A stretch of DNA of 64,000 bases from Myxococcota bacterium (GCA_963676915.2 CAXXVK010000073.1:1-64000); one strand, 5' to 3'; numbered from the stretch's first letter, positions 1 through 64,000 are shown. Translations and numbers: made by a program. The notes: generated by a model from the sequence alone, not told the origin.

Positions 1-51
1 GAAGATGAAATAACAGGACTTTCGCGACCTTCAACAAATCGGAGTCGTTCG

Positions 52-3030
52 ATGACCCTGCTAGTTTCATTGTTTTTCTTTATATCGGGATTTACCGGCC
101 TTGTACTCGAAGTCGTCTGGCTGCGTCAGTTACAATTGATCTTCGGAGCTACGACACTGGCCGTCGGCACTGTGACGGGTTCGTTTTTAGGGGGATTGGG
201 ACTGGGATCGTTGATTTCCAGCCGACTGTCGGATCGTCTTCCGAAAAAACTGATGATGTACGCGGGCTTGGAAGCGATGATCGGCGTATCCGCCTTGACG
301 ATGCCGTTCGTCCTCGCCAGCCTCGGACAATTTCAGCATCAATGGAGCGGTGGTCTGCTGTATCACGCGTGGGTTTATTCCTCGATGCGCTTTCTCGCGG
401 TTTTTGCCGCTTTGGCGCTACCCACGGCTTGCATGGGTGCGACACTTCCGCTTTTGCTGTCGGCAACAACCCAGCGCTTCGATTCGATCGGCAGACAGGC
501 GGGATTGCTGTATGGAATCAATACGTTGGGTGGAATGACTGGTGCGCTGGTTGCCGGTTTTTATTTTCTACCCAACCTCGGAATCGACGCCACGACGCAT
601 TTGGCTTCGATGATCTGCTTCGGCGTGGCCATCGGAATGGCGGCAACGAGCTGGATACTCAAACCAGAGAAAAACACAAAAAAAACTGAAACTCCGCCCC
701 CTCCAGGAAAACGTCCTTTGCGTCCTTATCGCTTGCTGGGACTGTTCCTGTTGCTGCAAGGCATGGTCGGGATGAGCCTCCAGATTTCCATGACTCGCGT
801 AGTCGGCATGGTTCTGGGTTCGAGCGTCTATTCTTTTTCTCTGGTCGTGGTGATTTTCCTGTTGGGTATTGCGTTGGGGAGCCTGCTGTATTCTACGGTT
901 TTAAGGGAACGTTTCGACCCGTATCGGCTGCTATCGTTCTGTTTGGGGTTGTTTTTTACAGGAACGCTTCTGGCGGTATGGCTTGCGGACGATCTTCCCG
1001 GACTGCTGCTGTTCGCCACCAAAGAAGGTTGGATCACTCCGGTCTGGCTGCACCCCGTACACGCGGCGGTTATCGCTCTCGTACTTCTGTTACCGTGCAC
1101 GAGCCTCGGCATTTCTTTTCCTTTGGCGCTTAAATTATTCTCAGGACGTCTGGACGAGGTGGGAAAATCGAGCGGCTTCGGGATGTTTCTCAATACGGTG
1201 GGTTCGATCTTAGGTAGTTTTCTCGCCGCCTTCGTACTGGTTCCCAAGGTTGGTTTGGCTCATACGATGATCATCGCGGCAGTATTCGCCCTGGGACTGG
1301 CGTTTCTGTTTTCCATGGTACAGGGAAGTTTTCTCGTTCCCGCTCGTGCGCTAAAAGCTTTGCCATGGGTCATCCTCGCGACCATCGCCTTGGCGTTGTT
1401 ACCTTCGTGGGAACCCTCGAAGCTCGCGGCCGGATATTTTCGCGTAGCGGTCGCCGAGCAGCTTTCGAAAAACCCAAAAAGTCTACCCAAAGCCCGAATT
1501 CTCTACCACAGAGACGGACCAAGCGCGACGGTCACTCTGGAAAAGCACGGTGAAATTCTTACGATGAAGGCCAACGGCCGTCCGGAAGCATCCAACCGTT
1601 ACGATATGCCGACCCAGATTCTGGCCGGACTGTTTCCGATCCTGACTCACCCACAAGAAAAAGGGGTGGATGCCGCATTGATCGGCTACGGTTCCGGCAT
1701 CACCGCCGGTGCCATGCTGCAAAGCGACATCGAAAAACTGCTGGTGGTAGAACTGGAACCTCGTATCGTCGAAGCGGCGGCCTTTTTCGACGATCTCAAT
1801 CACCGCCCGCTGGTCGATCCCCGAACGACAATGGTTCAAGGGGATGCCCGTACCGTGTTGGGATACTGGCCGGGACGCTTCGACGTGATCGTTTCCGAAC
1901 CGTCCAATCCCTGGGTTGCCGGATCGGGCGGATTATTCACGCAGGATTTCTATCAAATGATGCGTGGAAAACTCAAACCTCGCGGCATCTACGCACAGTG
2001 GGTGCAACTGTACGAAATTTCCCCAGAAAACCTAGCGTGCGTCCTCAGAACGTTTCGCACGGTCTTTCCCCACGTTCAGGTCTTGGCTACATACGAACGA
2101 GGCGTAGACCTCGTGCTGCTAGGTTCCGAGAACGAAATCTTTTTCGATCTTTCCACCATGCGACGAAAAGTCACCGGACGAACACTCGACGAATTGAAGA
2201 GAGCCGGGATTTCTTCAGCCGAAGGCGTCGCCGCCATGCTGCAAATCCCTGAAAACGACCTGGACGCTTACATCGGCGACGGACCGATCAATACGGACGA
2301 CAACGGACGAATCGAGTTTTCCGGTCCTATGGATGCTATGCGCCACAGCCAGTTTTTACAACGAGTCATCGCCTTTCATTTCGATACCGACAAGCTTTCG
2401 ATTCTGCCAACACTTTCCGGTTTGGGTGAAACACCGAAAGATCGTGCCAAAACCCTTTCGGCGGTAGCATTACAACTTCTGCTTCGTGGACGAGCGGGAA
2501 CCGCCTACGATGTCGCTGAAGCCGCCCTTGGGCACGCCGAAAACCAAACGGCTACGGAAGTTATGGAAGTGGCGGAATGGATTTACATCGAGCCGGAAAA
2601 ATGGCCACCGGTGCCGGAAGGCTGGTTGGTGGAAGAACAGGGAGAAAACCCGACCGCCATGGCGCTGGTTCTTGCCCTTGTAAGCAAGCAGTGGGAAGAA
2701 GCGGATAAACTCGCCTCCGAGCTGGACAATCAACTTAACGATAAAAGATTGACCTGGTTGCGAGGCGCACTGGACCTTCGATTCAATCGCTTCAAACAAG
2801 CCATCGATCGGCTCGAACCTTTATCGTCCAATCGATCTTTTGCAATTCGCTTCGGCGCTGTCGATTTCTACCTGGGACGAGCCTACGACCGCGACCTTCA
2901 ACCTCGCAAAGCTCTCAAAGCGTTGGCGACGTTCAACAACTGGGCAAAATCACACAGAGAACTCGTCGAGCCTGTCGAAACCGAAGTCATGCAAGAAGAA
3001 GAGGTCATTCAGGAAGAAGTAGAACAATAG
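52..3030 (+). CDS. Fused membrane transporter-like / spermidine synthase-family protein with C-terminal TPR-like region
   Basis: 992 aa: many N-terminal TM helices (SGFTGLVLEVVW, LYGINTLGG), then a SAM-binding aminopropyltransferase domain (IGYGSGIT, VELEP, DAR, DVIVSEPSNPW, NTDDN) and a helical tail. Confidence 0.85.
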   Translation: MTLLVSLFFFISGFTGLVLEVVWLRQLQLIFGATTLAVGTVTGSFLGGLGLGSLISSRLSDRLPKKLMMYAGLEAMIGVSALTMPFVLASLGQFQHQWSGGLLYHAWVYSSMRFLAVFAALALPTACMGATLPLLLSATTQRFDSIGRQAGLLYGINTLGGMTGALVAGFYFLPNLGIDATTHLASMICFGVAIGMAATSWILKPEKNTKKTETPPPPGKRPLRPYRLLGLFLLLQGMVGMSLQISMTRVVGMVLGSSVYSFSLVVVIFLLGIALGSLLYSTVLRERFDPYRLLSFCLGLFFTGTLLAVWLADDLPGLLLFATKEGWITPVWLHPVHAAVIALVLLLPCTSLGISFPLALKLFSGRLDEVGKSSGFGMFLNTVGSILGSFLAAFVLVPKVGLAHTMIIAAVFALGLAFLFSMVQGSFLVPARALKALPWVILATIALALLPSWEPSKLAAGYFRVAVAEQLSKNPKSLPKARILYHRDGPSATVTLEKHGEILTMKANGRPEASNRYDMPTQILAGLFPILTHPQEKGVDAALIGYGSGITAGAMLQSDIEKLLVVELEPRIVEAAAFFDDLNHRPLVDPRTTMVQGDARTVLGYWPGRFDVIVSEPSNPWVAGSGGLFTQDFYQMMRGKLKPRGIYAQWVQLYEISPENLACVLRTFRTVFPHVQVLATYERGVDLVLLGSENEIFFDLSTMRRKVTGRTLDELKRAGISSAEGVAAMLQIPENDLDAYIGDGPINTDDNGRIEFSGPMDAMRHSQFLQRVIAFHFDTDKLSILPTLSGLGETPKDRAKTLSAVALQLLLRGRAGTAYDVAEAALGHAENQTATEVMEVAEWIYIEPEKWPPVPEGWLVEEQGENPTAMALVLALVSKQWEEADKLASELDNQLNDKRLTWLRGALDLRFNRFKQAIDRLEPLSSNRSFAIRFGAVDFYLGRAYDRDLQPRKALKALATFNNWAKSHRELVEPVETEVMQEEEVIQEEVEQ

Positions 3031-3034
3031 ATTA

Positions 3035-3063
3035 TTGACAAGCTTGTCGTCATTTGTCATCTT
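3035..3063 (+). promoter_or_regulatory. Putative sigma70 promoter (TTGACA-17 bp-CATCTT with upstream TG) overlapped by the 12-bp palindrome GACAAGCTTGTC
   Basis: Perfect -35 at 3035-3040, 17-bp spacer, TGn extended -10 at 3055-3063, palindrome at 3037-3048, upstream of the 3155 CDS. Confidence 0.45.
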
Positions 3064-3154
3064 CAAAGAAGTATTTGTCGAAACAAACAGGGACAACCTG
3101 CCACTTTCAATGGCTTGAAATATTTAAAGCCTTGAGAATTAGAGGAGAAAACTC

Positions 3155-3616
3155 ATGTCGTTTCTTCCTTATCTGAAACGAATCAATCTTTTCCAGGGAA
3201 TGACCGACGAGCAACTGGCCATCCTGGAACAATCCGGTCATACCGTCGATTTTTCCGAAGGCGACGTTGTTTTCTCGGAGCATTCCACAGGCCAGGAAAT
3301 GTTCTTCGTCCTGGAAGGTCGTGTCGAGATCCTTGTAAACATGAACGAGGAATCCGACGAAGAAAACGCCCCGATTCACACCAATCGTCCCGGTGAAGTC
3401 TTCGGCGAATTTTCCTTCATCGATGGCGGGGAACGGTCTGCCACGGCTCAGGTCATCGAACACGCACTGGTATTCGTATTATCCCGCGATGGTCTGGAAA
3501 AAGCCGCTTCGGTCGATCCTTACATCGGTTACATTCTGATGTACAACCTTTCGGCCACCCTCGTTCAGAGAATTCGTATGACGACGTGGGAATTGCGCGC
3601 AAGCATGATGTACTAG
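3155..3616 (+). CDS. Stand-alone cyclic-nucleotide-binding domain protein (no HTH)
   Basis: LFQGM..., MFFVLEGRV, PGEVFGEFSFIDGGERSATA cNMP phosphate-binding cassette; GAGGAG RBS upstream. Confidence 0.85.
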   Translation: MSFLPYLKRINLFQGMTDEQLAILEQSGHTVDFSEGDVVFSEHSTGQEMFFVLEGRVEILVNMNEESDEENAPIHTNRPGEVFGEFSFIDGGERSATAQVIEHALVFVLSRDGLEKAASVDPYIGYILMYNLSATLVQRIRMTTWELRASMMY

Positions 3617-3625
3617 AGGCTGGCT

Positions 3626-3868
3626 CTATGGATCGTTACCCGAAGGTTTGCACAACCTATCGATGATTCTATCCTGCTTGTCTTCGATACGTTTCAAGCG
3701 CGTCACCAGCAATTCTTTTACATGGCATATTTCACGATCCGTGTACTGATTGGCTTGCCCTAGAGTGGTGGAATATGCGCCGTATGCCACCCCTCCCAAG
3801 GTACTCAGGGAAATCAGAATCGCGATGATCTGCGCCCAGAGGTTGTTTTTTAGTCCACGCATGGTCAT
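3626..3868 (-). CDS. Small single-TM plus coiled-coil protein, holin/XhlA-like
   Basis: ~80 aa; one TM (WAQIIAILISLSTLGGVAYGAY) then RLKRIEDKQDRIIDRL; last gene of the virion cluster. Confidence 0.5.
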   Translation of the reverse strand: MTMRGLKNNLWAQIIAILISLSTLGGVAYGAYSTTLGQANQYTDREICHVKELLVTRLKRIEDKQDRIIDRLCKPSGNDP

Positions 3869-3902
3869 CCTTTCCACGAAAAACACGACAACGTTTTCAT
3901 AA

Positions 3903-4649
3903 TCAGTAGCTGGTCAAAGCCAGCGATGCGTACCCGTGACCGGCAATGGAATCGCTGATTCGAATCACGGTATCGGCCGGTAATGAAGCTTCCAATCCCC
4001 ACCACAGATAGCGAACCGTTCCGTCAATCAACGCTCGCCTCCCCACACCGGGAATCTCGAAAAGATCGCAGCATAGATCGTAATCGGCATAAGATGTGGA
4101 GGTTAGGTCCAACTCCTGTGTAAACATCAACGGATCATCCGGGTTGTAACAGACCCCCAGGCGCAGCTTGGCGGTCTGACTACCCGAAACATGCATTGCG
4201 GTGATACGAGTACGTAAAAAACGAGTCAAAACACCGCGAAGAAACACAAAATTCACCCGGCTTTCTGCCGCGTTCCAACCATGTCCATCCGGCGGTTCGT
4301 GTCCCCAGGCCAAACGATGCTCTTTGAGGAAAATCGGATAATTCCCAGCGGGGTCGCCCGTCAATTCCACGGGTGTGAATGAAGTAGGCGATGTTTCCCC
4401 GATCCATCCCCGGCGAAGGTTCTGAATCACATGCACGGCTGCTCCCATTTCCGAATCTCCGTCCGAACCGCTGTGATCGTGACCGGGAACCACGGACGTA
4501 AGGTTGTTTTCATTTCCGGGAGGAGGCTCGTCCATGATTTTCGCATAAAGCCAATCGAGGTTATCCCTCCAGGCTATCGCCAAGTCTGCTGAAACGGGAG
4601 CACCGGTAAGGAAAGCCCCATTGGGTTGTGGAATGAAACAAACAGGCAT
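3903..4649 (-). CDS. Putative tail spike/fibre protein, GHDH paralogue C
   Basis: 248 aa from MPVCFIP; N-terminal F..P..W.DN..LY..PG..GHDH module followed by a beta-rich region. Confidence 0.55.
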   Translation of the reverse strand: MPVCFIPQPNGAFLTGAPVSADLAIAWRDNLDWLYAKIMDEPPPGNENNLTSVVPGHDHSGSDGDSEMGAAVHVIQNLRRGWIGETSPTSFTPVELTGDPAGNYPIFLKEHRLAWGHEPPDGHGWNAAESRVNFVFLRGVLTRFLRTRITAMHVSGSQTAKLRLGVCYNPDDPLMFTQELDLTSTSYADYDLCCDLFEIPGVGRRALIDGTVRYLWWGLEASLPADTVIRISDSIAGHGYASLALTSY

Positions 4650-4651
4650 AA

Positions 4652-5761
4652 CTACACCTCCACCGTGGCATATACCGGCAACGGAGCGCCGGAAGACAAT
4701 CCCTGGCACCAAATCGCCACGTTGTGGCTATGAATCGGACGATCCGTATAAGGCCAATACGAATGATTGAACTGAAACCGGACACTGAACCTTCGAGGTC
4801 CGGAAGACATTCCCCTAACATCGAACTGCAACCGCTGGTAACCGGGATTGTGCAAGGTAGAACGGCCCCAAGGAAGTTCGCAAGTCGGTCCACTTGAAGT
4901 AGAATCGATATCGTATAACCAGATTTTGTACGCCCAGCGGGCAGCCATGGGAATGGTGAAAGATTCCAGTTCGTTGACACCGGCTTCTCCTTCACGGGAA
5001 TCCTGCTGATCGAACACTGTGTAAGCCGGGAGATATACGTTGAGCAAACGCGCATTGGCAGGCAACACAACCATCAACGTTTCCAGGGCAAGAGAAGGTT
5101 CCCAGCGGTGCAAATAGGCATTTTTATCGGACAAAATCGTTTGCCCCAACCCCGTAATCAGTTTGGCTGCCGTCGCGTAATCCGTAGCATTGACCGGGGA
5201 AGGATAGCGCCAACTCCGAACGAGATAGCGTCCTTCATTACCACCGGCATCCTGCAACGTAATCCAACGATATCCTGCAACTTCGTCTCGAAGATCTTCG
5301 TTCGCCCAAAATCCTTGATCTTCCGTCTTAAGAGCCACGAAAAACCGTCCTAGGCTTGACGACGATGCCTCGCCCGTCCAGTTCGTCAACCCTGAATGGA
5401 TCGTATTGAGGCAACTCGGTCGAAATCGACGATAAAACGCCATTTCCCCAACCAACTCGTCCGATGTGGAATAATCACTCTCGGTCTTTAAAGTAGAGCA
5501 ATAAAACGGATACGTGGAATAACCGAGAAACTGGACGACAGGCCAGGGAATCTTAGCTCCACCATGTTCGGCGTGATCGTGCCCTTGTAACGTACCGCTT
5601 CCACCCGGAACATCCAGATCGCTCGCGAGTTTGTGAAGCACATTGACGTTTTCGGCCATCTGCACCAAACCATCATCGGCCACATGCGGTCCTTGAATCG
5701 GTTTTCCCTCGGTCCATTCCGTAGGAGAGATGGATTTGAAGCTGGTATCGGATACTCCCAT
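4652..5761 (-). CDS. Putative tail spike/fibre protein, GHDH paralogue B
   Basis: 369 aa from MGVSDTSF; start overlaps the upstream stop (TAATG); QMAENVNVLH..VPG..GHDH. Confidence 0.55.
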   Translation of the reverse strand: MGVSDTSFKSISPTEWTEGKPIQGPHVADDGLVQMAENVNVLHKLASDLDVPGGSGTLQGHDHAEHGGAKIPWPVVQFLGYSTYPFYCSTLKTESDYSTSDELVGEMAFYRRFRPSCLNTIHSGLTNWTGEASSSSLGRFFVALKTEDQGFWANEDLRDEVAGYRWITLQDAGGNEGRYLVRSWRYPSPVNATDYATAAKLITGLGQTILSDKNAYLHRWEPSLALETLMVVLPANARLLNVYLPAYTVFDQQDSREGEAGVNELESFTIPMAARWAYKIWLYDIDSTSSGPTCELPWGRSTLHNPGYQRLQFDVRGMSSGPRRFSVRFQFNHSYWPYTDRPIHSHNVAIWCQGLSSGAPLPVYATVEV

Positions 5762-6732
5762 TACAATTCTCCCCATGCCGTGGAATTGAACGAATCGCCA
5801 TTCACTGCGGTATGTTCAGCCGAAGCATCGCGAAATTCGATATTGTCACTCGCGTCCGTCACCCAACCCATCAACCGAAGATTCAACCAGCCATCCGCCG
5901 TGGAGTGGTCGGGAATCCGATACAGTTGTGCGGTTGAAGAACTTTCGCCGTTGAGGATGGACGCACCGGGAATTTGTATATCAAGCCGGGTTGTATCGTT
6001 TCCGCTTTCGACGACATTTTCCACCTGCCAGGTTCCGTTGTTGGCAACCACAGCGCTGCCGGCAACGGTTACCCACTGCCCGACCGCAAACGTTCCTGCC
6101 TTGGGAACGGTATCAAACGTCAACGACACATTGTTTCCTGATAAATATGAAATCGTAGCAATGTCGAGTGGATCGAAATTGAATTCAATTGTATCCCAGG
6201 ATATATAGGCGCTGTCCGCTGTCCGAATATCGGCGGCAACGGGAACATCCCCCTGATACAACCGCAACGCTGCAAAGGTTTCCCGTCCGTCATCGACTTT
6301 GACTTGAACCTGAACGCGATAGGTCAAATTGGAAAGATTCCGGCTCCAGTAGATCGCCGGATGCGGGCTTACCAAGCGGACGCTCTCGGTTTCCGTGGTA
6401 CCGGGCGAACCCGTCGCACAAACGGTCCAGTCCACAAGGTCGTTTTCCCAGTTGCCTTCCCCAATTAATGTAATTGTCTGTTTGTCGAGAAAGGGCAACC
6501 CCAAAGGCTGAATTCTTGATAGAGGCACGGAATTCTCGCCGGAACGCGAATGGTCGTGACCTGAAACCGACACGACATCGTTACCTGGCACAGGACTGCC
6601 CGTCACGTGCTCGTATAAGCCTTGCATTCGTGCTGTGCTTCGATGAGCGCTCCATGAGCACAAAGGAAAATCACTGGAAAACTCTTCCTCGAAAAGAGGA
6701 GAAAAAGGCAGTGGCACAAGATTGGAAATCAT
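5761..6732 (-). CDS. Putative tail spike/fibre protein, GHDH paralogue A
   Basis: 323 aa; LYEHVTGSPVPG..GHDH; internal GQWVTVAG..NNGTWQV beta-barrel insert of a kind common in virion proteins. Confidence 0.55.
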   Translation of the reverse strand: MISNLVPLPFSPLFEEEFSSDFPLCSWSAHRSTARMQGLYEHVTGSPVPGNDVVSVSGHDHSRSGENSVPLSRIQPLGLPFLDKQTITLIGEGNWENDLVDWTVCATGSPGTTETESVRLVSPHPAIYWSRNLSNLTYRVQVQVKVDDGRETFAALRLYQGDVPVAADIRTADSAYISWDTIEFNFDPLDIATISYLSGNNVSLTFDTVPKAGTFAVGQWVTVAGSAVVANNGTWQVENVVESGNDTTRLDIQIPGASILNGESSSTAQLYRIPDHSTADGWLNLRLMGWVTDASDNIEFRDASAEHTAVNGDSFNSTAWGEL

Positions 6733-6743
6733 GAATCACCTCG

Positions 6744-9700
6744 TCAGATCGTGTAGAGGAACGCCGGATCGTCTTCCGAGCCGAGTTTTGCGTATTCGTC
6801 GGCATTGAATACAAGTTGTTTCAATGTTGCATACGACGCGTGATCGTCGTAGACAGACGGCACCAGGACATCCCCGGACTCCGGTAGAACCGGATTTCCA
6901 CTCTCATCCTGCATCGACCAATTACCCATCGTCGCTTCAGTGAAGTTTTCACTTTCGAACCTCAACGAAACGAGGCTATCGCTTGTATCCACCGAATAAA
7001 CAGTCAGTTTACGGGTTCGAAGGAACGTGCCGCTTTCCAAATCAGAGGTTTTGACAAGATATAAACTAGCCCCAGTCCGGATCAGTGACCCGATCTGCTC
7101 CAGGTTTTCGAGATGCTTCGTCGAAACGATTTCGATTTCTCGCACCGTGGGATCATAAGAGTCCACGACACAGGAAAAATTCCATCCCGCCCCCGTTATT
7201 CCTTCAAGCAATCGAATTCTTGCCGTTCGACTCGACAGGTTTTTTTCGATTTCGGAGACGAACCAATGGGTAATCGATGGATCGATTCCCATTTTTCCTC
7301 GACCAACGGGCAACGGTGGGAAATCCAACGTTATGCGATCGAACAAAGCAAGGCGGGAGGCCACGCTCCATGTCGTCTCCAATTCTATCTCGGTTCGAGG
7401 TCGGGAAAAGGCAAAGAGGATTTTTCGGGCCAGGCGATACACATGCATCAATGCTTCAGAAGGACTCAGGCAATCGAGCGAATATTCCAGGTTTTCTTTG
7501 ATTGCACGCGTCAAGCGATTGTTGCGGTTGCTATCATCACGCAACAATAAGCGGCTTTTGTCACCACCTTTTTTCCCCCATTGCATCGATACGGAACCGA
7601 TCGTATCTCCTTCCACATACGATACGACAGGAGGAGACGTTACGGAACCGGCGCTGAAGGAATACTCCGGTGTTTCGTGACGCAACAACGGCTGAACTGT
7701 GCGAAGGCAAAGTTTTCCTTCCGCATCGGTAGCCATCCAGACAAAAAATCCACGACATATATCGCAGGCCAGTTCGAAAGTGCTTTCGTCGTCGCTGGCC
7801 CAGCGGTCGTATGCATTCATTGGAGACAACAGCCTCCCGGCTTCGGTCTGACAGGATAGCTCGGCAACGGAATCGGGGAGGTCGAAAGCATCCAGCAGTT
7901 CTTGCAAATCATCCAGAGGATTCATACCTCCGCGCCATGTTTCACTTACTTGCGTTCCGATTCCATGGAAAAACGTCTTTCCTCCAAGACCTCTTTCCAA
8001 TCCGTACAAAGCATCAAGATGGATTTTGTCTACATCAGTACCCTGAACGTGCGCCGTAGCCTCGGATCCCATCGCCGCTCTTGTGCAATGTTGGAAAATC
8101 GCGATATTTCCCATCTCCAAGCGCGAGTTGCTGAGAATGATGTACTCGTTTTCGATTTTTACGAGATTTCCGGAGTTAAACGACGCACCGTCTTCCAAAA
8201 TCACGGTCGATACTCCCGCATCGGAAAGCGCACGAACCAGAGTCGTCGATGCAAACACATCCTGTTGGGAGCCTCTACGACGATACCGAACAAGCTCCTC
8301 ACCGATCAAGGCATATCCCGGACCTTCCGAGAAGCTTGCAGCTCCGCTGTTGGGATCTTCAGCGAAAGGAGCCAACAACGCAATGTAATCCGTCTTACCA
8401 AACCCGCAACAGTCAACAAGTGCATCGGAGGCTTCCAACGTTGTCAGGGTATCGAGATCGAATTCAATTTCTCTGTCGAACCCCAGTCTTTCGAGCAGGC
8501 TACTTTCGTAAATCTGCGAATCTTCTCGGTCTTCACGATAGGGGTCTGCACGATTTGTGGATTTCAATACAACGTGAATGTTTTGAAAGATGGGGCGGTC
8601 TGCCTGAAACGATAACCACACGTTGCCATTTCGAATTCCCCCGGCGACACTGCAACCCGAAAAATTTTCATCCAAACCTCGAGCCAGCGATGTAACAATG
8701 TTTCGATCCGTCCCGAGAGAGGATTCGTGAATATCGTAAAACCCGCTCGGTATCACGACAGGAATGAAATTGAAATTATACGTTTGCCCACCAAAAGTCT
8801 CCGTGGTCAAATTCAGGTAAACTCGATCGTTTGCTTGCCATTCTCCATTCACGAATCGGTTGTCTATCCACACGGCATCTGCAAGCTGCGCCGTTCCACG
8901 GTTGCGATTTACAGGCGTATCCAACATGGCCAGCAGCGATTGAGCCTCCAACGCAACGCTTGTCGCACTTTCAGGCTCGACACGCACAAGGACGCCACTC
9001 CAAACGATGCTACCCCCTTCCCGGATCTGTATCACACGACCCGCAAGAAACGGATTGCCCGAAAAAACCTTGGTGCTTTCCGTATGATCGTTCGACTTTG
9101 TAAAGCACGCTCCTCGCGTACAGGAAGAAAAGACATTCCCCGTTTGATCCCCGAGAACAACGCATTCACTTCCAAGAAAGATTTTCTGTCCAGTCTCGAA
9201 TCCGTTGCTGTCGCCCAACTCGATTTCGGTATCTTCCGGCCCGAGCGCCTGAACCAGCAGTGTCGAGGTTCGATCCATGCCATACAAATCGAATTCTTCG
9301 GTCCACCGATGGTTCAAATCCACGAGGTACAACGTCATACCGTCGAGATCGGTTTTGCCCTCTTTCAAATTGACCCGTTGTGAAAACGATTCGCTGGACC
9401 GTTCGATATCCAGATAACGCGAAGGAATACTTCCCACGCCTTCTACTTCGATTTCGATCTGATGAGGATTCCAGAAACGTCCGACAGACAGGTTGAAATC
9501 GGCATCGACAACAGCGGCATCACAAACCAAGCGGTACACACGATCGTGAATCTGGTGTGAAACCCGCACATCGATGGCTATAATCTCAAGGGGTTTTCCC
9601 GGTTTTGTAACGAATGTCACCGAAAGCGGAATTTCATCCTCGCAGGATAGCCATTGGGCCGAGTCCGAATAGTATTCCAATTGCCAGTGCGACAGATCGG

Positions 9701-9797
9701 TAAGCGATACGATTTGGTTCCTCGGCACGGATTCGTCGAGTTCGATCCTCCATTTCATGCCGATGGCAATAGTTCTGGATCTGAATCTACATGTCAT
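6744..9797 (-). CDS. Baseplate hub / tail-tip (Tal-like) protein
   Basis: 1017 aa after the Dit-like genes; hub-like segments (WSGVLVRVE, FFVWMATDAEGKL, FDRITLDFP) and repeated RG...H..GT.V modules. Confidence 0.6.
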   Translation of the reverse strand: MTCRFRSRTIAIGMKWRIELDESVPRNQIVSLTDLSHWQLEYYSDSAQWLSCEDEIPLSVTFVTKPGKPLEIIAIDVRVSHQIHDRVYRLVCDAAVVDADFNLSVGRFWNPHQIEIEVEGVGSIPSRYLDIERSSESFSQRVNLKEGKTDLDGMTLYLVDLNHRWTEEFDLYGMDRTSTLLVQALGPEDTEIELGDSNGFETGQKIFLGSECVVLGDQTGNVFSSCTRGACFTKSNDHTESTKVFSGNPFLAGRVIQIREGGSIVWSGVLVRVEPESATSVALEAQSLLAMLDTPVNRNRGTAQLADAVWIDNRFVNGEWQANDRVYLNLTTETFGGQTYNFNFIPVVIPSGFYDIHESSLGTDRNIVTSLARGLDENFSGCSVAGGIRNGNVWLSFQADRPIFQNIHVVLKSTNRADPYREDREDSQIYESSLLERLGFDREIEFDLDTLTTLEASDALVDCCGFGKTDYIALLAPFAEDPNSGAASFSEGPGYALIGEELVRYRRRGSQQDVFASTTLVRALSDAGVSTVILEDGASFNSGNLVKIENEYIILSNSRLEMGNIAIFQHCTRAAMGSEATAHVQGTDVDKIHLDALYGLERGLGGKTFFHGIGTQVSETWRGGMNPLDDLQELLDAFDLPDSVAELSCQTEAGRLLSPMNAYDRWASDDESTFELACDICRGFFVWMATDAEGKLCLRTVQPLLRHETPEYSFSAGSVTSPPVVSYVEGDTIGSVSMQWGKKGGDKSRLLLRDDSNRNNRLTRAIKENLEYSLDCLSPSEALMHVYRLARKILFAFSRPRTEIELETTWSVASRLALFDRITLDFPPLPVGRGKMGIDPSITHWFVSEIEKNLSSRTARIRLLEGITGAGWNFSCVVDSYDPTVREIEIVSTKHLENLEQIGSLIRTGASLYLVKTSDLESGTFLRTRKLTVYSVDTSDSLVSLRFESENFTEATMGNWSMQDESGNPVLPESGDVLVPSVYDDHASYATLKQLVFNADEYAKLGSEDDPAFLYTI

Positions 9798-9798
9798 T

Positions 9799-10581
9799 TC
9801 AATCCACCTCCGTGAACGAAAGAGCGACGGTGCCGTAACGAGGCTGTGGAGCCGCCCATGTTGCGGAATGCTTCAAATCGAACGTCTCCGGCAACAACCG
9901 TATCCATCCGTTCGAACTGCCTGCAACCACATCAGCATCCGATTGCCAGCAAAGGTCCAGCAACAAAGCCGGAATACCGGGTACCTCAACGTTCGTATTT
10001 GCAATCATCGACGAAACCATGCTTACAAGACGGTTCCACTGGGTATCAGAAAGAGCTTCGAGTGTGAGCCGCCTTGTTTGGGACATTCCGTTCAACGTCG
10101 CCTCCACATTGCCGGAGATCGACGTACCGTGACTGACGTTGGGATGTATTTTCCCGTAATCGTGAAACGAAACGCCCTCTGAAATCAGCACGTTTTGAGG
10201 CGAGTTTTCGGAATTCAATGCATCTACATTCGTAAAGGCATAGCTGTCCGGCGTATCCGAGGCGGTTTTCGAAAAGCCGCAAAGCATTCCGATGTGACTG
10301 GAGTCGGGAAATCGCAGACGACAATCCGCCGCCACTTCACTTTGAAATCCCAGCTTCGTTCGAACCTCTTCCCCATTCGAAGAACGCACGATAGACCAAC
10401 GGAACGCAGTATGGACCGTTTCGGACTGTGTTTGCATGGTCGCAAGGAGATCGGCAAACGTTGGATACGTTCCAGCATCCACCGATACGTTCTGGTAGTT
10501 CGCTCCGCCATTCACGGACAATTCCCAAGCTCCGCAGTCCTCTTCGACCACAACCGGAGCATACAAAGCGATGAGGTTCAT
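9799..10581 (-). CDS. Distal-tail (Dit-like) protein, paralogue 2
   Basis: 260 aa between TMP and hub; ends in VALSFTEV; resembles the upstream gene. Confidence 0.45.
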   Translation of the reverse strand: MNLIALYAPVVVEEDCGAWELSVNGGANYQNVSVDAGTYPTFADLLATMQTQSETVHTAFRWSIVRSSNGEEVRTKLGFQSEVAADCRLRFPDSSHIGMLCGFSKTASDTPDSYAFTNVDALNSENSPQNVLISEGVSFHDYGKIHPNVSHGTSISGNVEATLNGMSQTRRLTLEALSDTQWNRLVSMVSSMIANTNVEVPGIPALLLDLCWQSDADVVAGSSNGWIRLLPETFDLKHSATWAAPQPRYGTVALSFTEVD

Positions 10582-11309
10582 GATTTCACCAGCAAATCCA
10601 AGCTAAAGGAGAAATAGGTGCCGCTATCGTTCCACGAAACATTCGGAGTGTGTGCCCCGGAAGAAAGAACGTAGGTTCCGACTTCTTCGAGACCATCGAA
10701 AAGTCTAATAGGCATATAGCCTTCCACAGCCCGATCGTTGGAAGACGCCATGGTGTGCCATAGTCGAAAGCGTTCGTATTCTTCGGCAGGAACCCAATCC
10801 ATGCGCATCCGAACGGTTCGCCGAGATCCAAACCCCGCCGCTATTTTTTCACCACTGGCCGCCAGGGAGGATTCCACGGTGGATTCCAACCCTTCCGGTG
10901 CCACATCGCACAATCCATGAGAAAACATCGCCCAGGGCTTATGGGATGCTGTGTGGCTCGTAGACAACTCGTAGGTTCGTGCGCAACTGAAACCGATCCA
11001 TTCCCAAAGCATGTTCTGCTGGGATACAAGCAAATCCTGCGCCGCAAACAGCGGTTTCCATGCCTCCGGTCCCGTGATCGAAAAATGTCCGCACTCCTCC
11101 ATCACCCAAGAAAATCCAGGGCTTCCCAAAGAAGCGCTTTCATTCATGCGGCTGCAAAGGTTATCCAGCAACATGAACAAACTTGTTGGTGTTTGAGACG
11201 ATACGGAGCAAGAGTACTCGTTTTCCCCCACAGCGAACCGAAGACTTGTTGCGTCGAAACCATTCGTCACATGCAACAGGGAATGCAAATGAAGCGATTT
11301 CAAGCCCAT
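10578..11309 (-). CDS. Distal-tail (Dit-like) protein, paralogue 1
   Basis: 243 aa from MGLKSLH immediately after the TMP stop; ends in FSFSLDLLVKS. Confidence 0.45.
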   Translation of the reverse strand: MGLKSLHLHSLLHVTNGFDATSLRFAVGENEYSCSVSSQTPTSLFMLLDNLCSRMNESASLGSPGFSWVMEECGHFSITGPEAWKPLFAAQDLLVSQQNMLWEWIGFSCARTYELSTSHTASHKPWAMFSHGLCDVAPEGLESTVESSLAASGEKIAAGFGSRRTVRMRMDWVPAEEYERFRLWHTMASSNDRAVEGYMPIRLFDGLEEVGTYVLSSGAHTPNVSWNDSGTYFSFSLDLLVKS

Positions 11310-11310
11310 A

Positions 11311-12195
11311 TCACACCCCCAACACTTTTGCAGGTGTCGAAGAAGCCGTAGAACCGTAGCGGTCGAGAGAATCCAAAACGGCACGAGCCAATACCGGACC
11401 ATCCGAGCGACGCCCGACGGTCGGGGAATAATTCAGCGTCAGGTACACCACGTTCGATTCACCCTGCCCGGAACTCTGACCCATCAACGAACCGGATGAA
11501 CTGTACGTATTCACTCCGTAGGAGGGAGCGGTATACACCGGTTGCGAAATGGACGACCCCGCCGAACCACGCCCCGACCCACTTCGTGCAAGAGCACTGG
11601 ACAAGGCGATCATCACGCCACCGGCAGCGATCAACGCTACCGAAGCCGCCATCGCGCCAAACCAGTTTCCACTGAAAAACGAGAGCCAGGCTTTGCTGGC
11701 AAACAGCAACGCCGTACCCAGCGCAACCATCGCCGTACCGACGATCTTGAGAAAGTCGGCCAGAAATTCCTTCATCGTGATCGGTGCGGAAGAAAACAGC
11801 GACCCCAAATACTGCATCAGCAAGATGTAGCTTTGCGTCAGGCTCTGAGCCACGGTCGATGCGAAGGATCGAGCGATCTTTTCGTTGTAGGAGAGTATGG
11901 CCTGCGTCTTCTGGCGCTCCAGCTTATCCTGAGCGATCACCTTTTTACGGGTGATTTCGATTTCCTCCTCGGCCAATCTTCGTGCCGAATCCAAACGCTC
12001 CTGTTCTCCCGAGGTTTCGTTCTGACCACTTATTTCCGCCGTGGCTCCTCCAAGAACACCGGCAGCCTGTTGATAACTGTCCACGATGGACTGCGCGCCC
12101 TGAGCCAGTTTCTGCCAAGCCTGCCATAGTTTCTCGTTTCCACTCCCTTCGACCGTAGAACCGGAATTACCGGCCGAATTTCGTTGGTACGCCAT
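11311..12195 (-). CDS. Short tape-measure protein
   Basis: 294 aa from MAYQRNS; Ala/Gln-rich helical N-half, hydrophobic Ala/Gly-rich segments, NVVYLTLNY C-terminal strand; follows the chaperone pair. Confidence 0.65.
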   Translation of the reverse strand: MAYQRNSAGNSGSTVEGSGNEKLWQAWQKLAQGAQSIVDSYQQAAGVLGGATAEISGQNETSGEQERLDSARRLAEEEIEITRKKVIAQDKLERQKTQAILSYNEKIARSFASTVAQSLTQSYILLMQYLGSLFSSAPITMKEFLADFLKIVGTAMVALGTALLFASKAWLSFFSGNWFGAMAASVALIAAGGVMIALSSALARSGSGRGSAGSSISQPVYTAPSYGVNTYSSSGSLMGQSSGQGESNVVYLTLNYSPTVGRRSDGPVLARAVLDSLDRYGSTASSTPAKVLGV

Positions 12196-12580
12196 GATTG
12201 TTTTCCTTTGCTTTTTCCATTTCCTTGTGCAGCGAAAACCGTTGCCGGGTCTGGGTATCCGCGACCAGCATGGACAGCAGATCCATGGTTTCCACGTAGA
12301 CGTTGGGTTGATCGAACCAACCGCCTTGCAGTGGCAACACGCCTTTTTTGTATCGGAAATACCAACCGAACGGATCACCCAGCGGCAGCGGATGACGTTG
12401 CAGATGTTTTCGAGGGCAACAAGTAGGCTCGATCGGGTTTCGTCCCATCTCTTTGGGCCATTGGGCTTTCCAGCCGCTTGTATTCGTTTCGCATCGCCTA
12501 CCGAACGGACAATTGGAGCAACCGAAAAGAAACTCCGGTTTGTCCACATCATCGAGACGGTAGGCGATCAGCAGTTTTTT
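12167..12580 (-). CDS. Tail assembly chaperone T-frame (C-terminal part of the GT fusion)
   Basis: Open in the -1 frame from the slippery site; contains the GVLPLQGGWFDQP motif typical of phage tail chaperones. Confidence 0.7.
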   Translation of the reverse strand, partial: KKLLIAYRLDDVDKPEFLFGCSNCPFGRRCETNTSGWKAQWPKEMGRNPIEPTCCPRKHLQRHPLPLGDPFGWYFRYKKGVLPLQGGWFDQPNVYVETMDLLSMLVADTQTRQRFSLHKEMEKAKENNHGVPTKFGR

Positions 12581-13044
12581 GCGTCGCCCTCGCCAAGTCG
12601 GGACCGGTTCAAGATTGCAAGCCCGATTTCCTGAACCGTTTCGAAGTGCAGGTTCTCGTCAATCCAGCGTTCCGAAACCAGCGGCGGATTTCCTTTGACA
12701 ATGGCTTTATCATTCCATCCATCGAAGTTTTCCATCGCCACTACGCCGTGCCGAAACGCCAGCCAGACCATCGAGCCGAAACCAATGGCGGTGCCATCCT
12801 TGCGCTGAATCGGCGCATCCTGAATACCCCGCATTTCACCCGCCGTAAGACCACGGCAAACGAAAAACGTCGGCGACATGCCGGAGTGATACGTCAGATG
12901 TTCCGGGTTGTATTCCATATCTTCGGCATAAGCGGCCAGATCGCTGTTTTCCCGATCGATCGCATCGTCTCGAATCGAAACCAGGCGGAAATCATCCATC
13001 GATCCCGCCTTTTTTTTCAAGGCCATATCCTTCTCCGTCAGCAA
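12568..13044 (-). CDS. Tail assembly chaperone (gpG-like)
   Basis: ~150 aa ending GCA AAA AAC TGC TGA; located between tail tube and TMP. Confidence 0.7.
   Translation of the reverse strand: MLTEKDMALKKKAGSMDDFRLVSIRDDAIDRENSDLAAYAEDMEYNPEHLTYHSGMSPTFFVCRGLTAGEMRGIQDAPIQRKDGTAIGFGSMVWLAFRHGVVAMENFDGWNDKAIVKGNPPLVSERWIDENLHFETVQEIGLAILNRSRLGEGDAKNC
12574..12580 (-). other. Programmed -1 ribosomal frameshift heptamer A_AAA_AAC
   Basis: X XXY YYZ heptamer in frame, one sense codon before the G stop; the -1 frame reads KKLLIAYRLDDVDKPEF directly into ORF 12167..12547. Confidence 0.75.
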
Positions 13045-13048
13045 AATT

Positions 13049-13585
13049 TTAGGAAATTTTTCGAGTGAATACTCGCCCGCCGCAATACGCCGTATGTCGA
13101 ATGGCCGCTTTTACGGCCCGCTCGACGATGGCTTCCGGCTCGGTTGAACTCTCTGCAAGCGTGTCCATCACTCCCAACGCGACTTCAGAACCCGAACCTA
13201 CGGCGTCGTAATTGAAGCGGCTTTTCGTGACGGTAAGATCTCCGTTGCAACGGTAGCAATCGCTCGAAGTGACCAATAGAGCCTGAAAATCCAGCCCGTC
13301 TCCCGCTTCCACTCCCGCCACAGCTTCCACGCCGTCGGAACAGGCGAATTCCCAGAAAAATCGCCTTGCCTCTTTCAACGAGCGAATGCGCCGGATATGT
13401 GATACCGAGCGGATGTACTCGTTCATCAAGCCGTAATACAAGGCGTGTCCCACGATCATCACCGCACCGAACGGCAACCGCTCCCACTTGGGACCAACCC
13501 ACAGACGGTCGTTTCCCGCCTCGGCCTGGGCGTCGGAGCCGATCCAGGTTTCGCCGTTTTTCCGAATCGCGACACATACGCTCAT
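13049..13585 (-). CDS. Ntn-hydrolase, HslV/proteasome beta-subunit-like peptidase
   Basis: 178 aa from M-SVCVAI..WIGSDAQ..PKW..AVGSGSEVALG..AVKAAIRHTAYCGGRV; ATG lies 1 nt after the tail-tube stop. Confidence 0.75.
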   Translation of the reverse strand: MSVCVAIRKNGETWIGSDAQAEAGNDRLWVGPKWERLPFGAVMIVGHALYYGLMNEYIRSVSHIRRIRSLKEARRFFWEFACSDGVEAVAGVEAGDGLDFQALLVTSSDCYRCNGDLTVTKSRFNYDAVGSGSEVALGVMDTLAESSTEPEAIVERAVKAAIRHTAYCGGRVFTRKIS

Positions 13586-13586
13586 A

Positions 13587-14855
13587 TCAGACAACCTTTC
13601 CGAAAAAGGCCAACGTCCAGTCGGGACAGTTCTCCCCAACATCTGAAGCATCGAAATATTCGTTCGGATCGAGCGGCGTCAGTTCGAGCGTCTGTGCGAG
13701 GCGACCCTGCACTTCTTCCTCATCGGCCACACGGATTTCGCAGGCCGGAGCGTGAAACGCGATACCATTGGCCGGATCGCCGACATTCCACAGCACCGAA
13801 ACAACACTTCCGTTTCGATAAGCACTGTGATGGCTTTCGGCGAAATAAACTCCGAGAGTGACTTTCGGCGAGTAGCTACGGATATCCCACGGCGCTAAGC
13901 CTTGAGAGGCGGACATGTCGTGTTTCTCGGGGTATTCCATACCGGGATCGAAAGCGAATTTGTAGTACGGATACGCCACTCCATTGATCTGCAAACCTCC
14001 TGAAAGCGCCAGCATATCGGGAGGATACACGGCATACGGTCCACCGCTTGACACCCCTTTCACAACCGCCGGTACAACGTGCGTTTCCTCTACGAACAAC
14101 CCGCCGTCCTCCTGAACGGCGTGCGTCAATCCGTGAAGATCGAATTCAATCAGCACCCGGCTGTTGGCCGAGGTGTCATCGATTTTCGCATTACCAACCA
14201 GTCCCGTGAGATAGCGGCTGAAATACTCGCCCCCCATCTCGATAGAACGCTGTTGCAGGCTCAGTGTATTTGGATTTGAGGGAGAAGGCGTAAACGATAC
14301 GGCGGCAGACAACGAGCTGCCTTGCGCCGCGTGAGCGATCGAATACCGCCCGTTCCAGTCCCAATATATTTCGTTCGTATCGGAATCGATGCTGGCGATA
14401 GCACATGGCTCATACCTACCGTTCGAATCCGGACCGACCATGATCACGTCGCCAACCGCAAAATCCTCAGCCGGATCACTTACCAACACACCTTTGGCAG
14501 TCGTCGTACCTTCTTGAAGTGTCGCCCCTTTTCCGATGTGACCATCCCCCAACGTCGCCCGCAGCAAATGACCGAGTTCGTTCGGATATGTAGCATATTG
14601 ATTCACTGCGGCGCGATCGCCACCCGAACGTGCAGCCAGTTTCAATTTTGCCTGGTTACGCAAAGCACCGCGCAACGAACGGGTTTGCGACAGATCGGCG
14701 CGCATCGGCGATCGTTCGAGCAAACTTGTTTCGACCTTGATTTCCGCGTCGTCGTCGGGACGAATTTCCGTCCAGCCATCGGCTTCGCCGGGTAACGTGT
14801 CGAAACTATCTTCCAGGCGACAGATGACTCGATGTCGTTTGTATGGATAACTCAT
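13587..14855 (-). CDS. Tail tube (major tail) protein
   Basis: 422 aa beta-rich protein (LGHLLRATLG, YLTGLVG, VGDPANGIAFHAP); position after tail terminator; no sheath gene nearby. Confidence 0.7.
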   Translation of the reverse strand: MSYPYKRHRVICRLEDSFDTLPGEADGWTEIRPDDDAEIKVETSLLERSPMRADLSQTRSLRGALRNQAKLKLAARSGGDRAAVNQYATYPNELGHLLRATLGDGHIGKGATLQEGTTTAKGVLVSDPAEDFAVGDVIMVGPDSNGRYEPCAIASIDSDTNEIYWDWNGRYSIAHAAQGSSLSAAVSFTPSPSNPNTLSLQQRSIEMGGEYFSRYLTGLVGNAKIDDTSANSRVLIEFDLHGLTHAVQEDGGLFVEETHVVPAVVKGVSSGGPYAVYPPDMLALSGGLQINGVAYPYYKFAFDPGMEYPEKHDMSASQGLAPWDIRSYSPKVTLGVYFAESHHSAYRNGSVVSVLWNVGDPANGIAFHAPACEIRVADEEEVQGRLAQTLELTPLDPNEYFDASDVGENCPDWTLAFFGKVV

Positions 14856-14881
14856 GGATTCTCTTTCTGCGTTTTTTCAGG

Positions 14882-15325
14882 TTATGGCTCGATCCAATCG
14901 ACCGTAAATCGATGAACGGCCTTTGTTACGTGCCTTTCACGTATCGGCGCGTCGCTGCCTTGGTAGGAAATCAAACGCACGCCGCCAGGCCATTGATCAG
15001 GATCTTCGAACGCCTGACGAATCAGGTCCATGTCCCCTTCTACGAAAGACTCGTCGAACGCCCGAGAACGGCTTCTCGGATACAGCACGGTAAGAACGCA
15101 CGCAGCGCTGTATTCGCGACCCGTGGATACTCTCGACACGGAACGCACCTCACCCGCATCGAGCACGAAACGTCGAAACGACTGAGCATTCGAAAGATCT
15201 TTCGCATCCAATGGAGCATCCAGCCTGATAAAACCTGCGTCAAAGGGCGCTTCATCACCCACCGGAAGGCCCGAAAGGCTCTCCAGAACCGTCGCCAGAG
15301 ACTGCAAAATCGTTGCGTAGCTCAT
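14882..15325 (-). CDS. Putative tail terminator/completion protein
   Basis: 147 aa; size and position just upstream of the tube gene; C-terminal HRFTVDW strand. Confidence 0.5.
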   Translation of the reverse strand: MSYATILQSLATVLESLSGLPVGDEAPFDAGFIRLDAPLDAKDLSNAQSFRRFVLDAGEVRSVSRVSTGREYSAACVLTVLYPRSRSRAFDESFVEGDMDLIRQAFEDPDQWPGGVRLISYQGSDAPIRERHVTKAVHRFTVDWIEP

Positions 15326-16017
15326 GGTGCCAGCCTCGCCGTGGCCAGAGTTTTTTCGACCTCCCCTACCCCACCGCTTTCGGCATCGACACGAACGGAG
15401 GACAAGAAACGTTCCAGCTCGTTTTCGTACCGGTCATGTGTGGCTACGAATTTATCCATGTAAATGTCGTCGCCATGACTCATCGAGAAATACATCCGAG
15501 CCTGCGCAAGACTCAGTAACAGCCGGTCGAGCCACACCTGGTCGTAAACGGTTCCCGGCCAGATGCCATCCTGTTCGAGCCGTAGCCGCAATTCGATTTC
15601 GGAGGTTCCAAGCACTTTTTTCCGCGTCCAGCCATCCGGGTCGTGAGCTTCGAACGACGGGTCCATGTCGGAAAGATCTTCGCCCGACACGTTGGGTGTC
15701 CAGGTTTTTCGACTGACCCGAAATCCCCTTACAACCGTGGGGAGACTGTCGTATTCGACCGTTGCACGGTACCCGTCGGAAACGGTCCATGGCTGTGGAG
15801 ACGATGTATTCAGGCTGCAATAGCAAACGCCATCGTCCCCATTCCACAGCATGGCTTTTTCTGTAACAAGAGCGTTTCCGTCCGGATCGTTCACCGTCAA
15901 AAGGGCTTGCGGGTTTTCTTCCACCTCACCCCACGAATCGGTAGGAACGACCCAAAACGTCGTGGCTGGCTCATCCGTCGGGATTTCCCGTGGAAAGAGA
16001 AGATAACTGTGTGCCAT
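15322..16017 (-). CDS. Putative head-tail connector (adaptor) with N-terminal Ig-like domain
   Basis: 231 aa; beta-rich N-half, helical C-half; 4-nt overlap with the next gene. Confidence 0.45.
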   Translation of the reverse strand: MAHSYLLFPREIPTDEPATTFWVVPTDSWGEVEENPQALLTVNDPDGNALVTEKAMLWNGDDGVCYCSLNTSSPQPWTVSDGYRATVEYDSLPTVVRGFRVSRKTWTPNVSGEDLSDMDPSFEAHDPDGWTRKKVLGTSEIELRLRLEQDGIWPGTVYDQVWLDRLLLSLAQARMYFSMSHGDDIYMDKFVATHDRYENELERFLSSVRVDAESGGVGEVEKTLATARLAP

Positions 16018-18355
16018 GTCGTTTCCCTTTCTTGGTTACGCGATCGTTTCCCAGGTTTTTGAATTGTGGTGGTACTTGAGCGTAACGGCCTCGTTTTGTG
16101 AAAAAGCTTTGGTCGCCGAACCGCCGATGGTATCGCTTTCGTGAATTGCGAAACGTCGCGGCTACATCCGGAGCATGCGTCCATGAGGACGACACCGTGG
16201 CTTTCCAATATTCCTTGGTCGTAGCCGAGGTATCGCCGCTAACGTCGGATGCCTCAAGACCGGCAGCGGAGATCGTAGCCGTAGAAGGATCGGTATCGTC
16301 TGAAAACCCCGTAAGGCTTCCGTCCGCAAAATCGCCATCATCACTCGTCAACGAACTCTGCGTAAACGTCAACCAGTCTGTACCGACACCGGCAACGACA
16401 ATACCGGAATGCTGGCGGCGACTCAGAGTCAGCGTGTTGGCACCTTTGGACAACACCGACACTTCGAGCGCATCTTCTTCGGAGGCCACACTCGGAAGAT
16501 ACAGTGTAAGGTTGCTCGAAGATGTGTCCACGCGCAGGCATTTTCCTTCGCACTCGCTTACGGCCAGCACATCCTGGTCGTTTGCTGCCGTTTTTTCGAG
16601 CCATGCGAGCCGCAGGTTCCTTTTTTCGACCAACTCGCCACTGATTTTCTGGGCCGACCAGAGATCGGTCGTTCCCGAAGCGGCGTCGTCGATTTCCCGG
16701 TGAGTATCCGTGCTATCGACATGCGCCCGCAATTCAGAAGCAGAAACTTCGTTGGCACCGCCCTCGTCGAGCTTCGCATCCGTTCCGCTCGTATGACGTA
16801 CAGCAGTGTTCGCCGCCACATCGGTATGCGCCGTGATGCTCGCCGTCATATCGGTAACATCTGTCGCCGTGTGCGTATGATCCTTATCGGACTTACCGGA
16901 AAGACCATGATCCACCACGGCAAAGGGAATTTCATCCGTTCCCAAAGCATAGGCAAAAGCCGTACCGTCGGCGACATTTGCAAGCAACTGATCCAACGGT
17001 CGTTCCACAAATTTCTTGCCCGATAGCGTCGCCGCATTCAGCACGCGTCCGTCAAAGCAGGAACCGATGTACGCGGACACCTCATAGTTTTCCGCAGGTT
17101 CTGGAAATACAGGCGTATTGTCCGTTGTGTGATGAAACGCGATGTCCCAGGTATAATCGTCCGCTCCCTGGTTCCAACTGTCCCACACGCCCTCGTAAAA
17201 GATGTCGTGGTAGGGGTAACCGCTGGCTGTATGCAGGTTGTCCGTGTTCGTATACGAAGCGCCACGGGTATGAAGCGTTTCCGTTCCTTCCGCTCCATTC
17301 CAATACATTTCTATCACGATGAAAAAGTATTCTTCGTTTGCAATACCGCTTACGGATTGGAACGGAAACTCGGAAACGAAGGAACCACTTGAGTCGATCT
17401 GCCCTTCCAACTCCCACGATACCGTGCCGATGGGAGGCGTACAGTTGTACCATTCCGTCTCGCCACGAACATCCGTCATATTCGGAAGACCGCTGCCATC
17501 CACACCCACGACGTAGAATTTGAAATAGAGCGAGCTGGAAATTGCCGCCACAGTTTGGAGTTGTGCCTCTGAAACGCTTGTCGGATAGATCGTCGCAGCG
17601 TCGTACGGTGACGTTCGAACATTGCGCATTTTTCGGCTCGTCTTACGACGTCGGTAGGCACTGCTCGGACCGCCATTGTCGATTTTATCGTTTGCCGTAG
17701 GGTGGCCGTAAACCTGCTCTACAGTTGTTAATACCGCCATACACCGGTCGAAATACGCCGGTTTCCTTATGGTGTTCGATAATGGCAAGCCGGTTGATTC
17801 CAGAAGCCAGCGGGAAACCGTACCGATCAGGTGCGCTGTCGGCAGCAAGCCACGCATAGCCTTCAACGTTTCCCAAGGATGCAGGATCATCGCCATCCAA
17901 TGTACCCGTCGTCAGATCGAGTTCGACCGTTCCCCCGGATTTCAGCCGTGGTACCGTCGTTTGCGGGTAACGTCGCCCTCCGACCGTCCCGTTTTCAAAC
18001 ACACGCAGGCCGGGAAGAATTCTCAAACGACAATCCGCTTCCGGAGCGTTTTCATACACGAGTAGCGAGCCGGGAAGATGATTTTCATGTTCTGCAAAAT
18101 CCTGACAGAATCGATCTCCACCGATGTCTTCGACGCACTCCAAAACTTTTGTGCATCACCCGTTCCAGCGTCGTCATCCAGTGCAAGACCACTGTCGGCC
18201 AAATCGCCGCTTTCATCGAAACTCGCAAGGTTGCCGTCCGTAGCCTCATCCACTTTTGCTGCTTTATCGCTCAGCAAGGAATCGGCCTGTTCTTTCGTAT
18301 AATAACGATCGTCGTTGGTTTTCGGCGGCACCCAGCGAATGTTGGATGTACCCAT
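15971..18355 (-). CDS. Long virion fibre/decoration protein, split by apparent frameshifts (ORFs 18023..18355, 17685..18143, 15971..17896)
   Basis: Fibre motifs DDRYYTKEQAD, two copies of DD....WSA.K, and DHTH; GGAGG RBS before 18355. Exact boundaries uncertain. Confidence 0.5.
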
Positions 18356-18364
18356 CGTTACCTC

Positions 18365-18659
18365 CTAGTTGTTGAACGAAAGCACCATGCGCCACGGTTC
18401 CGGTCGTGGCTGTCACGTTTCCACGCACCTCGTACCAACCGAAATCTTCGATGTGGATCGCCGTGTCGTCCGTCTCGCAGGTTTCGAGCGTCATCCAGTT
18501 TTCGTTTTTCTGCCGTGCCTGCAACTCGACCGTCGCCGTATCGGAAATTCCGATCGTCACGATGTAACGCCCATGTCTACGGCGATTGAGCTGAAACGCC
18601 TCACCGGAACCGGTTGTATCGACGTCGTCAAGCAGGATCACTTTGTGCGAATAGCTCAT
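18365..18659 (-). CDS. Small beta-sandwich virion protein (head decoration-like); 3' end probably frameshifted
   Basis: MSYSHKVILLD..ATVELQA..WYEVRGNVT; an alternative-frame TAG at 18365-18367 directly precedes the next RBS. Confidence 0.4.
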
Positions 18660-18778
18660 GAAGTGTCTCCATCATAAAAACGGTCCGTGCGCACCGGGGC
18701 CTGATCATTCCGCTGGACGTAAGCGCGGGTGCGCACGAACCGAAATGTTTGCCATTCCTCTTCACATTTTCCCATTTA

Positions 18779-18804
18779 GGAGAGAGGGGAGGACATACCT
18801 CCCC
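18779..18804 (-). terminator. Putative intrinsic terminator downstream of the capsid gene
   Basis: GGGGAGG-TATGT-CCTCCCC hairpin followed by pyrimidine-rich TCTCTCC on the minus strand (weak U tract). Confidence 0.4.
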
Positions 18805-18880
18805 CATGAGAAGAGAAACAAGAGAGAAGGAATTCACGAGCTTATTCAACACATGAATTCCCATGGAAGGTTGAGTCGGA

Positions 18881-19816
18881 TTATCCAACCGCCTTGGTCA
18901 CGCCTTTCAGACGCGCCGCCGCTTTGGAATGCAGGATGATGATGCTCGCCGCCCATTCGATGACGGTGAGGTATTTCATGTCGGACTGCAGGCCCATGTC
19001 GATCACGTCCATCATCTTGTTCTGCACGCCACAGAGGTATTCCTCCGCTCCGAAACGCACGGCATAGATGGACCGGTGTCTTCGTCTTCTCCCTGCGTTT
19101 CGTCGAATCCCAGGATGGTATTGCCTTCGTGGTCTTCTTCGATCACACGGATAGGAACGCCGCCGTAGTGGCTGCATTCCCGGCCGAAAGCATCGGGACC
19201 GTAACAGATGCGGCTGTCGTTGCGCAGCAGTTTCGAAACCTCGCGACGCATGGCCTTGCTCATCAGCAACATGTCCGGTCCGCCGCTGACGGCATCGCAG
19301 AGGTCGTCGAGCATATCGGTGGTCAAGTCGGCGCCATCGGCATCCGACGCACCGCCCGCGTACAGAAGTTGCGACCCGGTCAGACGAGCATTGAGACCGT
19401 CGACTGACGGGAGTCTTCGCCGGAGTTGCCGTCGAAGAACATTTTCGTAAAGAAAAGTGCCGCCGCTTTGGCTTTGAGACGATCGTGTACAGCTCGGACG
19501 GCTCCAATGCCCAGGCCATCGGCACCTTGCCCACGCGATTCGGCCAACACCTTGTCCACTTTCGATTTTCCACCGAAAATCTTCGTCGTCTCGACCAACT
19601 GTTGGAGCACACCGGTGGATTCGCTGTAATCTTCGTTGATTCCACGAAAAGCGATACCGGGAAGCGTGTCCTCACGGTTGTAGATGAAACTGCCGCCGGG
19701 AACGTCGATGAACGGCAGAGCTTCGAGAATGGAGAGTTGTAAGGGAACGTGACCACCACGTTTCGTTTGACATGATCGTCGATCAGTTTCGAGGCTTCCA
19801 GTAAAGTCAGTGCCAT
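18881..19816 (-). CDS. Major capsid protein (HK97 fold, epsilon15 gp7-like); three apparent 1-nt deletions
   Basis: Joining frames gives MALTLLEASKL..ILEALPF..YNREDTLPGIAFRGINE..QFDGLNARL..SIYAVRFG..AAARLKGV (~312 aa). Confidence 0.85.
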   Translation of the reverse strand: MALTLLEASKLIDDHVKRNVVVTFPYNSPFSKLCRSSTFPAAVSSTTVRTRFPVSLFVESTKITANPPVCSNSWSRRRRFSVENRKWTRCWPNRVGKVPMAWALEPSELYTIVSKPKRRHFSLRKCSSTATPAKTPVSRRSQCSSDRVATSVRGRCVGCRWRRLDHRYARRPLRCRQRRTGHVADEQGHASRGFETAAQRQPHLLRSRCFRPGMQPLRRRSYPCDRRRPRRQYHPGIRRNAGRRRRHRSIYAVRFGAEEYLCGVQNKMMDVIDMGLQSDMKYLTVIEWAASIIILHSKAAARLKGVTKAVG

Positions 19817-19819
19817 TGT

Positions 19820-20281
19820 TTACCTCCATGGCTTCGGGGTTTGATTCGCAGCGTAGGCATAGGCCGCACGCCGCTGAATGGTTTGAGGATCGAGCGATAG
19901 CGCATCCAAATCCGCCGTGCGCCGCGCTTCCGTAGGAAAACGGGGCGGAGCATTGGGCGTTTGTCCGCGAAATCGCTTCAAAAGTTTTTTCGAATCTTCG
20001 GCGGCTTCGAGATCGTCGAGAAACCGCGCAGGGGTTGATGTATCACCGGGTTCGTTGTTTTTTCCGATCCAATCTTCGAACCGGCTTTTCAGGGTATCGA
20101 TAGATATTGGCACGAGGTTTCTTCGCGCCATCGTTTCGAGAACCACACTCCACGACGCTGCAAAATTATTTTGAGAAGGTTTCCGGCTTGCGGTTTCTTC
20201 GTCGGGATTTTCACGAACCGGCGAATCGATCTCTTCCGACTCGGACGAACCGGCCTGTCCTTCCATAGTCTCCACTTTCAT
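19820..20281 (-). CDS. Putative capsid scaffolding protein
   Basis: ~150 aa charged/helical protein immediately upstream of the MCP; its end contains the MCP RBS (GGAGG). Confidence 0.5.
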   Translation of the reverse strand: MKVETMEGQAGSSESEEIDSPVRENPDEETASRKPSQNNFAASWSVVLETMARRNLVPISIDTLKSRFEDWIGKNNEPGDTSTPARFLDDLEAAEDSKKLLKRFRGQTPNAPPRFPTEARRTADLDALSLDPQTIQRRAAYAYAANQTPKPWR

Positions 20282-20304
20282 AGCCACTCTTGATTTTGGG
20301 ATTG

Positions 20305-20343
20305 AAAAAAAACGGGGCGACGATGGATATCGCCGCCCCGTTT
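20305..20343 (-). terminator. Strong intrinsic terminator between portal and scaffold genes
   Basis: Minus strand AAACGGGGCGGCGAT-ATCC-ATCGTCGCCCCGTTT followed by TTTTT (8 U in total). Confidence 0.7.
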
Positions 20344-20473
20344 CGGGCTTGTTCGCGGTTTTTTGTTTCGGACGCAAAAGTGCTTGATCGATAGTTCAGC
20401 ACATAATCACGAATCGTTCAACGCAACGATTCTCAACAATTGCGCCGAAAAGGAACAAGACGTTCCGAAACGT

Positions 20474-21904
20474 TCACGATTCGTCCGTTTCGTTCTCGTT
20501 TTCCTTTTCCTCCAAGTCCTTGCGCGCCGTTTCCCGGTCCTGGCCATGATCCTCGGCGTAGAAAATCGTAGCGATCCGCCGTGCCGAGTTCGATTTCGAT
20601 CCGCCGGTTCTCCAGCACTTCGTGCCGCGAAAGCGGAATTTCCGCCTCGGGAAAAACGGTTGCGGCTTCGAGATCCTGCAAAGCAACGAAATCCGTCGCA
20701 AAGGGATCGAACATTGCCGTAAGTTCGAACAGTCGCCGCACCACCTGCGTATCGGCCCTTTGCCAGATCGGTATCATATCCTGGCGGTATTCACTTCGCA
20801 TTGCTTGTCGTGGAACTTCGCCACTCCGATTGTACCCTTGGCTCCAGGCTGAACGTGGATGTGGAAAGGCCGTGGTTCTGCGCGAAAATTTTCAGGAAGA
20901 ACTGCAAGTTCTCGTTGCGCTCACTTTCACGCGTTTGAACGGGAATCGGTTCGAGTCTTTTATTCTCGTCACCCAGACAGAAAATCGCGCCCGCTCCCCG
21001 TCGCCGGGTTGAGCTGCCCCAGTTCGGAGAGCGTCCCGTTGTAAACATACGCCGGAAAATCGGCCTGTCGCGTATTGAGTGCCCCCCGCGTCAGTTCGTG
21101 ATCGACCAGCGTGAAGCATGCAGATATTCGTGCGGAAACCGTCGGGAAACATTTCACTGCCCGGCAATGCCACTTTGGACACGGCAACAAACGGATACTG
21201 TGAAAACTCCGCTTCGTTGTAAGCGCGAATCCAATCCGGCTGATCCCGCATGGGCAGCGGTTCGAGTTTTCATCGCACAACGTAACCTGCACGACTCTCG
21301 CACCCTCCCCCGAAATTTTGTATTTCAGGTGACGCACCGGCGTACTCGCGCCCTGCCCTACTCCGTCCGGTGCGCCTCCCAACGGCACGGCGATCCACCG
21401 CGCAGCCGCCAGATCCTGCGGGTTGTCCGGGTCCGGTTCGACGAGTAGATCGTGCGCAAACACGCAGCGCACCCGCGCCTTTCCAGCAACGGGATCGGCC
21501 TGTACCCACAACACGATGCAGTTGAGCAACTCACACCAGCGGTTCGCCCATTTCATCGTCTCGTTGAGATTGGCCGCAGTAAGGTAACGCTCGACCAACG
21601 CCGTATTTCCGAATGACTCGCCGTTCTCGTAAAAGCGCCGCATCGGCTTTTTCTTGTAGATCATCGCCTTGGTATCGACGATCCGCTTGACGACGTTGAG
21701 GCGTAACAGGTTTTCGCTCATCAAGGCGGCGTTGTTTGGATACAGCGTCTGAAGTCTACGGCGCAAATCCAGAATGCTGTTTCCGGTATCCAGATAGCGG
21801 TCGATCAACTCCTCGGCAGCCGTCACCCAATCGCGACGTGACGCCCACTTGGTTTCGATCAAGGCACGTGGCACGGCCTCGGTCGTGTTTCGGTTCCAGA
21901 ACAT
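20474..21904 (-). CDS. Portal protein (SPP1 gp6-like), split by several apparent frameshifts
   Basis: LNVVKRIVDTKA..Y.K.P.R, YPFV, then a C-terminal part with E.R..FP and ELG..D..D; start overlaps the terL stop; ORFs 20969..21907, 20892..21251, 20791..21048, 20433..20801. Confidence 0.75.
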
Positions 21905-23272
21905 CAAAATCCTCCGTGAATGGTTACGGGATGGCGATGGCTTTGGGCCATACTGTCGGCAATGAAGTAGTCCAGTGCATCTCCGGGGTGATCGATTTCG
22001 AAACGTTTGTCCGACGGGTCGGCAATCTTCAACTTTCGCCAGGTTCCAGGATGCCAGCGCGTCAATTCCAGTGATTTAATCAACGCCTTGCAACGCGGAT
22101 GCACGCGCAGCTTCGGCGCTCGTCCGATTTCCTGCAACGACAACCTGACGGCGGCGGTACGCTCTTTGATCGGCGGGTTGGCGCGACCTCGTACGGGATG
22201 AATCGTCAATTGCGATACACCGCCCAGCCATCGACGAATGGTGTCGTAATCGCTTTCTAGCCCGCGATGACTCCGGCTGTAGCCCGATGCGTCTCCGTGC
22301 ACCTCCACGGGACCGCTATGGCGAGCCACCGTAGGATTGGCCAGCACGGCACGGCAGAGGTCGTTGGTATCGCATCCACCGCGCAACACCACCTCATCGA
22401 TCAGAGCCGTAACGCCTTGCGGCCATTGCTGAACAGCAGACAGAACATGAAATCACGTTGAAATCGAACGACAGATGCAGCGGTAGATCGTCCCGGTAAG
22501 ACAGTTCCCGGTCGATGTGTTTTTCCCTGTCGAAACCGGCGTACACCCGTTTTCCCTGCATCGAACCGGTTTTGCCTTCGATGTAGACCTCCCGGTTTCC
22601 TTCGTCGAGTTGATTTTCCAGCATGTTTACGACTCGGGTTGACGTTCCAGCAGAAACGATTTTCCCGCGTGGACGCCTGTATGAAACGAATATTTTCGGG
22701 CGCTTCAGGATCTTGGAACACGTCGTACAGCCAACCGGGATCTTCCTCGGGATTGCCGGTCAAAAACAGCCGGTAGACCGGTTTCGGTTTACCGGAACGT
22801 CCCGGAATTTCGTAACGTAAACGGGACAACAGCACCATGAACAGCTTGTGCGAAATCTGCGACGCTTCCTCGACGTGAATCCAGTTGAATTCGCTCGACA
22901 GCAACCGCCCAGGATCGGACAAATGCCGAAAGCGGATCTCGGAACCGTTGGTCAGCCGCAGGTTGTCAGGATTTTTCGACCAGCTTTCGATCATTCTGCG
23001 CGGCGTCAGTTCTTCCCATTTTCCACGCGTCGTGTCGCGCAGCAGCGTGTAATCCCTTGCCCCAACCAATCCTCGACTGTTTGGAACGTATACGCCAGCA
23101 TCAGGCCAAGCAATACACCCACCGTGGTCTTTCCCGCGCCGACACCGCCTTGGTAAAAGCAGATATCCGTGTCAACGTCGTGAGGAATCTCCACGAACTC
23201 CACCTGCTTTGGAAGCAGGTCGAACGACCTTTTTCGGATCTGCTCCTCGGATAAGCAGGCATTCGATTTCAT
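21904..23272 (-). CDS. terL: Terminase large subunit, split by apparent frameshifts
   Basis: LLPKQ Q-motif, Walker A GGVGAGKT, Walker B WIHVEEA, coupling motif LTGNP, nuclease SFDFN, HGDASG, DHPGDALDY across four ORF pieces. Confidence 0.9.
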
Positions 23273-23750
23273 CGCCTTTTCCTTGTTGTTTTGTCGAACC
23301 GGACGTTTTTGCACAGTGGCGCGACATGGCCGAGTCCGCAATGGCCCAGAGATTTTTCAGCGTTTTTTCGTCCAGCTTTTTTCTTCGCCGTTGGTGGCGT
23401 CTTCTTCCATGCGCCGAAGCAGGCGGTCCACGAGAGCAAGAACCCGATGGGAAAGCTCTCGCTGCAATGCGGGATCAGCAGGCAGAGAATCATCCGTACC
23501 GTCCTCGCCTCGTTGCTCGCAGATTTTTTTGTAAAGCCAGGCTCGTTTTTTCCACTCGAATCGAGCGCCGTTTTTCGAAAGAAAAAATGCGAAACGCCCG
23601 TGTCTCCCCCGAACGTTCCCATGCCGTAGAAAGTACGAGATCCTGTACGATGATCTTTCGACGACAACGAAGCAGTCCGGGAGAGAGGTTTTCCTCTCCC
23701 GAAGCAAGCGCAAGCGGATGCGTCACCAACGCGAATCGTGGTTGCATGAA
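23190..23750 (-). CDS. Possible terminase small subunit (frame unresolved)
   Basis: Position directly upstream of terL; helical segment LQRELSHRVLALVDRLLRRMEE in ORF 23357..23713; boundaries approximate. Confidence 0.35.
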
Positions 23751-23999
23751 ATAGCCATCCTTTTTGAAATGTATTTTATGCGTCCGACGATGATTTTTTC
23801 TTTGTCTGTTTTCGAACGCAATGGTGGATGGGTAAATCCTGCCCCAAAATCACCGTCGCGCTACAGACAAATACCGAAAGGTCACGTCAAGATCCGACGA
23901 AATCCGACAAAACGTGCCGAATCATACCGTTTGTGACGGCATTCTGTTTCATGCCTTATAAGGATTGGTTGTAAGTGCTTTTTTATCCGATCAGCAACG

Positions 24000-25190
24000 C
24001 TATCCGATGGTTTCGAGGTCGCGCATGGCGACGAGATCGGCGGTCCGCTCCAGTAAAGCGTCTACATCGTTTTCATCGAGATCGGCACGAAGCGACAACC
24101 TCAAGCGACACGATCCCGGCGGCACCGTCGGCGGTCGCAAAGCGCGAACGTAAAACCCCTCTCGCCGCAACAGGCTTTCCGCCTCCAAAGCTACGCGCTC
24201 GCTGCCCATCACGAGCGGAAAAATCTGGTCGCGGCAGGCACCGAGCCACCACCCCTGATCCAGTAGCGCTTTCCGTAGTTTCACGTTCAAAGTACTCAGG
24301 CGTTCGCGGGCTTGCCGTCCCTCTTTGGTATCAAGCAATTGCAGCGCCGCCAAGCTTGTTGCCGCCACGGAAGGAGGCAGCGAAGTACTGAATATGAAAC
24401 TTCGCGCACGATTGCGCAAAACATCGCAGGCCGCACGACTGGTCGCGGCGTACGCCCCGAAACTTCCAAGGGCTTTCGAAAACGTACCTACCAGCAAATC
24501 GATGTTTTCCAGGACGTCGTCCTCTTCGACGGTTCCCAAGCCACTGGCTCCCACGGCTCCGACACCGTGTGCATCGTCCACGACAACCACGGTATCGAAC
24601 TGTTTCGCAAGTTCTATCTGCTGCGCCAACGGGGCACGGTCGCCGTCCACACTGAAAAGTCCGTCCGTGACGAAAAACCGCTGTCCCCGGCACGGCGTTG
24701 TGGAAATCCAGTAGAGCAATGCGTCAGGACTGGCATGGGGAACCACCACCTTTTTCGCCGGTGAAAGGCGACAGCCATCCACAATGCTGGCATGGCAAAA
24801 AGCGTCCGAGAAAATCACATCGTCGGCACCCGCCAGTGACGACAGAATACCCACGTTCGCCTGATAACCCGAGTTGAACAACAAGGCATCCTGCTTACCG
24901 AAACGCTGTGCAACTTCTCGTTCCAAAGCACGATGAGGCGGCAAATCCCCCGCGACAAGCCTAGCCGAACCCGAGCCCGTCCCCCAACGTTCTACGGCAT
25001 CGTGAGCCGCTTTCTTCAGCGTCTCATGAGAAGAAAAGCCCAAGTAATCATTGCTGGAAAAATTGACGAGTATCCCTTCCGGCGTCTCGATCCGCGCCCC
25101 CTGGCCTGAGTCCAACGGAAACGTTTTACGCAGCAAGTGCTTTCGTTCGAGATCCTCAAGTCGTTGTTTCAATTGCCGATCGAAGGTCAT
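24000..25190 (-). CDS. bioF: 8-amino-7-oxononanoate synthase
   Basis: NFSSNDYLG, GSGSARL, SGYQAN, HASIVDG, DDAHG, PLP lysine in TFSKALG, RPPTVP. Confidence 0.92.
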   Translation of the reverse strand: MTFDRQLKQRLEDLERKHLLRKTFPLDSGQGARIETPEGILVNFSSNDYLGFSSHETLKKAAHDAVERWGTGSGSARLVAGDLPPHRALEREVAQRFGKQDALLFNSGYQANVGILSSLAGADDVIFSDAFCHASIVDGCRLSPAKKVVVPHASPDALLYWISTTPCRGQRFFVTDGLFSVDGDRAPLAQQIELAKQFDTVVVVDDAHGVGAVGASGLGTVEEDDVLENIDLLVGTFSKALGSFGAYAATSRAACDVLRNRARSFIFSTSLPPSVAATSLAALQLLDTKEGRQARERLSTLNVKLRKALLDQGWWLGACRDQIFPLVMGSERVALEAESLLRREGFYVRALRPPTVPPGSCRLRLSLRADLDENDVDALLERTADLVAMRDLETIG

Positions 25191-25194
25191 TGCG

Positions 25195-25912
25195 TCAATC
25201 CGCACCCAGATCACCGGCCAGAAGTTTACCAATGGTCTTGCCGACATCCGGCCTGCGCGGTTTTTCGGGCATCTGGAACGCTTCGAAAAGGCTGAAGACC
25301 TGGGCAGGGTCGGGTACGGCAGGTTCAGGAGGAACAAGGTCCACATCACCGGAAGCACTTGCTTCGTCTTCTTCCTCGATAAACTCTACATCCTCTTCGC
25401 CTAGCACCAGTTCAACCACCGTGCTTTGCTCGGCTTTTTGAGAATCCGAAATTTCCTCGGTAGGCTGCGACTCGCTGTTCTCATGAACGGGTTGCGGTGA
25501 CTCCTCCATAGGCAAGGTTTCCTCGGAGGAAGGAAGCTCTTTAGGCTTGGAAGGAGCGCTTCGTTCGACAGGCTGGGGAGCCACGGGACGTTTGACTTTG
25601 CGTTTGACCCGCTTTTTTTTTCTTTTTCTTTTGGCCACCTACGCCATCAAGACCATCGTAACCGCCCGTGATCAGCTTTTGAATCATCAGGCGATGGGAA
25701 CGCCGCATGATTTTTTTGACTTCCTCGTCCACCTGCTCGTCGCTTGTATTTCCATCTAGCAACTCGTCGTATTTTGTTTTTTCGGTCGCCAGAATCGTCC
25801 CGTCATCGAACAGATGGGAAATCACGTGGCCATAATTTTTCCCCGAATCTTCCGTTTGGATATGGAAAATCCGCCCCAGGTGCTTGACGTTCGTGTTCAA
25901 TCCTATATTCAT
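25195..25912 (-). CDS. Conserved-looking hypothetical protein (G.N.N.K..G..FHIQTEDSG domain plus Lys-rich and acidic tail); frameshift in A-run near 25620
   Basis: ORFs 25541..25912 and 25195..25638 join at a poly-A/Lys tract. Confidence 0.6.
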
Positions 25913-25937
25913 GGTTCGATTTCTTTCATCGCCCCGA

Positions 25938-26997
25938 TCAGAGGTTCAAATCTTTTTCTTCCAGTCCGGTGATCCTGCTTTCGACAAATTGCCGGTCCAC
26001 CACGATTTCCTGGCCTTGGAGTTCCGGTGCGTCGAACATGACTTCGTGCATGGTTTCTTCCATGATCGTTCGCAACCCACGCGCTCCCACGTCCCGTTTG
26101 ACGGCATAATCTGCCATCGCTTTCAAGCCGTCGAGACGGAAATCCACCCGCACGTCATCGCAGGAAAGCAACTGGCTGTATTCCCTGACCAGACTATCCG
26201 GCGGCTCGACCAGAATGCGCACGAGATCCTCGGGCTTCAATTCATCGAGTTGCACGGCAACCGGCAAACGCCCTAGCAACTCAGCAATCATACCGTATTC
26301 GAGAAGCTGCCGATGCCCGACGCCCCGGCGCACGGTTCGGGTTTTCTGCTTGTTTTCGAAGCCGATCGGCGGGTTTTCGTACTTCCGCACATCGGTGAAC
26401 GTTCCCGCACAGATAAACAGAATGTTCGAAGTATCCACTTCCACGAAATCGTGTTTGTTCCAATGCTGGGTTACGTTGAGCGGCACGAAGACCCGGCGGC
26501 CTTCGAGCAATTTCAACAACCCTTGCTGAACGCCCTCGCCACCGATATCCCTGGCTCCCGCCCCGGTCCCGCATCCCGCCGCTACGACGAGCGATTTTGT
26601 CGATTTCGTCGATGAAAATGATACCGCGCTCGCATTCCTGAATATTCTGATTGCAGGCATACAGCAGCTCGGCAATCATCACTTCCACATCTTTGCCGTA
26701 ATACCCCGCTTCGGTGTATTCGGTAGCATCGACGACGGCAAACGGCAGATCCAAAGCCTGGGCCAGATTGCGCGCAATATGGGTTTTTCCGCAACCCGTC
26801 GGACCGATCAGCAGAATATTCGACTTTTTCAGAAGGCTGGCCTCGCTACGAGACAAGCCGATGCGTTTGAAATGGTTGTAAGCTCCCAGCGCCACGGTAC
26901 GTTTGGCGCGTTCCTGCCCGATAACGTAGCGATCGAGGCGCTCGTAAATCTCTCGGGGAGTCATCGAAATCATATCTGTGCGTTCTTTTTGGTTCAT
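25938..26997 (-). CDS. clpX: ClpX-like AAA+ ATPase lacking the N-terminal zinc-binding domain; 1-nt insertion near 26570
   Basis: YVIGQERAK, KSNILLIGPTGCGKT, DATEYTEAGY, FIDEIDK, GEGVQQGLLKLLEG, IGF loop, GARGLR. Confidence 0.85.
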
Positions 26998-27089
26998 CGA
27001 ACGTCCAAGTCACCTTTCACAAAATGTCGTTGAAATCCTTCGTCGATCCACCCAGGCGACAACCCGCCCGATGCTCGACGAAACCGGTC

Positions 27090-30000
27090 TCACACGCGAA
27101 AAGCGGGTTTTCTACTCCCTCTTCTGCGCCAAACAACCAGCCATAATACTATACTCGCGAGACAGTAAAAAGGGAAGGAGTTGTCCGAAATTCGAGCGTG
27201 ACGGCAATCGCCGCAACCCGAACCTCCCAGATGACCTGGATCGGTCGTTTCCGATTCGGTCGTTTCCGTGCTTTCCGTGTCGAATTCGATGTCCGATTCG
27301 TCCACGTCGTCGTCCTCATCGCCTCCGGTTGGACAGCCTTCATCAGTCAACCCATCGCAATCGTTGTCTTTTTCGTCACAAAGGCTTTCTTGCGACTGGT
27401 GGGTTTCCGGCATCCGACAACGCCACCCTCCGGTTCCCATGCAAACGACCTCGGCTTCCAGGCAAACGCCCTCGCCACCGCACATCCATCGGGCATCGGG
27501 AGCCTCTAGATCCTCATCGATGAACCCATCGCAATCGTTGTCCATACCGTCACAGATCGTCTCGACATCTTCGTAATCGTCCACGTCCGAGCACAACCAA
27601 CCGTGACTTCCCGCACAAAACGGAGACCCGTTCTCGCACACGCCCACCTGAGGGCATTCGATCTCGGGGGGTAGCTGAAGACCTTCGTCCGTCAGGCTAT
27701 CGCAATCGTTGTCCAAGCCGTCACAAGTCGTTTCGGTTTCTTCGTAGGTATCCGGCCAGCTACACTTCCAACCACTAGCCCCCATGCATTGAGCCTCACC
27801 ATCCCGACAAACACCCACCCCTTTGCAATCCAACGTATCGTTGACAAGATCCTCGTCGGCCACACCATCGCAATCGTTGTCCAAACCGTCACAGGTGCTT
27901 TCCACAGCCTCGTAATTTTGCGGCCATTGGCAAACCCAACCCGCTTCACCCCTGCATTCCGGTTCGGTGTCGATACAAACGCCTTCGCTCGGACATACAC
28001 CCGAAGCTTGTGCAGGGAGCGTTTCAAACTCATCCACTACGCCATCGCAGTCGTTATCCAAGCCATCGCATACTTCGTCAGCCGGAACACTCGGCGTGCA
28101 GCAGGGTTCTTCATCCGTCTGATCGTCGCAATTGTCGTCCTCTCCATTGCCGCAGATCTCCGGCAGATCCGACAGCGCCAAAGCTCGCAATCCTCTTGTA
28201 TGGCATAGCAATATCCATCCGTCTCGCAAGCCGAATACGCGGGACAGGACAACTCTCCATCGCAAGATGCAAGACAATATCCCGTTTCATCCGGGCCAAC
28301 CAGCAAACACCGACCGGACGAACATTGGTCGGGAAAGCGACAGGCTTCGCAAAATCCGAGTTCCTGAGTGCAGACATCCCCTTCATCGGTTTCACCGTCG
28401 CAGTCGTCGTCTTCGCCATTGCAGGATTCCGCCTGAGCGACACAGCCGGAGAATTCCACGGCAGCGGCTACGGCGGCGGCGGCATCGACCCGTCCCCAAC
28501 CGTAATACTGACTGAAGCCTTCCGGAGTCCATCCTCCGCCGGTTTCATCAACCTTCACCGCCGTCTGTTTCAGGATTTCAACCACCTGTTTCCAACCGAG
28601 ATCCGGTCTGACCGACAAGATCAACGCCGCCACACCCGCCACGCCAGGCGACGCCGCCGACGTACCGCCAAAAGAGGTGTGATAATCGCCCGAAACATAC
28701 CCCGGCGCTCCACTGCGGTCGGTGGTGACGATACCCGTTGTCATCGCACCGTCACGATACCGATTTCCACGCGAGGGACTGACGAAATCCAGCTCCGGTC
28801 CATAATCGCTGTAATAACAACGAATTCCGACATCGTTGACGCTTCCTACGGCAAGTACATATTCGTACGCGGCGTAGCCATCCCAAGACACCAGTTCGTC
28901 CCCGTTTCCCGAGGCCCAGGTCCAGATCACTCCCAAACCATTGCGTCCGTGATGCACGCCGTAATCGAGCGCACTTTTTACAACATCCGGCAAAGGAGCT
29001 TCCCCTTGATTGTCGGGCGGTCCCCAGGAGTTGTTCGCGATCCACGCACCATGAGACACGGCCCAAGCCAGGGATTGCGCCTCGGTGATTTCACTCTGGT
29101 TCGGTCCAAGCAGACGAACCGGCAGGATTTTGCACTCGGGACAGATCCCCGCCACACCGATCCCGTTGTCGGTCCGTGCCGCAACAAGTCCCGAAACGCA
29201 GGTTCCGTGACCGTCTCCCGTTTCCGGGGAGGGGTCGTCATCGTCACCCACGAAATCGTAACCCGTCGTCAACACTGCACCTTCCAGATCGATGTGATCC
29301 GCCTGCACGCCGTCGTCGATCACCGCCACCACCACGTTTTCACTTCCGAACGTCGTATCCCAGGCTTCGGGCACGCCAAGATCCTCGCCCGGCGTCGCAC
29401 CGTTTTGTCCGGTATTTTCCAAATGCCATTGCTCGGAAAACAGCGGGTCGTCCACCGTACGCCGCGCTTGCAGAGGATGAATAAAATCAGGATGCGCCCA
29501 CAACGCGCCGAAATCTTCCACAAGTCGGTTGGCCGCTTCAACGGGGCACACCGAGGCAGACGCGACCTTCAGACGAAACGCGCCTTTGAGCCAGGATAAA
29601 GGTTCGACAAACTCCAAACCCAGTTTTTGCACCAAACGCACCACTCGTTTTTCGGAATACGACGGCGGAAACGCCGCCGCCACCTCACCGGTAAGTCCAC
29701 GCACCAATTTCGAGGAAACACTCAGACGATACGCTTCGTGAACGAACGAAACGCGAGTGTCATCAACCATGGACTTCCAATGCTTCTCCAGGGTTGCCCG
29801 GCTCATGGTGCGACCCGACCAGACATAGTACAAGCTTTTATACGGCAAGACTTTTTCCAACTGCGCTTTTTCGAATCCATGCGCCTTGCAGACCTCGCGG
29901 GGATGTTCGCTTTGCAAAACGAAGACATCGTTTCGTGAAATCAGAGGTATTTTTCGCCCGCCGCTATAATAGGAGGAAGACTCCCCCGCCGACGCCATGG

Positions 30001-30142
30001 AAAACGGCACGAGGCAAACAACCCACACCATCAGCCACAACGAAAAACCATTTGAAATCTCGCATTTTTTCGGAAGCTTGTTGACGAATCCTTTTTCAAA
30101 GAAACAAGAACCAACACTACTTTTCGAGAAACAACCCATCAA
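27090..30142 (-). CDS. Secreted S8 (subtilisin-like) peptidase with 7 Cys-rich CDGxDNDCDG repeats and MYXO-CTERM-like anchor; frameshift near 28180
   Basis: Triad VAVIDDG / HGTCVSG / GTSAASP; the repeats and GGSGCG..hydrophobic..RRR tail are in ORF 27090..28277; true start uncertain. Confidence 0.85.
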
Positions 30143-30454
30143 GACCTCTTGGGTTCGGCGGTTTTTCGATGATTATCAGCCGGATGGGTCATACTGTCAA
30201 TGGAGGGTTCAAACCCAAAACGGGATAGGGCATATATTAAAACAAAGGAAAAGGTTTAAAAAGCATGGATTCAATATGATTTTGAACGTCACCAGGTGAA
30301 ATTATCCAACCTACGATCTTCCCCAAAAATCCACACTCCTTGGGTTTTCGTTCCAAGAACTTGTGCTTTGGTCGTTGTGGAGTACTATGGTTTCCCAGAT
30401 GGGACTCCCTTGGAAACAACGGAGAAAACAACAACCTTTTCGGAGACTTTCACG

Positions 30455-31348
30455 ATGAGCCTGCTCGGAACGATCCTTGCCATAGCGCTGCTGTATGTGG
30501 CCGTACACTTCGCCCTTTCGGGATTTCTGTTCTTTTTGCTCTGGTTCGATACCGCCAATCGGCTACAAACCGGAGGAGATGACGAGTTGTCGTTCGCTCC
30601 CGATCGCTGGATCGATGCATGGATCGCTGAAGCGCTTTCCAGCGCTTATATGATTCTGCTGCTTCCCCTTGGTTGGTTGGGATTGCGCAACGACAAAACC
30701 AACGCCGACCTCGGCAACGATGCCCCGCCGGTGCTTTTCGTACACGGTTGGATGATGAACGGCTCTTGCTGGTGGCCGATGATCAAAGAGTTAAAAAAAC
30801 GCAGAAAAACCCGCAAGTTGTACACAATGAGCCTCCATCCTACGTTTGCGTCGATTGCCGACTATCCGGCTTTGGTTCACGAACAGGTCGAAAGCCTTTG
30901 TCGCCTGACCGGGCACGACAAAGTGGTGCTGGTGGGACACTCCATGGGTGGGTTGATCATTCGCCGATACCTGGCCGATTATGGTCCCGAGCGGGTAGAA
31001 AAAGCGATTTCGCTGGGTTCCCCGCACCATGGCACACGCCTGGCGATCATCTCCCACAGTCGCAACGGAAAACAGATGAAGCTCGACAGCAAGTTTCTTA
31101 TCGATCTGGCTGACCGTGACCGGTATCGAGAGATCGAATTCCACAGCTTCTATTCGGTACATGACAACTACGTCTGGCCGTTCACGACTTCCAAGCTGGA
31201 CGGTGCACAGAACCACCGGCTCGAAGGTTACGGACATACCCGCCTGCAACTGGCTCCCGAAGTGATCGATCGCTTGGAAGATTTGGTCTATTTCGGAACA
31301 ACCGACTCCGAATCGGTTCAAAATCCCGTGCCGGGACTCGAATCCTGA
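30455..31348 (+). CDS. Membrane-anchored alpha/beta-hydrolase (lipase/esterase)
   Basis: N-terminal TM helices, PVLFVHG, GHSMGG, LGSPHHGT, late Asp and GH. Confidence 0.85.
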   Translation: MSLLGTILAIALLYVAVHFALSGFLFFLLWFDTANRLQTGGDDELSFAPDRWIDAWIAEALSSAYMILLLPLGWLGLRNDKTNADLGNDAPPVLFVHGWMMNGSCWWPMIKELKKRRKTRKLYTMSLHPTFASIADYPALVHEQVESLCRLTGHDKVVLVGHSMGGLIIRRYLADYGPERVEKAISLGSPHHGTRLAIISHSRNGKQMKLDSKFLIDLADRDRYREIEFHSFYSVHDNYVWPFTTSKLDGAQNHRLEGYGHTRLQLAPEVIDRLEDLVYFGTTDSESVQNPVPGLES

Positions 31349-32659
31349 ATGGCTTCCGACGGTCGTAAAACGGAAACGCTTCCTTTGGAACACCGTGCTG
31401 CGGGGTTGTTGCGTCCTTTGTTGGCGTCGCTGGCCTCGGCGCATCCACGGCTTCGTCAAGGAATGCACGAACGCCTGTACCCACCCTGGAAAAACACAGA
31501 ACCCAAACGTGGACCGCGTATATGGATTCATGCTGCCTCGGTGGGTGAGGTTTCGGTGTTGGAAGACTACGTTCGACGCATGAAGCAGAACATTCCCGAG
31601 CTGTTCCTTTTCGTTACCTGCAATACCACGACCGGACAGGCGCGTGCTCGGCGCATGTGTTATCCGCCGGATGCGGTCGCCCTGTTTCCTTTCGATCTTC
31701 CCCCGGCTTTGCGTCGTTTGCTGGATGAGGTGCAGCCCGATCTGATCGTGCTTGTCGAACGCGAAATCTGGCCGGGTCTGATCGCTCTGGCCGAGGCGCG
31801 TTCGATTCCGGTGCAGGTCGTCAACGCCCGTTTGTCGAAGCCATCCGTTGCGGGGGTGCGCTGGCTTCGGAGACGTTACCCGGTTGTAAGCCGTCATCCC
31901 CGCTGGCTCGTGCGAGAGGAAACCGACCTGGCCCATTTGCATGAGGCAGGCATTCCCCTGGAACACATGGCCGTTCATGGTGAAATGCGCCTGGATGCTT
32001 TGTCGGAAATTTCTCCCGGATCGCAATACCCTGAAGCGCCATTCGACGCTTGGCCGCTGTTTGTGGCGGGTTCAACCCATCCTGGAGAAGAAAAAATCCT
32101 GCTCGATGCCTTCCTCCTCGCCAGAAAACGGGAACCGCGCTTGAAAATGCTTGTCGCTCCACGGCATCTCCATCGTTGTCGGGAGATTCTGTCCCACATC
32201 GAGAATCTGGAGTTGAAGGGCGAAACCGTGTCCCGGACCGAATTCGGTACACTGCCGGATGTACTGGTGCTCGATCGCATGGGCGAGTTGCTCGACTGGT
32301 ACGATCGTGCGTCACTGACCTTTGTCGGCGGTAGCCTGATCGAAGGGGTGGGGGGGCACAACGTATTGGAACCTCTCGCGAAACTCCGTCCGGTTCTTTT
32401 TGGAAAATATTGCACGAATTGGACGTCCTGGTGTGCTATGATAGACAGGTACGATGCGGGTAGCTATGTGACGCAGGCAGCGGATATCGCTGAAAAAATC
32501 CTGCTCGTACTTGGGAATCGGCAGGATGTCGGCCGTGCGGTCAAGCTGTGTTGGATCACCGTACAAGGTCGGAACGGCGCAAGTGACCGTAACGTTCGAG
32601 CCGCTCGGCAGGCGCTTGATGGGGAGGATCCCTGTGTCTGGAACGACTCACTGGTATAA
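31349..32659 (+). CDS. waaA: Kdo transferase
   Basis: IWIHAASVGE, EREIWP, NARLS, AGSTHPGEE, APRH, GGHNVLEP. Confidence 0.9.
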   Translation: MASDGRKTETLPLEHRAAGLLRPLLASLASAHPRLRQGMHERLYPPWKNTEPKRGPRIWIHAASVGEVSVLEDYVRRMKQNIPELFLFVTCNTTTGQARARRMCYPPDAVALFPFDLPPALRRLLDEVQPDLIVLVEREIWPGLIALAEARSIPVQVVNARLSKPSVAGVRWLRRRYPVVSRHPRWLVREETDLAHLHEAGIPLEHMAVHGEMRLDALSEISPGSQYPEAPFDAWPLFVAGSTHPGEEKILLDAFLLARKREPRLKMLVAPRHLHRCREILSHIENLELKGETVSRTEFGTLPDVLVLDRMGELLDWYDRASLTFVGGSLIEGVGGHNVLEPLAKLRPVLFGKYCTNWTSWCAMIDRYDAGSYVTQAADIAEKILLVLGNRQDVGRAVKLCWITVQGRNGASDRNVRAARQALDGEDPCVWNDSLV

Positions 32660-33692
32660 TTCGTGGCTGGGTCCGGTATCGGATTGGTACAAGGGTATCG
32701 TTCGTGCACGACGCAGTGCCTACCGCGATGGTCGCCACCCCGCGATGCACCTGCCTCGCCCCGTCATTTCGGTGGGAAACCTCTCTGTGGGTGGTACCGG
32801 AAAAACCCCGGCGGTGATTTTTCTTGCCCGCGAACTCGCTTCCTATGGACATGTGGCCGTGCTCAGTCGTGGGTATCGTCGCCGCTCTCCTCGTACCTAT
32901 CTCACCTTGCCTCGTTCCCGGCGTCTCGATTACGATGCCTGCAAGATTTTCGGGGACGAACCGGTGATGATCGCCTACCAGAACCTGAACAACATCTCGG
33001 TACATGTCGGTGTAGATCGCTACCGTTGCGGCATCATGGCGCTACAACGCACACCCGCCGACGTGTTTCTGCTCGACGATGGTTTTCAGCACATGGGTCT
33101 GCACCGGGATCTCGATATCGTGCTGATCGATGGCACCCGCGATCCGTCCAACCTCGATCTCTTCCCCGCCGGTCCCTTGCGCGAACCGGTGGAGAATCTT
33201 GCCAACGCGGATGTTATCTGGATCACCCGTTGCGCTACCGATGGTTCCCACAAGATCGACCTAAAAAACCTTGCCCGGATTTCTCCGGATTCCCTAGTGG
33301 TTACAAGTCGTTACAAAGCACACAAAGTCTGTAGTCTGGTGGATCATAGCACCTGTTCGCTTACCCAGATCGAAAATCGCAACCTCTTTGCTTTTTGTGC
33401 GGTAGGTACTCCCGAAGGTTTTTACGACACCTTGAGGGAATGCGGCGCAAACCTCACCGGCACCGCCTCGTTTCCCGACCATCATTGCTATACGAAACGG
33501 GAGCTGGAAAAGCTGTTTCGCAAGGCGAAAGCATCCGGCGCTACGGCGCTGATCACCACCGAAAAAGACGCCGTACGGGTGGAAAACAGCCCGGGTTGGC
33601 CGATGCCGGTACTCGAACTCCGGGTCAAAATCAACCTTTTGTCGGGTTACGAAGCGCTAATGGAGCGCGTACTTGAAACCTGCGGGTTCTGA
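32619..33692 (+). CDS. lpxK: Tetraacyldisaccharide 4'-kinase
   Basis: VISVGNLSVGGTGKTP, LSRGY, GDEP, LDDGFQH, PAGPLREP, FPDHH, TTEKDAVR. Confidence 0.93.
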   Translation: MGRIPVSGTTHWYNSWLGPVSDWYKGIVRARRSAYRDGRHPAMHLPRPVISVGNLSVGGTGKTPAVIFLARELASYGHVAVLSRGYRRRSPRTYLTLPRSRRLDYDACKIFGDEPVMIAYQNLNNISVHVGVDRYRCGIMALQRTPADVFLLDDGFQHMGLHRDLDIVLIDGTRDPSNLDLFPAGPLREPVENLANADVIWITRCATDGSHKIDLKNLARISPDSLVVTSRYKAHKVCSLVDHSTCSLTQIENRNLFAFCAVGTPEGFYDTLRECGANLTGTASFPDHHCYTKRELEKLFRKAKASGATALITTEKDAVRVENSPGWPMPVLELRVKINLLSGYEALMERVLETCGF

Positions 33693-33701
33693 GACTGTCA
33701 A

Positions 33702-33744
33702 TGTGACATAAATCATAACTCTAAATATTATTTTATCGTATAAT
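33702..33744 (+). promoter_or_regulatory. CRP/FNR-family box (TGTGA-N6-TCATA) with a perfect -10 TATAAT: class II activated promoter
   Basis: Box at 33702-33717 (9/10 match to TGTGA-N6-TCACA); TATAAT at 33739-33744; box centre is -41.5 from an inferred +1 at 33751. Confidence 0.65.
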
Positions 33745-33787
33745 TTCAAATGGTTATGTATTTTCAATCAACCCGTTGGTGAAAACT

Positions 33788-34315
33788 ATGAAAATCTCAA
33801 CCCGTCTGCAACTTTTCGTTGTGTTGCTTCCTGTTTTGGTTCTCGGAGGTTGTCTCGGAGAAGATGACGGAGGAGATTCTTCCGGCGACCTGGATCAGTC
33901 TGCCGATACGGAAGAAATCACGGAAACAGACGAGGGTGCGGAAATTTCCACCGAGTCGGAAGCTCCCGAAAACAGTGCCGGCGACCTGGATGACGAATCG
34001 TTTGCCGACGCTGAAGAAACCACCGGCGAGCAGGAAGAAATTCAGGAAAACACGTCACCCGCCGGTCATAGCGAGAATATGAACGGCGTTTTCCACAAAC
34101 TGGGAAAAGATGATCCCCTCGACAATTGTACCTCCTGCCACGGTGCGAAACTCGATGGTGGCGTGCTCAGTTGCTATACCTGCCACAACAATGACGACCA
34201 CACCCGCTCGCATCACGGCGTCCTACACAGAAGCGGAACGTCGAACACCTGCAACGCCTGCCACGGTCCAAACAACAGTGGCGGCCTTGGTCCCGCTTGC
34301 AGTAAATGCCACTGA
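33788..34315 (+). CDS. Tetraheme c-type cytochrome lipoprotein
   Basis: Lipobox LGGC, acidic linker, four CxxCH motifs (CTSCH, CYTCH, CNACH, CSKCH). Confidence 0.85.
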   Translation: MKISTRLQLFVVLLPVLVLGGCLGEDDGGDSSGDLDQSADTEEITETDEGAEISTESEAPENSAGDLDDESFADAEETTGEQEEIQENTSPAGHSENMNGVFHKLGKDDPLDNCTSCHGAKLDGGVLSCYTCHNNDDHTRSHHGVLHRSGTSNTCNACHGPNNSGGLGPACSKCH

Positions 34316-34349
34316 TTGGGATTCCGAAATTACCAGACGAAGTTTTACT

Positions 34350-35132
34350 TCAATACATCACCTGGCAGCGATTGTGCGCGATAAGCTCTTCCTGAATTTT
34401 CTTTCCTTCCAGGTCGTGGATGATTCGCCAGATGCGGTTTTCCCGCATTTTTTGACCGTTTTCTTCGAAAAATCGATGATCTCGTTCTTCAATTTGAATC
34501 TTGTAGCGTGCAGGGAAGACACTGAAGATGCTGCCTGTAAGTTCTCCGTTTTCGATGCGCATTCGAATCTGAAGTTTATCCGGTAATTTGTTTTCGAAAC
34601 GTAAGTCCCGGTAGTTGTAAAAAACCGTGGCTCCGCATCCGAAAGGTACGCGGCGATCACAGTCCGGGAATAGATCCAATCCATGTCGGTGACGTTCTAC
34701 AATCTGCAACCCTGAGTTCAGTGCCAGCCAGTACAGCATGTTGCTAACCATGCAGCAGCCTCCGCCAACACCACCTTGCTTTTCACCATCGTGAAGTTCA
34801 AGTCCTTTGCGGAATCCACGCAGGAGAGAAGGTCGTCCGACCAGCTTATGATAAGAAAATAATCCTTCAGGTTGAATCACTACACCGTCGATGGCTCGAG
34901 CGGCAAGAGCAACATTGCGTTCTTTTCCACGTTGGAGTTTCGGATCGCCTTGGTAATTTGGACGTTTCAGAGGGGATTGAGCTTGGAAAAGAAGGTATGG
35001 AAAGGAGTTGTTGCCGGATTTCTCGATCTGGAGACGCGGAGCCGTAGAAAGATCCTGTATCGTTCGGAGAACGCGTAAGCCTTCTACCCGGAGCCAAAAA
35101 GGAAGGGATCGTTTGAGAGAAAATTTATCCAT
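34350..35132 (-). CDS. VanW-family protein
   Basis: NVALAA..IDGVVIQP..FS, GGGCCMVSN, ERHRH, ATVFYNYRDLRFEN. Confidence 0.85.
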   Translation of the reverse strand: MDKFSLKRSLPFWLRVEGLRVLRTIQDLSTAPRLQIEKSGNNSFPYLLFQAQSPLKRPNYQGDPKLQRGKERNVALAARAIDGVVIQPEGLFSYHKLVGRPSLLRGFRKGLELHDGEKQGGVGGGCCMVSNMLYWLALNSGLQIVERHRHGLDLFPDCDRRVPFGCGATVFYNYRDLRFENKLPDKLQIRMRIENGELTGSIFSVFPARYKIQIEERDHRFFEENGQKMRENRIWRIIHDLEGKKIQEELIAHNRCQVMY

Positions 35133-35172
35133 ATCTTCCTTGAATGGCTAAAAATCAGGTTTTGACCACTCC

Positions 35173-35197
35173 CCCGGCTCGCCTTCGGCGAACCGGG
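35173..35197 (-). terminator. GC-rich hairpin after the tldE-like gene (possible terminator or stability hairpin)
   Basis: CCCGGTTCGCC-GAA-GGCGAGCCGGG on the minus strand; no immediate U tract. Confidence 0.35.
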
Positions 35198-35218
35198 AAG
35201 AGCTTGTTTCGCTACGAT

Positions 35219-36553
35219 TTACGATTTTCCCGAGAATTTCAGAGCTTGGAAGCGCATGGCGGGAGACTGGATCGACATGTAGGGGTAGGGGTCGTTGCCC
35301 ATTTCCTCGATTTTCGGCAGCAATTCCAGCAGGTTGCCCGCTAAATTCATTTCCGTGACGGGAATGAACTCGCCGTTTTCCACATAAAAGCCTCGGACGC
35401 CGGTCGAAAAATCGCCCGTAACCGAGTTGTAGTTACCGCCGATGAAATTGTTGATGTAGATGCCTTTGTCCAGCGCTTTGGCCATTTCTTCGCCCGAGCG
35501 GGTTCCCGTATCGAACAGCAGGTTCGAGCTTCCACCCGTGGTCGGTTCCACACCCTGTTTCCGTGCCCAGTAGGTGTCGAAATAAAAAGTTTTCAATACG
35601 CCTTTTTCGATCACCGGACGGCGTTTGGCAACCATGCCTTCTCCGTCGTATTGCTTGCTGGCCTGTCCTTTGGGCAGCAACGGATCGTCTACGATGGTCA
35701 GAATCGGCGAGGCGATGGCTTTGTCTTTTTTGTCGGCCAGAACGGTCATTTTGCGGTAGACCGATGAACCACCCAACGAGCGCAGCAGCAGTCCGGTCAG
35801 GTAGTCGCCCCAGTAGTTGGCCACGACCACGGGATATTCCCCGGTTTCGATGGGTTTCGAGCCACGCATTTCCAAGGCTCGTTGTGCCGCGGTTTTTCCG
35901 ATGGTTTCGGTATCCGTACGGTCGTTCCAATGTCGCCACGAGCGGTAGTCCCAACCGACCTGCTTGCGGTCTTCTCCGTCTTTGACGTAAGCCGCGCTAC
36001 CAATCGTAAAATTCGTCGAGCGACGTTCACCCACAAAGCCGTCCGAGGTCATCAGTACCCCGGCGTAATCGGATTCTTTGTACTCGGCCTCGGCGTGAAA
36101 AATCTCCGGGTCGGCGCCTTTGGCGGAAGTTGTGATTTTTTTACACAGCGCTTCGCTTTGTTCCTTTTTCGACGAAGCAATGGCCGGATCGAACAATTGC
36201 AGGTCTGCGGAGGGAAGTGGGGAGGTAAAAGCCGCTTCAGGAAGACCACGAGCCGGATCGGGATCGGTCAGCTTGACCATTTCGATGGCTTTGGTTACGA
36301 AATCCTTGACGTTTTCGGCTTTTACGTCCGATGTTCCGAACGAACCGTAGCGACCGTCCACGAAAAGGTCCAGGTCGATGCCTTTCGAATTGCTTTCGGT
36401 CAGCAACTCGATCTCGCCGTTTTTGGTGGAAAGGTTATACGTGCGATTCGTGCCCAACGACAGCCGAACGTGATCGGCACCGGCGCTTTTCGCCATTTTC
36501 AGAGCCGCGCCCGCTTCGTCACGCAGGGTTTCGAGGATATTTTTCGTCGTCAT
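35219..36553 (-). CDS. TldE/PmbA-family protein
   Basis: IVDDP..YDGEG, GVLKTF, NSVTGDFS..G, NLAGN; lacks HExxxH. Confidence 0.88.
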   Translation of the reverse strand: MTTKNILETLRDEAGAALKMAKSAGADHVRLSLGTNRTYNLSTKNGEIELLTESNSKGIDLDLFVDGRYGSFGTSDVKAENVKDFVTKAIEMVKLTDPDPARGLPEAAFTSPLPSADLQLFDPAIASSKKEQSEALCKKITTSAKGADPEIFHAEAEYKESDYAGVLMTSDGFVGERRSTNFTIGSAAYVKDGEDRKQVGWDYRSWRHWNDRTDTETIGKTAAQRALEMRGSKPIETGEYPVVVANYWGDYLTGLLLRSLGGSSVYRKMTVLADKKDKAIASPILTIVDDPLLPKGQASKQYDGEGMVAKRRPVIEKGVLKTFYFDTYWARKQGVEPTTGGSSNLLFDTGTRSGEEMAKALDKGIYINNFIGGNYNSVTGDFSTGVRGFYVENGEFIPVTEMNLAGNLLELLPKIEEMGNDPYPYMSIQSPAMRFQALKFSGKS

Positions 36554-38125
36554 TTACGACCTTCCTTTCATCGAACGTCCGCCCACGTTGACCCGCGAGA
36601 TTCTCAGATGCGGTACGCCGTAGTTTACCGTGACCCTCTGGCCGCCCTTACCGCAGTACCCTGAAGCGCTGTCGGGAACCGCCATGTCGTTCCCGATGCG
36701 ATCCACCCGTGAGAGCGATTCCGGACCGTTGCCGACAATGTTGACATCCTTGATCGGTGCAGTGATTTTGCCGTTTTCGATCAGATAGCCGTAATTGACG
36801 AAGAACGTGTAGTCTCCAGCTCCGATGTTGACCTGTCCGTTGGTGAAATCGATGGCGTAGATGCCTTTTTCGATCCCTTCGAAGACTTCTTCTTTCGAAT
36901 GCGGGCCGTTGAGCATCAGGGTGTTGGTCATACGTGGCAGCGGCGGATGTTTGTACGATTGACGCTTACCGTTGCCTGTAGGTTCGGTCTTGAAGAATTT
37001 TGCCGAAATCCGGTCCTGCATGTAGCCGCGCAACACGCCGTTTTCGATCAGTACGGTACGTTTGGAGGGGCTGCCCTCGTCGTCGAAGCTGATCGAGCCG
37101 TCCCGGTTGGCCAGCGTACCGTCATCCACAATGGTGCAGATGTCGGAAGCGACTTTTTCGCCGATGCGGTCAGCGTAGATCGAGACTTTTTTGCGGTTGA
37201 AGTCGGCTTCCAAACCGTGACCGATGGCTTCGTGAAGCAGAATGCCGGAATGTCCCGGACCCAGCACGACAGGCATTTCTCCGGCGGGAGGTGTGATGGC
37301 TTCCATGCTGATTTCAGCCCTTTTGACTGCTTCCTCGGCGATGGATTCAGGCTTGTTCCCCGCGAAAAATCCCTGGTCGAGCCGTCCGCCTTCGGCGTAG
37401 TAGTTGCGCTCCTGCCGCTCTCCCTTTTTCAGGGTGACGAAGCAACCCAGCGAGGTGCGCGGGCGGGCATCGGTCAGCACCTGTCCATCGGAACGGTAGA
37501 TCATCACCCGGCGGTATTCGTTGCTGTGCCATGTGAGCGCTACCTGCAGAAGGTCCGATTTTTTCCGAGCGGCGGCGTCCATACGTCGCAGGAAATCCAT
37601 TTTATCCGCTACGGGAAACTCGGTCGGAGCGAATTTTATGGGGTAGCGCGATTCCACTTTGACGGCTTTGTAATCCGGCAGGGTTCCTTGTGCCTTGCCT
37701 CGGGCGATCATCGAGGCAGTCTGCGCGGCGCGCAAAAGAGCCTCTTCGGAAAGATCTTCCGTGTAGGCGTAACCCGACTGGTCGCCCACAACCACACGAA
37801 CACCAGCACCAAGCGTTATCGAAGCCGACGCTTCATTGACTTTGCCTTCTTCCAGTCTAAGGGAGTCGTAGGCCGTGTGTTCCAGGTACAGTTCGGCGAA
37901 ATCTCCGCCGTGTTGCAGCGCTCGGCCAATCACGTTTTTGGCGTTTTCATCCGAAACGTTGAAAAACGCCGAGGCATCCGCCAGCGCGTTGATCTGTCCC
38001 GGTTGTGTCGCCTGGAGCGTTGTTCCCCGGGGTTTGGCGCATCCCGGCAGGACCGGTGCCAGGGCGACCAGTCCCGTTCCTACGAGCGCGCCCGAAACGA
38101 ATTCCCTTCGGGTCATCAAATCCAT
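36554..38125 (-). CDS. tldD: TldD metalloprotease with Tat/lipoprotein signal
   Basis: TRREFV twin-arginine motif, LPGC lipobox, GILLHEAIGHGLEAD, PRMTNT, CGKGGQ. Confidence 0.88.
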   Translation of the reverse strand: MDLMTRREFVSGALVGTGLVALAPVLPGCAKPRGTTLQATQPGQINALADASAFFNVSDENAKNVIGRALQHGGDFAELYLEHTAYDSLRLEEGKVNEASASITLGAGVRVVVGDQSGYAYTEDLSEEALLRAAQTASMIARGKAQGTLPDYKAVKVESRYPIKFAPTEFPVADKMDFLRRMDAAARKKSDLLQVALTWHSNEYRRVMIYRSDGQVLTDARPRTSLGCFVTLKKGERQERNYYAEGGRLDQGFFAGNKPESIAEEAVKRAEISMEAITPPAGEMPVVLGPGHSGILLHEAIGHGLEADFNRKKVSIYADRIGEKVASDICTIVDDGTLANRDGSISFDDEGSPSKRTVLIENGVLRGYMQDRISAKFFKTEPTGNGKRQSYKHPPLPRMTNTLMLNGPHSKEEVFEGIEKGIYAIDFTNGQVNIGAGDYTFFVNYGYLIENGKITAPIKDVNIVGNGPESLSRVDRIGNDMAVPDSASGYCGKGGQRVTVNYGVPHLRISRVNVGGRSMKGRS

Positions 38126-38319
38126 GGTATCTCCTTCTCGTTTCCTGCAAGAAGTTGGTAAACGATTCAAACGAAAGCAGTCTCTTCACCGATGCAAGGA
38201 GATTCTACTTTCATCATATTGTTTGAAAATATACCTTCCCGAATGCCGGATGACAATGGCTTCGGAGGACAAAGAATGAAAATTGTCCGAAATGGCAAAA
38301 ATTGTAGGGAATCGACCGA

Positions 38320-39777
38320 TCAGCCTTCTTGACTTTCCTCTGAGGCAATCGGAGTTTCTTCCGGGCGGGAGAGAAAATCGACATAAACCCACATGGCCAG
38401 CAGAAAAGAAAACACGCGAAAGGTACTTTTTAAATCGTAGCTGATCATGGACACCAAAAAGTATCCAATGAACAACGGAAACAACAGGGAACCGTTCGAG
38501 GTTCTGAATTTTGGGATTTTGCGAAAATACCGTATCAAAAAGAAAAGGATGGCAAATCCGGCAATCGAAACGGTACCAACAAGACCTGTTTCGGTAAGTA
38601 GCTCAAAAAGCAAATTGTGTGCATAGGCACCTTCACCAGGAGCAGAGTAGCCATCGATATAGTATCCTCCCAATCCGTGTCCCCAAATGGGTTCTTCTTC
38701 TATTCTTCGAACAGCAGCTTCCCAGTTGGTATCTCGATTGACACGGTGGGCGAAAGATTCCTCTGTGGCGAACATTTTTGTGATGACTTGGTTCTGACTT
38801 TTTAATCCTAACCAGACCACGGTTGTTGAAAACAGGGCAAGGATAATAAAAATCAGCAAGAAAACCCCTTTGTTTTTGTTTTGAAGGAATACCGTACCCA
38901 GTAAAACCATAATTGGAATAAGGACAAACTGCCGCTCTCCTACGGAGTTTAAGAACACAAGGGCAATAAAGGTAAGCAAAACCAAAACGATCAGTTTTCT
39001 ACGGCTCGTTTTTGCGCTGAAATAGCCAAGTAGCAGGATCATTCCGGTGCTGCACATCAATCCGACGGTTTGCAGAGGAGTCAGGATGGTCTTGGCATCT
39101 AAATCTGAAAGAAATGTACGCATACCGGCAAGTTCGAAAATGGTCGTGGGTTTATAACCGGGAATAAGAAAAATCCCACCAGAATACAAAATACTACTCA
39201 TGATGATGCAAAGAAATCCCAACTGGTAAAAGTCGGAATCGGGGTGAGTAATGAGTACATATGTGGAATAAAAGAAAAAGACCAGCATAACGGAAAACAT
39301 CAGTAGCTTGCTTAGGCTGTACCCTGTTTGAGGGCCGTATAAATAGGAGAAGATCATCACCGATTCGACAATGAATGCCCAAACCAATGGCAGGAACCAG
39401 CTCCCCTTGATCTCCTTTCGGATTCCTCCATTATTGATCAATAATAAGATACTCAGCCCCAGAGCGAAGGGGGTTCCAAGACCGACAATACCGAACATAT
39501 TGAAAAAGAATCCGAAAACCGCCGGACCGAATTGAAGAAGAAAAACCGCAACCGTTACCTGGTTTACAGCGAAAAGGGCAAAAAAGGAGGCCAGTATAGC
39601 CAGTGAAAGACCCAGGTATCCGCCAGGGAACCAGAAGAAATAAACCAACAAGAAAAAAATCGAAATGTATGTGGGAAACGCTCGCAGGTGGTCCGTCAAC
39701 AACGTGGATTCCATTGAGGTCGATGGCGGATTTTGGCTCCATGAAGTTGAAGCAGTTGATGTCGATGAAAGGTTCAT
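38320..39777 (-). CDS. O-antigen ligase/polymerase (Wzy_C) family membrane protein
   Basis: Many TM helices; R...W......PIWGHGLGG...YAHNLLFELLTETGLVG; more AT-rich than flanks. Confidence 0.8.
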   Translation of the reverse strand: MNLSSTSTASTSWSQNPPSTSMESTLLTDHLRAFPTYISIFFLLVYFFWFPGGYLGLSLAILASFFALFAVNQVTVAVFLLQFGPAVFGFFFNMFGIVGLGTPFALGLSILLLINNGGIRKEIKGSWFLPLVWAFIVESVMIFSYLYGPQTGYSLSKLLMFSVMLVFFFYSTYVLITHPDSDFYQLGFLCIIMSSILYSGGIFLIPGYKPTTIFELAGMRTFLSDLDAKTILTPLQTVGLMCSTGMILLLGYFSAKTSRRKLIVLVLLTFIALVFLNSVGERQFVLIPIMVLLGTVFLQNKNKGVFLLIFIILALFSTTVVWLGLKSQNQVITKMFATEESFAHRVNRDTNWEAAVRRIEEEPIWGHGLGGYYIDGYSAPGEGAYAHNLLFELLTETGLVGTVSIAGFAILFFLIRYFRKIPKFRTSNGSLLFPLFIGYFLVSMISYDLKSTFRVFSFLLAMWVYVDFLSRPEETPIASEESQEG

Positions 39778-39820
39778 TCGGTTTTTGCCCAGGCTATTGT
39801 TCCGATAAATCAGGAACGTT

Positions 39821-41011
39821 TCATGGTTTCAAAGCGGCTTTCAAAATGGTATCGGCGTTTTTCTTCCACGTATGTTCCGTGAGGATTTCTTTTTGCAATT
39901 GTGCTCCCATTGCTGCACGGGCGTTCTCGTCCTTGGCGAGTTCGATGAGTTTTCGAACCATATCGGCGACATTTTTCTTCTCGAAAATCATCCCGTTTTC
40001 TCTTTGGCGGAGAACTTCCAGAATCGGATCGTAATCGGGCATGAGCACCGCTTTACCCATAGCGCCATATTCGAACAGTTTCATCGGAGAACCGTAATGC
40101 AAAACTTCCGGTGAATAGCAGATATCCATAGCTTCCACATGGGTCGGTACGTCCGTCTGAGGTACACGCCCGGTGAAAGTGAACGAGTCGTCAAGACCTT
40201 TTTCGCGAATTGCGGCGGTGAATTTTTTCTTTTCCTCATCGGAGCCGAAGCCGCCTACCAGCAGAAAATGAGCATTGGGAATTTCCCGCTTGACCTGTTG
40301 GCAGACCTCCGGGAAATATTGAAGACCGTGAAACCATTGCATCGTACCGACAAATCCGATGACCAACCGGTCATCAATGTTGTACTTTTGACGCATGGCT
40401 TGTCGCTGATTATTTTCCCGGAAAAGATCCAGGTCGATTCCGTTGTGAACGACGATGATTTTTTCGGGGTCGATGCCGCAGTCTACCAGATAGTTTTTCA
40501 GATATCCGCTCACCACCACAACGAGGGTGGCCATACGGGCGATGTCCAGTTGTTTTTTGATGTAAAGCCATTCGAAATTGCCGCGTTGGTAGAATCGGCG
40601 TTCTTCGAAATTGGCATGCATATGCGTAATGTACGGGATACCGTTTTCCATGGCGAAACGGGCGGCGGCATCGTTGAAATGGCAAAAACGTTCCCAGATC
40701 AGATCGGGTGGAGAATCGAGGAGAAGAGAACGATAAACGTTGTAATATCGGCGAGTTGACCACAAGATGAAAGCATCTTTGGCGTAGTCGGTTGCGATTT
40801 TAGGGACGAACTTCTTCAGTTGACTGTATATTTTGTATTGCCAGTTGAACGTGGGAGTCGTTTTTCCGTCCGAACCTTGAAGGGGCGGATAGCGGACAAC
40901 CTCGTGACCGAGTTCCTCGAAAGCCTGGCTCATCGAGTCACAGAACACGGAATCGCCGGAGGCTTTGTTGAAGCCATCGGAAACCGAAACCGCAATGTGA
41001 AAGATTTTCAT
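39821..41011 (-). CDS. GT4 family glycosyltransferase
   Basis: VVHNGID, IGFVG, SPMKLFEYGAMGK. Confidence 0.88.
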   Translation of the reverse strand: MKIFHIAVSVSDGFNKASGDSVFCDSMSQAFEELGHEVVRYPPLQGSDGKTTPTFNWQYKIYSQLKKFVPKIATDYAKDAFILWSTRRYYNVYRSLLLDSPPDLIWERFCHFNDAAARFAMENGIPYITHMHANFEERRFYQRGNFEWLYIKKQLDIARMATLVVVVSGYLKNYLVDCGIDPEKIIVVHNGIDLDLFRENNQRQAMRQKYNIDDRLVIGFVGTMQWFHGLQYFPEVCQQVKREIPNAHFLLVGGFGSDEEKKKFTAAIREKGLDDSFTFTGRVPQTDVPTHVEAMDICYSPEVLHYGSPMKLFEYGAMGKAVLMPDYDPILEVLRQRENGMIFEKKNVADMVRKLIELAKDENARAAMGAQLQKEILTEHTWKKNADTILKAALKP

Positions 41012-41046
41012 CGAATCGTTCTCCCGTTTTTCCGCCGGTTTGTCGC

Positions 41047-42195
41047 TCAGGAACCGTTTGCAACCTTCGTGAGTACATCTTGCCAGCGATCACGCCACGT
41101 TTTCAGGTTGAAGGCCTGTTTGGCCGTTTCGAACCCGTTTCGAGCCATTCGTTTCCTAAGGGCCGTATCTTCGATCAGCAACCGGAGTTTTTGTACGAGA
41201 TCGTTTGCTTCCGGCATGACCAACGAGCCGTTGAAACCATCGATGATCATGTTTGTGACACCACCGATGTTGGTGGCTACGACTGCACAACCTGCTCCCA
41301 TGGCTTCGGCGACGGAAATCGACGTACCTTCCGATCCAAGCGATGGCACCACGGAAATATCGTAGTCCAAATGAACGTCCAGCGTGTCTTTCGGTTCATA
41401 TTTCGTAACGGTGACGCGAGAGTCGCCTTTGAAAGACTCTCGGATCGTATCTTCCAACGGTCCTTCCCCTGCGAAAGCGAACTGAATATCTTTGTACTCT
41501 TCCAGGAGTTGGCGAGCGGCTTCAATCATCAGTTCGGTACCACGATGTTCGGTGAAACGCCGAGCGAAGATGATGCGCATCGGGCCTTTCCGTTTGAGTT
41601 TTTCGGAAACCTGGCCGTTGGTGGCGATGGAAGGAGTGAAATTGGGAATGACCCAGATATGCCCCTCGGGGTCTCCGGTGATGGTCGTTTTGTACCAATT
41701 CAGGAAATTGTGATCCACACAGACGCGATTCGGTGCGTTGCGGAAAAACTGTATCTGCCGTGCGAGAATCCACTTTTTATAAAGAAAATCAATACCTTTG
41801 ACTCTGAAGAAATCGCGATGGGCGAAAAAACGGACCGGCAAATCAAAACCGATACCGTGCTGAATGGAAATCGCTCGGGGGTAGTCGGTTTTGGTTCCCC
41901 ACTGGTCCGCACCGAAAATGATGATGTCTTTGGAAGGGTCGATGCGTTTCATCGCCTCTTCATACAACCGTTGTTTGAACTGCTTTGATTTCAAACCGGC
42001 GATGGGCACGCCTTCGATGGGCAAGCCATCGAGTTCATGTGTAAATGGTTTGCTGGCACCTTGGAGGATCAATGGCTCCCAACCCATGTCGCGAATGAGT
42101 TCGCCCAATTGCAATACATACGTCTGGACTCCTCCCAGCGTTCGTTGCTCTCCATCGGGTTCCAAGATCCAGGAATAGGTAATAACGACTTTCAT
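41047..42195 (-). CDS. GT4 family glycosyltransferase
   Basis: VPSLGSEGTSISVAEAMGAG..VVATNIGG (EX7E motif). Confidence 0.88.
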   Translation of the reverse strand: MKVVITYSWILEPDGEQRTLGGVQTYVLQLGELIRDMGWEPLILQGASKPFTHELDGLPIEGVPIAGLKSKQFKQRLYEEAMKRIDPSKDIIIFGADQWGTKTDYPRAISIQHGIGFDLPVRFFAHRDFFRVKGIDFLYKKWILARQIQFFRNAPNRVCVDHNFLNWYKTTITGDPEGHIWVIPNFTPSIATNGQVSEKLKRKGPMRIIFARRFTEHRGTELMIEAARQLLEEYKDIQFAFAGEGPLEDTIRESFKGDSRVTVTKYEPKDTLDVHLDYDISVVPSLGSEGTSISVAEAMGAGCAVVATNIGGVTNMIIDGFNGSLVMPEANDLVQKLRLLIEDTALRKRMARNGFETAKQAFNLKTWRDRWQDVLTKVANGS

Positions 42196-42484
42196 GTTTC
42201 GTTCCGGGTTTGAGGTTTCGTGTTCATTATTGGTTGTTAATGGTTCCGTTTTGAATGACTTTGATTTGGTAATTTATCTTGAAATTTCAAAAGAATATAG
42301 TCAACTTATTGAATTTTCATGAATTTACCACAGCAGATATTACCGTTACATTCAAAAAGAAACTCCTTTAGCATAGGATTTTTACTTTTCACCAAACAAA
42401 CAACTTTTCCGACTCGTTCTTAGAAAAGTTGATTCACATCCCCCAAATACTATTCATTAACACACTCTATCGAGAATGGAAACG

Positions 42485-43618
42485 TTACAGTCGTTCCTCC
42501 AGGATATCCAGAATTCGTTCGTGGGCTTTGCCATCGCCGTAGGGATTGATCGCCCGTGCCATGGCGTCGTAGGCTTGCGGATCGTCCAGCAGTTTTGCGG
42601 TTTCTGTGACGATCGCATCCGGGTCGGTTCCCACGAGCTTCGCGGTTCCGGCCTCAACCCCTTCTGGACGCTCGGTGGTGTCGCGCATGACGAGTACGGG
42701 TTTTCCCAGTGTCGGCGCTTCTTCCTGAATACCTCCCGAATCGGTCAACACGAGGCGGCAGCGATCCATTAACGTGACAAACGGCAGGTAAGAAAGCGGT
42801 TCGATCAGGTGCACGTTGCCGAGGTTCCCGATGCGTCGGAAGACAGGCTCCCTTACGTTGGGATTCAAGTGCACGGGATAGACGAATTCCGCGTCCGGGT
42901 AGCGTTCGGCCAGACGAGCGATGCCGGAGCATAAGTCTTCGAAACCTTTGCCGAAATTCTCTCGACGATGCGCTGTAACGAGAATCGTTGGTTTTTGGGA
43001 AAAATTCGCCACTTGTTCGGTGGAAAGTCCCGGGATTTCGGGAGGATCGCGACGGGTTCGCTCGACCGCCAGTTGCAGGGCATCGATGACCGTATTGCCG
43101 GTGACGAAGACATCCATCTCGGAAATGCCTTCATCCAGCAGGCTTTTTCGAGCCGTATCGGTTGGCGCGAAGTGCAGATCCGTCAAACGCGAGCAGAGCA
43201 CGCGGTTGATTTCTTCCGGGAACGGAGAAAAGCGGTTGCCCGTGCGCAGTCCCGCCTCAACGTGTCCCACGGGAATCTGATGATAAAAAGCCGCCAGTGC
43301 AGCGGAAAAGACGGTGGTGGTGTCGCCCTGGACGAGTACGAGATCGGGATGATCTTCCGAAAGGTAGTCGTCCAGCGACGTTATGGCTCGGCTGGTCAGT
43401 CCGGCTAAGGATTGGTTGGGGCGCATCAGGTCGAGATCCACATCCGGTTCGATGTCGAACGCAGCCAATACGTCGTCGAGCATCTGGCGATGCTGCGCCG
43501 TGACGCAGATCCGGCAACGAAGCCGATCGCGGTTTTTCATTCCGAGAATCACCGGAGCAAGTTTGATGGCTTCGGGGCGTGTACCGAAAATGACGCTGAC
43601 CGTTTTTGTTTCCGCCAC
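42485..43618 (-). CDS. wecB: UDP-N-acetylglucosamine 2-epimerase (non-hydrolysing)
   Basis: FGTRPEAIK, VQGDTTT, HVEAGLR, PFPEE, HRREN, TDSGGIQEE, NPYGDG. Confidence 0.95.
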   Translation of the reverse strand: MAETKTVSVIFGTRPEAIKLAPVILGMKNRDRLRCRICVTAQHRQMLDDVLAAFDIEPDVDLDLMRPNQSLAGLTSRAITSLDDYLSEDHPDLVLVQGDTTTVFSAALAAFYHQIPVGHVEAGLRTGNRFSPFPEEINRVLCSRLTDLHFAPTDTARKSLLDEGISEMDVFVTGNTVIDALQLAVERTRRDPPEIPGLSTEQVANFSQKPTILVTAHRRENFGKGFEDLCSGIARLAERYPDAEFVYPVHLNPNVREPVFRRIGNLGNVHLIEPLSYLPFVTLMDRCRLVLTDSGGIQEEAPTLGKPVLVMRDTTERPEGVEAGTAKLVGTDPDAIVTETAKLLDDPQAYDAMARAINPYGDGKAHERILDILEERL

Positions 43619-43832
43619 GTTCGCTTTCCTTTCCTCGTTTTCATCGTGGCCACCGGATCATCCCAAAGGAGCCGGGGCGTGGAACTCTTTCGATTTTCCT
43701 AGGAAAAACCGAGGGTACGTGTTGATCGTCGGCCTACTCATAGCGTTGGAACGTCGATCTGTCAACCATTGGACGGTTTCCCAAACCCAACGATTTACCC
43801 CACATTCACAAAACAATCACCGAGTCCGGAAA

Positions 43833-45321
43833 TTATGTGCCATAAGGTGTGCAGACGTCCAGAGAGCGGGCTTTCTGCGTAATCCACCGGTCGAAAATCT
43901 GCTGCAACTCCGGGTCATTTTGTGCAAGGCGGTCAAAAAGCAGGTCGAACGAGGCCATGGCCATTTGACAGCGGCCGTTGGTCGGCATTTGTCCCACGAT
44001 ATCTCCCTGTGTGGAGAAATTGTAGATCGGACAGACGCCGCAATACGGTTTGTAGGCGCAATCCGAGCAGAGGGGTAAGGCATCCTGGATGCTGGCGGCC
44101 AGCAGAGATTTGACCTCCTCGGAGTCGATCATTTCGGGAAGCGTGTTCTCTTTGATATCGCCGATGCGGAAGATATCGTCCCCCATCCGGGACACCATGC
44201 GGCCTTCGTCGCAGGTAAACACTTTTCCATCATAATTGTAGGCAACTTGACCGACCGCCGCGCCGCAGGGGGAACGAAGTTCCATGTAATTGGGGTCGCG
44301 ATCGGAAAGAATCCGGGTCAGGTAGATCGCCGCCATGCGCTCGATCATCTGCTGTCCCTGCCGATTGAGGTCGAGAATGTAGTCCAGACTTTTCTCGTAG
44401 AAATCCATAAACTCGTCGGCGGAATAGCCGATTTCATCCCAGGTTTTCTTGACGAAGCCGAAGGGGTTGAGTGGTCGCAAGTGAACGGACATCAACCCCA
44501 GCTTGACGTACTCGTCGATGATCTCTTTCCAAAGCGGCAGGCTTTGGCGGGTGGTCGTCATCAGTGCATCGACGTGAAACACGGTCTGATCGAAACCGCG
44601 TTTATCGTATTCTTCGTGAAATCGCTCGATCCAGCGCACGGTTTCATCGTAGGAAGAACCGCCGGTAAAGGCTCGGTTTTTATCGTGAAGTTCCTTGGGA
44701 CCGTCCACCGACGTACAGACGTAGATGTTTCGATCCACGAGGTAGGCCAGCTTCTCGTCGTCCATCAGCGAAAGATTGGATACAAGGGTAAAGGCCAGGT
44801 CTTTATCGTATTCCCGGTTCTTTTTCTCGGCATATTCGATGGTTTCGCGCAGCACTTCCCAGTTGGCCAGCGGTTCGCCACCTTGGAATTCGATATTGAT
44901 GGCTTCGGAGGTAGTCTCGAAAATCCGATCCACGACCTGACGGGCCGTCTCCGGCGACATGTCGTTAGCCGTCGCGACTCATTGCCACGCGGGAAGCATG
45001 GCAGTAACGGCAGTTGTAGTTGCAACGCAACGTCAGAATCATGATGTGCAGGTTCGGGCCGCCGTTGAGAAAATCGTTTCGTGCACGTTGGATGCCCACC
45101 GCTCGGTTAAGGAAATCCGGGGAGCGCAGCATTAGTTTTTCTTCCAATTCCTTATATAAGGGATTGTCAGGTTGGATTTTTCCCTCGACCATCTGAAGAA
45201 AATCGGCATAGTCCAAAAGGGTGAAACGCCCATAATCGTTGGTAACCAGCACCCGGTCGCCACGTCGGCGGAATCGGATGGGGGCAAGAATGGGATCGGC
45301 TTGAATCGTTTTAACTGCCAT
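43833..45321 (-). CDS. hxsB: His-Xaa-Ser system radical SAM/SPASM maturase; 1-nt insertion near 44966
   Basis: VTNDYG, LHIMILTLRCNYNCRYCHAS, IEFQGGEP, LRSPCGA, YNYDGKVFTCDEGRM, CSDCAYKPYCGVCP; GGC TAA CGA C should read GGC TAC GAC. Confidence 0.85.
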
Positions 45322-45545
45322 TATCGACTCCTGGTAATCGATTCGAACAGAACGTAGTTGGAAAACTCATCGACGATGCTATCGGCGAATTCGGGGTCGA
45401 AATCACTCAACTCAACGTTGAAATGGGTCGGCGTTTCATCCAGTTTTTTTTGACCGATGAAACCGGCGTATTCCTCAAAAGCCAAATGGATGGCGTCTTC
45501 CCGATAAAGCGTTTTTTCGAACGTGATCGTCACGATTTTTTCCAT
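45321..45545 (-). CDS. HxsD-like small protein
   Basis: 74 aa; F...LY...AI..A...Y and DEFSNYVL pattern; stop overlaps the hxsB start (TAATG). Confidence 0.7.
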   Translation of the reverse strand: MEKIVTITFEKTLYREDAIHLAFEEYAGFIGQKKLDETPTHFNVELSDFDPEFADSIVDEFSNYVLFESITRSR

Positions 45546-45684
45546 GTCTGATTCCTTCGGTTACGATTCCGGCGATTCTGCCGGAGTTCTTTGGGTTCCA
45601 ATTGAGAAATCATGCCCACAGTATCGTTCTCTCCCTTGGGAAACGCAAGCCCTTCCATCATAGGAAAAGGATCGAAACCGATTC

Positions 45685-45704
45685 TTTCGTGAATTTTCAC
45701 GAAA
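45685..45704. promoter_or_regulatory. Perfect inverted repeat TTTCGTGAA-TT-TTCACGAAA upstream of hxsD (candidate operator)
   Basis: 9-bp arms with a 2-nt spacer, adjoining the terminator's U tract. Confidence 0.35.
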
Positions 45705-45729
45705 AACCGGCATCCGTGAGGATGCCGGT
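45701..45729 (-). terminator. Intrinsic terminator of the giant lipoprotein gene
   Basis: ACCGGCATCC-TCAC-GGATGCCGGT followed by TTTT, ~30 nt after the stop at 45757. Confidence 0.8.
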
Positions 45730-45756
45730 CGAAGGGTTGCGAATCACGAAAGGGGA

Positions 45757-48700
45757 TTAGTTGCTGGTGGAGTAATTGCCCGCGTTGGACACCTCCAAGG
45801 AGTAGTCTTCGCAAGAAGGCACCGTATGAGGAGCACGGAAGACCTTGATGTAAAACTCCTGGTTTTCCGCACTGCACAGGTTGTAAATGGGTCGATTGCC
45901 CCACGGCCAGCGCATTTCGTTCTCGGGATTGCTTTCCTCGGGGGACCATGCATCGTCCACATTGGGATTGATGGTATCGCAAGGATTCTGACCGGGGAAC
46001 ATGTACAGCGGGCTGCGATTTTCGACATGACCGATGTGGTTGTTTTCGTGGTCGGGAGTCAGATAACCGTTATCCTGAATCGGAACTGCCGTTGCCGCGT
46101 ATCCAAGGTCATCCCCATAGAAGTCATAGGCGAACGTGAACGGCTCGAGGTTCCCGTCCGTGGTGTTCGGGTCTGTGGGGCAGATGCGCTCGGAGCAGGT
46201 TCTATAGACCTCGAAACGATACTGATTTCGGGGATTTTCGGAAAATGCAATGCGGAAGTAGAAATTGTCCGCACCGGAATCCGATGTATCAAGCGCTTTG
46301 ACTCGATACCAGTCTACGTCCGTACACCAAACATCATCACCATCAGCCACCTGGAGGTTGGCGGGGCAGGTCTGGCCAGTAGATGCGTTGTAACGGAAAC
46401 GGATGATGTTTCCTCGTAAGAAATCGCTGGTACCTGGAATCTGGTCCCGGAACTCTCCACCAAACACTGCATCGGAACAGGTGTCGCCACGATCGGCCTG
46501 GTCGTTGTAATCGGTCGGACATTCACAGCCGGTGTCGTAGATATCGTCGATGTCGTAGTATTCCGGGTTGCAGTTTTCGATGACACAGGTTCCCGAATCA
46601 CAGGCCGAGGTTGCATTTGCTGCGTTGCAGACTTTGCCGCAGCCACCGCAGTTGTTGATGTCGTCATTATCGCTGGAGAAGCCTTCATCCACCACACAGT
46701 CGCAGTCGTTATCGTATCCGTCACAGACTTCGATTCGTTCAGGCAGCATAGGATTGTAGTCGCTTCCACCCGGTGAGGTGGAGCAGATGGTTCGTTGATG
46801 ATATGGATCGGAGGAATCGCATTCCCAGCGGCCGAAGATCGGCTCGAGAGTTTCGGGATCCAAACCGCACGTTCCACAGGCCTGGCATTTGTTGGCCGGA
46901 CCTTCCGCAATAAAGTCTTCATCGGTTTTGCCGTCGCAGTCGTTGTCGATACCGTCGCAGACTTCGACTTCGGGATAGTATTGCGAACCGCCCGGAAGGG
47001 TCGAGCAAACCGTTTCGCGAGGATTCAGACCATCGCATTCCCAGCGGCCATCCACGCAGGTACCCGTACCGAGACAATGCGTGTCGATATCGTAATTGTT
47101 GTCGATGATGCCGTCGCAGTCGTTGTCTTTACCGTCGCAGAGTTCCTCGCGAGCCGGATCGTAGGGGAACGGCACGTGATCCGAACCACCGGGATCGACC
47201 GAGCATTGGACTTCTGAGGCGTTTTTGCATTCGAGTTCACCCGTGATCAAACGACACTCGCCGGTTCCAACACAGGCCTGCCCAACGTTCAGGCCGGGGA
47301 TGTCATCGATGTACCCGTTGCAGTCGTTGTCCACTTCATCGCAGATTTCAATGCTCGACACCTGATCATAGGTCGAGCCGCCGATGCCGGTCGAGCAGAT
47401 CTTGTCGCCACTGCCGTAAGGGTCACATTCCCAAACGCCCGCTCGCGGAACCTGCTGACCATCGACGAACTGGAAGCCGCATTGTCCCGGCGCGTAGCAA
47501 GGCCACTCGGGGTCGTCCAGGTGGAAATCTTCGTCGATTTCGCCATCGCAATCATTGTCGATACCGTCACAGATTTCTTCGGTGGAGCGATCCTGGGAAC
47601 CTCCGGGGCTGGTAGAGCAGATCGTACCGTACAGGTTTTCCGGGTCGCATTGGCCCACGCCATATTTATCGACCGGTACCGCACCGGAATAATCCTTGCC
47701 GCATTGACCGACGCCCTGGCAGGTACAACCAATGTAAATGTCGTCCGAGCCGCTACCGGGACAGATGTTGTCCGGTGCTTTGTAGACTTCATCGACCTCA
47801 CCATCGCAGTCGTCGTCTTCGCTGTTGCAAAGCTCGTATTCGGCGCCAGCGTCGTTGCCTGTACAATAGACGGTCATCTGGTTGGGATCGCTTAGATCAC
47901 AGCGGAACACGCCGCTCTGACAGTTTCCTTCACCTCGGCAGTAGCGGTTGACGCAATCGTCGCAAACACCGGAAATATCTTCACGAATAAAGTACGTGCC
48001 GTTGTCGATTTCGCCATCGCAGTCGTTGTCGTTTCCGTCGCAGACCTCTTTACGGATTTCCAGGTTGGGATCGTACTGAGATCCGCCAGGATTGGCCGAG
48101 CAGCGCGTTGCAGAGGCTCCGGCACATTCGACGTGTCCCAGGCCGCATTCGCCTTCACCCAGGCAGAGTTCACCCACGTTCCAGTCTTCATCCACTTCGC
48201 CGTCACAGTCGTTGTCACGGTTGTCGCAGCTTTCCGGGGTGGCCCAATGGAGGTATTCCGAACCGTTGATGTCCGACGAGCAGATCATGCCCAGTTTGGA
48301 CACAGGGTCGCATTCCCATACACCCACGCCGCAAGCGCCTTCACCATCGCAGCAGTCGGGATCGCTGGGATCGCTGGGATCACAGCAGTTTGCGGGGTCG
48401 GCCTCCGGATCGTTGCAGTACAGTACGCCGACGGCGTAACCGTCATCGATGACACCGTTGCAATCGTTGTCCAAACCGTCGCAATATTCCACGCGATTAA
48501 GTGTTTCGGTGCAGGGGTATTCGCAGTCGGCCGGATTGTCGTCGAGGTCGTGGCTTCCTTCAGGGCAGTCCATGCCGTCGCCACGGAAATACAATTCCCG
48601 CCAGCCGTACCCTTCAGGGCATTTGTTTTCCGAGCTGGGTTCGCCGTATCCGGGGTGGCTTTGTACATCCTGAAAGTCGTTGGAACAGATGCCGAGAACC

Positions 48701-51324
48701 ATATCCTGGCGAGTAGGAAGACCGCTGGGACAGAACGTGATGTTGAAGGTAAATTCATCGCCGTAAATCGAATACGGATGCAAGGTGGTCGGAGGCGTGG
48801 GAGTCAGGTCGCTGATGACCCAGCTCGACGTCGTACCACCCAGGTACTGGAGAATGGAAATGGAGTAGATTTCCAGTCCGCCCTGACCTTCGTTGTACAT
48901 TCGAATTTCTAGCGGATCCTGCCCGATGTTGTTGGGGTTCGAGTCGGAACAGGCATTTTTCATAACGTCGCCCATGTCGATGGGATTGGCGACCGTTCCG
49001 AAGGGAACGATTTTCATCGTCGGGTTTACACCGTTACCCAGCAGATCAACGTTGATCTCGATGTACTCTTCCCGGTAGTCGTTGGTTTCAAACACGAGGC
49101 TGCCATCCAGAATGCCGGGGACGACCATCGGTTGGAAATTGACGGTGATTTCCTCTTGCTGACCGATCGTGATTTCAGGAAGCAAACGAGGGGAAAAACT
49201 GTAATATTGGGAGGTTTCCGGTGCAAAGCGGATGTTGCTGATTTCCAGGGCCATGCGGCCATTGTTTTTCAGGATCAACACTTCATCGAAACCTTCGGGA
49301 GAATTCAACGGAACTTCGCCCCAGTCAATCTGGGCATCCAGCGGATCGAAGTTGGCGTTTCCTTCCAGTTGCATTTCGAGCCACGGCGCGATGGGAATTC
49401 CGACGAGCGGAATCGGCCACTCGGGGTCGCGGGCGTTGTCGGTGATCATCACCGCCTGGCAATTGTCGATGGCCCGGTTGATTTCATCCACTTCGAGCGG
49501 CATGTATTCGATAACAAATTCCGAATGACCACCGTTGGGCGGAATCGGTCGCGGCATGGTGAGTTGGTCGGATACCCGGAGCTGGAAGTCCTCGCAACCC
49601 TCACCGAAGAGGAACTGTTCCACCGTCAGATCACCGGCACCCATGTTGGTGACTTCGATGGGACACAAGTGCGGTTCCGTCGTGTTGTACGGAACATCCT
49701 GATATCTACAACTCGACGGATTGACTTCGATATGAGACATCACCGCTTTGCAGGTAAGCGAAAGGTACTGCGTGCCCGATTCGTCGTTGGAATGGATCGC
49801 AATCACCCCCTGATAAGGGTCGTCCCGGACTTGATCGGGGCTGCATTTGACGGAGAACGTTACGTACTGGTTCGGCGGAATGCGGTACTCGCCGCCATCG
49901 TTGCCATGAAGGTTCAGTTCGAAGACACCGTATTCGTCCTGGAGTTCTACGCCGTCCACGCCGTCTCCACCGGTTTCCACGATACCTTGGCAGGTACTAC
50001 GCAAAACGACTTCCTGGCTGACGGTCGAACCGATGGAAACCTGACCGAAATCGATGCCTTCGGGAGGTTCGACTTCGAGGCAGGGTTTCACGCCTGCACC
50101 TTCCAGCGGAACGACGATCGGATTTTCAAACGTACCGGATGCCGTGTCGGCATCGTGGTAAATCAACAGGTCGCTGACGTGTGTTCCCTGGTTCTGAGGA
50201 ATGAAATCGACCGTGATTTGCAGCGACTCGGCGTTGCTGACGTGGTAGGGAGCCAAAAGAACGTTCCGATAGGTCGCTTCGTCGATAGCGTAATGCGGGT
50301 TACGATCTCCGGGGGGATCCAATTCGACTTTGAGGATAGTCAAGACTTTGTTGCTGTCGGGATCTTCCACCGCGTTGGTGACGGTAATCGTTGTCTGAGC
50401 GCTGTCACCCAGATCGATGTTGCCGAAGTTGTAGTCGGAAGGCGACACATCGATATTGGATTTTCCTTTGTACTGGGTGGCCATCGGAATGACCGGCTTG
50501 CCGTTGGGCGGATAGCAGACATCGTCGCTGTAAATCTGGATGCTGCCGGTGTCGCGTCCGGCGTCCGTCGGGGTGACTTTGACCTGATAGACGTTGCAAG
50601 CCGGGGAGGCTTCCGAACCGGCTGCGATGGTAATGGTGTCGATGCCGGGATCCTGCATCCACTCGAAATCCGAGGAGGTATCGTCGGTGAACTGGAGAGA
50701 GTAAATCGTCAGGGGTTCCGGGCAGGAGTTGCAGAGGTAAAGACTTTGCAACGAAGAATTTCGCAACTGAACCACACCGAAGTTCATGTTGGTGGGTTCG
50801 AGAGACAGGCAAACCGGACCATCGCAGGAGGAGACATCGTCATCGTCGTCTTCGTCCGTACCGGTCTGGCCGGGGATTTCACACAAGCACTGATCGTTGC
50901 AGATTTGCTCGGAGTTGGGGCAGTGAAGGTCTTCCGAGCATTGACCGGGGACATCGGCCCCTTGGATCAGGCAGTGATTGAAATACGCTTCAGGAGCGTC
51001 GCAATCCGGGACGAGGCAGCAGTATTCCACACCGGTTTCGCAATCGGCGTTGGAATCGCAGGAACTGCCGACGGCATTGACGCATGGACCTTCTGCCAGA
51101 GGGATGCAGCGATCCTGGTAGCAATATTCGTCGATCGTGCAGTCCGTGTCACGGGTGCAGCCGTTAGGTACGTCCGAATCGGTGGAGGAAGAATTATCTT
51201 TGTCTCCATCGATGGGATCGACCGTGCCTGAACTATCATCGCAACCCGTTCCAACCCCAAAAGCAATGAGAATCGCCAACACGACCCATAACGAAATGCT
51301 TCGACTGGAAATACACCTGCCCAT
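45757..51324 (-). CDS. Giant surface lipoprotein with tandem Ig-like (choice-of-anchor D/ASH-type) domains and 9 Cys-rich CDGxDNDCDG repeats
   Basis: ~1855 aa from MGRCISS (GAGGAG RBS); lipobox-like GTGC; repeated FG.V...N.G...L.I...I.S.D domains; DxxNCGGCG motif. Confidence 0.85.
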   Translation of the reverse strand: MGRCISSRSISLWVVLAILIAFGVGTGCDDSSGTVDPIDGDKDNSSSTDSDVPNGCTRDTDCTIDEYCYQDRCIPLAEGPCVNAVGSSCDSNADCETGVEYCCLVPDCDAPEAYFNHCLIQGADVPGQCSEDLHCPNSEQICNDQCLCEIPGQTGTDEDDDDDVSSCDGPVCLSLEPTNMNFGVVQLRNSSLQSLYLCNSCPEPLTIYSLQFTDDTSSDFEWMQDPGIDTITIAAGSEASPACNVYQVKVTPTDAGRDTGSIQIYSDDVCYPPNGKPVIPMATQYKGKSNIDVSPSDYNFGNIDLGDSAQTTITVTNAVEDPDSNKVLTILKVELDPPGDRNPHYAIDEATYRNVLLAPYHVSNAESLQITVDFIPQNQGTHVSDLLIYHDADTASGTFENPIVVPLEGAGVKPCLEVEPPEGIDFGQVSIGSTVSQEVVLRSTCQGIVETGGDGVDGVELQDEYGVFELNLHGNDGGEYRIPPNQYVTFSVKCSPDQVRDDPYQGVIAIHSNDESGTQYLSLTCKAVMSHIEVNPSSCRYQDVPYNTTEPHLCPIEVTNMGAGDLTVEQFLFGEGCEDFQLRVSDQLTMPRPIPPNGGHSEFVIEYMPLEVDEINRAIDNCQAVMITDNARDPEWPIPLVGIPIAPWLEMQLEGNANFDPLDAQIDWGEVPLNSPEGFDEVLILKNNGRMALEISNIRFAPETSQYYSFSPRLLPEITIGQQEEITVNFQPMVVPGILDGSLVFETNDYREEYIEINVDLLGNGVNPTMKIVPFGTVANPIDMGDVMKNACSDSNPNNIGQDPLEIRMYNEGQGGLEIYSISILQYLGGTTSSWVISDLTPTPPTTLHPYSIYGDEFTFNITFCPSGLPTRQDMVLGICSNDFQDVQSHPGYGEPSSENKCPEGYGWRELYFRGDGMDCPEGSHDLDDNPADCEYPCTETLNRVEYCDGLDNDCNGVIDDGYAVGVLYCNDPEADPANCCDPSDPSDPDCCDGEGACGVGVWECDPVSKLGMICSSDINGSEYLHWATPESCDNRDNDCDGEVDEDWNVGELCLGEGECGLGHVECAGASATRCSANPGGSQYDPNLEIRKEVCDGNDNDCDGEIDNGTYFIREDISGVCDDCVNRYCRGEGNCQSGVFRCDLSDPNQMTVYCTGNDAGAEYELCNSEDDDCDGEVDEVYKAPDNICPGSGSDDIYIGCTCQGVGQCGKDYSGAVPVDKYGVGQCDPENLYGTICSTSPGGSQDRSTEEICDGIDNDCDGEIDEDFHLDDPEWPCYAPGQCGFQFVDGQQVPRAGVWECDPYGSGDKICSTGIGGSTYDQVSSIEICDEVDNDCNGYIDDIPGLNVGQACVGTGECRLITGELECKNASEVQCSVDPGGSDHVPFPYDPAREELCDGKDNDCDGIIDNNYDIDTHCLGTGTCVDGRWECDGLNPRETVCSTLPGGSQYYPEVEVCDGIDNDCDGKTDEDFIAEGPANKCQACGTCGLDPETLEPIFGRWECDSSDPYHQRTICSTSPGGSDYNPMLPERIEVCDGYDNDCDCVVDEGFSSDNDDINNCGGCGKVCNAANATSACDSGTCVIENCNPEYYDIDDIYDTGCECPTDYNDQADRGDTCSDAVFGGEFRDQIPGTSDFLRGNIIRFRYNASTGQTCPANLQVADGDDVWCTDVDWYRVKALDTSDSGADNFYFRIAFSENPRNQYRFEVYRTCSERICPTDPNTTDGNLEPFTFAYDFYGDDLGYAATAVPIQDNGYLTPDHENNHIGHVENRSPLYMFPGQNPCDTINPNVDDAWSPEESNPENEMRWPWGNRPIYNLCSAENQEFYIKVFRAPHTVPSCEDYSLEVSNAGNYSTSN

Positions 51325-51706
51325 CCCACATCTCCTCAGTAAATGTCCCGGAAGGATTCGTCCCCCTGGGATTGTATCGGTTGAAAACGTCGGTTTAGTC
51401 TTCATTCGTTTGGAAATACCTATATTAAGCGAAGTCAAAATTTAGTCAAGGGAAACCTCATTGCGCCCGATCACAGGAAACCTTAAATTGCCCAAATAAT
51501 TACAGCTTGTTAGCAATTTGTACGGTTTTCGTATTACGAACCTTCAATCGTGCGTTTCTAGACTTCCCACCTCCCTTGAAAAAAGGAGTGCCTTCTTCAA
51601 AGCGGTTCTTTCTGAACGAATCCTTTCGAAAAACCGCTCATTCGATTAGACGTGCTTCCCTTCCGGTTTTCGGCATAGGATGCAATTTTTTCAATTTATT
51701 GAAGAA

Positions 51707-52741
51707 TTAGGGAGTTTCCAGCGACGGATTTCGTAATTCGTCCGCCGAGAGAATACGCTCTCCGGCAATGGGTTGTTGTTCGGAAAACCCTCGATGCTCC
51801 ACATATTCTCCCGGTACGCCGTCGCAAACCAGGAAATAGCGGCAGCTGGCGCAGGAAGATGCTTTTAATTTGTAATGACTCCCGGTAACAGAATAGCTTT
51901 TTTCCCGCTTTTCCGAGTGCAACGCGACGAATTTCTCGACATGGCGCCGAACGGGGCGGCGGTTCCAGTACAATTCGTCGGCTACATAAACGTATTCGCC
52001 AAGGTGACATAATGGAACGTTGGCCACGGTCAATCGCTGGTTTGCGTCGTCGGCCAATTTCATTGCCTCGATCAATCCCGGTTCTACGTCCCGATAGGTG
52101 GGCACGATGTCTTGAAAATGCTCGTAGGCTCGACCAACGGGTCGCACGAAAGCCCAATGAATGCGCCCCACCTGCCAGTCTATCAAAAACCTCATCAATT
52201 CCGGCAAGTTATTTGCATTGTGCGAGTGAATGACACTCGTGGCCCAGAAGTCGTGACCGGCCTCTCGGAGGTTTTTCAAAGCAGCATGAAGATCTTCGAA
52301 AGCTCCCGGCGATCCGGTAGCGGCATCGTGAACGGCGGCATCGGCTCCGTGAATCGATAGATTGACCCGACTCAACCCGGCCTCGAAGGCCGCTTGCATG
52401 AAATTCCGGTCGGCAAAGCGGCGTCCATTGGTGGTGACGAAAACCGTTCGGTATCGGCAGCGCCGAGCAAACTCGACCAACTCGACGAAATCCTTGCGGA
52501 TCGTCGGTTCCCCCCCCAGAAAGGTCAAGTGGTCGTACCCCTGTCGGCGAAGGTCGATCAATTTCTTCTTGATGGCAACCGTCGAAGTCTTTTGGCGGGC
52601 TTCTTCGGCGATTTCGCTGGTTCGGTGGTAGTATTCCGAGCAAAAACAGCAGCGATTGTTGCAGACGTACCCGAGGCCGATTTCGGCGCGTCGGTCCCGA
52701 GGACGTGGAGCGGAAGGGCTCATCGAGCGATCCGAAAACAT
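51707..52741 (-). CDS. Radical SAM protein, HxsC-like
   Basis: CNNRCCFC, LGGEPTIRKDF, TTNGRRF, NVPLCHL, CASCRYFLVCDG. Confidence 0.75.
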   Translation of the reverse strand: MFSDRSMSPSAPRPRDRRAEIGLGYVCNNRCCFCSEYYHRTSEIAEEARQKTSTVAIKKKLIDLRRQGYDHLTFLGGEPTIRKDFVELVEFARRCRYRTVFVTTNGRRFADRNFMQAAFEAGLSRVNLSIHGADAAVHDAATGSPGAFEDLHAALKNLREAGHDFWATSVIHSHNANNLPELMRFLIDWQVGRIHWAFVRPVGRAYEHFQDIVPTYRDVEPGLIEAMKLADDANQRLTVANVPLCHLGEYVYVADELYWNRRPVRRHVEKFVALHSEKREKSYSVTGSHYKLKASSCASCRYFLVCDGVPGEYVEHRGFSEQQPIAGERILSADELRNPSLETP

Positions 52742-52931
52742 GAGAAAAGTCTTGTTATTTCAATGGGATTTGACATCAGATCCATTCTCATAAGTTAGAA
52801 AACACCGACCTTGAAGCAACCTTCGTATTTTGCTTGGAAAAGTGTCGTTTGTACAGTACCGATTCTATGATTTCAGGGTAAAGCGCTGGCTGTACCTGTC
52901 AAGGAAATGTGACAGACAATTGACCGTTTTT

Positions 52932-53029
52932 TATTTGTCCTGACAAATATAGTTGCAAATATGTTTGCAAAGTGTCATTTTATCGAAACTCCGAAGAATT
53001 CGGACAGCGGAGGCGTGTTAAAATGACAC
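52932..53029. repeat. Three adjacent inverted repeats in the divergent intergenic region
   Basis: TATTTGTC-CT-GACAAATA (52932-52949), TTGCAAA-TATG-TTTGCAA (52953-52970), GTGTCATTTTA...TAAAATGACAC (52972-53029) enclosing TCCGAA-GAA-TTCGGA. Confidence 0.6.
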
Positions 53030-53078
53030 GATTGCTTTCCTCTTTGAAAAGCAAGAGATAGTACCGTAAAGGTTTGGA

Positions 53079-53978
53079 ATGGTTATTGATTTTGCATTTT
53101 TTTTCTATTGCCTGGTGTTTAGCCTTCTAGGGCTGATTTCCGGTGCGGTAGTGGTGTTGATGCGAATCATCGGCATCGTGTTCGGCTATCTTCTGTCCGA
53201 TTGGATGGCCCCCGTATTGACCAGGATGCTGGATGAGGAAGGCGGTATCAGTCCCGAAACGTTGACCCATGTGTGTTTTGTCACAACGTGGGTGATTTTT
53301 TATATCGGAATCGTCGTTTGGGGAAAACATACCAGTGCGGGGCTTGCAGAGAATTCCAAAAGTTTCAACAAGATCAATACGGCGGGTGGGTTTTTCCTTG
53401 GCCTGATTCAGGCTGTGCTGCTTTTTCTCGTGTCGATGTACGCTGTTTCCTTCGTAAAAGCAACAGTTTACGAAGTTCGTCCCGAAGCTCGCGACTGGGT
53501 GATGGAATCGGCGGTGCTCAACTTCTGGGCGGATACGCCTGTGGCGGATCTCGTGCTGCCAGGTGAAATCGTCGATCTGGCAACGCTGTTCAAACGTCTG
53601 GACAACAAAGTAGAGATATCGTCGCTTGGAAAAGCGGAAAACAAATCCGGGAAGAGCGAAAAAGAAAAACAGGCGATTTGCCGCGAGCGCCGGAAGCGCC
53701 TTATGGCCAGCAAAGACGCTCGGGAGATTTTTCAAGATAAAGAGCTGATGGAAACCCTGAAAAGCGGGAAAGTTTTCGAAGCGATGAAGCATGAAAAGAT
53801 CCGTGCTTTGTATAGTAATCCTGCGGTGTTATACGGTCTTTTGGAAGAGATGCGGGGAATGTTCGACGACGAATGTTCCCTGGAGGATATCGAAAACGAA
53901 CCTGCCAAAACCCCTCCGAAAAAGTCGAAACGTAGCCGAAAGAAAAAAACACGGAAAAAGAAACAAAAAGGCGAGTAA
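53079..53978 (+). CDS. CvpA (colicin V production)-family membrane protein with C-terminal extension
   Basis: MVID..4 TM helices, INTAGGFFLGLIQ, ES.VL; Lys-rich tail. Confidence 0.7.
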   Translation: MVIDFAFFFYCLVFSLLGLISGAVVVLMRIIGIVFGYLLSDWMAPVLTRMLDEEGGISPETLTHVCFVTTWVIFYIGIVVWGKHTSAGLAENSKSFNKINTAGGFFLGLIQAVLLFLVSMYAVSFVKATVYEVRPEARDWVMESAVLNFWADTPVADLVLPGEIVDLATLFKRLDNKVEISSLGKAENKSGKSEKEKQAICRERRKRLMASKDAREIFQDKELMETLKSGKVFEAMKHEKIRALYSNPAVLYGLLEEMRGMFDDECSLEDIENEPAKTPPKKSKRSRKKKTRKKKQKGE

Positions 53979-54175
53979 TCTTAACTATTTTCGTCCTTTT
54001 CCATCTTCTTCTCGCCTATTCCCCGGACGGGAAGAATTGACTTTCTCGGCTTCGACTGATAATCACAATGGAATCCCAATTCCGGTGGTCAGTGTTCACA
54101 ATCCGGAGGGTTTTTCGCTTCGAAACAACAACAAAAAGTGTCTCCGGTTCCTTTTTTACGCAAGGAGATCGACTG

Positions 54176-54307
54176 GTGAAAGACGCACTTCTCGTTTTCG
54201 CGAATGGAATGGTTGGCGTGTTTGCGGGCATGGCCATTCTTTACATTTCGATTCGTACCACATCGTTTGTACTGGATAAACTGGAAGGAAAGAAGGAGCA
54301 GTCGTGA
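54176..54307 (+). CDS. Na+-translocating decarboxylase small membrane subunit (OadG/GcdD-like)
   Basis: 43 aa from GTG after AAGGAG; GMVGVF..AIL TM; stop overlaps the beta-subunit start. Confidence 0.7.
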   Translation: MKDALLVFANGMVGVFAGMAILYISIRTTSFVLDKLEGKKEQS

Positions 54308-55422
54308 ACGATTCGATGTTTTCACTTCTCGATAGTCTCGGCTTGCTGGCGTTGACGCCCGGAATGCTGGTGATGTGGGTGATCGGCTTTACGCTGATTT
54401 TTCTCGCCGTGGCCAAAGAATACGAGCCGTTGCTGCTTTTGCCTATCGGTTTCGGGATTTTATTGGCCAACCTGCCCATGACGCATCTGATGGAGCCGGG
54501 AGAGGGGTTAATCTGGCGCTTTTACCATTACGGCATCGAATGGGAAGTCATTCCGCCGTTGATTTTCCTTGGACTGGGCGCTCTGACCGATTTCGGTCCG
54601 TTGCTGGCCCAACCTCGGCTGATTTTCCTGGGAGCCGCCGCTCAAGCGGGGGTGTACGTGACCTTTTTCGTTGCTTGGGCCATCGGTTTCGATTTGCAGG
54701 AGGCGGCGACGATTGGAATTATCGGAGGGGCGGACGGACCGACGACGATTTTCCTTGCCTCCAATCTTGCACCCCATCTCTTGGCGAGTTGCGCCGTGGC
54801 CGCCTATTCCTACATGGCGATGGTGCCGATTATCCAACCGCCGATCATGAAACTGCTCACCACCGAAAACGAGCGCAAAATCAAGATGAAGCGGGGACGC
54901 AAAGTGGGGCGCAAGGAAAAACTGCTGTTCCCGATCATCTCCGCCGTGGTAATCCTGCTGATCGTTCCGGCCTCCGCGCCATTGATTGCCATGTTCATGC
55001 TGGGCAACCTCTTCCGTGAGGCCAAAGTGGTTGAGCGCTTAAGCAATGCCGCACAGAACGAACTCATGAATATCGTTACGATTTTCCTGGGTGTGTCCAT
55101 CGGTGCGACGATGACGGCCGAGAACTTTCTCAAGAAAGAAGCGCTTTTTATCTTTTTCCTTGGACTGTTCGCGTTTATGATCAGTACGGCCACCGGGGTG
55201 CTGTTGGCCAAGTTGATGAATTTGTTCACGAAGAACAAAATCAACCCGCTGATCGGAGCCGCCGGGGTGTCGGCAGTGCCGATGGCGGCACGAGTCGCTC
55301 ACAAAGTCGGATCGGAAGCGGACAAACGAAACTACTTGCTGATGTTCGCGATGGGACCGAACATCGCGGGAGTCATCGGCACCGTGATCGCAGCCGGTAT
55401 CTTTTTGATGTTGTTGAAATAG
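54304..55422 (+). CDS. oadB: Na+-translocating decarboxylase beta subunit
   Basis: YEPLLLLPIGFG, IGIIGGADGPT, YSYMAMVPIIQPP, GVSAVPMAAR, AMGPN. Confidence 0.92.
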   Translation: MNDSMFSLLDSLGLLALTPGMLVMWVIGFTLIFLAVAKEYEPLLLLPIGFGILLANLPMTHLMEPGEGLIWRFYHYGIEWEVIPPLIFLGLGALTDFGPLLAQPRLIFLGAAAQAGVYVTFFVAWAIGFDLQEAATIGIIGGADGPTTIFLASNLAPHLLASCAVAAYSYMAMVPIIQPPIMKLLTTENERKIKMKRGRKVGRKEKLLFPIISAVVILLIVPASAPLIAMFMLGNLFREAKVVERLSNAAQNELMNIVTIFLGVSIGATMTAENFLKKEALFIFFLGLFAFMISTATGVLLAKLMNLFTKNKINPLIGAAGVSAVPMAARVAHKVGSEADKRNYLLMFAMGPNIAGVIGTVIAAGIFLMLLK

Positions 55423-55445
55423 TTTATCAAACAGGAGAAAAGCAC

Positions 55446-55661
55446 ATGGCCAACGAAGTATTCGCTCCTCTGGCGGGAAAAATCGTCAAAGTCAGCATCG
55501 AAGTGGGACAGCAGGTCGAGGAAGACGACGAAGCGATGGTGATCGAGGCGATGAAAATGGAAACGCCGGTGTATTTGGAGTTTTCCGGAACGGTCAAAGA
55601 AATCAACGTCAAAGAAGGCCAGCAGGTCGAAGAGGAAGACGTTTTGGCCGTGATCGAGTAA
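55446..55661 (+). CDS. Biotin carboxyl carrier protein
   Basis: 71 aa; APLAG, IEAMKME. Confidence 0.92.
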   Translation: MANEVFAPLAGKIVKVSIEVGQQVEEDDEAMVIEAMKMETPVYLEFSGTVKEINVKEGQQVEEEDVLAVIE

Positions 55662-55934
55662 ATTCTCGTAAAACTCTGCAATTACAACTGGTTATGCTGT
55701 TTATTGTGCCCGCCGAAACTTGTGTTTCGTGCGGGCGCTTTGTATGAAGATCGAATCGGAAGGGTGCAGCAGCGTCGTTCGAACGCAGAAAACCCGCCGA
55801 AACTCTCGGAAACGTTGCTTTTTTTGCCTGAATTTCTTTTTTTTGTTCGATCCTGGTTCAATTTTTCTTGCAGGTTGAACGGGCAATGGATACAGTCGCC
55901 ATGACATGGGAAACCCGGAGATTCTGCTAACAGT

Positions 55935-57413
55935 ATGGGAGTCGCAATGGTGCGGTGGTTATTGATAGCGTCAATGGTGCTGGTATGGTGCTCCAATGCG
56001 TGGGCCAACGATACAACGGTTTTGCCTAAAGGCGTCTTCGTCATTGGTGCAAAATTCGGTTACCAGTTTTCGGATAAATACTTTCAGAACGAGTGGACGA
56101 CCAAAACCGAATCGATTGTCGCCGACTACAATATCGAGATTTCGGGTGGCGACCTGGATGCCGCGTTGTCGGAATACACCCTCGGGAAACTGGATGTGGA
56201 ATACGAAGCCTTCGGCATGAACATGACCATGCAGATGGGCTACGGCATCACCGACCAGGTTTCCGTCGTGATGATGCTGCCGTTCCAGCGTTCGCGAACA
56301 GCGGTGAATTTCCGCCTTCTGGGGTCTGATCTGGGAACCTATCTCGACGAAAACGGCATCCCTGCAGCCCCGATGCCCTACGATCCGAACAACCCCGAAA
56401 TGCACTTGCTGGATGGCGACATCCTCGCCACCGCTCTGAGTTGTACCGACCCTAATTCTCTATTGTGCTCGTTCCGTTACACCTCCCCGCGTGAAACCTT
56501 CGACCGCTGGGGTATCGGCGAATTGATCACCGCCATTCGGTATCAGTTTTACCAGTCGGACTGGTTCAACCAGGGCATGACGCTGTTCGTGAAATGGCCG
56601 ACCGGTCGTCATGAAGATCAAAACCACCTGTTCGATATCAACATGGGCGACCAGAACTTCGATATCGGTTTCTGGTACGGCATGGACTTTGTAGCCTTGC
56701 GCGGCCTGCCGGCGGTTCATGAGTTGATGTTCAACCTCACCGTGGGGTACACCGACCAGCTTCCCGACGTAAAAGAAAAACGAATGATTTCCATGTCCAA
56801 AGAGGCTGATGGCTGGGAAGTGGGAACGATTCCGTTGGGTCAATACTGGCAGAAAATGAAAATTCACCGAGACATCGGTGGTAACTGGGATGTCTACGGC
56901 GGTTTCAACTGGGCCTTCGACGAATGGATTTCCCTCTCGCAGGAATATTATTTCTTCTGGAAATACTACGACAACATCTGGGGTGCCGAACCTGTGCCGA
57001 AGGAATACAAATACGGAACGCTGTTCGTTCCCGACTACCGCGCCCTCGAATATGCCACCGACCAGTCCGCCATCGACATGACCACTGCCGTGGCGCTCAA
57101 CACCATCGGCTGGTTCTCGCGAGGGAAATTCCCGATTCCGATGATGTTCTCGATCGGCTATACCGTGACCATCGCAGGTAAAAACTTCGAACAGAACCAC
57201 ACCTTCTGGGGAAGCCTGGATCTGGCGGGTATGGTCAACCTGGTCGAAATGATGGAGGCCGAAGGGCAGAAGGTCGAGGAAGAAAACCTGGACGAAGCCG
57301 CTGCCAATGCCGAGGAAGATGGCAAAATCACGGCCAAAAGCCTTCAAATGCTGAACAACATGCCGTTGCAGAACGTCGGACCTCGTGCGAAGTTCAAACA
57401 ATATCCATGGTAA
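55935..57413 (+). CDS. Secreted hypothetical protein, probable outer-membrane beta-barrel
   Basis: Signal peptide (AWA), alternating aromatic strands, YGITDQVSV..LPF, GIGE, PTG motifs. Confidence 0.55.
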   Translation: MGVAMVRWLLIASMVLVWCSNAWANDTTVLPKGVFVIGAKFGYQFSDKYFQNEWTTKTESIVADYNIEISGGDLDAALSEYTLGKLDVEYEAFGMNMTMQMGYGITDQVSVVMMLPFQRSRTAVNFRLLGSDLGTYLDENGIPAAPMPYDPNNPEMHLLDGDILATALSCTDPNSLLCSFRYTSPRETFDRWGIGELITAIRYQFYQSDWFNQGMTLFVKWPTGRHEDQNHLFDINMGDQNFDIGFWYGMDFVALRGLPAVHELMFNLTVGYTDQLPDVKEKRMISMSKEADGWEVGTIPLGQYWQKMKIHRDIGGNWDVYGGFNWAFDEWISLSQEYYFFWKYYDNIWGAEPVPKEYKYGTLFVPDYRALEYATDQSAIDMTTAVALNTIGWFSRGKFPIPMMFSIGYTVTIAGKNFEQNHTFWGSLDLAGMVNLVEMMEAEGQKVEEENLDEAAANAEEDGKITAKSLQMLNNMPLQNVGPRAKFKQYPW

Positions 57414-57685
57414 GGAATGATCCCGTCCTGACGTTACTGTTGGACGGTCATTGCATCGAAACCACGGCTCGAATCGCTTTTCGTGATATGGAGCGTTGTG
57501 CCCTGGATGGTCGAGAAGTGGATGAATCGGCCTATGAGCTGTTATCCGAATTCCTGCAAGCCACCGACTTCGGGACACTCCGTACGGAACGTCCAATCCT
57601 CGACGGTCGCCGTAAAGTTAAGGTAAAGGTTTACCGAAAAGGCGCAACCTTTGCCATCGAGGAAATAGATCGCCTCGAAGGATGA
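57407..57685 (+). CDS. Hypothetical protein
   Basis: 92-aa ORF overlapping the upstream stop; host-like codon usage. Confidence 0.5.
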   Translation: MVRNDPVLTLLLDGHCIETTARIAFRDMERCALDGREVDESAYELLSEFLQATDFGTLRTERPILDGRRKVKVKVYRKGATFAIEEIDRLEG

Positions 57686-57789
57686 TTTGCGTTTTACCTG
57701 GACAATTCAAACAATTGAATGATCGAGAATCTTCACGTCGCAAGTGATTCTTCATGAATTTATACGGGTTATGAGAATTGACGCGACCA

Positions 57790-57835
57790 CCAACGAAAAA
57801 GGTCGGACCAAGCACGGTTCGACCTTTTTCGTTGG
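57790..57835. terminator. Bidirectional intrinsic terminator
   Basis: Perfect 16-bp inverted repeat CCAACGAAAAAGGTCG / CGACCTTTTTCGTTGG between convergent genes. Confidence 0.8.
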
Positions 57836-57845
57836 CTTTCAGGTT

Positions 57846-59444
57846 TTATGTAAAATCATTTGGAAGTGCAACTATTTCTCTAATTGCATCAACAAGGTCT
57901 TTGTTGTTGTTACTAGAAATGATCCTGACTAAAAAATCTTCATACTCTTGTTTTTTTTGTTTTAGAACTTTGGCAACAATCGACATTATACCTTTGTTTG
58001 AGAAAATTTTTAAAGCAGCACTGTAATCCTTATCTTGAATAATTCGATTTATCTCAAGTAACTTCTCTGAATAAATTCCATCAACATCGGTTTCCGAAAT
58101 GATTTTCTTTAAAGAATTTTTCAATTCATCGATTCCAATCTTTTTCCTATCAAATTTTTTCAGCTTTTCTTCCACAAGATAACCAACAATATCGGAAACC
58201 ACTCGTTCTTTCGAATTTGAAAGAATCTCAAACAATTCATTCTTTATTTCTTCAATAACTTCATCAAACTTCCTCTCATAGCGGTTGGACATAACCTCTA
58301 TAACTTTTTCAGAAGAAAGAAGATTTTCTATTTCTGCAAAAGGCAACGTGAAAACATTTCTTTTCGCCAAGTACTCGATATCACTTTCAGTTTTAAAATC
58401 ACGATCAACGATGCCTATACAATCAAGCCGATGAACATCCTTTATTGCTGAAAAAGCTGTCGTTGAATGAATAACATCCTTACATCCACCACAAGGAACA
58501 ACAGTATAGTAAGGATAAACATTTCGATAAATGTTGTAATCAAGGCTTGACCGGTCTCCTTCAATAAATAATACGGGTTTTCGGCTACCTACAATTCCCA
58601 ACAACTCCTCTTCTGGTAATTCGCTATCAGGTGGTATTTCATACCAATCCCAAGATTTTCCATCATAATTTCTGAAACATAGCTTTTTCGCCCCACGTCT
58701 TGTCGATGCAAAATCGATATCATGGGTAAGATATACGAAAAGGCAATCAGGTCGTTCAGCTTCGATATTGTCCCAAAGTTTTGCTTGGATCGCTTTATGG
58801 AGATGCAATTCAGGTTCATCTACAATAATGATTCCATCTTGCGGCGCGGCCAATGCTTGACCGATAAGATAGAAAACAACTCTTTCTCCATCGCTCATTT
58901 CGGCACCAGGATACGTCGATTTCTTGTTCGCGATGGATGCCATAATTTTACCGACGTGAATGTCCAATTTTCTGTATGGTAAAATAGATTCCCAAATCCT
59001 TTTAACACTATCTAGCTTCGTTATTGGGGGGGAGATTTTTTCTCTGCACTCTTCTGATCGCTTCTTATAAGTAAAAGACTCTTTCCAATCTTCAGAAAAA
59101 AGGTATTTCATCAACACATCATAATCTTTTATTAAAAGAGTATTAGGTTTACTTTTCCAACGATGTACAGCTTTATGACGAACTTCAGAATCAATACGCC
59201 CGTAAAGAATTTCAGACGTTGCTTGTTTAAAAGATATCGGTTGGCAATATTCAGGCATTTGCAAAGCACGGTGCGCAGATATCCTATGTGCTCGGCGAGC
59301 AACACGTATATCAAGTTTTGCCCCATAGCGAGTTTTCCCCGTACCGTTACCTCCAACGATAACTACAATCCCATTGGTATCAATTTTAATCCAATTAAGT
59401 GGCCAACAATTTGACTCAGGAATAATTAATTTAAATTGTGTCAT
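57846..59444 (-). CDS. ABC-ATPase + TOPRIM (DUF4435-like) fusion, candidate anti-phage protein; AT-rich
   Basis: GGNGTGKT, MSDGE, IIVDEPELHLH, YLTHD, then LFIEG..D, GGC, GIVDRD, EIEN. Confidence 0.75.
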   Translation of the reverse strand: MTQFKLIIPESNCWPLNWIKIDTNGIVVIVGGNGTGKTRYGAKLDIRVARRAHRISAHRALQMPEYCQPISFKQATSEILYGRIDSEVRHKAVHRWKSKPNTLLIKDYDVLMKYLFSEDWKESFTYKKRSEECREKISPPITKLDSVKRIWESILPYRKLDIHVGKIMASIANKKSTYPGAEMSDGERVVFYLIGQALAAPQDGIIIVDEPELHLHKAIQAKLWDNIEAERPDCLFVYLTHDIDFASTRRGAKKLCFRNYDGKSWDWYEIPPDSELPEEELLGIVGSRKPVLFIEGDRSSLDYNIYRNVYPYYTVVPCGGCKDVIHSTTAFSAIKDVHRLDCIGIVDRDFKTESDIEYLAKRNVFTLPFAEIENLLSSEKVIEVMSNRYERKFDEVIEEIKNELFEILSNSKERVVSDIVGYLVEEKLKKFDRKKIGIDELKNSLKKIISETDVDGIYSEKLLEINRIIQDKDYSAALKIFSNKGIMSIVAKVLKQKKQEYEDFLVRIISSNNNKDLVDAIREIVALPNDFT

Positions 59445-59472
59445 TTTTTACTCTCTACCGAATCGTTGTTTT

Positions 59473-61140
59473 TCATCCCCCTTCAGTCCAGCACGCTTGC
59501 ATCCCACTTCGAAGGATCACGTACCAGGTCGCAATCGAGAATCTGGATTCCTCGGAATTTTTGAACGGTGACCAGCAGGCATCAAGGAAGGCCGGGAAAT
59601 CCTCGATACGAATCCAGCGTACGTCTTGATCGGCGATATGCTCGGAAGGCCGGTAGTCGTACGTTCCGTCCTGAACGGAAGTATCCCAGAGGTTCCAGTA
59701 TTCCCAGTCTTTGTATTGCTCCACTGCCCGTTCGTAGTATTTCATCACCATACGTGCTTCGTTCTCGTTGAGCGGATACCCCACACTTAGCGCTTGCATC
59801 AAACTGCTGGCCAGATCGCGGTCGAATTCGTCCTGCGTCTTGGGAAGATCTTCTTCGGGTGTGTTCTGGTAACGCTCGTTGCGCTCGACCAGTCCTTGCA
59901 GCCCTAAAAGGGCATCTTCGGTGTTGCGGTGAATCAAAGCCTGAAACACCCGGGCCAGATGGTGCGAACGAATCAACCAGATATTGAAATAGTGGATACC
60001 GATCGCCGCTTCTTCATACGCATTGCCGGACTCCAACTCGCAATTGTTGTCCAATCCTTCTCCGTAACCATTGTAGGCCACGGCTCGTTTGGCGTTGCAT
60101 TGAGAGTTGTAGATCACCTCGTCCCAAGCTCCGTAACTGGCAAGATCCCCGGCGCCGTCATCCAGTTCTTCGTCGCCGCTCAGACCGGGAATGAAAGGCT
60201 CGCCGTACTTGTCTTTCGTGCGAATCCAATAGTCATGATCCACGATATCCTTGAAAAACAGGTGCAAATGCTCCCAAGCGTCGCTACAGGCTTCGCGCAT
60301 GGCTTCGTCTTCGGCGTATTCGGCGGCGTAACGAATCGTGCCGGACAAACGCATCACCCGCGAAACATCGTCTTTGCTACGCATGTTCGTAATCCACATC
60401 GAACCCCATTTCGGGTTGTTCGGAAACTCGAAACGGTGGCAGTTCCAGCCCTGTCCCTCGTGATACCAGTTGCTGTAATCGACCGAAACTTTGTACCCGT
60501 CGAAGGTGGTGTATTCGTGATTGAAGGGAATGACGTTTCTCGCCATCAGGTGGTGCAACTCATCGTTTTCGTCGTACACCATGCCTTCCATCTGAGCGGT
60601 AACGCCTTTGCAATATTGCTCGGCGACACGCGCCATAGACTCGTCCCCGGTGAGAAGATAGCCGGAAATCGCCGACCCCAGGACTTTGATCGTCCGCGTC
60701 ATCAGATTGTGCCCGCCGTCGGCGGAATCCTCGCTACTGGTTTCGTTATGCACGAACGACACGGTATCGCCGTTTTTCTCGGCATGAGAACCCGTCCACC
60801 AGACCTGCCAGTCTTCTTTTCCGGTAGAAACATCGACGCCATAGCTGGTACGTCGTAGCCAGTTAAAATAATCGATTTTCGCCATAAGTCCTACAAGACG
60901 TTCGGTAAAAGCCCGAACCTCTTCGTCGGAAATCGGCTCTCCGGGATTTTCACGAGCGAAAGAAAACGGCAACTCGTTGGGAAGTCCCTCGGGTTCGGCT
61001 TCCTGCTCCGTGCTTTCCATTTCCACAACATCGTTATCGCCAGGTTGCACGTTCGCCTCGGAGTCGTCCTCTCCGCACCCGATCAAACTTAGAACCAACA
61101 ACATCACGATCGCCCAACGCCATCGACGGCCTGCCTTCAT
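59473..61140 (-). CDS. Hypothetical lipoprotein (helical, acidic); possible frameshift in the last ~25 codons
   Basis: MKAGRR..LIGC lipobox; ~555 aa; no motif recognised. Confidence 0.65.
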   Translation of the reverse strand: MKAGRRWRWAIVMLLVLSLIGCGEDDSEANVQPGDNDVVEMESTEQEAEPEGLPNELPFSFARENPGEPISDEEVRAFTERLVGLMAKIDYFNWLRRTSYGVDVSTGKEDWQVWWTGSHAEKNGDTVSFVHNETSSEDSADGGHNLMTRTIKVLGSAISGYLLTGDESMARVAEQYCKGVTAQMEGMVYDENDELHHLMARNVIPFNHEYTTFDGYKVSVDYSNWYHEGQGWNCHRFEFPNNPKWGSMWITNMRSKDDVSRVMRLSGTIRYAAEYAEDEAMREACSDAWEHLHLFFKDIVDHDYWIRTKDKYGEPFIPGLSGDEELDDGAGDLASYGAWDEVIYNSQCNAKRAVAYNGYGEGLDNNCELESGNAYEEAAIGIHYFNIWLIRSHHLARVFQALIHRNTEDALLGLQGLVERNERYQNTPEEDLPKTQDEFDRDLASSLMQALSVGYPLNENEARMVMKYYERAVEQYKDWEYWNLWDTSVQDGTYDYRPSEHIADQDVRWIRIEDFPAFLDACWSPFKNSEESRFSIATWYVILRSGMQACWTEGG

Positions 61141-61209
61141 GATACCTTCGCTTTCCATTTCGGTGGGTTTTGGATGATGCTCTCTCGAAATTGCAGGCAT
61201 TCATAGCAT

Positions 61210-61236
61210 AAAAAACCCCGCCTGAAAAGGCGGGGT
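61210..61236 (-). terminator. Intrinsic terminator after metF
   Basis: ACCCCGCCT-TTTC-AGGCGGGGT followed by TTTTT on the minus strand. Confidence 0.8.
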
Positions 61237-61275
61237 GAAAACTCTTGCCGGAAACCGGAAAGGTTTCGTGCTGGA

Positions 61276-62202
61276 TCACACTTCGGGACGGGGGTAAAGG
61301 TTCGCCCGTTTGACGATGCCTTCCACCGCTTCTTCCCACTCGATGGCCATGATGTGAATACCGGCCACACCCTCAATTTCCTTCATCTGTTCGATGGTTT
61401 CGTTGAGGATGGTCAGACCTTCTTCTTTGGCCTTTTCTTTGCCCGCATCTTTCATGCGCTTCAGCATTTCCGGGGGCACGTCGATACCGGCGACGTTCTT
61501 CGCCATGTAGTTCGCCATACCGAAGGATTTCATCGGGGTGACGCCAGCGAGGATTTTTACCTTCTCATGCAAACCGCGATCCACCGCTTCTTTCATCCAT
61601 TCTTTGAAGCGATCGACGTTGTAAATGCACTGAGTCTGGATAAAGTCCGCTCCCGCCGCCGCTTTTTTCGCCAGACGCGGCACGCGGATTTTCAGGGGAT
61701 GAGCGAAGGGGTTGGCCGCCGCACCGATAAAGATGCTGGGACCGCCGAACTTGATCTCTTTGCCGCCCTGGAAGAAATTCTCGTCCCGCATCGTCTTGAC
61801 CATGTTGACGAGTTGAATGGAGTCGATGTCGTAGACATTCTTCGCCATCGGGTGATCGCCGAACTGCTGGTGGTCGCCGGATAGGCAGACGAGATTGTTG
61901 ATGCCGTGAGCCGCCGCACCGAGAATATCGGACTGCATGGCAATGCGGTTTCGGTCGCGACAAACCATCTGCATGATGGGGTCCATGCCTTCATCTTTGA
62001 CGATCAGAGCCGCCGCGAAGGAGGACATACGAACCATGGCCGTCTGGTTGTCGGTTATGTTCACGCCATCGACGAAACCTTTGAGCAACCGGGCTTTTTT
62101 GCGCACGATTTCTGCGTCCGCGCCTCGTGGCGGTCCACATTCACCGGTAACGGCAAAATGTCCTGCGGCTAGAACCTTTTCGAGATTGCTGTTCGATTTC
62201 AT
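61276..62202 (-). CDS. metF: Methylenetetrahydrofolate reductase
   Basis: VTGECGPP, NITDN, CRDRNR, LSGD, GADFIQTQ, GIHIM. Confidence 0.92.
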   Translation of the reverse strand: MKSNSNLEKVLAAGHFAVTGECGPPRGADAEIVRKKARLLKGFVDGVNITDNQTAMVRMSSFAAALIVKDEGMDPIMQMVCRDRNRIAMQSDILGAAAHGINNLVCLSGDHQQFGDHPMAKNVYDIDSIQLVNMVKTMRDENFFQGGKEIKFGGPSIFIGAAANPFAHPLKIRVPRLAKKAAAGADFIQTQCIYNVDRFKEWMKEAVDRGLHEKVKILAGVTPMKSFGMANYMAKNVAGIDVPPEMLKRMKDAGKEKAKEEGLTILNETIEQMKEIEGVAGIHIMAIEWEEAVEGIVKRANLYPRPEV

Positions 62203-62867
62203 TCAAGATCCTCCCTCACCTGCTTACGTGGTCCACCGTCACGGCTCGTGCTCCAATCCGGAGTTTCGATCATCTTCTCGTAGGTTTCTTCGAGAACTCC
62301 CAGAGAGTCGAGACGATCGATGATCAACTGCCAGCCACAGGGAACATCTTTATCGATTTCGCAATGCCCGTTTACCGATCCGCCGCACGGACCGTTCATG
62401 ATGCTTTTGGAGCAACGGGTCACCGGGCAGATACCGCCGGTCAGATGCAACTTGCAATCACCGCAAGCCTGGCAGCGTTCACCCCAGTGACCGGCCTTCT
62501 CGTTGACACCGATGAAGGTCGTATCCAGGGCCGGTAACACCACCACACCCGGGAAGCGCTCGGCCATGAACTGGACACCCGCCCCGCAAGCCATGGACAA
62601 CACAACGTCCACATCCTCGAGGTACTCGTCCAACGGATCGAGGTACTCGGTGTCGCACTGGCGTTCGACCGTTACTTCCACCACGTCGAGAGGGTTGCCT
62701 TGTTCGCGACGCGCCAGTTTCAGCGCCGAGGACAACACACCGACTTCCTTGCGGCCACCTGCGCTGCATACCGTGACGCAGCCCTTGCAACCGACCAGTA
62801 GCACTTTTTTGTAGTCTTTCAGAAACTCCTCAATCTTCGCCAAGGGTTTCTGCTGCGCAATGATCAT
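62199..62867 (-). CDS. metV: MTHFR small Zn/FeS subunit
   Basis: GCKGCVTVC, RQC, ACGAG, CQACGDC..CP..CSK..NGPCGG..C..CGW; 4-nt overlap with metF. Confidence 0.88.
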   Translation of the reverse strand: MIIAQQKPLAKIEEFLKDYKKVLLVGCKGCVTVCSAGGRKEVGVLSSALKLARREQGNPLDVVEVTVERQCDTEYLDPLDEYLEDVDVVLSMACGAGVQFMAERFPGVVVLPALDTTFIGVNEKAGHWGERCQACGDCKLHLTGGICPVTRCSKSIMNGPCGGSVNGHCEIDKDVPCGWQLIIDRLDSLGVLEETYEKMIETPDWSTSRDGGPRKQVREDLE

Positions 62868-62910
62868 TGCTCCTCCTTTGCCATCCGCGGCTGATAACTA
62901 TCGCTTCAAG

Positions 62911-63372
62911 CTAGTCCGCCAATTGAGTGTTCCGTTCTTCCGCAACCGAACTCGGAATATCGATCTTACCGGGGCATGGCCCCAGCTCCCGGATTCTCTG
63001 AGTAAACTCGTTGAAAAGATTGGCGAGCTTCGGACCTTCGGCAGCGGAATTGTTATGAAATTCCAGCCGATCGGCTCCGATGTGAGCATCTTCGAGGATC
63101 TGCTTGGCTCGTCGCATCCTTTTTTTGGCTTTGAAATTCCCGCTGATGAAGTGGCAGTCGCCCTCCATACAGCCGATCACCAACACGCCGTCCGCGCCGT
63201 CCAGGAAGGCATCGAGCACTTGCTTGACATCGGCCTTGCCGGAGCATGGAATTCGCACGATACGTACGTTGGTGGGGTAATTCAGGCGCATGGAACCCGC
63301 TAGATCCGCTGCCGCGAAACCGCAATAGTTGCAACAAAACGCAATAATTCTAGGTTCAAAGGGTTCGGACAT
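62911..63372 (-). CDS. mvhD: MvhD/FlpD [2Fe-2S] subunit
   Basis: IIAFCCNYC..AADLAG, RIPCSG, GADGV..GC..GDCHF..GN. Confidence 0.92.
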   Translation of the reverse strand: MSEPFEPRIIAFCCNYCGFAAADLAGSMRLNYPTNVRIVRIPCSGKADVKQVLDAFLDGADGVLVIGCMEGDCHFISGNFKAKKRMRRAKQILEDAHIGADRLEFHNNSAAEGPKLANLFNEFTQRIRELGPCPGKIDIPSSVAEERNTQLAD

Positions 63373-63391
63373 CGATTCACCTCTGCAATAG

Positions 63392-64000
63392 TTAGGCCCG
63401 TGATTCGTCGGAGTCATGGCTCGGTTGTGCCGGAAGGGTCGGCAATTCCCCAAAATCATCCCCCACCGCAACGCGCGTCATCGCCGCGATTTGTGCGTCG
63501 GAGAAATGTTGCAATTGTATTGCCTTACCAGGGCACTCAGAAGCACAGACACCGCAACCTTGGCACTCGGCCGGTTCGATGTACGCTGCACCGTCTTCGC
63601 TATGTATCACGGGAACGCCATATGGGCAAGCTCTTACGCAACAAAGACACACGGCGCACTTGTCGGGATCGACAACCGACACTTGTCCGCCGACCATCAT
63701 TTCGGGTTTTGCCAGTACTGTCGCGGCCTTAGCAGCGGTCGCAGCAGCTTGGGCAATCGTTTCCTCGGCAGGCTTCGGACCGTGGGCAAGTCCGCACAGG
63801 AAGATGCCATCCGACGCAAAACTGACCGGAGCCAGCTTTTGGTGCACCTCCAGGAAGAAGCCGTCGGTCGTTCGCGGCACCTTGAGCAACTCGGCGACAT
63901 TCACACTGTCCTTGGGGGGATCGATAGCCGCCGCCAGGGCGATGCGGTCCGCCGGGAGACTCAACGGACCGGCGGTATCGTCGTTGACTTCGACCACCGG
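63392..64000 (-). CDS. hdrA: Heterodisulfide reductase subunit A family protein, C-terminal part (truncated by window edge)
   Basis: DGFFLEVHQKL.PV..GIFLCG.AHGPK..E..AQA, two ferredoxin motifs (CAVCLCC..CP, CQGCGVC..CP). Confidence 0.85.
   Translation of the reverse strand, partial: PVVEVNDDTAGPLSLPADRIALAAAIDPPKDSVNVAELLKVPRTTDGFFLEVHQKLAPVSFASDGIFLCGLAHGPKPAEETIAQAAATAAKAATVLAKPEMMVGGQVSVVDPDKCAVCLCCVRACPYGVPVIHSEDGAAYIEPAECQGCGVCASECPGKAIQLQHFSDAQIAAMTRVAVGDDFGELPTLPAQPSHDSDESRA

What the first reader, a model, noticed from the sequence alone, without database searches (positions are those of the whole stretch)
3626..23750. Candidate new gene-transfer-agent-like system: a head+tail operon with no phage life-cycle genes
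Seen: about 20 co-oriented structural genes from terminase to a holin-like gene, many translationally coupled. The cluster ends 9 bp from a convergent host gene and starts ~250 bp downstream of bioF. Neither side has a recognisable integrase, repressor, replication gene, endolysin or room for them, and base composition looks host-like by eye. Established: GTAs such as RcGTA are structural-only clusters with short tails and unlinked regulators and lysis genes. Inference: this is a domesticated particle. Its epsilon15-like MCP, scaffold, SPP1-like portal and HslV-like gene differ from the RcGTA gene set, which suggests an independent origin in a deltaproteobacterial-type lineage.
Basis: partly seen in the sequence, partly recalled or inferred. 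Interest (0 to 1): 0.9.

Follow-up and report, generated by a model that had tools for sequence, protein, structure and literature searches.

The report
Domesticated phage-particle locus in Myxococcota
A 20-kb block of phage head and tail genes with no genes for a phage life cycle is kept intact by selection in most genomes examined from an uncultured order of Myxococcota, which makes it a good candidate for a new, independently evolved gene-transfer-agent-like particle.

Summary
Window 3626-23750 (minus strand) carries about 22 co-oriented genes: putative TerS, TerL, portal, scaffold-like, MCP, connectors, tail tube, short tape measure, J-like hub, three fibre-like genes and a small membrane protein. 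Host genes lie on both sides.

TerL, portal and MCP look broken in the window. These breaks are assembly indels: independent contigs of the same population carry the missing or extra bases, and a same-genus genome has every gene intact at the same site.

- **Distribution:** all 10 species genomes of the order hold at least a piece, from whole clusters to one TerL fragment. The tail tube gene was found in 8 of 10 order genomes and 0 of 391 other genomes of the phylum.
- **Selection:** dN/dS is 0.04-0.21 for 17 of 18 computable genes, like the host flanks, with dS at or near saturation (0.7-3.8).
- **Mobility genes:** no integrase or serine recombinase lies near any located copy. No att repeats were found. 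Composition is host-like.
- **Split copy:** one genome keeps portal and TerL 130 kb from its tail genes.

This is a domesticated siphovirus-derived particle, unrelated by sequence to RcGTA. Packaging of host DNA, and gene transfer versus killing, are inferred, not shown.

The parts
23175..23747 (-). Putative small terminase (192 aa in G001). In the window it is cut into three frames by assembly indels.
   Evidence: tblastn of the G001 192-aa ORF matches 23747-23175 in 3 pieces. Positional equivalents of 173-191 aa in G004/G005/G007 are alike among themselves. No family hit. The function is assigned by position only.
21907..23272 (-). Large terminase (456 aa in G001)
   Evidence: PF04466 1.7e-12. 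phrog_2 2.1e-16 and other TerL PHROGs on three pieces. 4 tblastn pieces at 60-85% aa identity to the intact G001 gene. Contigs carry an extra A behind 23084.
20477..21910 (-). Portal (about 476-526 aa in G001)
   Evidence: phrog_533 weak (0.0069; 0.0012 for G001). tblastn over aa 1-526. 39-46% aa identity to the G004/G005/G007 portals. Five indel differences against contigs at 20562-21265.
20309..20344 (-). 16-bp G+C-rich hairpin followed by T8 between the portal and scaffold genes (terminator- or attenuator-like)
   Evidence: Strongest terminator-like site in the scan. The same hairpin + T8 is in G001 at the same place.
19823..20290 (-). Scaffold-like protein (152 aa in G001)
   Evidence: 60% aa identity to G001. 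Sits between portal and MCP. No family hit. dN/dS 0.44. The function is assigned by position only.
18881..19816 (-). Major capsid protein (312 aa)
   Evidence: phrog_212 2.1e-7. 90-98% aa identity to G001 across three frames. Three 1-nt deletions in the window against G001, one shown as missing by a contig at 19730. 46% aa identity to Paenibacillus/Bacillus phage capsids. dN/dS 0.037.
18366..18659 (-). Small conserved 97-aa protein. It replaces the 160-aa ORF first called here. About 230 nt of conserved non-coding sequence with a hairpin lies upstream.
   Evidence: Alignment with G001 shows non-coding-like conservation and then a third-position substitution pattern from an ATG. 81% aa identity, dN/dS 0.144, and shared motifs with the G007 92-aa protein.
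16036..18355 (-). Variable 769-aa protein of unknown role
   Evidence: 49% aa identity to G001. Only a weak match in 1 of 3 checked family-f4 genomes (G007, 25% identity), where the ORFs at this position are shorter. Paralogue on G000:C29, 47% over aa 29-478. No PDB hit. Atlas leads are below 0.85.
15322..16017 (-). Conserved 232-aa protein (connector or neck, by position)
   Evidence: Orthologues in 8 of 8 genomes checked. dN/dS 0.126. No family hit.
14882..15325 (-). 147-aa protein (connector or tail terminator, by position)
   Evidence: 51% aa identity to G001. Weak matches in G007, G003, G006 and G009.
13587..14855 (-). Major tail tube protein with two tube domains (422 aa)
   Evidence: AlphaFold2 model, mean pLDDT 63, pTM 0.68. 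The Foldseek top 10 are all tail tube or tail-tip chains, mostly T5-like: T5 7qg9_A 1.6e-6, T5 pb6 5ngj_A, DT57C, P74-26 8ed0_A, SH-Ab15497. TM-scores are only about 0.3. Found in 8 of 401 phylum genomes, all in this order.
13049..13585 (-). HslV-family (Ntn-hydrolase-like) protein, 178 aa; an insertion seen only in this genus
   Evidence: phrog_1040 1.6e-13. No match and no room between the tube gene and the next gene in G004/G005/G007/G003. dN/dS 0.086. No PDB sequence hit.
12568..13044 (-). 169-aa protein (tail assembly chaperone, by position)
   Evidence: Orthologues at 37-44% in G004/G005/G007. dN/dS 0.138.
12167..12547 (-). 126-aa Cys-rich protein
   Evidence: Orthologues at 39-41% in G004/G005/G007. 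Cys motifs seen in the translation. dN/dS 0.144.
11311..12195 (-). Probable short tape measure protein (294-297 aa; 240-245 aa in G004/G005/G007)
   Evidence: The translation shows a charged coiled-coil-like stretch, then long hydrophobic Ala/Gly/Leu segments and a Ser/Gly-rich tail. Sits between the tube/chaperone genes and the hub genes. Inference, no family hit.
10578..11309 (-). 243-aa protein (distal tail, by position)
   Evidence: 64% aa identity to G001. dN/dS 0.080.
9799..10581 (-). 260-aa protein (distal tail, by position)
   Evidence: 54% aa identity to G001. dN/dS 0.172.
6744..9797 (-). 1017-aa probable baseplate hub / central fibre (lambda J / T5 tail-tip like)
   Evidence: Low-confidence model (pLDDT 62, pTM 0.41). 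The Foldseek top 7 are tail-tip chains of T5, lambda and Chi, E 1e-5 to 7e-3, but TM is below 0.1. Atlas lead to a TipJ family cluster, 0.86. Orthologues in 7 genomes.
5761..6732 (-). 323-aa fibre-like protein with a GHxH motif
   Evidence: 71% aa identity to G001. Motif seen. dN/dS 0.055.
4652..5890 (-). 417-aa fibre-like protein with a GHxH motif
   Evidence: 71% aa identity to G001 over aa 1-417. Motif seen.
3903..4871 (-). 322-aa fibre-like protein with a GHxH motif
   Evidence: 71% aa identity to G001 over aa 1-322. Motif seen.
3626..3886 (-). Small membrane protein: one N-terminal TM helix plus a charged coiled-coil-like tail (candidate lysis/holin/spanin-like)
   Evidence: Hydropathy peak 1.86. 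Proteins of the same build end the cluster in G001, G005, G007 and in G002, G003. None was recognised in G004. No family hit.

Best explanation
The locus is a domesticated, siphovirus-derived particle factory. It is probably ancestral to this uncultured order of Myxococcota and mostly inherited vertically.

It encodes everything needed to build a DNA-filled tailed particle:
- **Packaging and head:** putative TerS, TerL, portal, scaffold-like protein, MCP.
- **Tail:** connectors, a T5-like double-domain tube, a short tape measure (a tail of a few tens of nm), a J-like hub and three fibre-like proteins.
- **Possible release:** a small membrane protein.

It encodes nothing for excision, replication or lysogeny.

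**Shown:** gene content, conservation, selection and lack of mobility genes.

**Inferred:** because the locus cannot replicate or excise, its terminase must fill heads with whatever DNA is in the cell, that is host chromosome fragments. The particles would then deliver this DNA to related cells (GTA-like), or at least bind them (PBSX-like). Expression would be under host control, possibly with an internal terminator/antitermination step after the portal gene.
For: 1. **Same site in the genus.** The sister species G001 (contig of 3.3 Mb) has every gene intact at the same site, between the same host genes. A 94%-identical relative from another study has a 9.1-kb contig that bridges portal/TerL into the same bioF-like, ClpX-like and S8 genes.
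2. **Same gene order elsewhere in the order.** TerL through the last fibre gene keep the same order in G004, G005 and G007. G006 keeps it as far as its contig reaches, ending in the first fibre gene. G002 has a 25-32% identical version.
3. **Tail modules in the rest.** G003 and G009 carry the tail module, and G008 has a TerL fragment.
4. **Restricted distribution.** The tube gene is in 8 of 10 order genomes and 0 of 391 other phylum genomes. Only 9 cluster representatives reach E <= 1e-30 among 1.84 billion proteins.
5. **Purifying selection.** G000 versus G001 gives dN/dS 0.037-0.21 for 17 of 18 computable cluster genes and 0.44 for the scaffold-like gene. Four host flank genes give 0.077-0.21. 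dS is 0.7-3.8.
6. **Host genes on both sides** in the 7 genomes with long enough contigs. G004 and G005, different genera, share both flanks.
7. **No recombinases nearby.** No PF00589 match lies within 25 kb of any located copy, and most are more than 400 kb away. No PF00239 match lies within 500 kb in the 5 genomes tested. No direct repeats bracket the locus.
8. **Split loci.** In G003, portal + TerL lie 130 kb from the MCP + tail genes.
9. **Congruent trees.** The tail and head trees recover the strongly supported RpoB clades (G000,G001) and (G004,G005,G007). The five MCPs of g1 + f4 form one clade with SH-aLRT 100 among 41 sequences.
10. **Host-like composition**.
Against: - **No functional data.** No particles, packaged DNA or transcripts have been seen.
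- **Different sites across families.** There are at least five chromosomal contexts, and G007 has an IS4 transposase next to the locus. Repeated integration of related phages is therefore not excluded.
- **Discordant tree.** G009 falls outside its RpoB clade in the tail tree.
- **Signs of exchange with phages.** G003 has an MCP of another PHROG family, and G002 is extremely divergent. Both are compatible with module exchange after the order diversified.
- **Possibly large capsid.** The nearest phage MCPs belong to phages of 50-131 kb. The capsid may be large enough to hold the whole 20-kb locus, unlike classical GTAs.
- **No endolysin or regulator** was recognised.
- **Search reach.** The 0 of 391 figure rests on a single-sequence search of a fast-evolving protein. 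The profile search found 157 distant relatives of unknown origin.
Confidence: 0.65

Rival explanations
1. The particle is kept as a weapon or bacteriocin-like agent (PBSX-type 'phibacin'). It adsorbs to competitors or prey and kills them. DNA packaging would be only a by-product of head assembly, and no productive gene transfer takes place.
For: The genomic signature is the same as for a GTA: structural-only, conserved and under selection. The fibre genes and the 769-aa gene diverge fastest, at 23-28% aa identity or no match between the two families, as expected for target recognition. PBSX is listed as a GTA-like element that packages 13.4 kb of random DNA (PMC12946183, passages read).
Against: TerL, portal and MCP are among the best conserved genes (dN/dS 0.037-0.13). 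That would be unnecessary if only the tail mattered. No lysis cassette or regulator like those of PBSX lies in the cluster (the PBSX gene set is recalled).
Confidence: 0.15
2. It is the structural module of a virus or satellite system that is still mobile. Replication, regulation or lysogeny genes would lie elsewhere in the genome or on a helper or satellite, so the particles preferentially carry that element's DNA.
For: G003 shows that the parts can work from separate loci, if they work at all. The genomes carry many other recombinase-bearing elements, for example about 100 PF00589 matches in G001. Head modules differ between G003, G002 and the rest.
Against: Apart from the 769-aa gene, G000 has no second copy of any cluster gene. 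No recombinase is linked in any of the 9 genomes with a located copy. The site has been the same since the two species of the genus split, at dS about 1 or more. None of 80 IMG/VR loci with a related MCP carries the tail genes.
Confidence: 0.12
3. It is an old defective prophage remnant with no present function, which simply has not decayed yet.
For: The window's own sequence looks broken. The genes have no family annotation.
Against: The breaks are assembly errors. All genes are open in G001 and nearly all in G004, G005, G007 and G002 (a few G004 ORF lengths are irregular), despite saturated synonymous divergence. dN/dS is like that of host genes.
Confidence: 0.05

Closest known systems
RcGTA-type gene transfer agents of Alphaproteobacteria (Rhodobacter capsulatus GTA and kin)
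   Same: A head + siphovirus-type tail cluster with no integrase, replication or lysogeny genes. Clade-wide, single-copy, under purifying selection and host-like in composition. Short tail. Parts may sit at more than one locus, as in G003 here (the RcGTA side is recalled).
   Different: No sequence-family link. None of the cluster proteins hit Pfam families at E <= 0.01 apart from TerL PF04466 and two sub-threshold hits. The MCP is phrog_212 and the tube protein is a 422-aa double-domain, T5 pb6-like protein. No prohead protease was recognised. The locus is 20 kb against roughly 15 kb for RcGTA (recalled). The host phylum is Myxococcota. Packaging size and transfer are unknown here.
PBSX of Bacillus subtilis (defective phage / GTA-like 'phibacin')
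   Same: A conserved chromosomal phage-like element that makes tailed particles carrying random host DNA. It is listed as packaging 13.4 kb fragments in PMC12946183 (passage read).
   Different: PBSX has a contractile tail and carries its own repressor and lysis genes in the cluster (recalled). Here the tail is non-contractile by its tube protein, and no regulator or endolysin was recognised.
FpGTA of Faecalibacterium (candidate GTA, Nat Commun 2026, PMC12946183)
   Same: A recently proposed GTA-like element outside Alphaproteobacteria, conserved within a genus. It has two operons about 125 kb apart (passages read). G003's portal+TerL and tail loci are 130 kb apart.
   Different: FpGTA is described as podovirus-like, with operons of 10.5 and 5.5 kb and measured packaging of 8.4-8.9 kb. 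This locus is siphovirus-like, 20 kb, and has no packaging data. No sequence comparison was made here.
Tail of siphophages T5 and lambda (pb6 tube, pb3/J tail tip)
   Same: The fold of the tube protein matches (Foldseek E 1.6e-6 to 8.5e-5). The 1017-aa protein probably matches the tail-tip proteins (E 1e-5 to 7e-3).
   Different: Sequence identity is 7-10%. The tape measure is about 240-297 aa, so the tail would be much shorter than those of T5 or lambda (length rule recalled). No other T5 or lambda genes were matched.

Membership tests
Gene transfer agent (functional class) | Phage-derived structural gene cluster without replication, integration or lysogeny genes | tested here: met
   Pfam/PHROGs on the cluster and flanks. 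Recombinase scans of 9 genomes. No att repeats.
Gene transfer agent (functional class) | Maintained by the host lineage: vertical inheritance and purifying selection | tested here: met
   Same site in G000, G001 and the X3 relative. A piece is present in 10 of 10 order genomes. dN/dS 0.04-0.21 for 17 of 18 genes. Trees are largely congruent, with G009 discordant.
Gene transfer agent (functional class) | Particles package essentially random host DNA, in pieces too small to carry the whole locus | not testable with these tools
   Needs sequencing of DNase-protected particle DNA. The nearest phage MCPs come from 50-131 kb phages, so a small head cannot be assumed.
Gene transfer agent (functional class) | Release of particles and delivery of DNA to recipient cells | not testable with these tools
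   The only hint is a conserved small membrane protein at the 3' end. No endolysin was found.
RcGTA-type GTA (homology group) | Homology to the RcGTA structural gene set | tested here: not met
   No Pfam family other than PF04466 (TerL) was hit at gathering level. MCP is phrog_212. The tube protein is of the T5 pb6 type; the RcGTA virion chain 6tba_50 ranks 29th at E 0.038, as a generic tube fold. No direct search with RcGTA sequences was run, and the head genes were scanned in Pfam only in their frameshifted window form.
Functional temperate prophage | Linked integrase/recombinase, repressor and replication module, with att sites | tested here: not met
   Host genes abut both ends in 7 genomes.
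Tailocin / contractile injection system | Tail-only cluster with sheath, without capsid and packaging genes | tested here: not met
   TerL, portal and MCP are present and strongly conserved. No sheath-like protein was found. The tube is of the non-contractile T5 type.
Siphovirus tail with double-domain tube protein (T5 pb6 / P74-26 type) | Tube protein made of two tube domains in one chain | tested here: inconclusive

The most novel reading that the evidence does not exclude
An entire order of uncultured Myxococcota has kept, since its origin, its own gene transfer agent. It would have evolved independently of all known GTAs from a siphovirus with a T5-like tube. It packages host DNA and moves it between kin, and in one lineage it is already dispersed over two loci under host control. 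This would be the first GTA in the social and predatory Myxococcota, and a new case of convergent phage domestication.
Probability: 0.35. Interest if true: 0.85.

Novelty: new variant of a known kind. Interest (0 to 1): 0.65.

Why it matters
Only a handful of GTA lineages are known, and almost all the detailed work is on Alphaproteobacteria (PMC12946183, passages read). A separate, sequence-unrelated lineage conserved across an order of Myxococcota would add an independent case of phage domestication. It would let the common rules be tested: loss of packaging specificity, short tails, dispersal of genes, host control. It would also point to a route of DNA exchange in a phylum known for social behaviour.

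The locus also offers about 15 structural proteins with no family annotation. In addition, the case shows that apparent pseudogenes in a MAG can be local assembly errors.

Tried and rejected
**Pseudogenised remnant.** Rejected. The frame breaks are assembly indels and the orthologues are intact.

**Programmed frameshift between the 126-aa and 297-aa genes (G/GT-like).** Rejected. The 413-aa ORF in the window is only an open upstream frame. The two genes overlap in G001 but are separated by 11-16 nt in G005 and G007.

**The ClpX-like gene as a partner of the HslV-like gene, and so part of the element.** Rejected. The short ClpX paralogue is conserved at 62-65% in G003, G004 and G005 at unrelated loci.

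**The 160-aa ORF after the MCP.** Rejected as a gene (dS 0.19, dN/dS above 1). The real gene is a 97-aa ORF. I also dropped the 'cNMP' row, because I had taken the antisense ORF. The 147-aa gene gave no dS (saturated).

**Empty-site test in G007.** The two genes that flank the locus in G004/G005 are not adjacent in G007. The sigma-54 activator orthologue is about 268 kb from the locus, and the acyltransferase candidates are elsewhere. So there is no evidence either way for insertion or excision.

**Searches that found nothing:**
- Sequence-profile searches of the PDB for the tube protein, hub, 769-aa protein, HslV-like protein and portal.
- The tube protein in 50,697 phage records.
- The tube protein in IMG/VR, close relatives only.

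**Atlas.** The search for the 769-aa protein gave only scores of 0.84 or lower.

**Promoters.** The sigma-70 scan found fewer sites than shuffles (5 against 12.3) and none in the upstream gap.

**RNA and coverage.** No RNA holder was listed for the stretch. All runs are contigs, so coverage, excision joints and expression could not be assessed. The five joints listed lie in or start at the host flank (23800-29147), have sides of 22-30 nt, and were not interpreted.

**Literature.** 'gene transfer agent' with 'Myxococcota' gave 11 papers, and with 'myxobacteria' 10 papers. I saw only the listings and abstract starts. None appears to describe such an element. Supplements were not consulted.

**Closed or missing tools.** The pdb_via_wide library was not on the machine.

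Full report
**What is there.** The window is the first 64 kb of a 72.6-kb contig of a 5.18-Mb, 74-contig genome that is 91% complete. From 23747 down to 3626 all genes run on the minus strand, with several start/stop overlaps.

Family searches recognised few of them:
- Large terminase: PF04466 1.7e-12, and phrog_2 2.1e-16 on three separate ORFs.
- Portal: phrog_533, weak.
- Major capsid protein: phrog_212, 2.1e-7.
- HslV-family protein: phrog_1040, 1.6e-13.

The flanks are ordinary host genes. On one side lie an MFS + spermidine-synthase fusion and a cNMP-binding protein, whose convergent gene ends 9 bp from the cluster. On the other side lie a class I/II aminotransferase (bioF-like, about 250 bp upstream), a short ClpX-like ATPase and an S8 protease with MopE repeats.

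**The apparent breaks are assembly errors.** In the window TerL, portal, MCP, the 769-aa gene and also the host ClpX-like and S8 genes are split between frames. Three observations explain this.
- The MCP differs from its 84%-identical G001 counterpart by three separate 1-nt deletions. The substitutions follow the third-codon-position pattern of the G001 frame throughout.
- Logan contigs of three runs of one study are otherwise identical to the window. They carry 1-2 nt indels at 12 listed places between 16151 and 26568, with 22 more not shown. Four of these (16151, 19730, 23084, 26568) coincide with the frame switches.
- RpoB on another contig is open over 1377 aa.

The errors are local, and I used the intact G001 genes as stand-ins for the head module.

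**Anatomy.** The G001 copy reads as follows, with G000 equivalents given in the parts list:
- 192-aa ORF (putative TerS, by position)
- TerL, 456 aa
- portal, about 476-526 aa
- scaffold-like protein, 152 aa
- MCP, 312 aa
- 97-aa protein
- variable 769-aa protein
- 232-aa and 147-aa proteins
- 422-aa protein
- HslV-like protein, 178 aa
- 169-aa and 126-aa proteins
- 297-aa protein
- 243-aa and 260-aa proteins
- 1018-aa protein
- 323-, 417- and 322-aa proteins
- membrane protein of about 80 aa

*Tube protein.* An AlphaFold2 model of the 422-aa protein (8-sequence alignment, mean pLDDT 63, pTM 0.68) finds only tail tube or tail-tip chains in the Foldseek top 10. These are mostly T5-like double-domain tube proteins: T5 7qg9_A at 1.6e-6, T5 pb6 5ngj_A, DT57C, P74-26 and SH-Ab15497. 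TM-scores are only about 0.3.

*Tape measure.* The 297-aa protein has the look of a tape measure: a charged helical stretch, long hydrophobic Ala/Gly/Leu segments and a Ser/Gly-rich tail. It is only 240-245 aa in the sister family. By the usual length rule (recalled) this gives a tail of a few tens of nanometres.

*Hub.* The 1017-aa protein gives a poor model (pTM 0.41). Its seven best matches are tail-tip chains of T5, lambda and Chi, at E 1e-5 to 7e-3 but with TM below 0.1. The Atlas lead points to a TipJ cluster at 0.86. I call it a probable J-like hub.

*Fibres.* The three last large proteins share a GHxH motif, found in 8 of 12 such proteins across four genomes.

*Membrane protein.* A small protein with one TM helix and a charged tail ends the cluster in G000, G001, G005, G007, G002 and G003. 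None was recognised in G004.

*Not found.* No protease, sheath, endolysin or regulator was recognised.

**Relatives.** Record titles show the phylum to be Myxococcota, all as MAGs. The order has 10 species genomes in the collection.
- **G001 (same genus):** the whole locus aligns at 70-76% nucleotide identity, at the same site.
- **G004, G005, G007 (sister family):** the same gene order from TerL to the last fibre gene. Amino-acid identities are about 70% for the MCP, 50% for TerL, 39-46% for the portal and 23-44% for the tail genes.
- **G006 (sister family):** the same order as far as its 20-kb contig reaches, ending in the first fibre gene.
- **G009:** the tail part, on a 10-kb contig.
- **G008 (79% complete):** a TerL fragment on a 2.6-kb contig.
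- **G002:** a very divergent copy (25-32%) with the same order and gene sizes, between type IV pilus genes and larC.
- **G003 (one contig):** the tail module preceded by an MCP of another PHROG family, next to glnA, ATP synthase and oxidoreductase genes. A portal and a TerL lie 130 kb away in the order portal-TerL.

With the tube protein as query, 8 of 401 sampled genomes of the phylum matched. All 8 are in this order, and 0 of 391 outside it matched. A profile search of 1.84 billion representatives gave 157 hits at E <= 1e-3 but only 9 at E <= 1e-30.

The HslV-like gene is absent from the other families, where there is no room between the tube gene and the next gene.

**Selection and composition.** Between G000 and G001 synonymous sites are at or near saturation (dS 0.7-3.8). 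Even so, dN/dS is 0.037-0.21 for 17 of 18 computable cluster genes and 0.44 for the scaffold-like gene. Four host flank genes give 0.077-0.21.

All orthologous ORFs are open in G001, and nearly all in G004, G005, G007 and G002; a few G004 ORF lengths are irregular. The locus is compositionally ordinary for the genome.

**No mobility functions.** No PF00589 match lies on the window's contig. None lies within 25 kb of the locus in G001, G004, G005, G007, G002 or G003, and none lies on the cluster contigs of G006 and G009; most matches are hundreds of kb away. Eight matches were not listed.

No PF00239 match lies within 500 kb in the five genomes tested. No direct repeats bracket the locus.

G004 and G005, which are different genera, share both flanks: a PlsC-like acyltransferase upstream, and a CarboxypepD_reg protein and a sigma-54 activator downstream. 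G007 has an IS4 transposase and proC upstream. The G004/G005 flank genes are not adjacent in G007, so no empty site was seen.

**Trees.** The RpoB tree gives three clades with full support: (G000,G001), (G006,G008) and (G004,G005,G007,G009). Concatenated tail proteins and head proteins recover (G000,G001) and (G004,G005,G007) with full support.

G009, however, falls outside its RpoB clade on a long branch. That is one clear discordance.

Among 41 MCPs from genomes and IMG/VR, the five from this genus and the sister family form one clade with SH-aLRT 100. Holding G002's MCP with them is not rejected (AU p = 0.58).

**Relation to phages.** The MCP family is widespread. It reaches 46% aa identity in Paenibacillus/Bacillus phages and 35-53% in 20 genome loci of other phyla. 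193 IMG/VR stretches encode a relative, and the 80 best are 37-50% identical. None of these 20 genome loci or the 80 viral loci carries the tail genes. TerL is only 27% identical to any phage record.

**Interpretation.** The data fit a phage that was captured before or early in the radiation of this order and has since been kept for the host's benefit. It is a structural-only, selection-maintained locus that cannot excise or replicate. It is mostly single-copy, and in one lineage its parts are dispersed.

The retained and best-conserved terminase, portal and capsid genes argue that filling heads with DNA still matters. With no self-replication, that DNA should be host DNA. This is the definition of a GTA-like system, but packaging, release and transfer are inferences.

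A PBSX-like killing role, or service to another mobile element, cannot be excluded. The varied chromosomal contexts, G009's discordance and the foreign or divergent head modules of G003 and G002 show that the history is not purely vertical.

**Novelty.** In the papers I could search, nothing describes a GTA in Myxococcota (listings only). A recent paper lists the characterised GTAs as those of Rhodobacterales, Desulfovibrio, Brachyspira, Bartonella, Caulobacter and Methanococcus. It calls its Faecalibacterium element one of very few known outside Alphaproteobacteria (PMC12946183, passages).

I rate this locus a new variant of a known kind: the same logic as a GTA, with an unrelated gene set, a new phylum, and function still to be shown.

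Noticed in passing
window 16151-26568: A stretch with many 1-2 nt indel differences against independent contigs of the same population (12 listed, 22 more not shown). It breaks both phage-like and host genes, while the rest of the window and RpoB on another contig look clean. This looks like a local consensus-quality problem of this MAG.
   Followed up: yes
window 20309-20344 (minus strand); G001 L011 about 13450-13490: A conserved 16-bp G+C hairpin followed by T8 lies between the portal and scaffold genes, inside the operon, in both species of the genus. It could be an internal terminator, attenuator or RNA-stability element that sets off the packaging genes from the capsid and tail genes.
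   Followed up: partly
window about 18660-18880 (minus strand): About 230 nt of conserved non-coding sequence with a GGGGGAGG/CCTCCCC hairpin lies directly after the MCP stop, ahead of a 97-aa gene. The 160-aa ORF that spans it is not a gene by its substitution pattern.
   Followed up: partly
G000:C29:41540-42850 and C48:19156-19467: The variable 769-aa protein has a 47%-identical paralogue (aa 29-478) on contig C29, in a low-GC part of that contig, and a weak one on C48. All other cluster genes are single-copy in the genome.
   Followed up: no
window 3903-6732; G001, G004, G005, G007 orthologues: A GHxH motif (mostly GHDH) sits in the N-terminal part of 8 of 12 fibre-like proteins. It may be a metal site of trimeric fibres.
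   Followed up: partly
G001, whole genome: About 100 tyrosine-recombinase matches, many as identical repeated sets of two or three adjacent genes. This points to a highly multiplied recombinase-bearing mobile element in the 7.1-Mb sister genome.
   Followed up: no
L081 3992-4294 (G002:C2, minus strand): A 100-aa ORF that looks by eye like a Phd/YefM-type antitoxin sits between the J-like gene and the last fibre-like gene of the divergent G002 copy.
   Followed up: no
window 25938-26997: A short ClpX paralogue (352 aa in G001, no zinc-finger domain) is conserved at 62-65% across the order at unrelated loci, beside a canonical ClpX (44-46%) and an HslU-like gene.
   Followed up: partly
window 38000-40000 and 57000-60000: Two low-GC patches (45% and 41-42%, against 52% for the genome). 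They may be islands.
   Followed up: no
G003:C1:3329500-3332700 (L080 7565-10651): Portal and TerL homologues stand alone in the order portal-TerL, next to a 980-aa PD-(D/E)XK nuclease-domain protein and 130 kb from the tail module of the same genome.
   Followed up: partly
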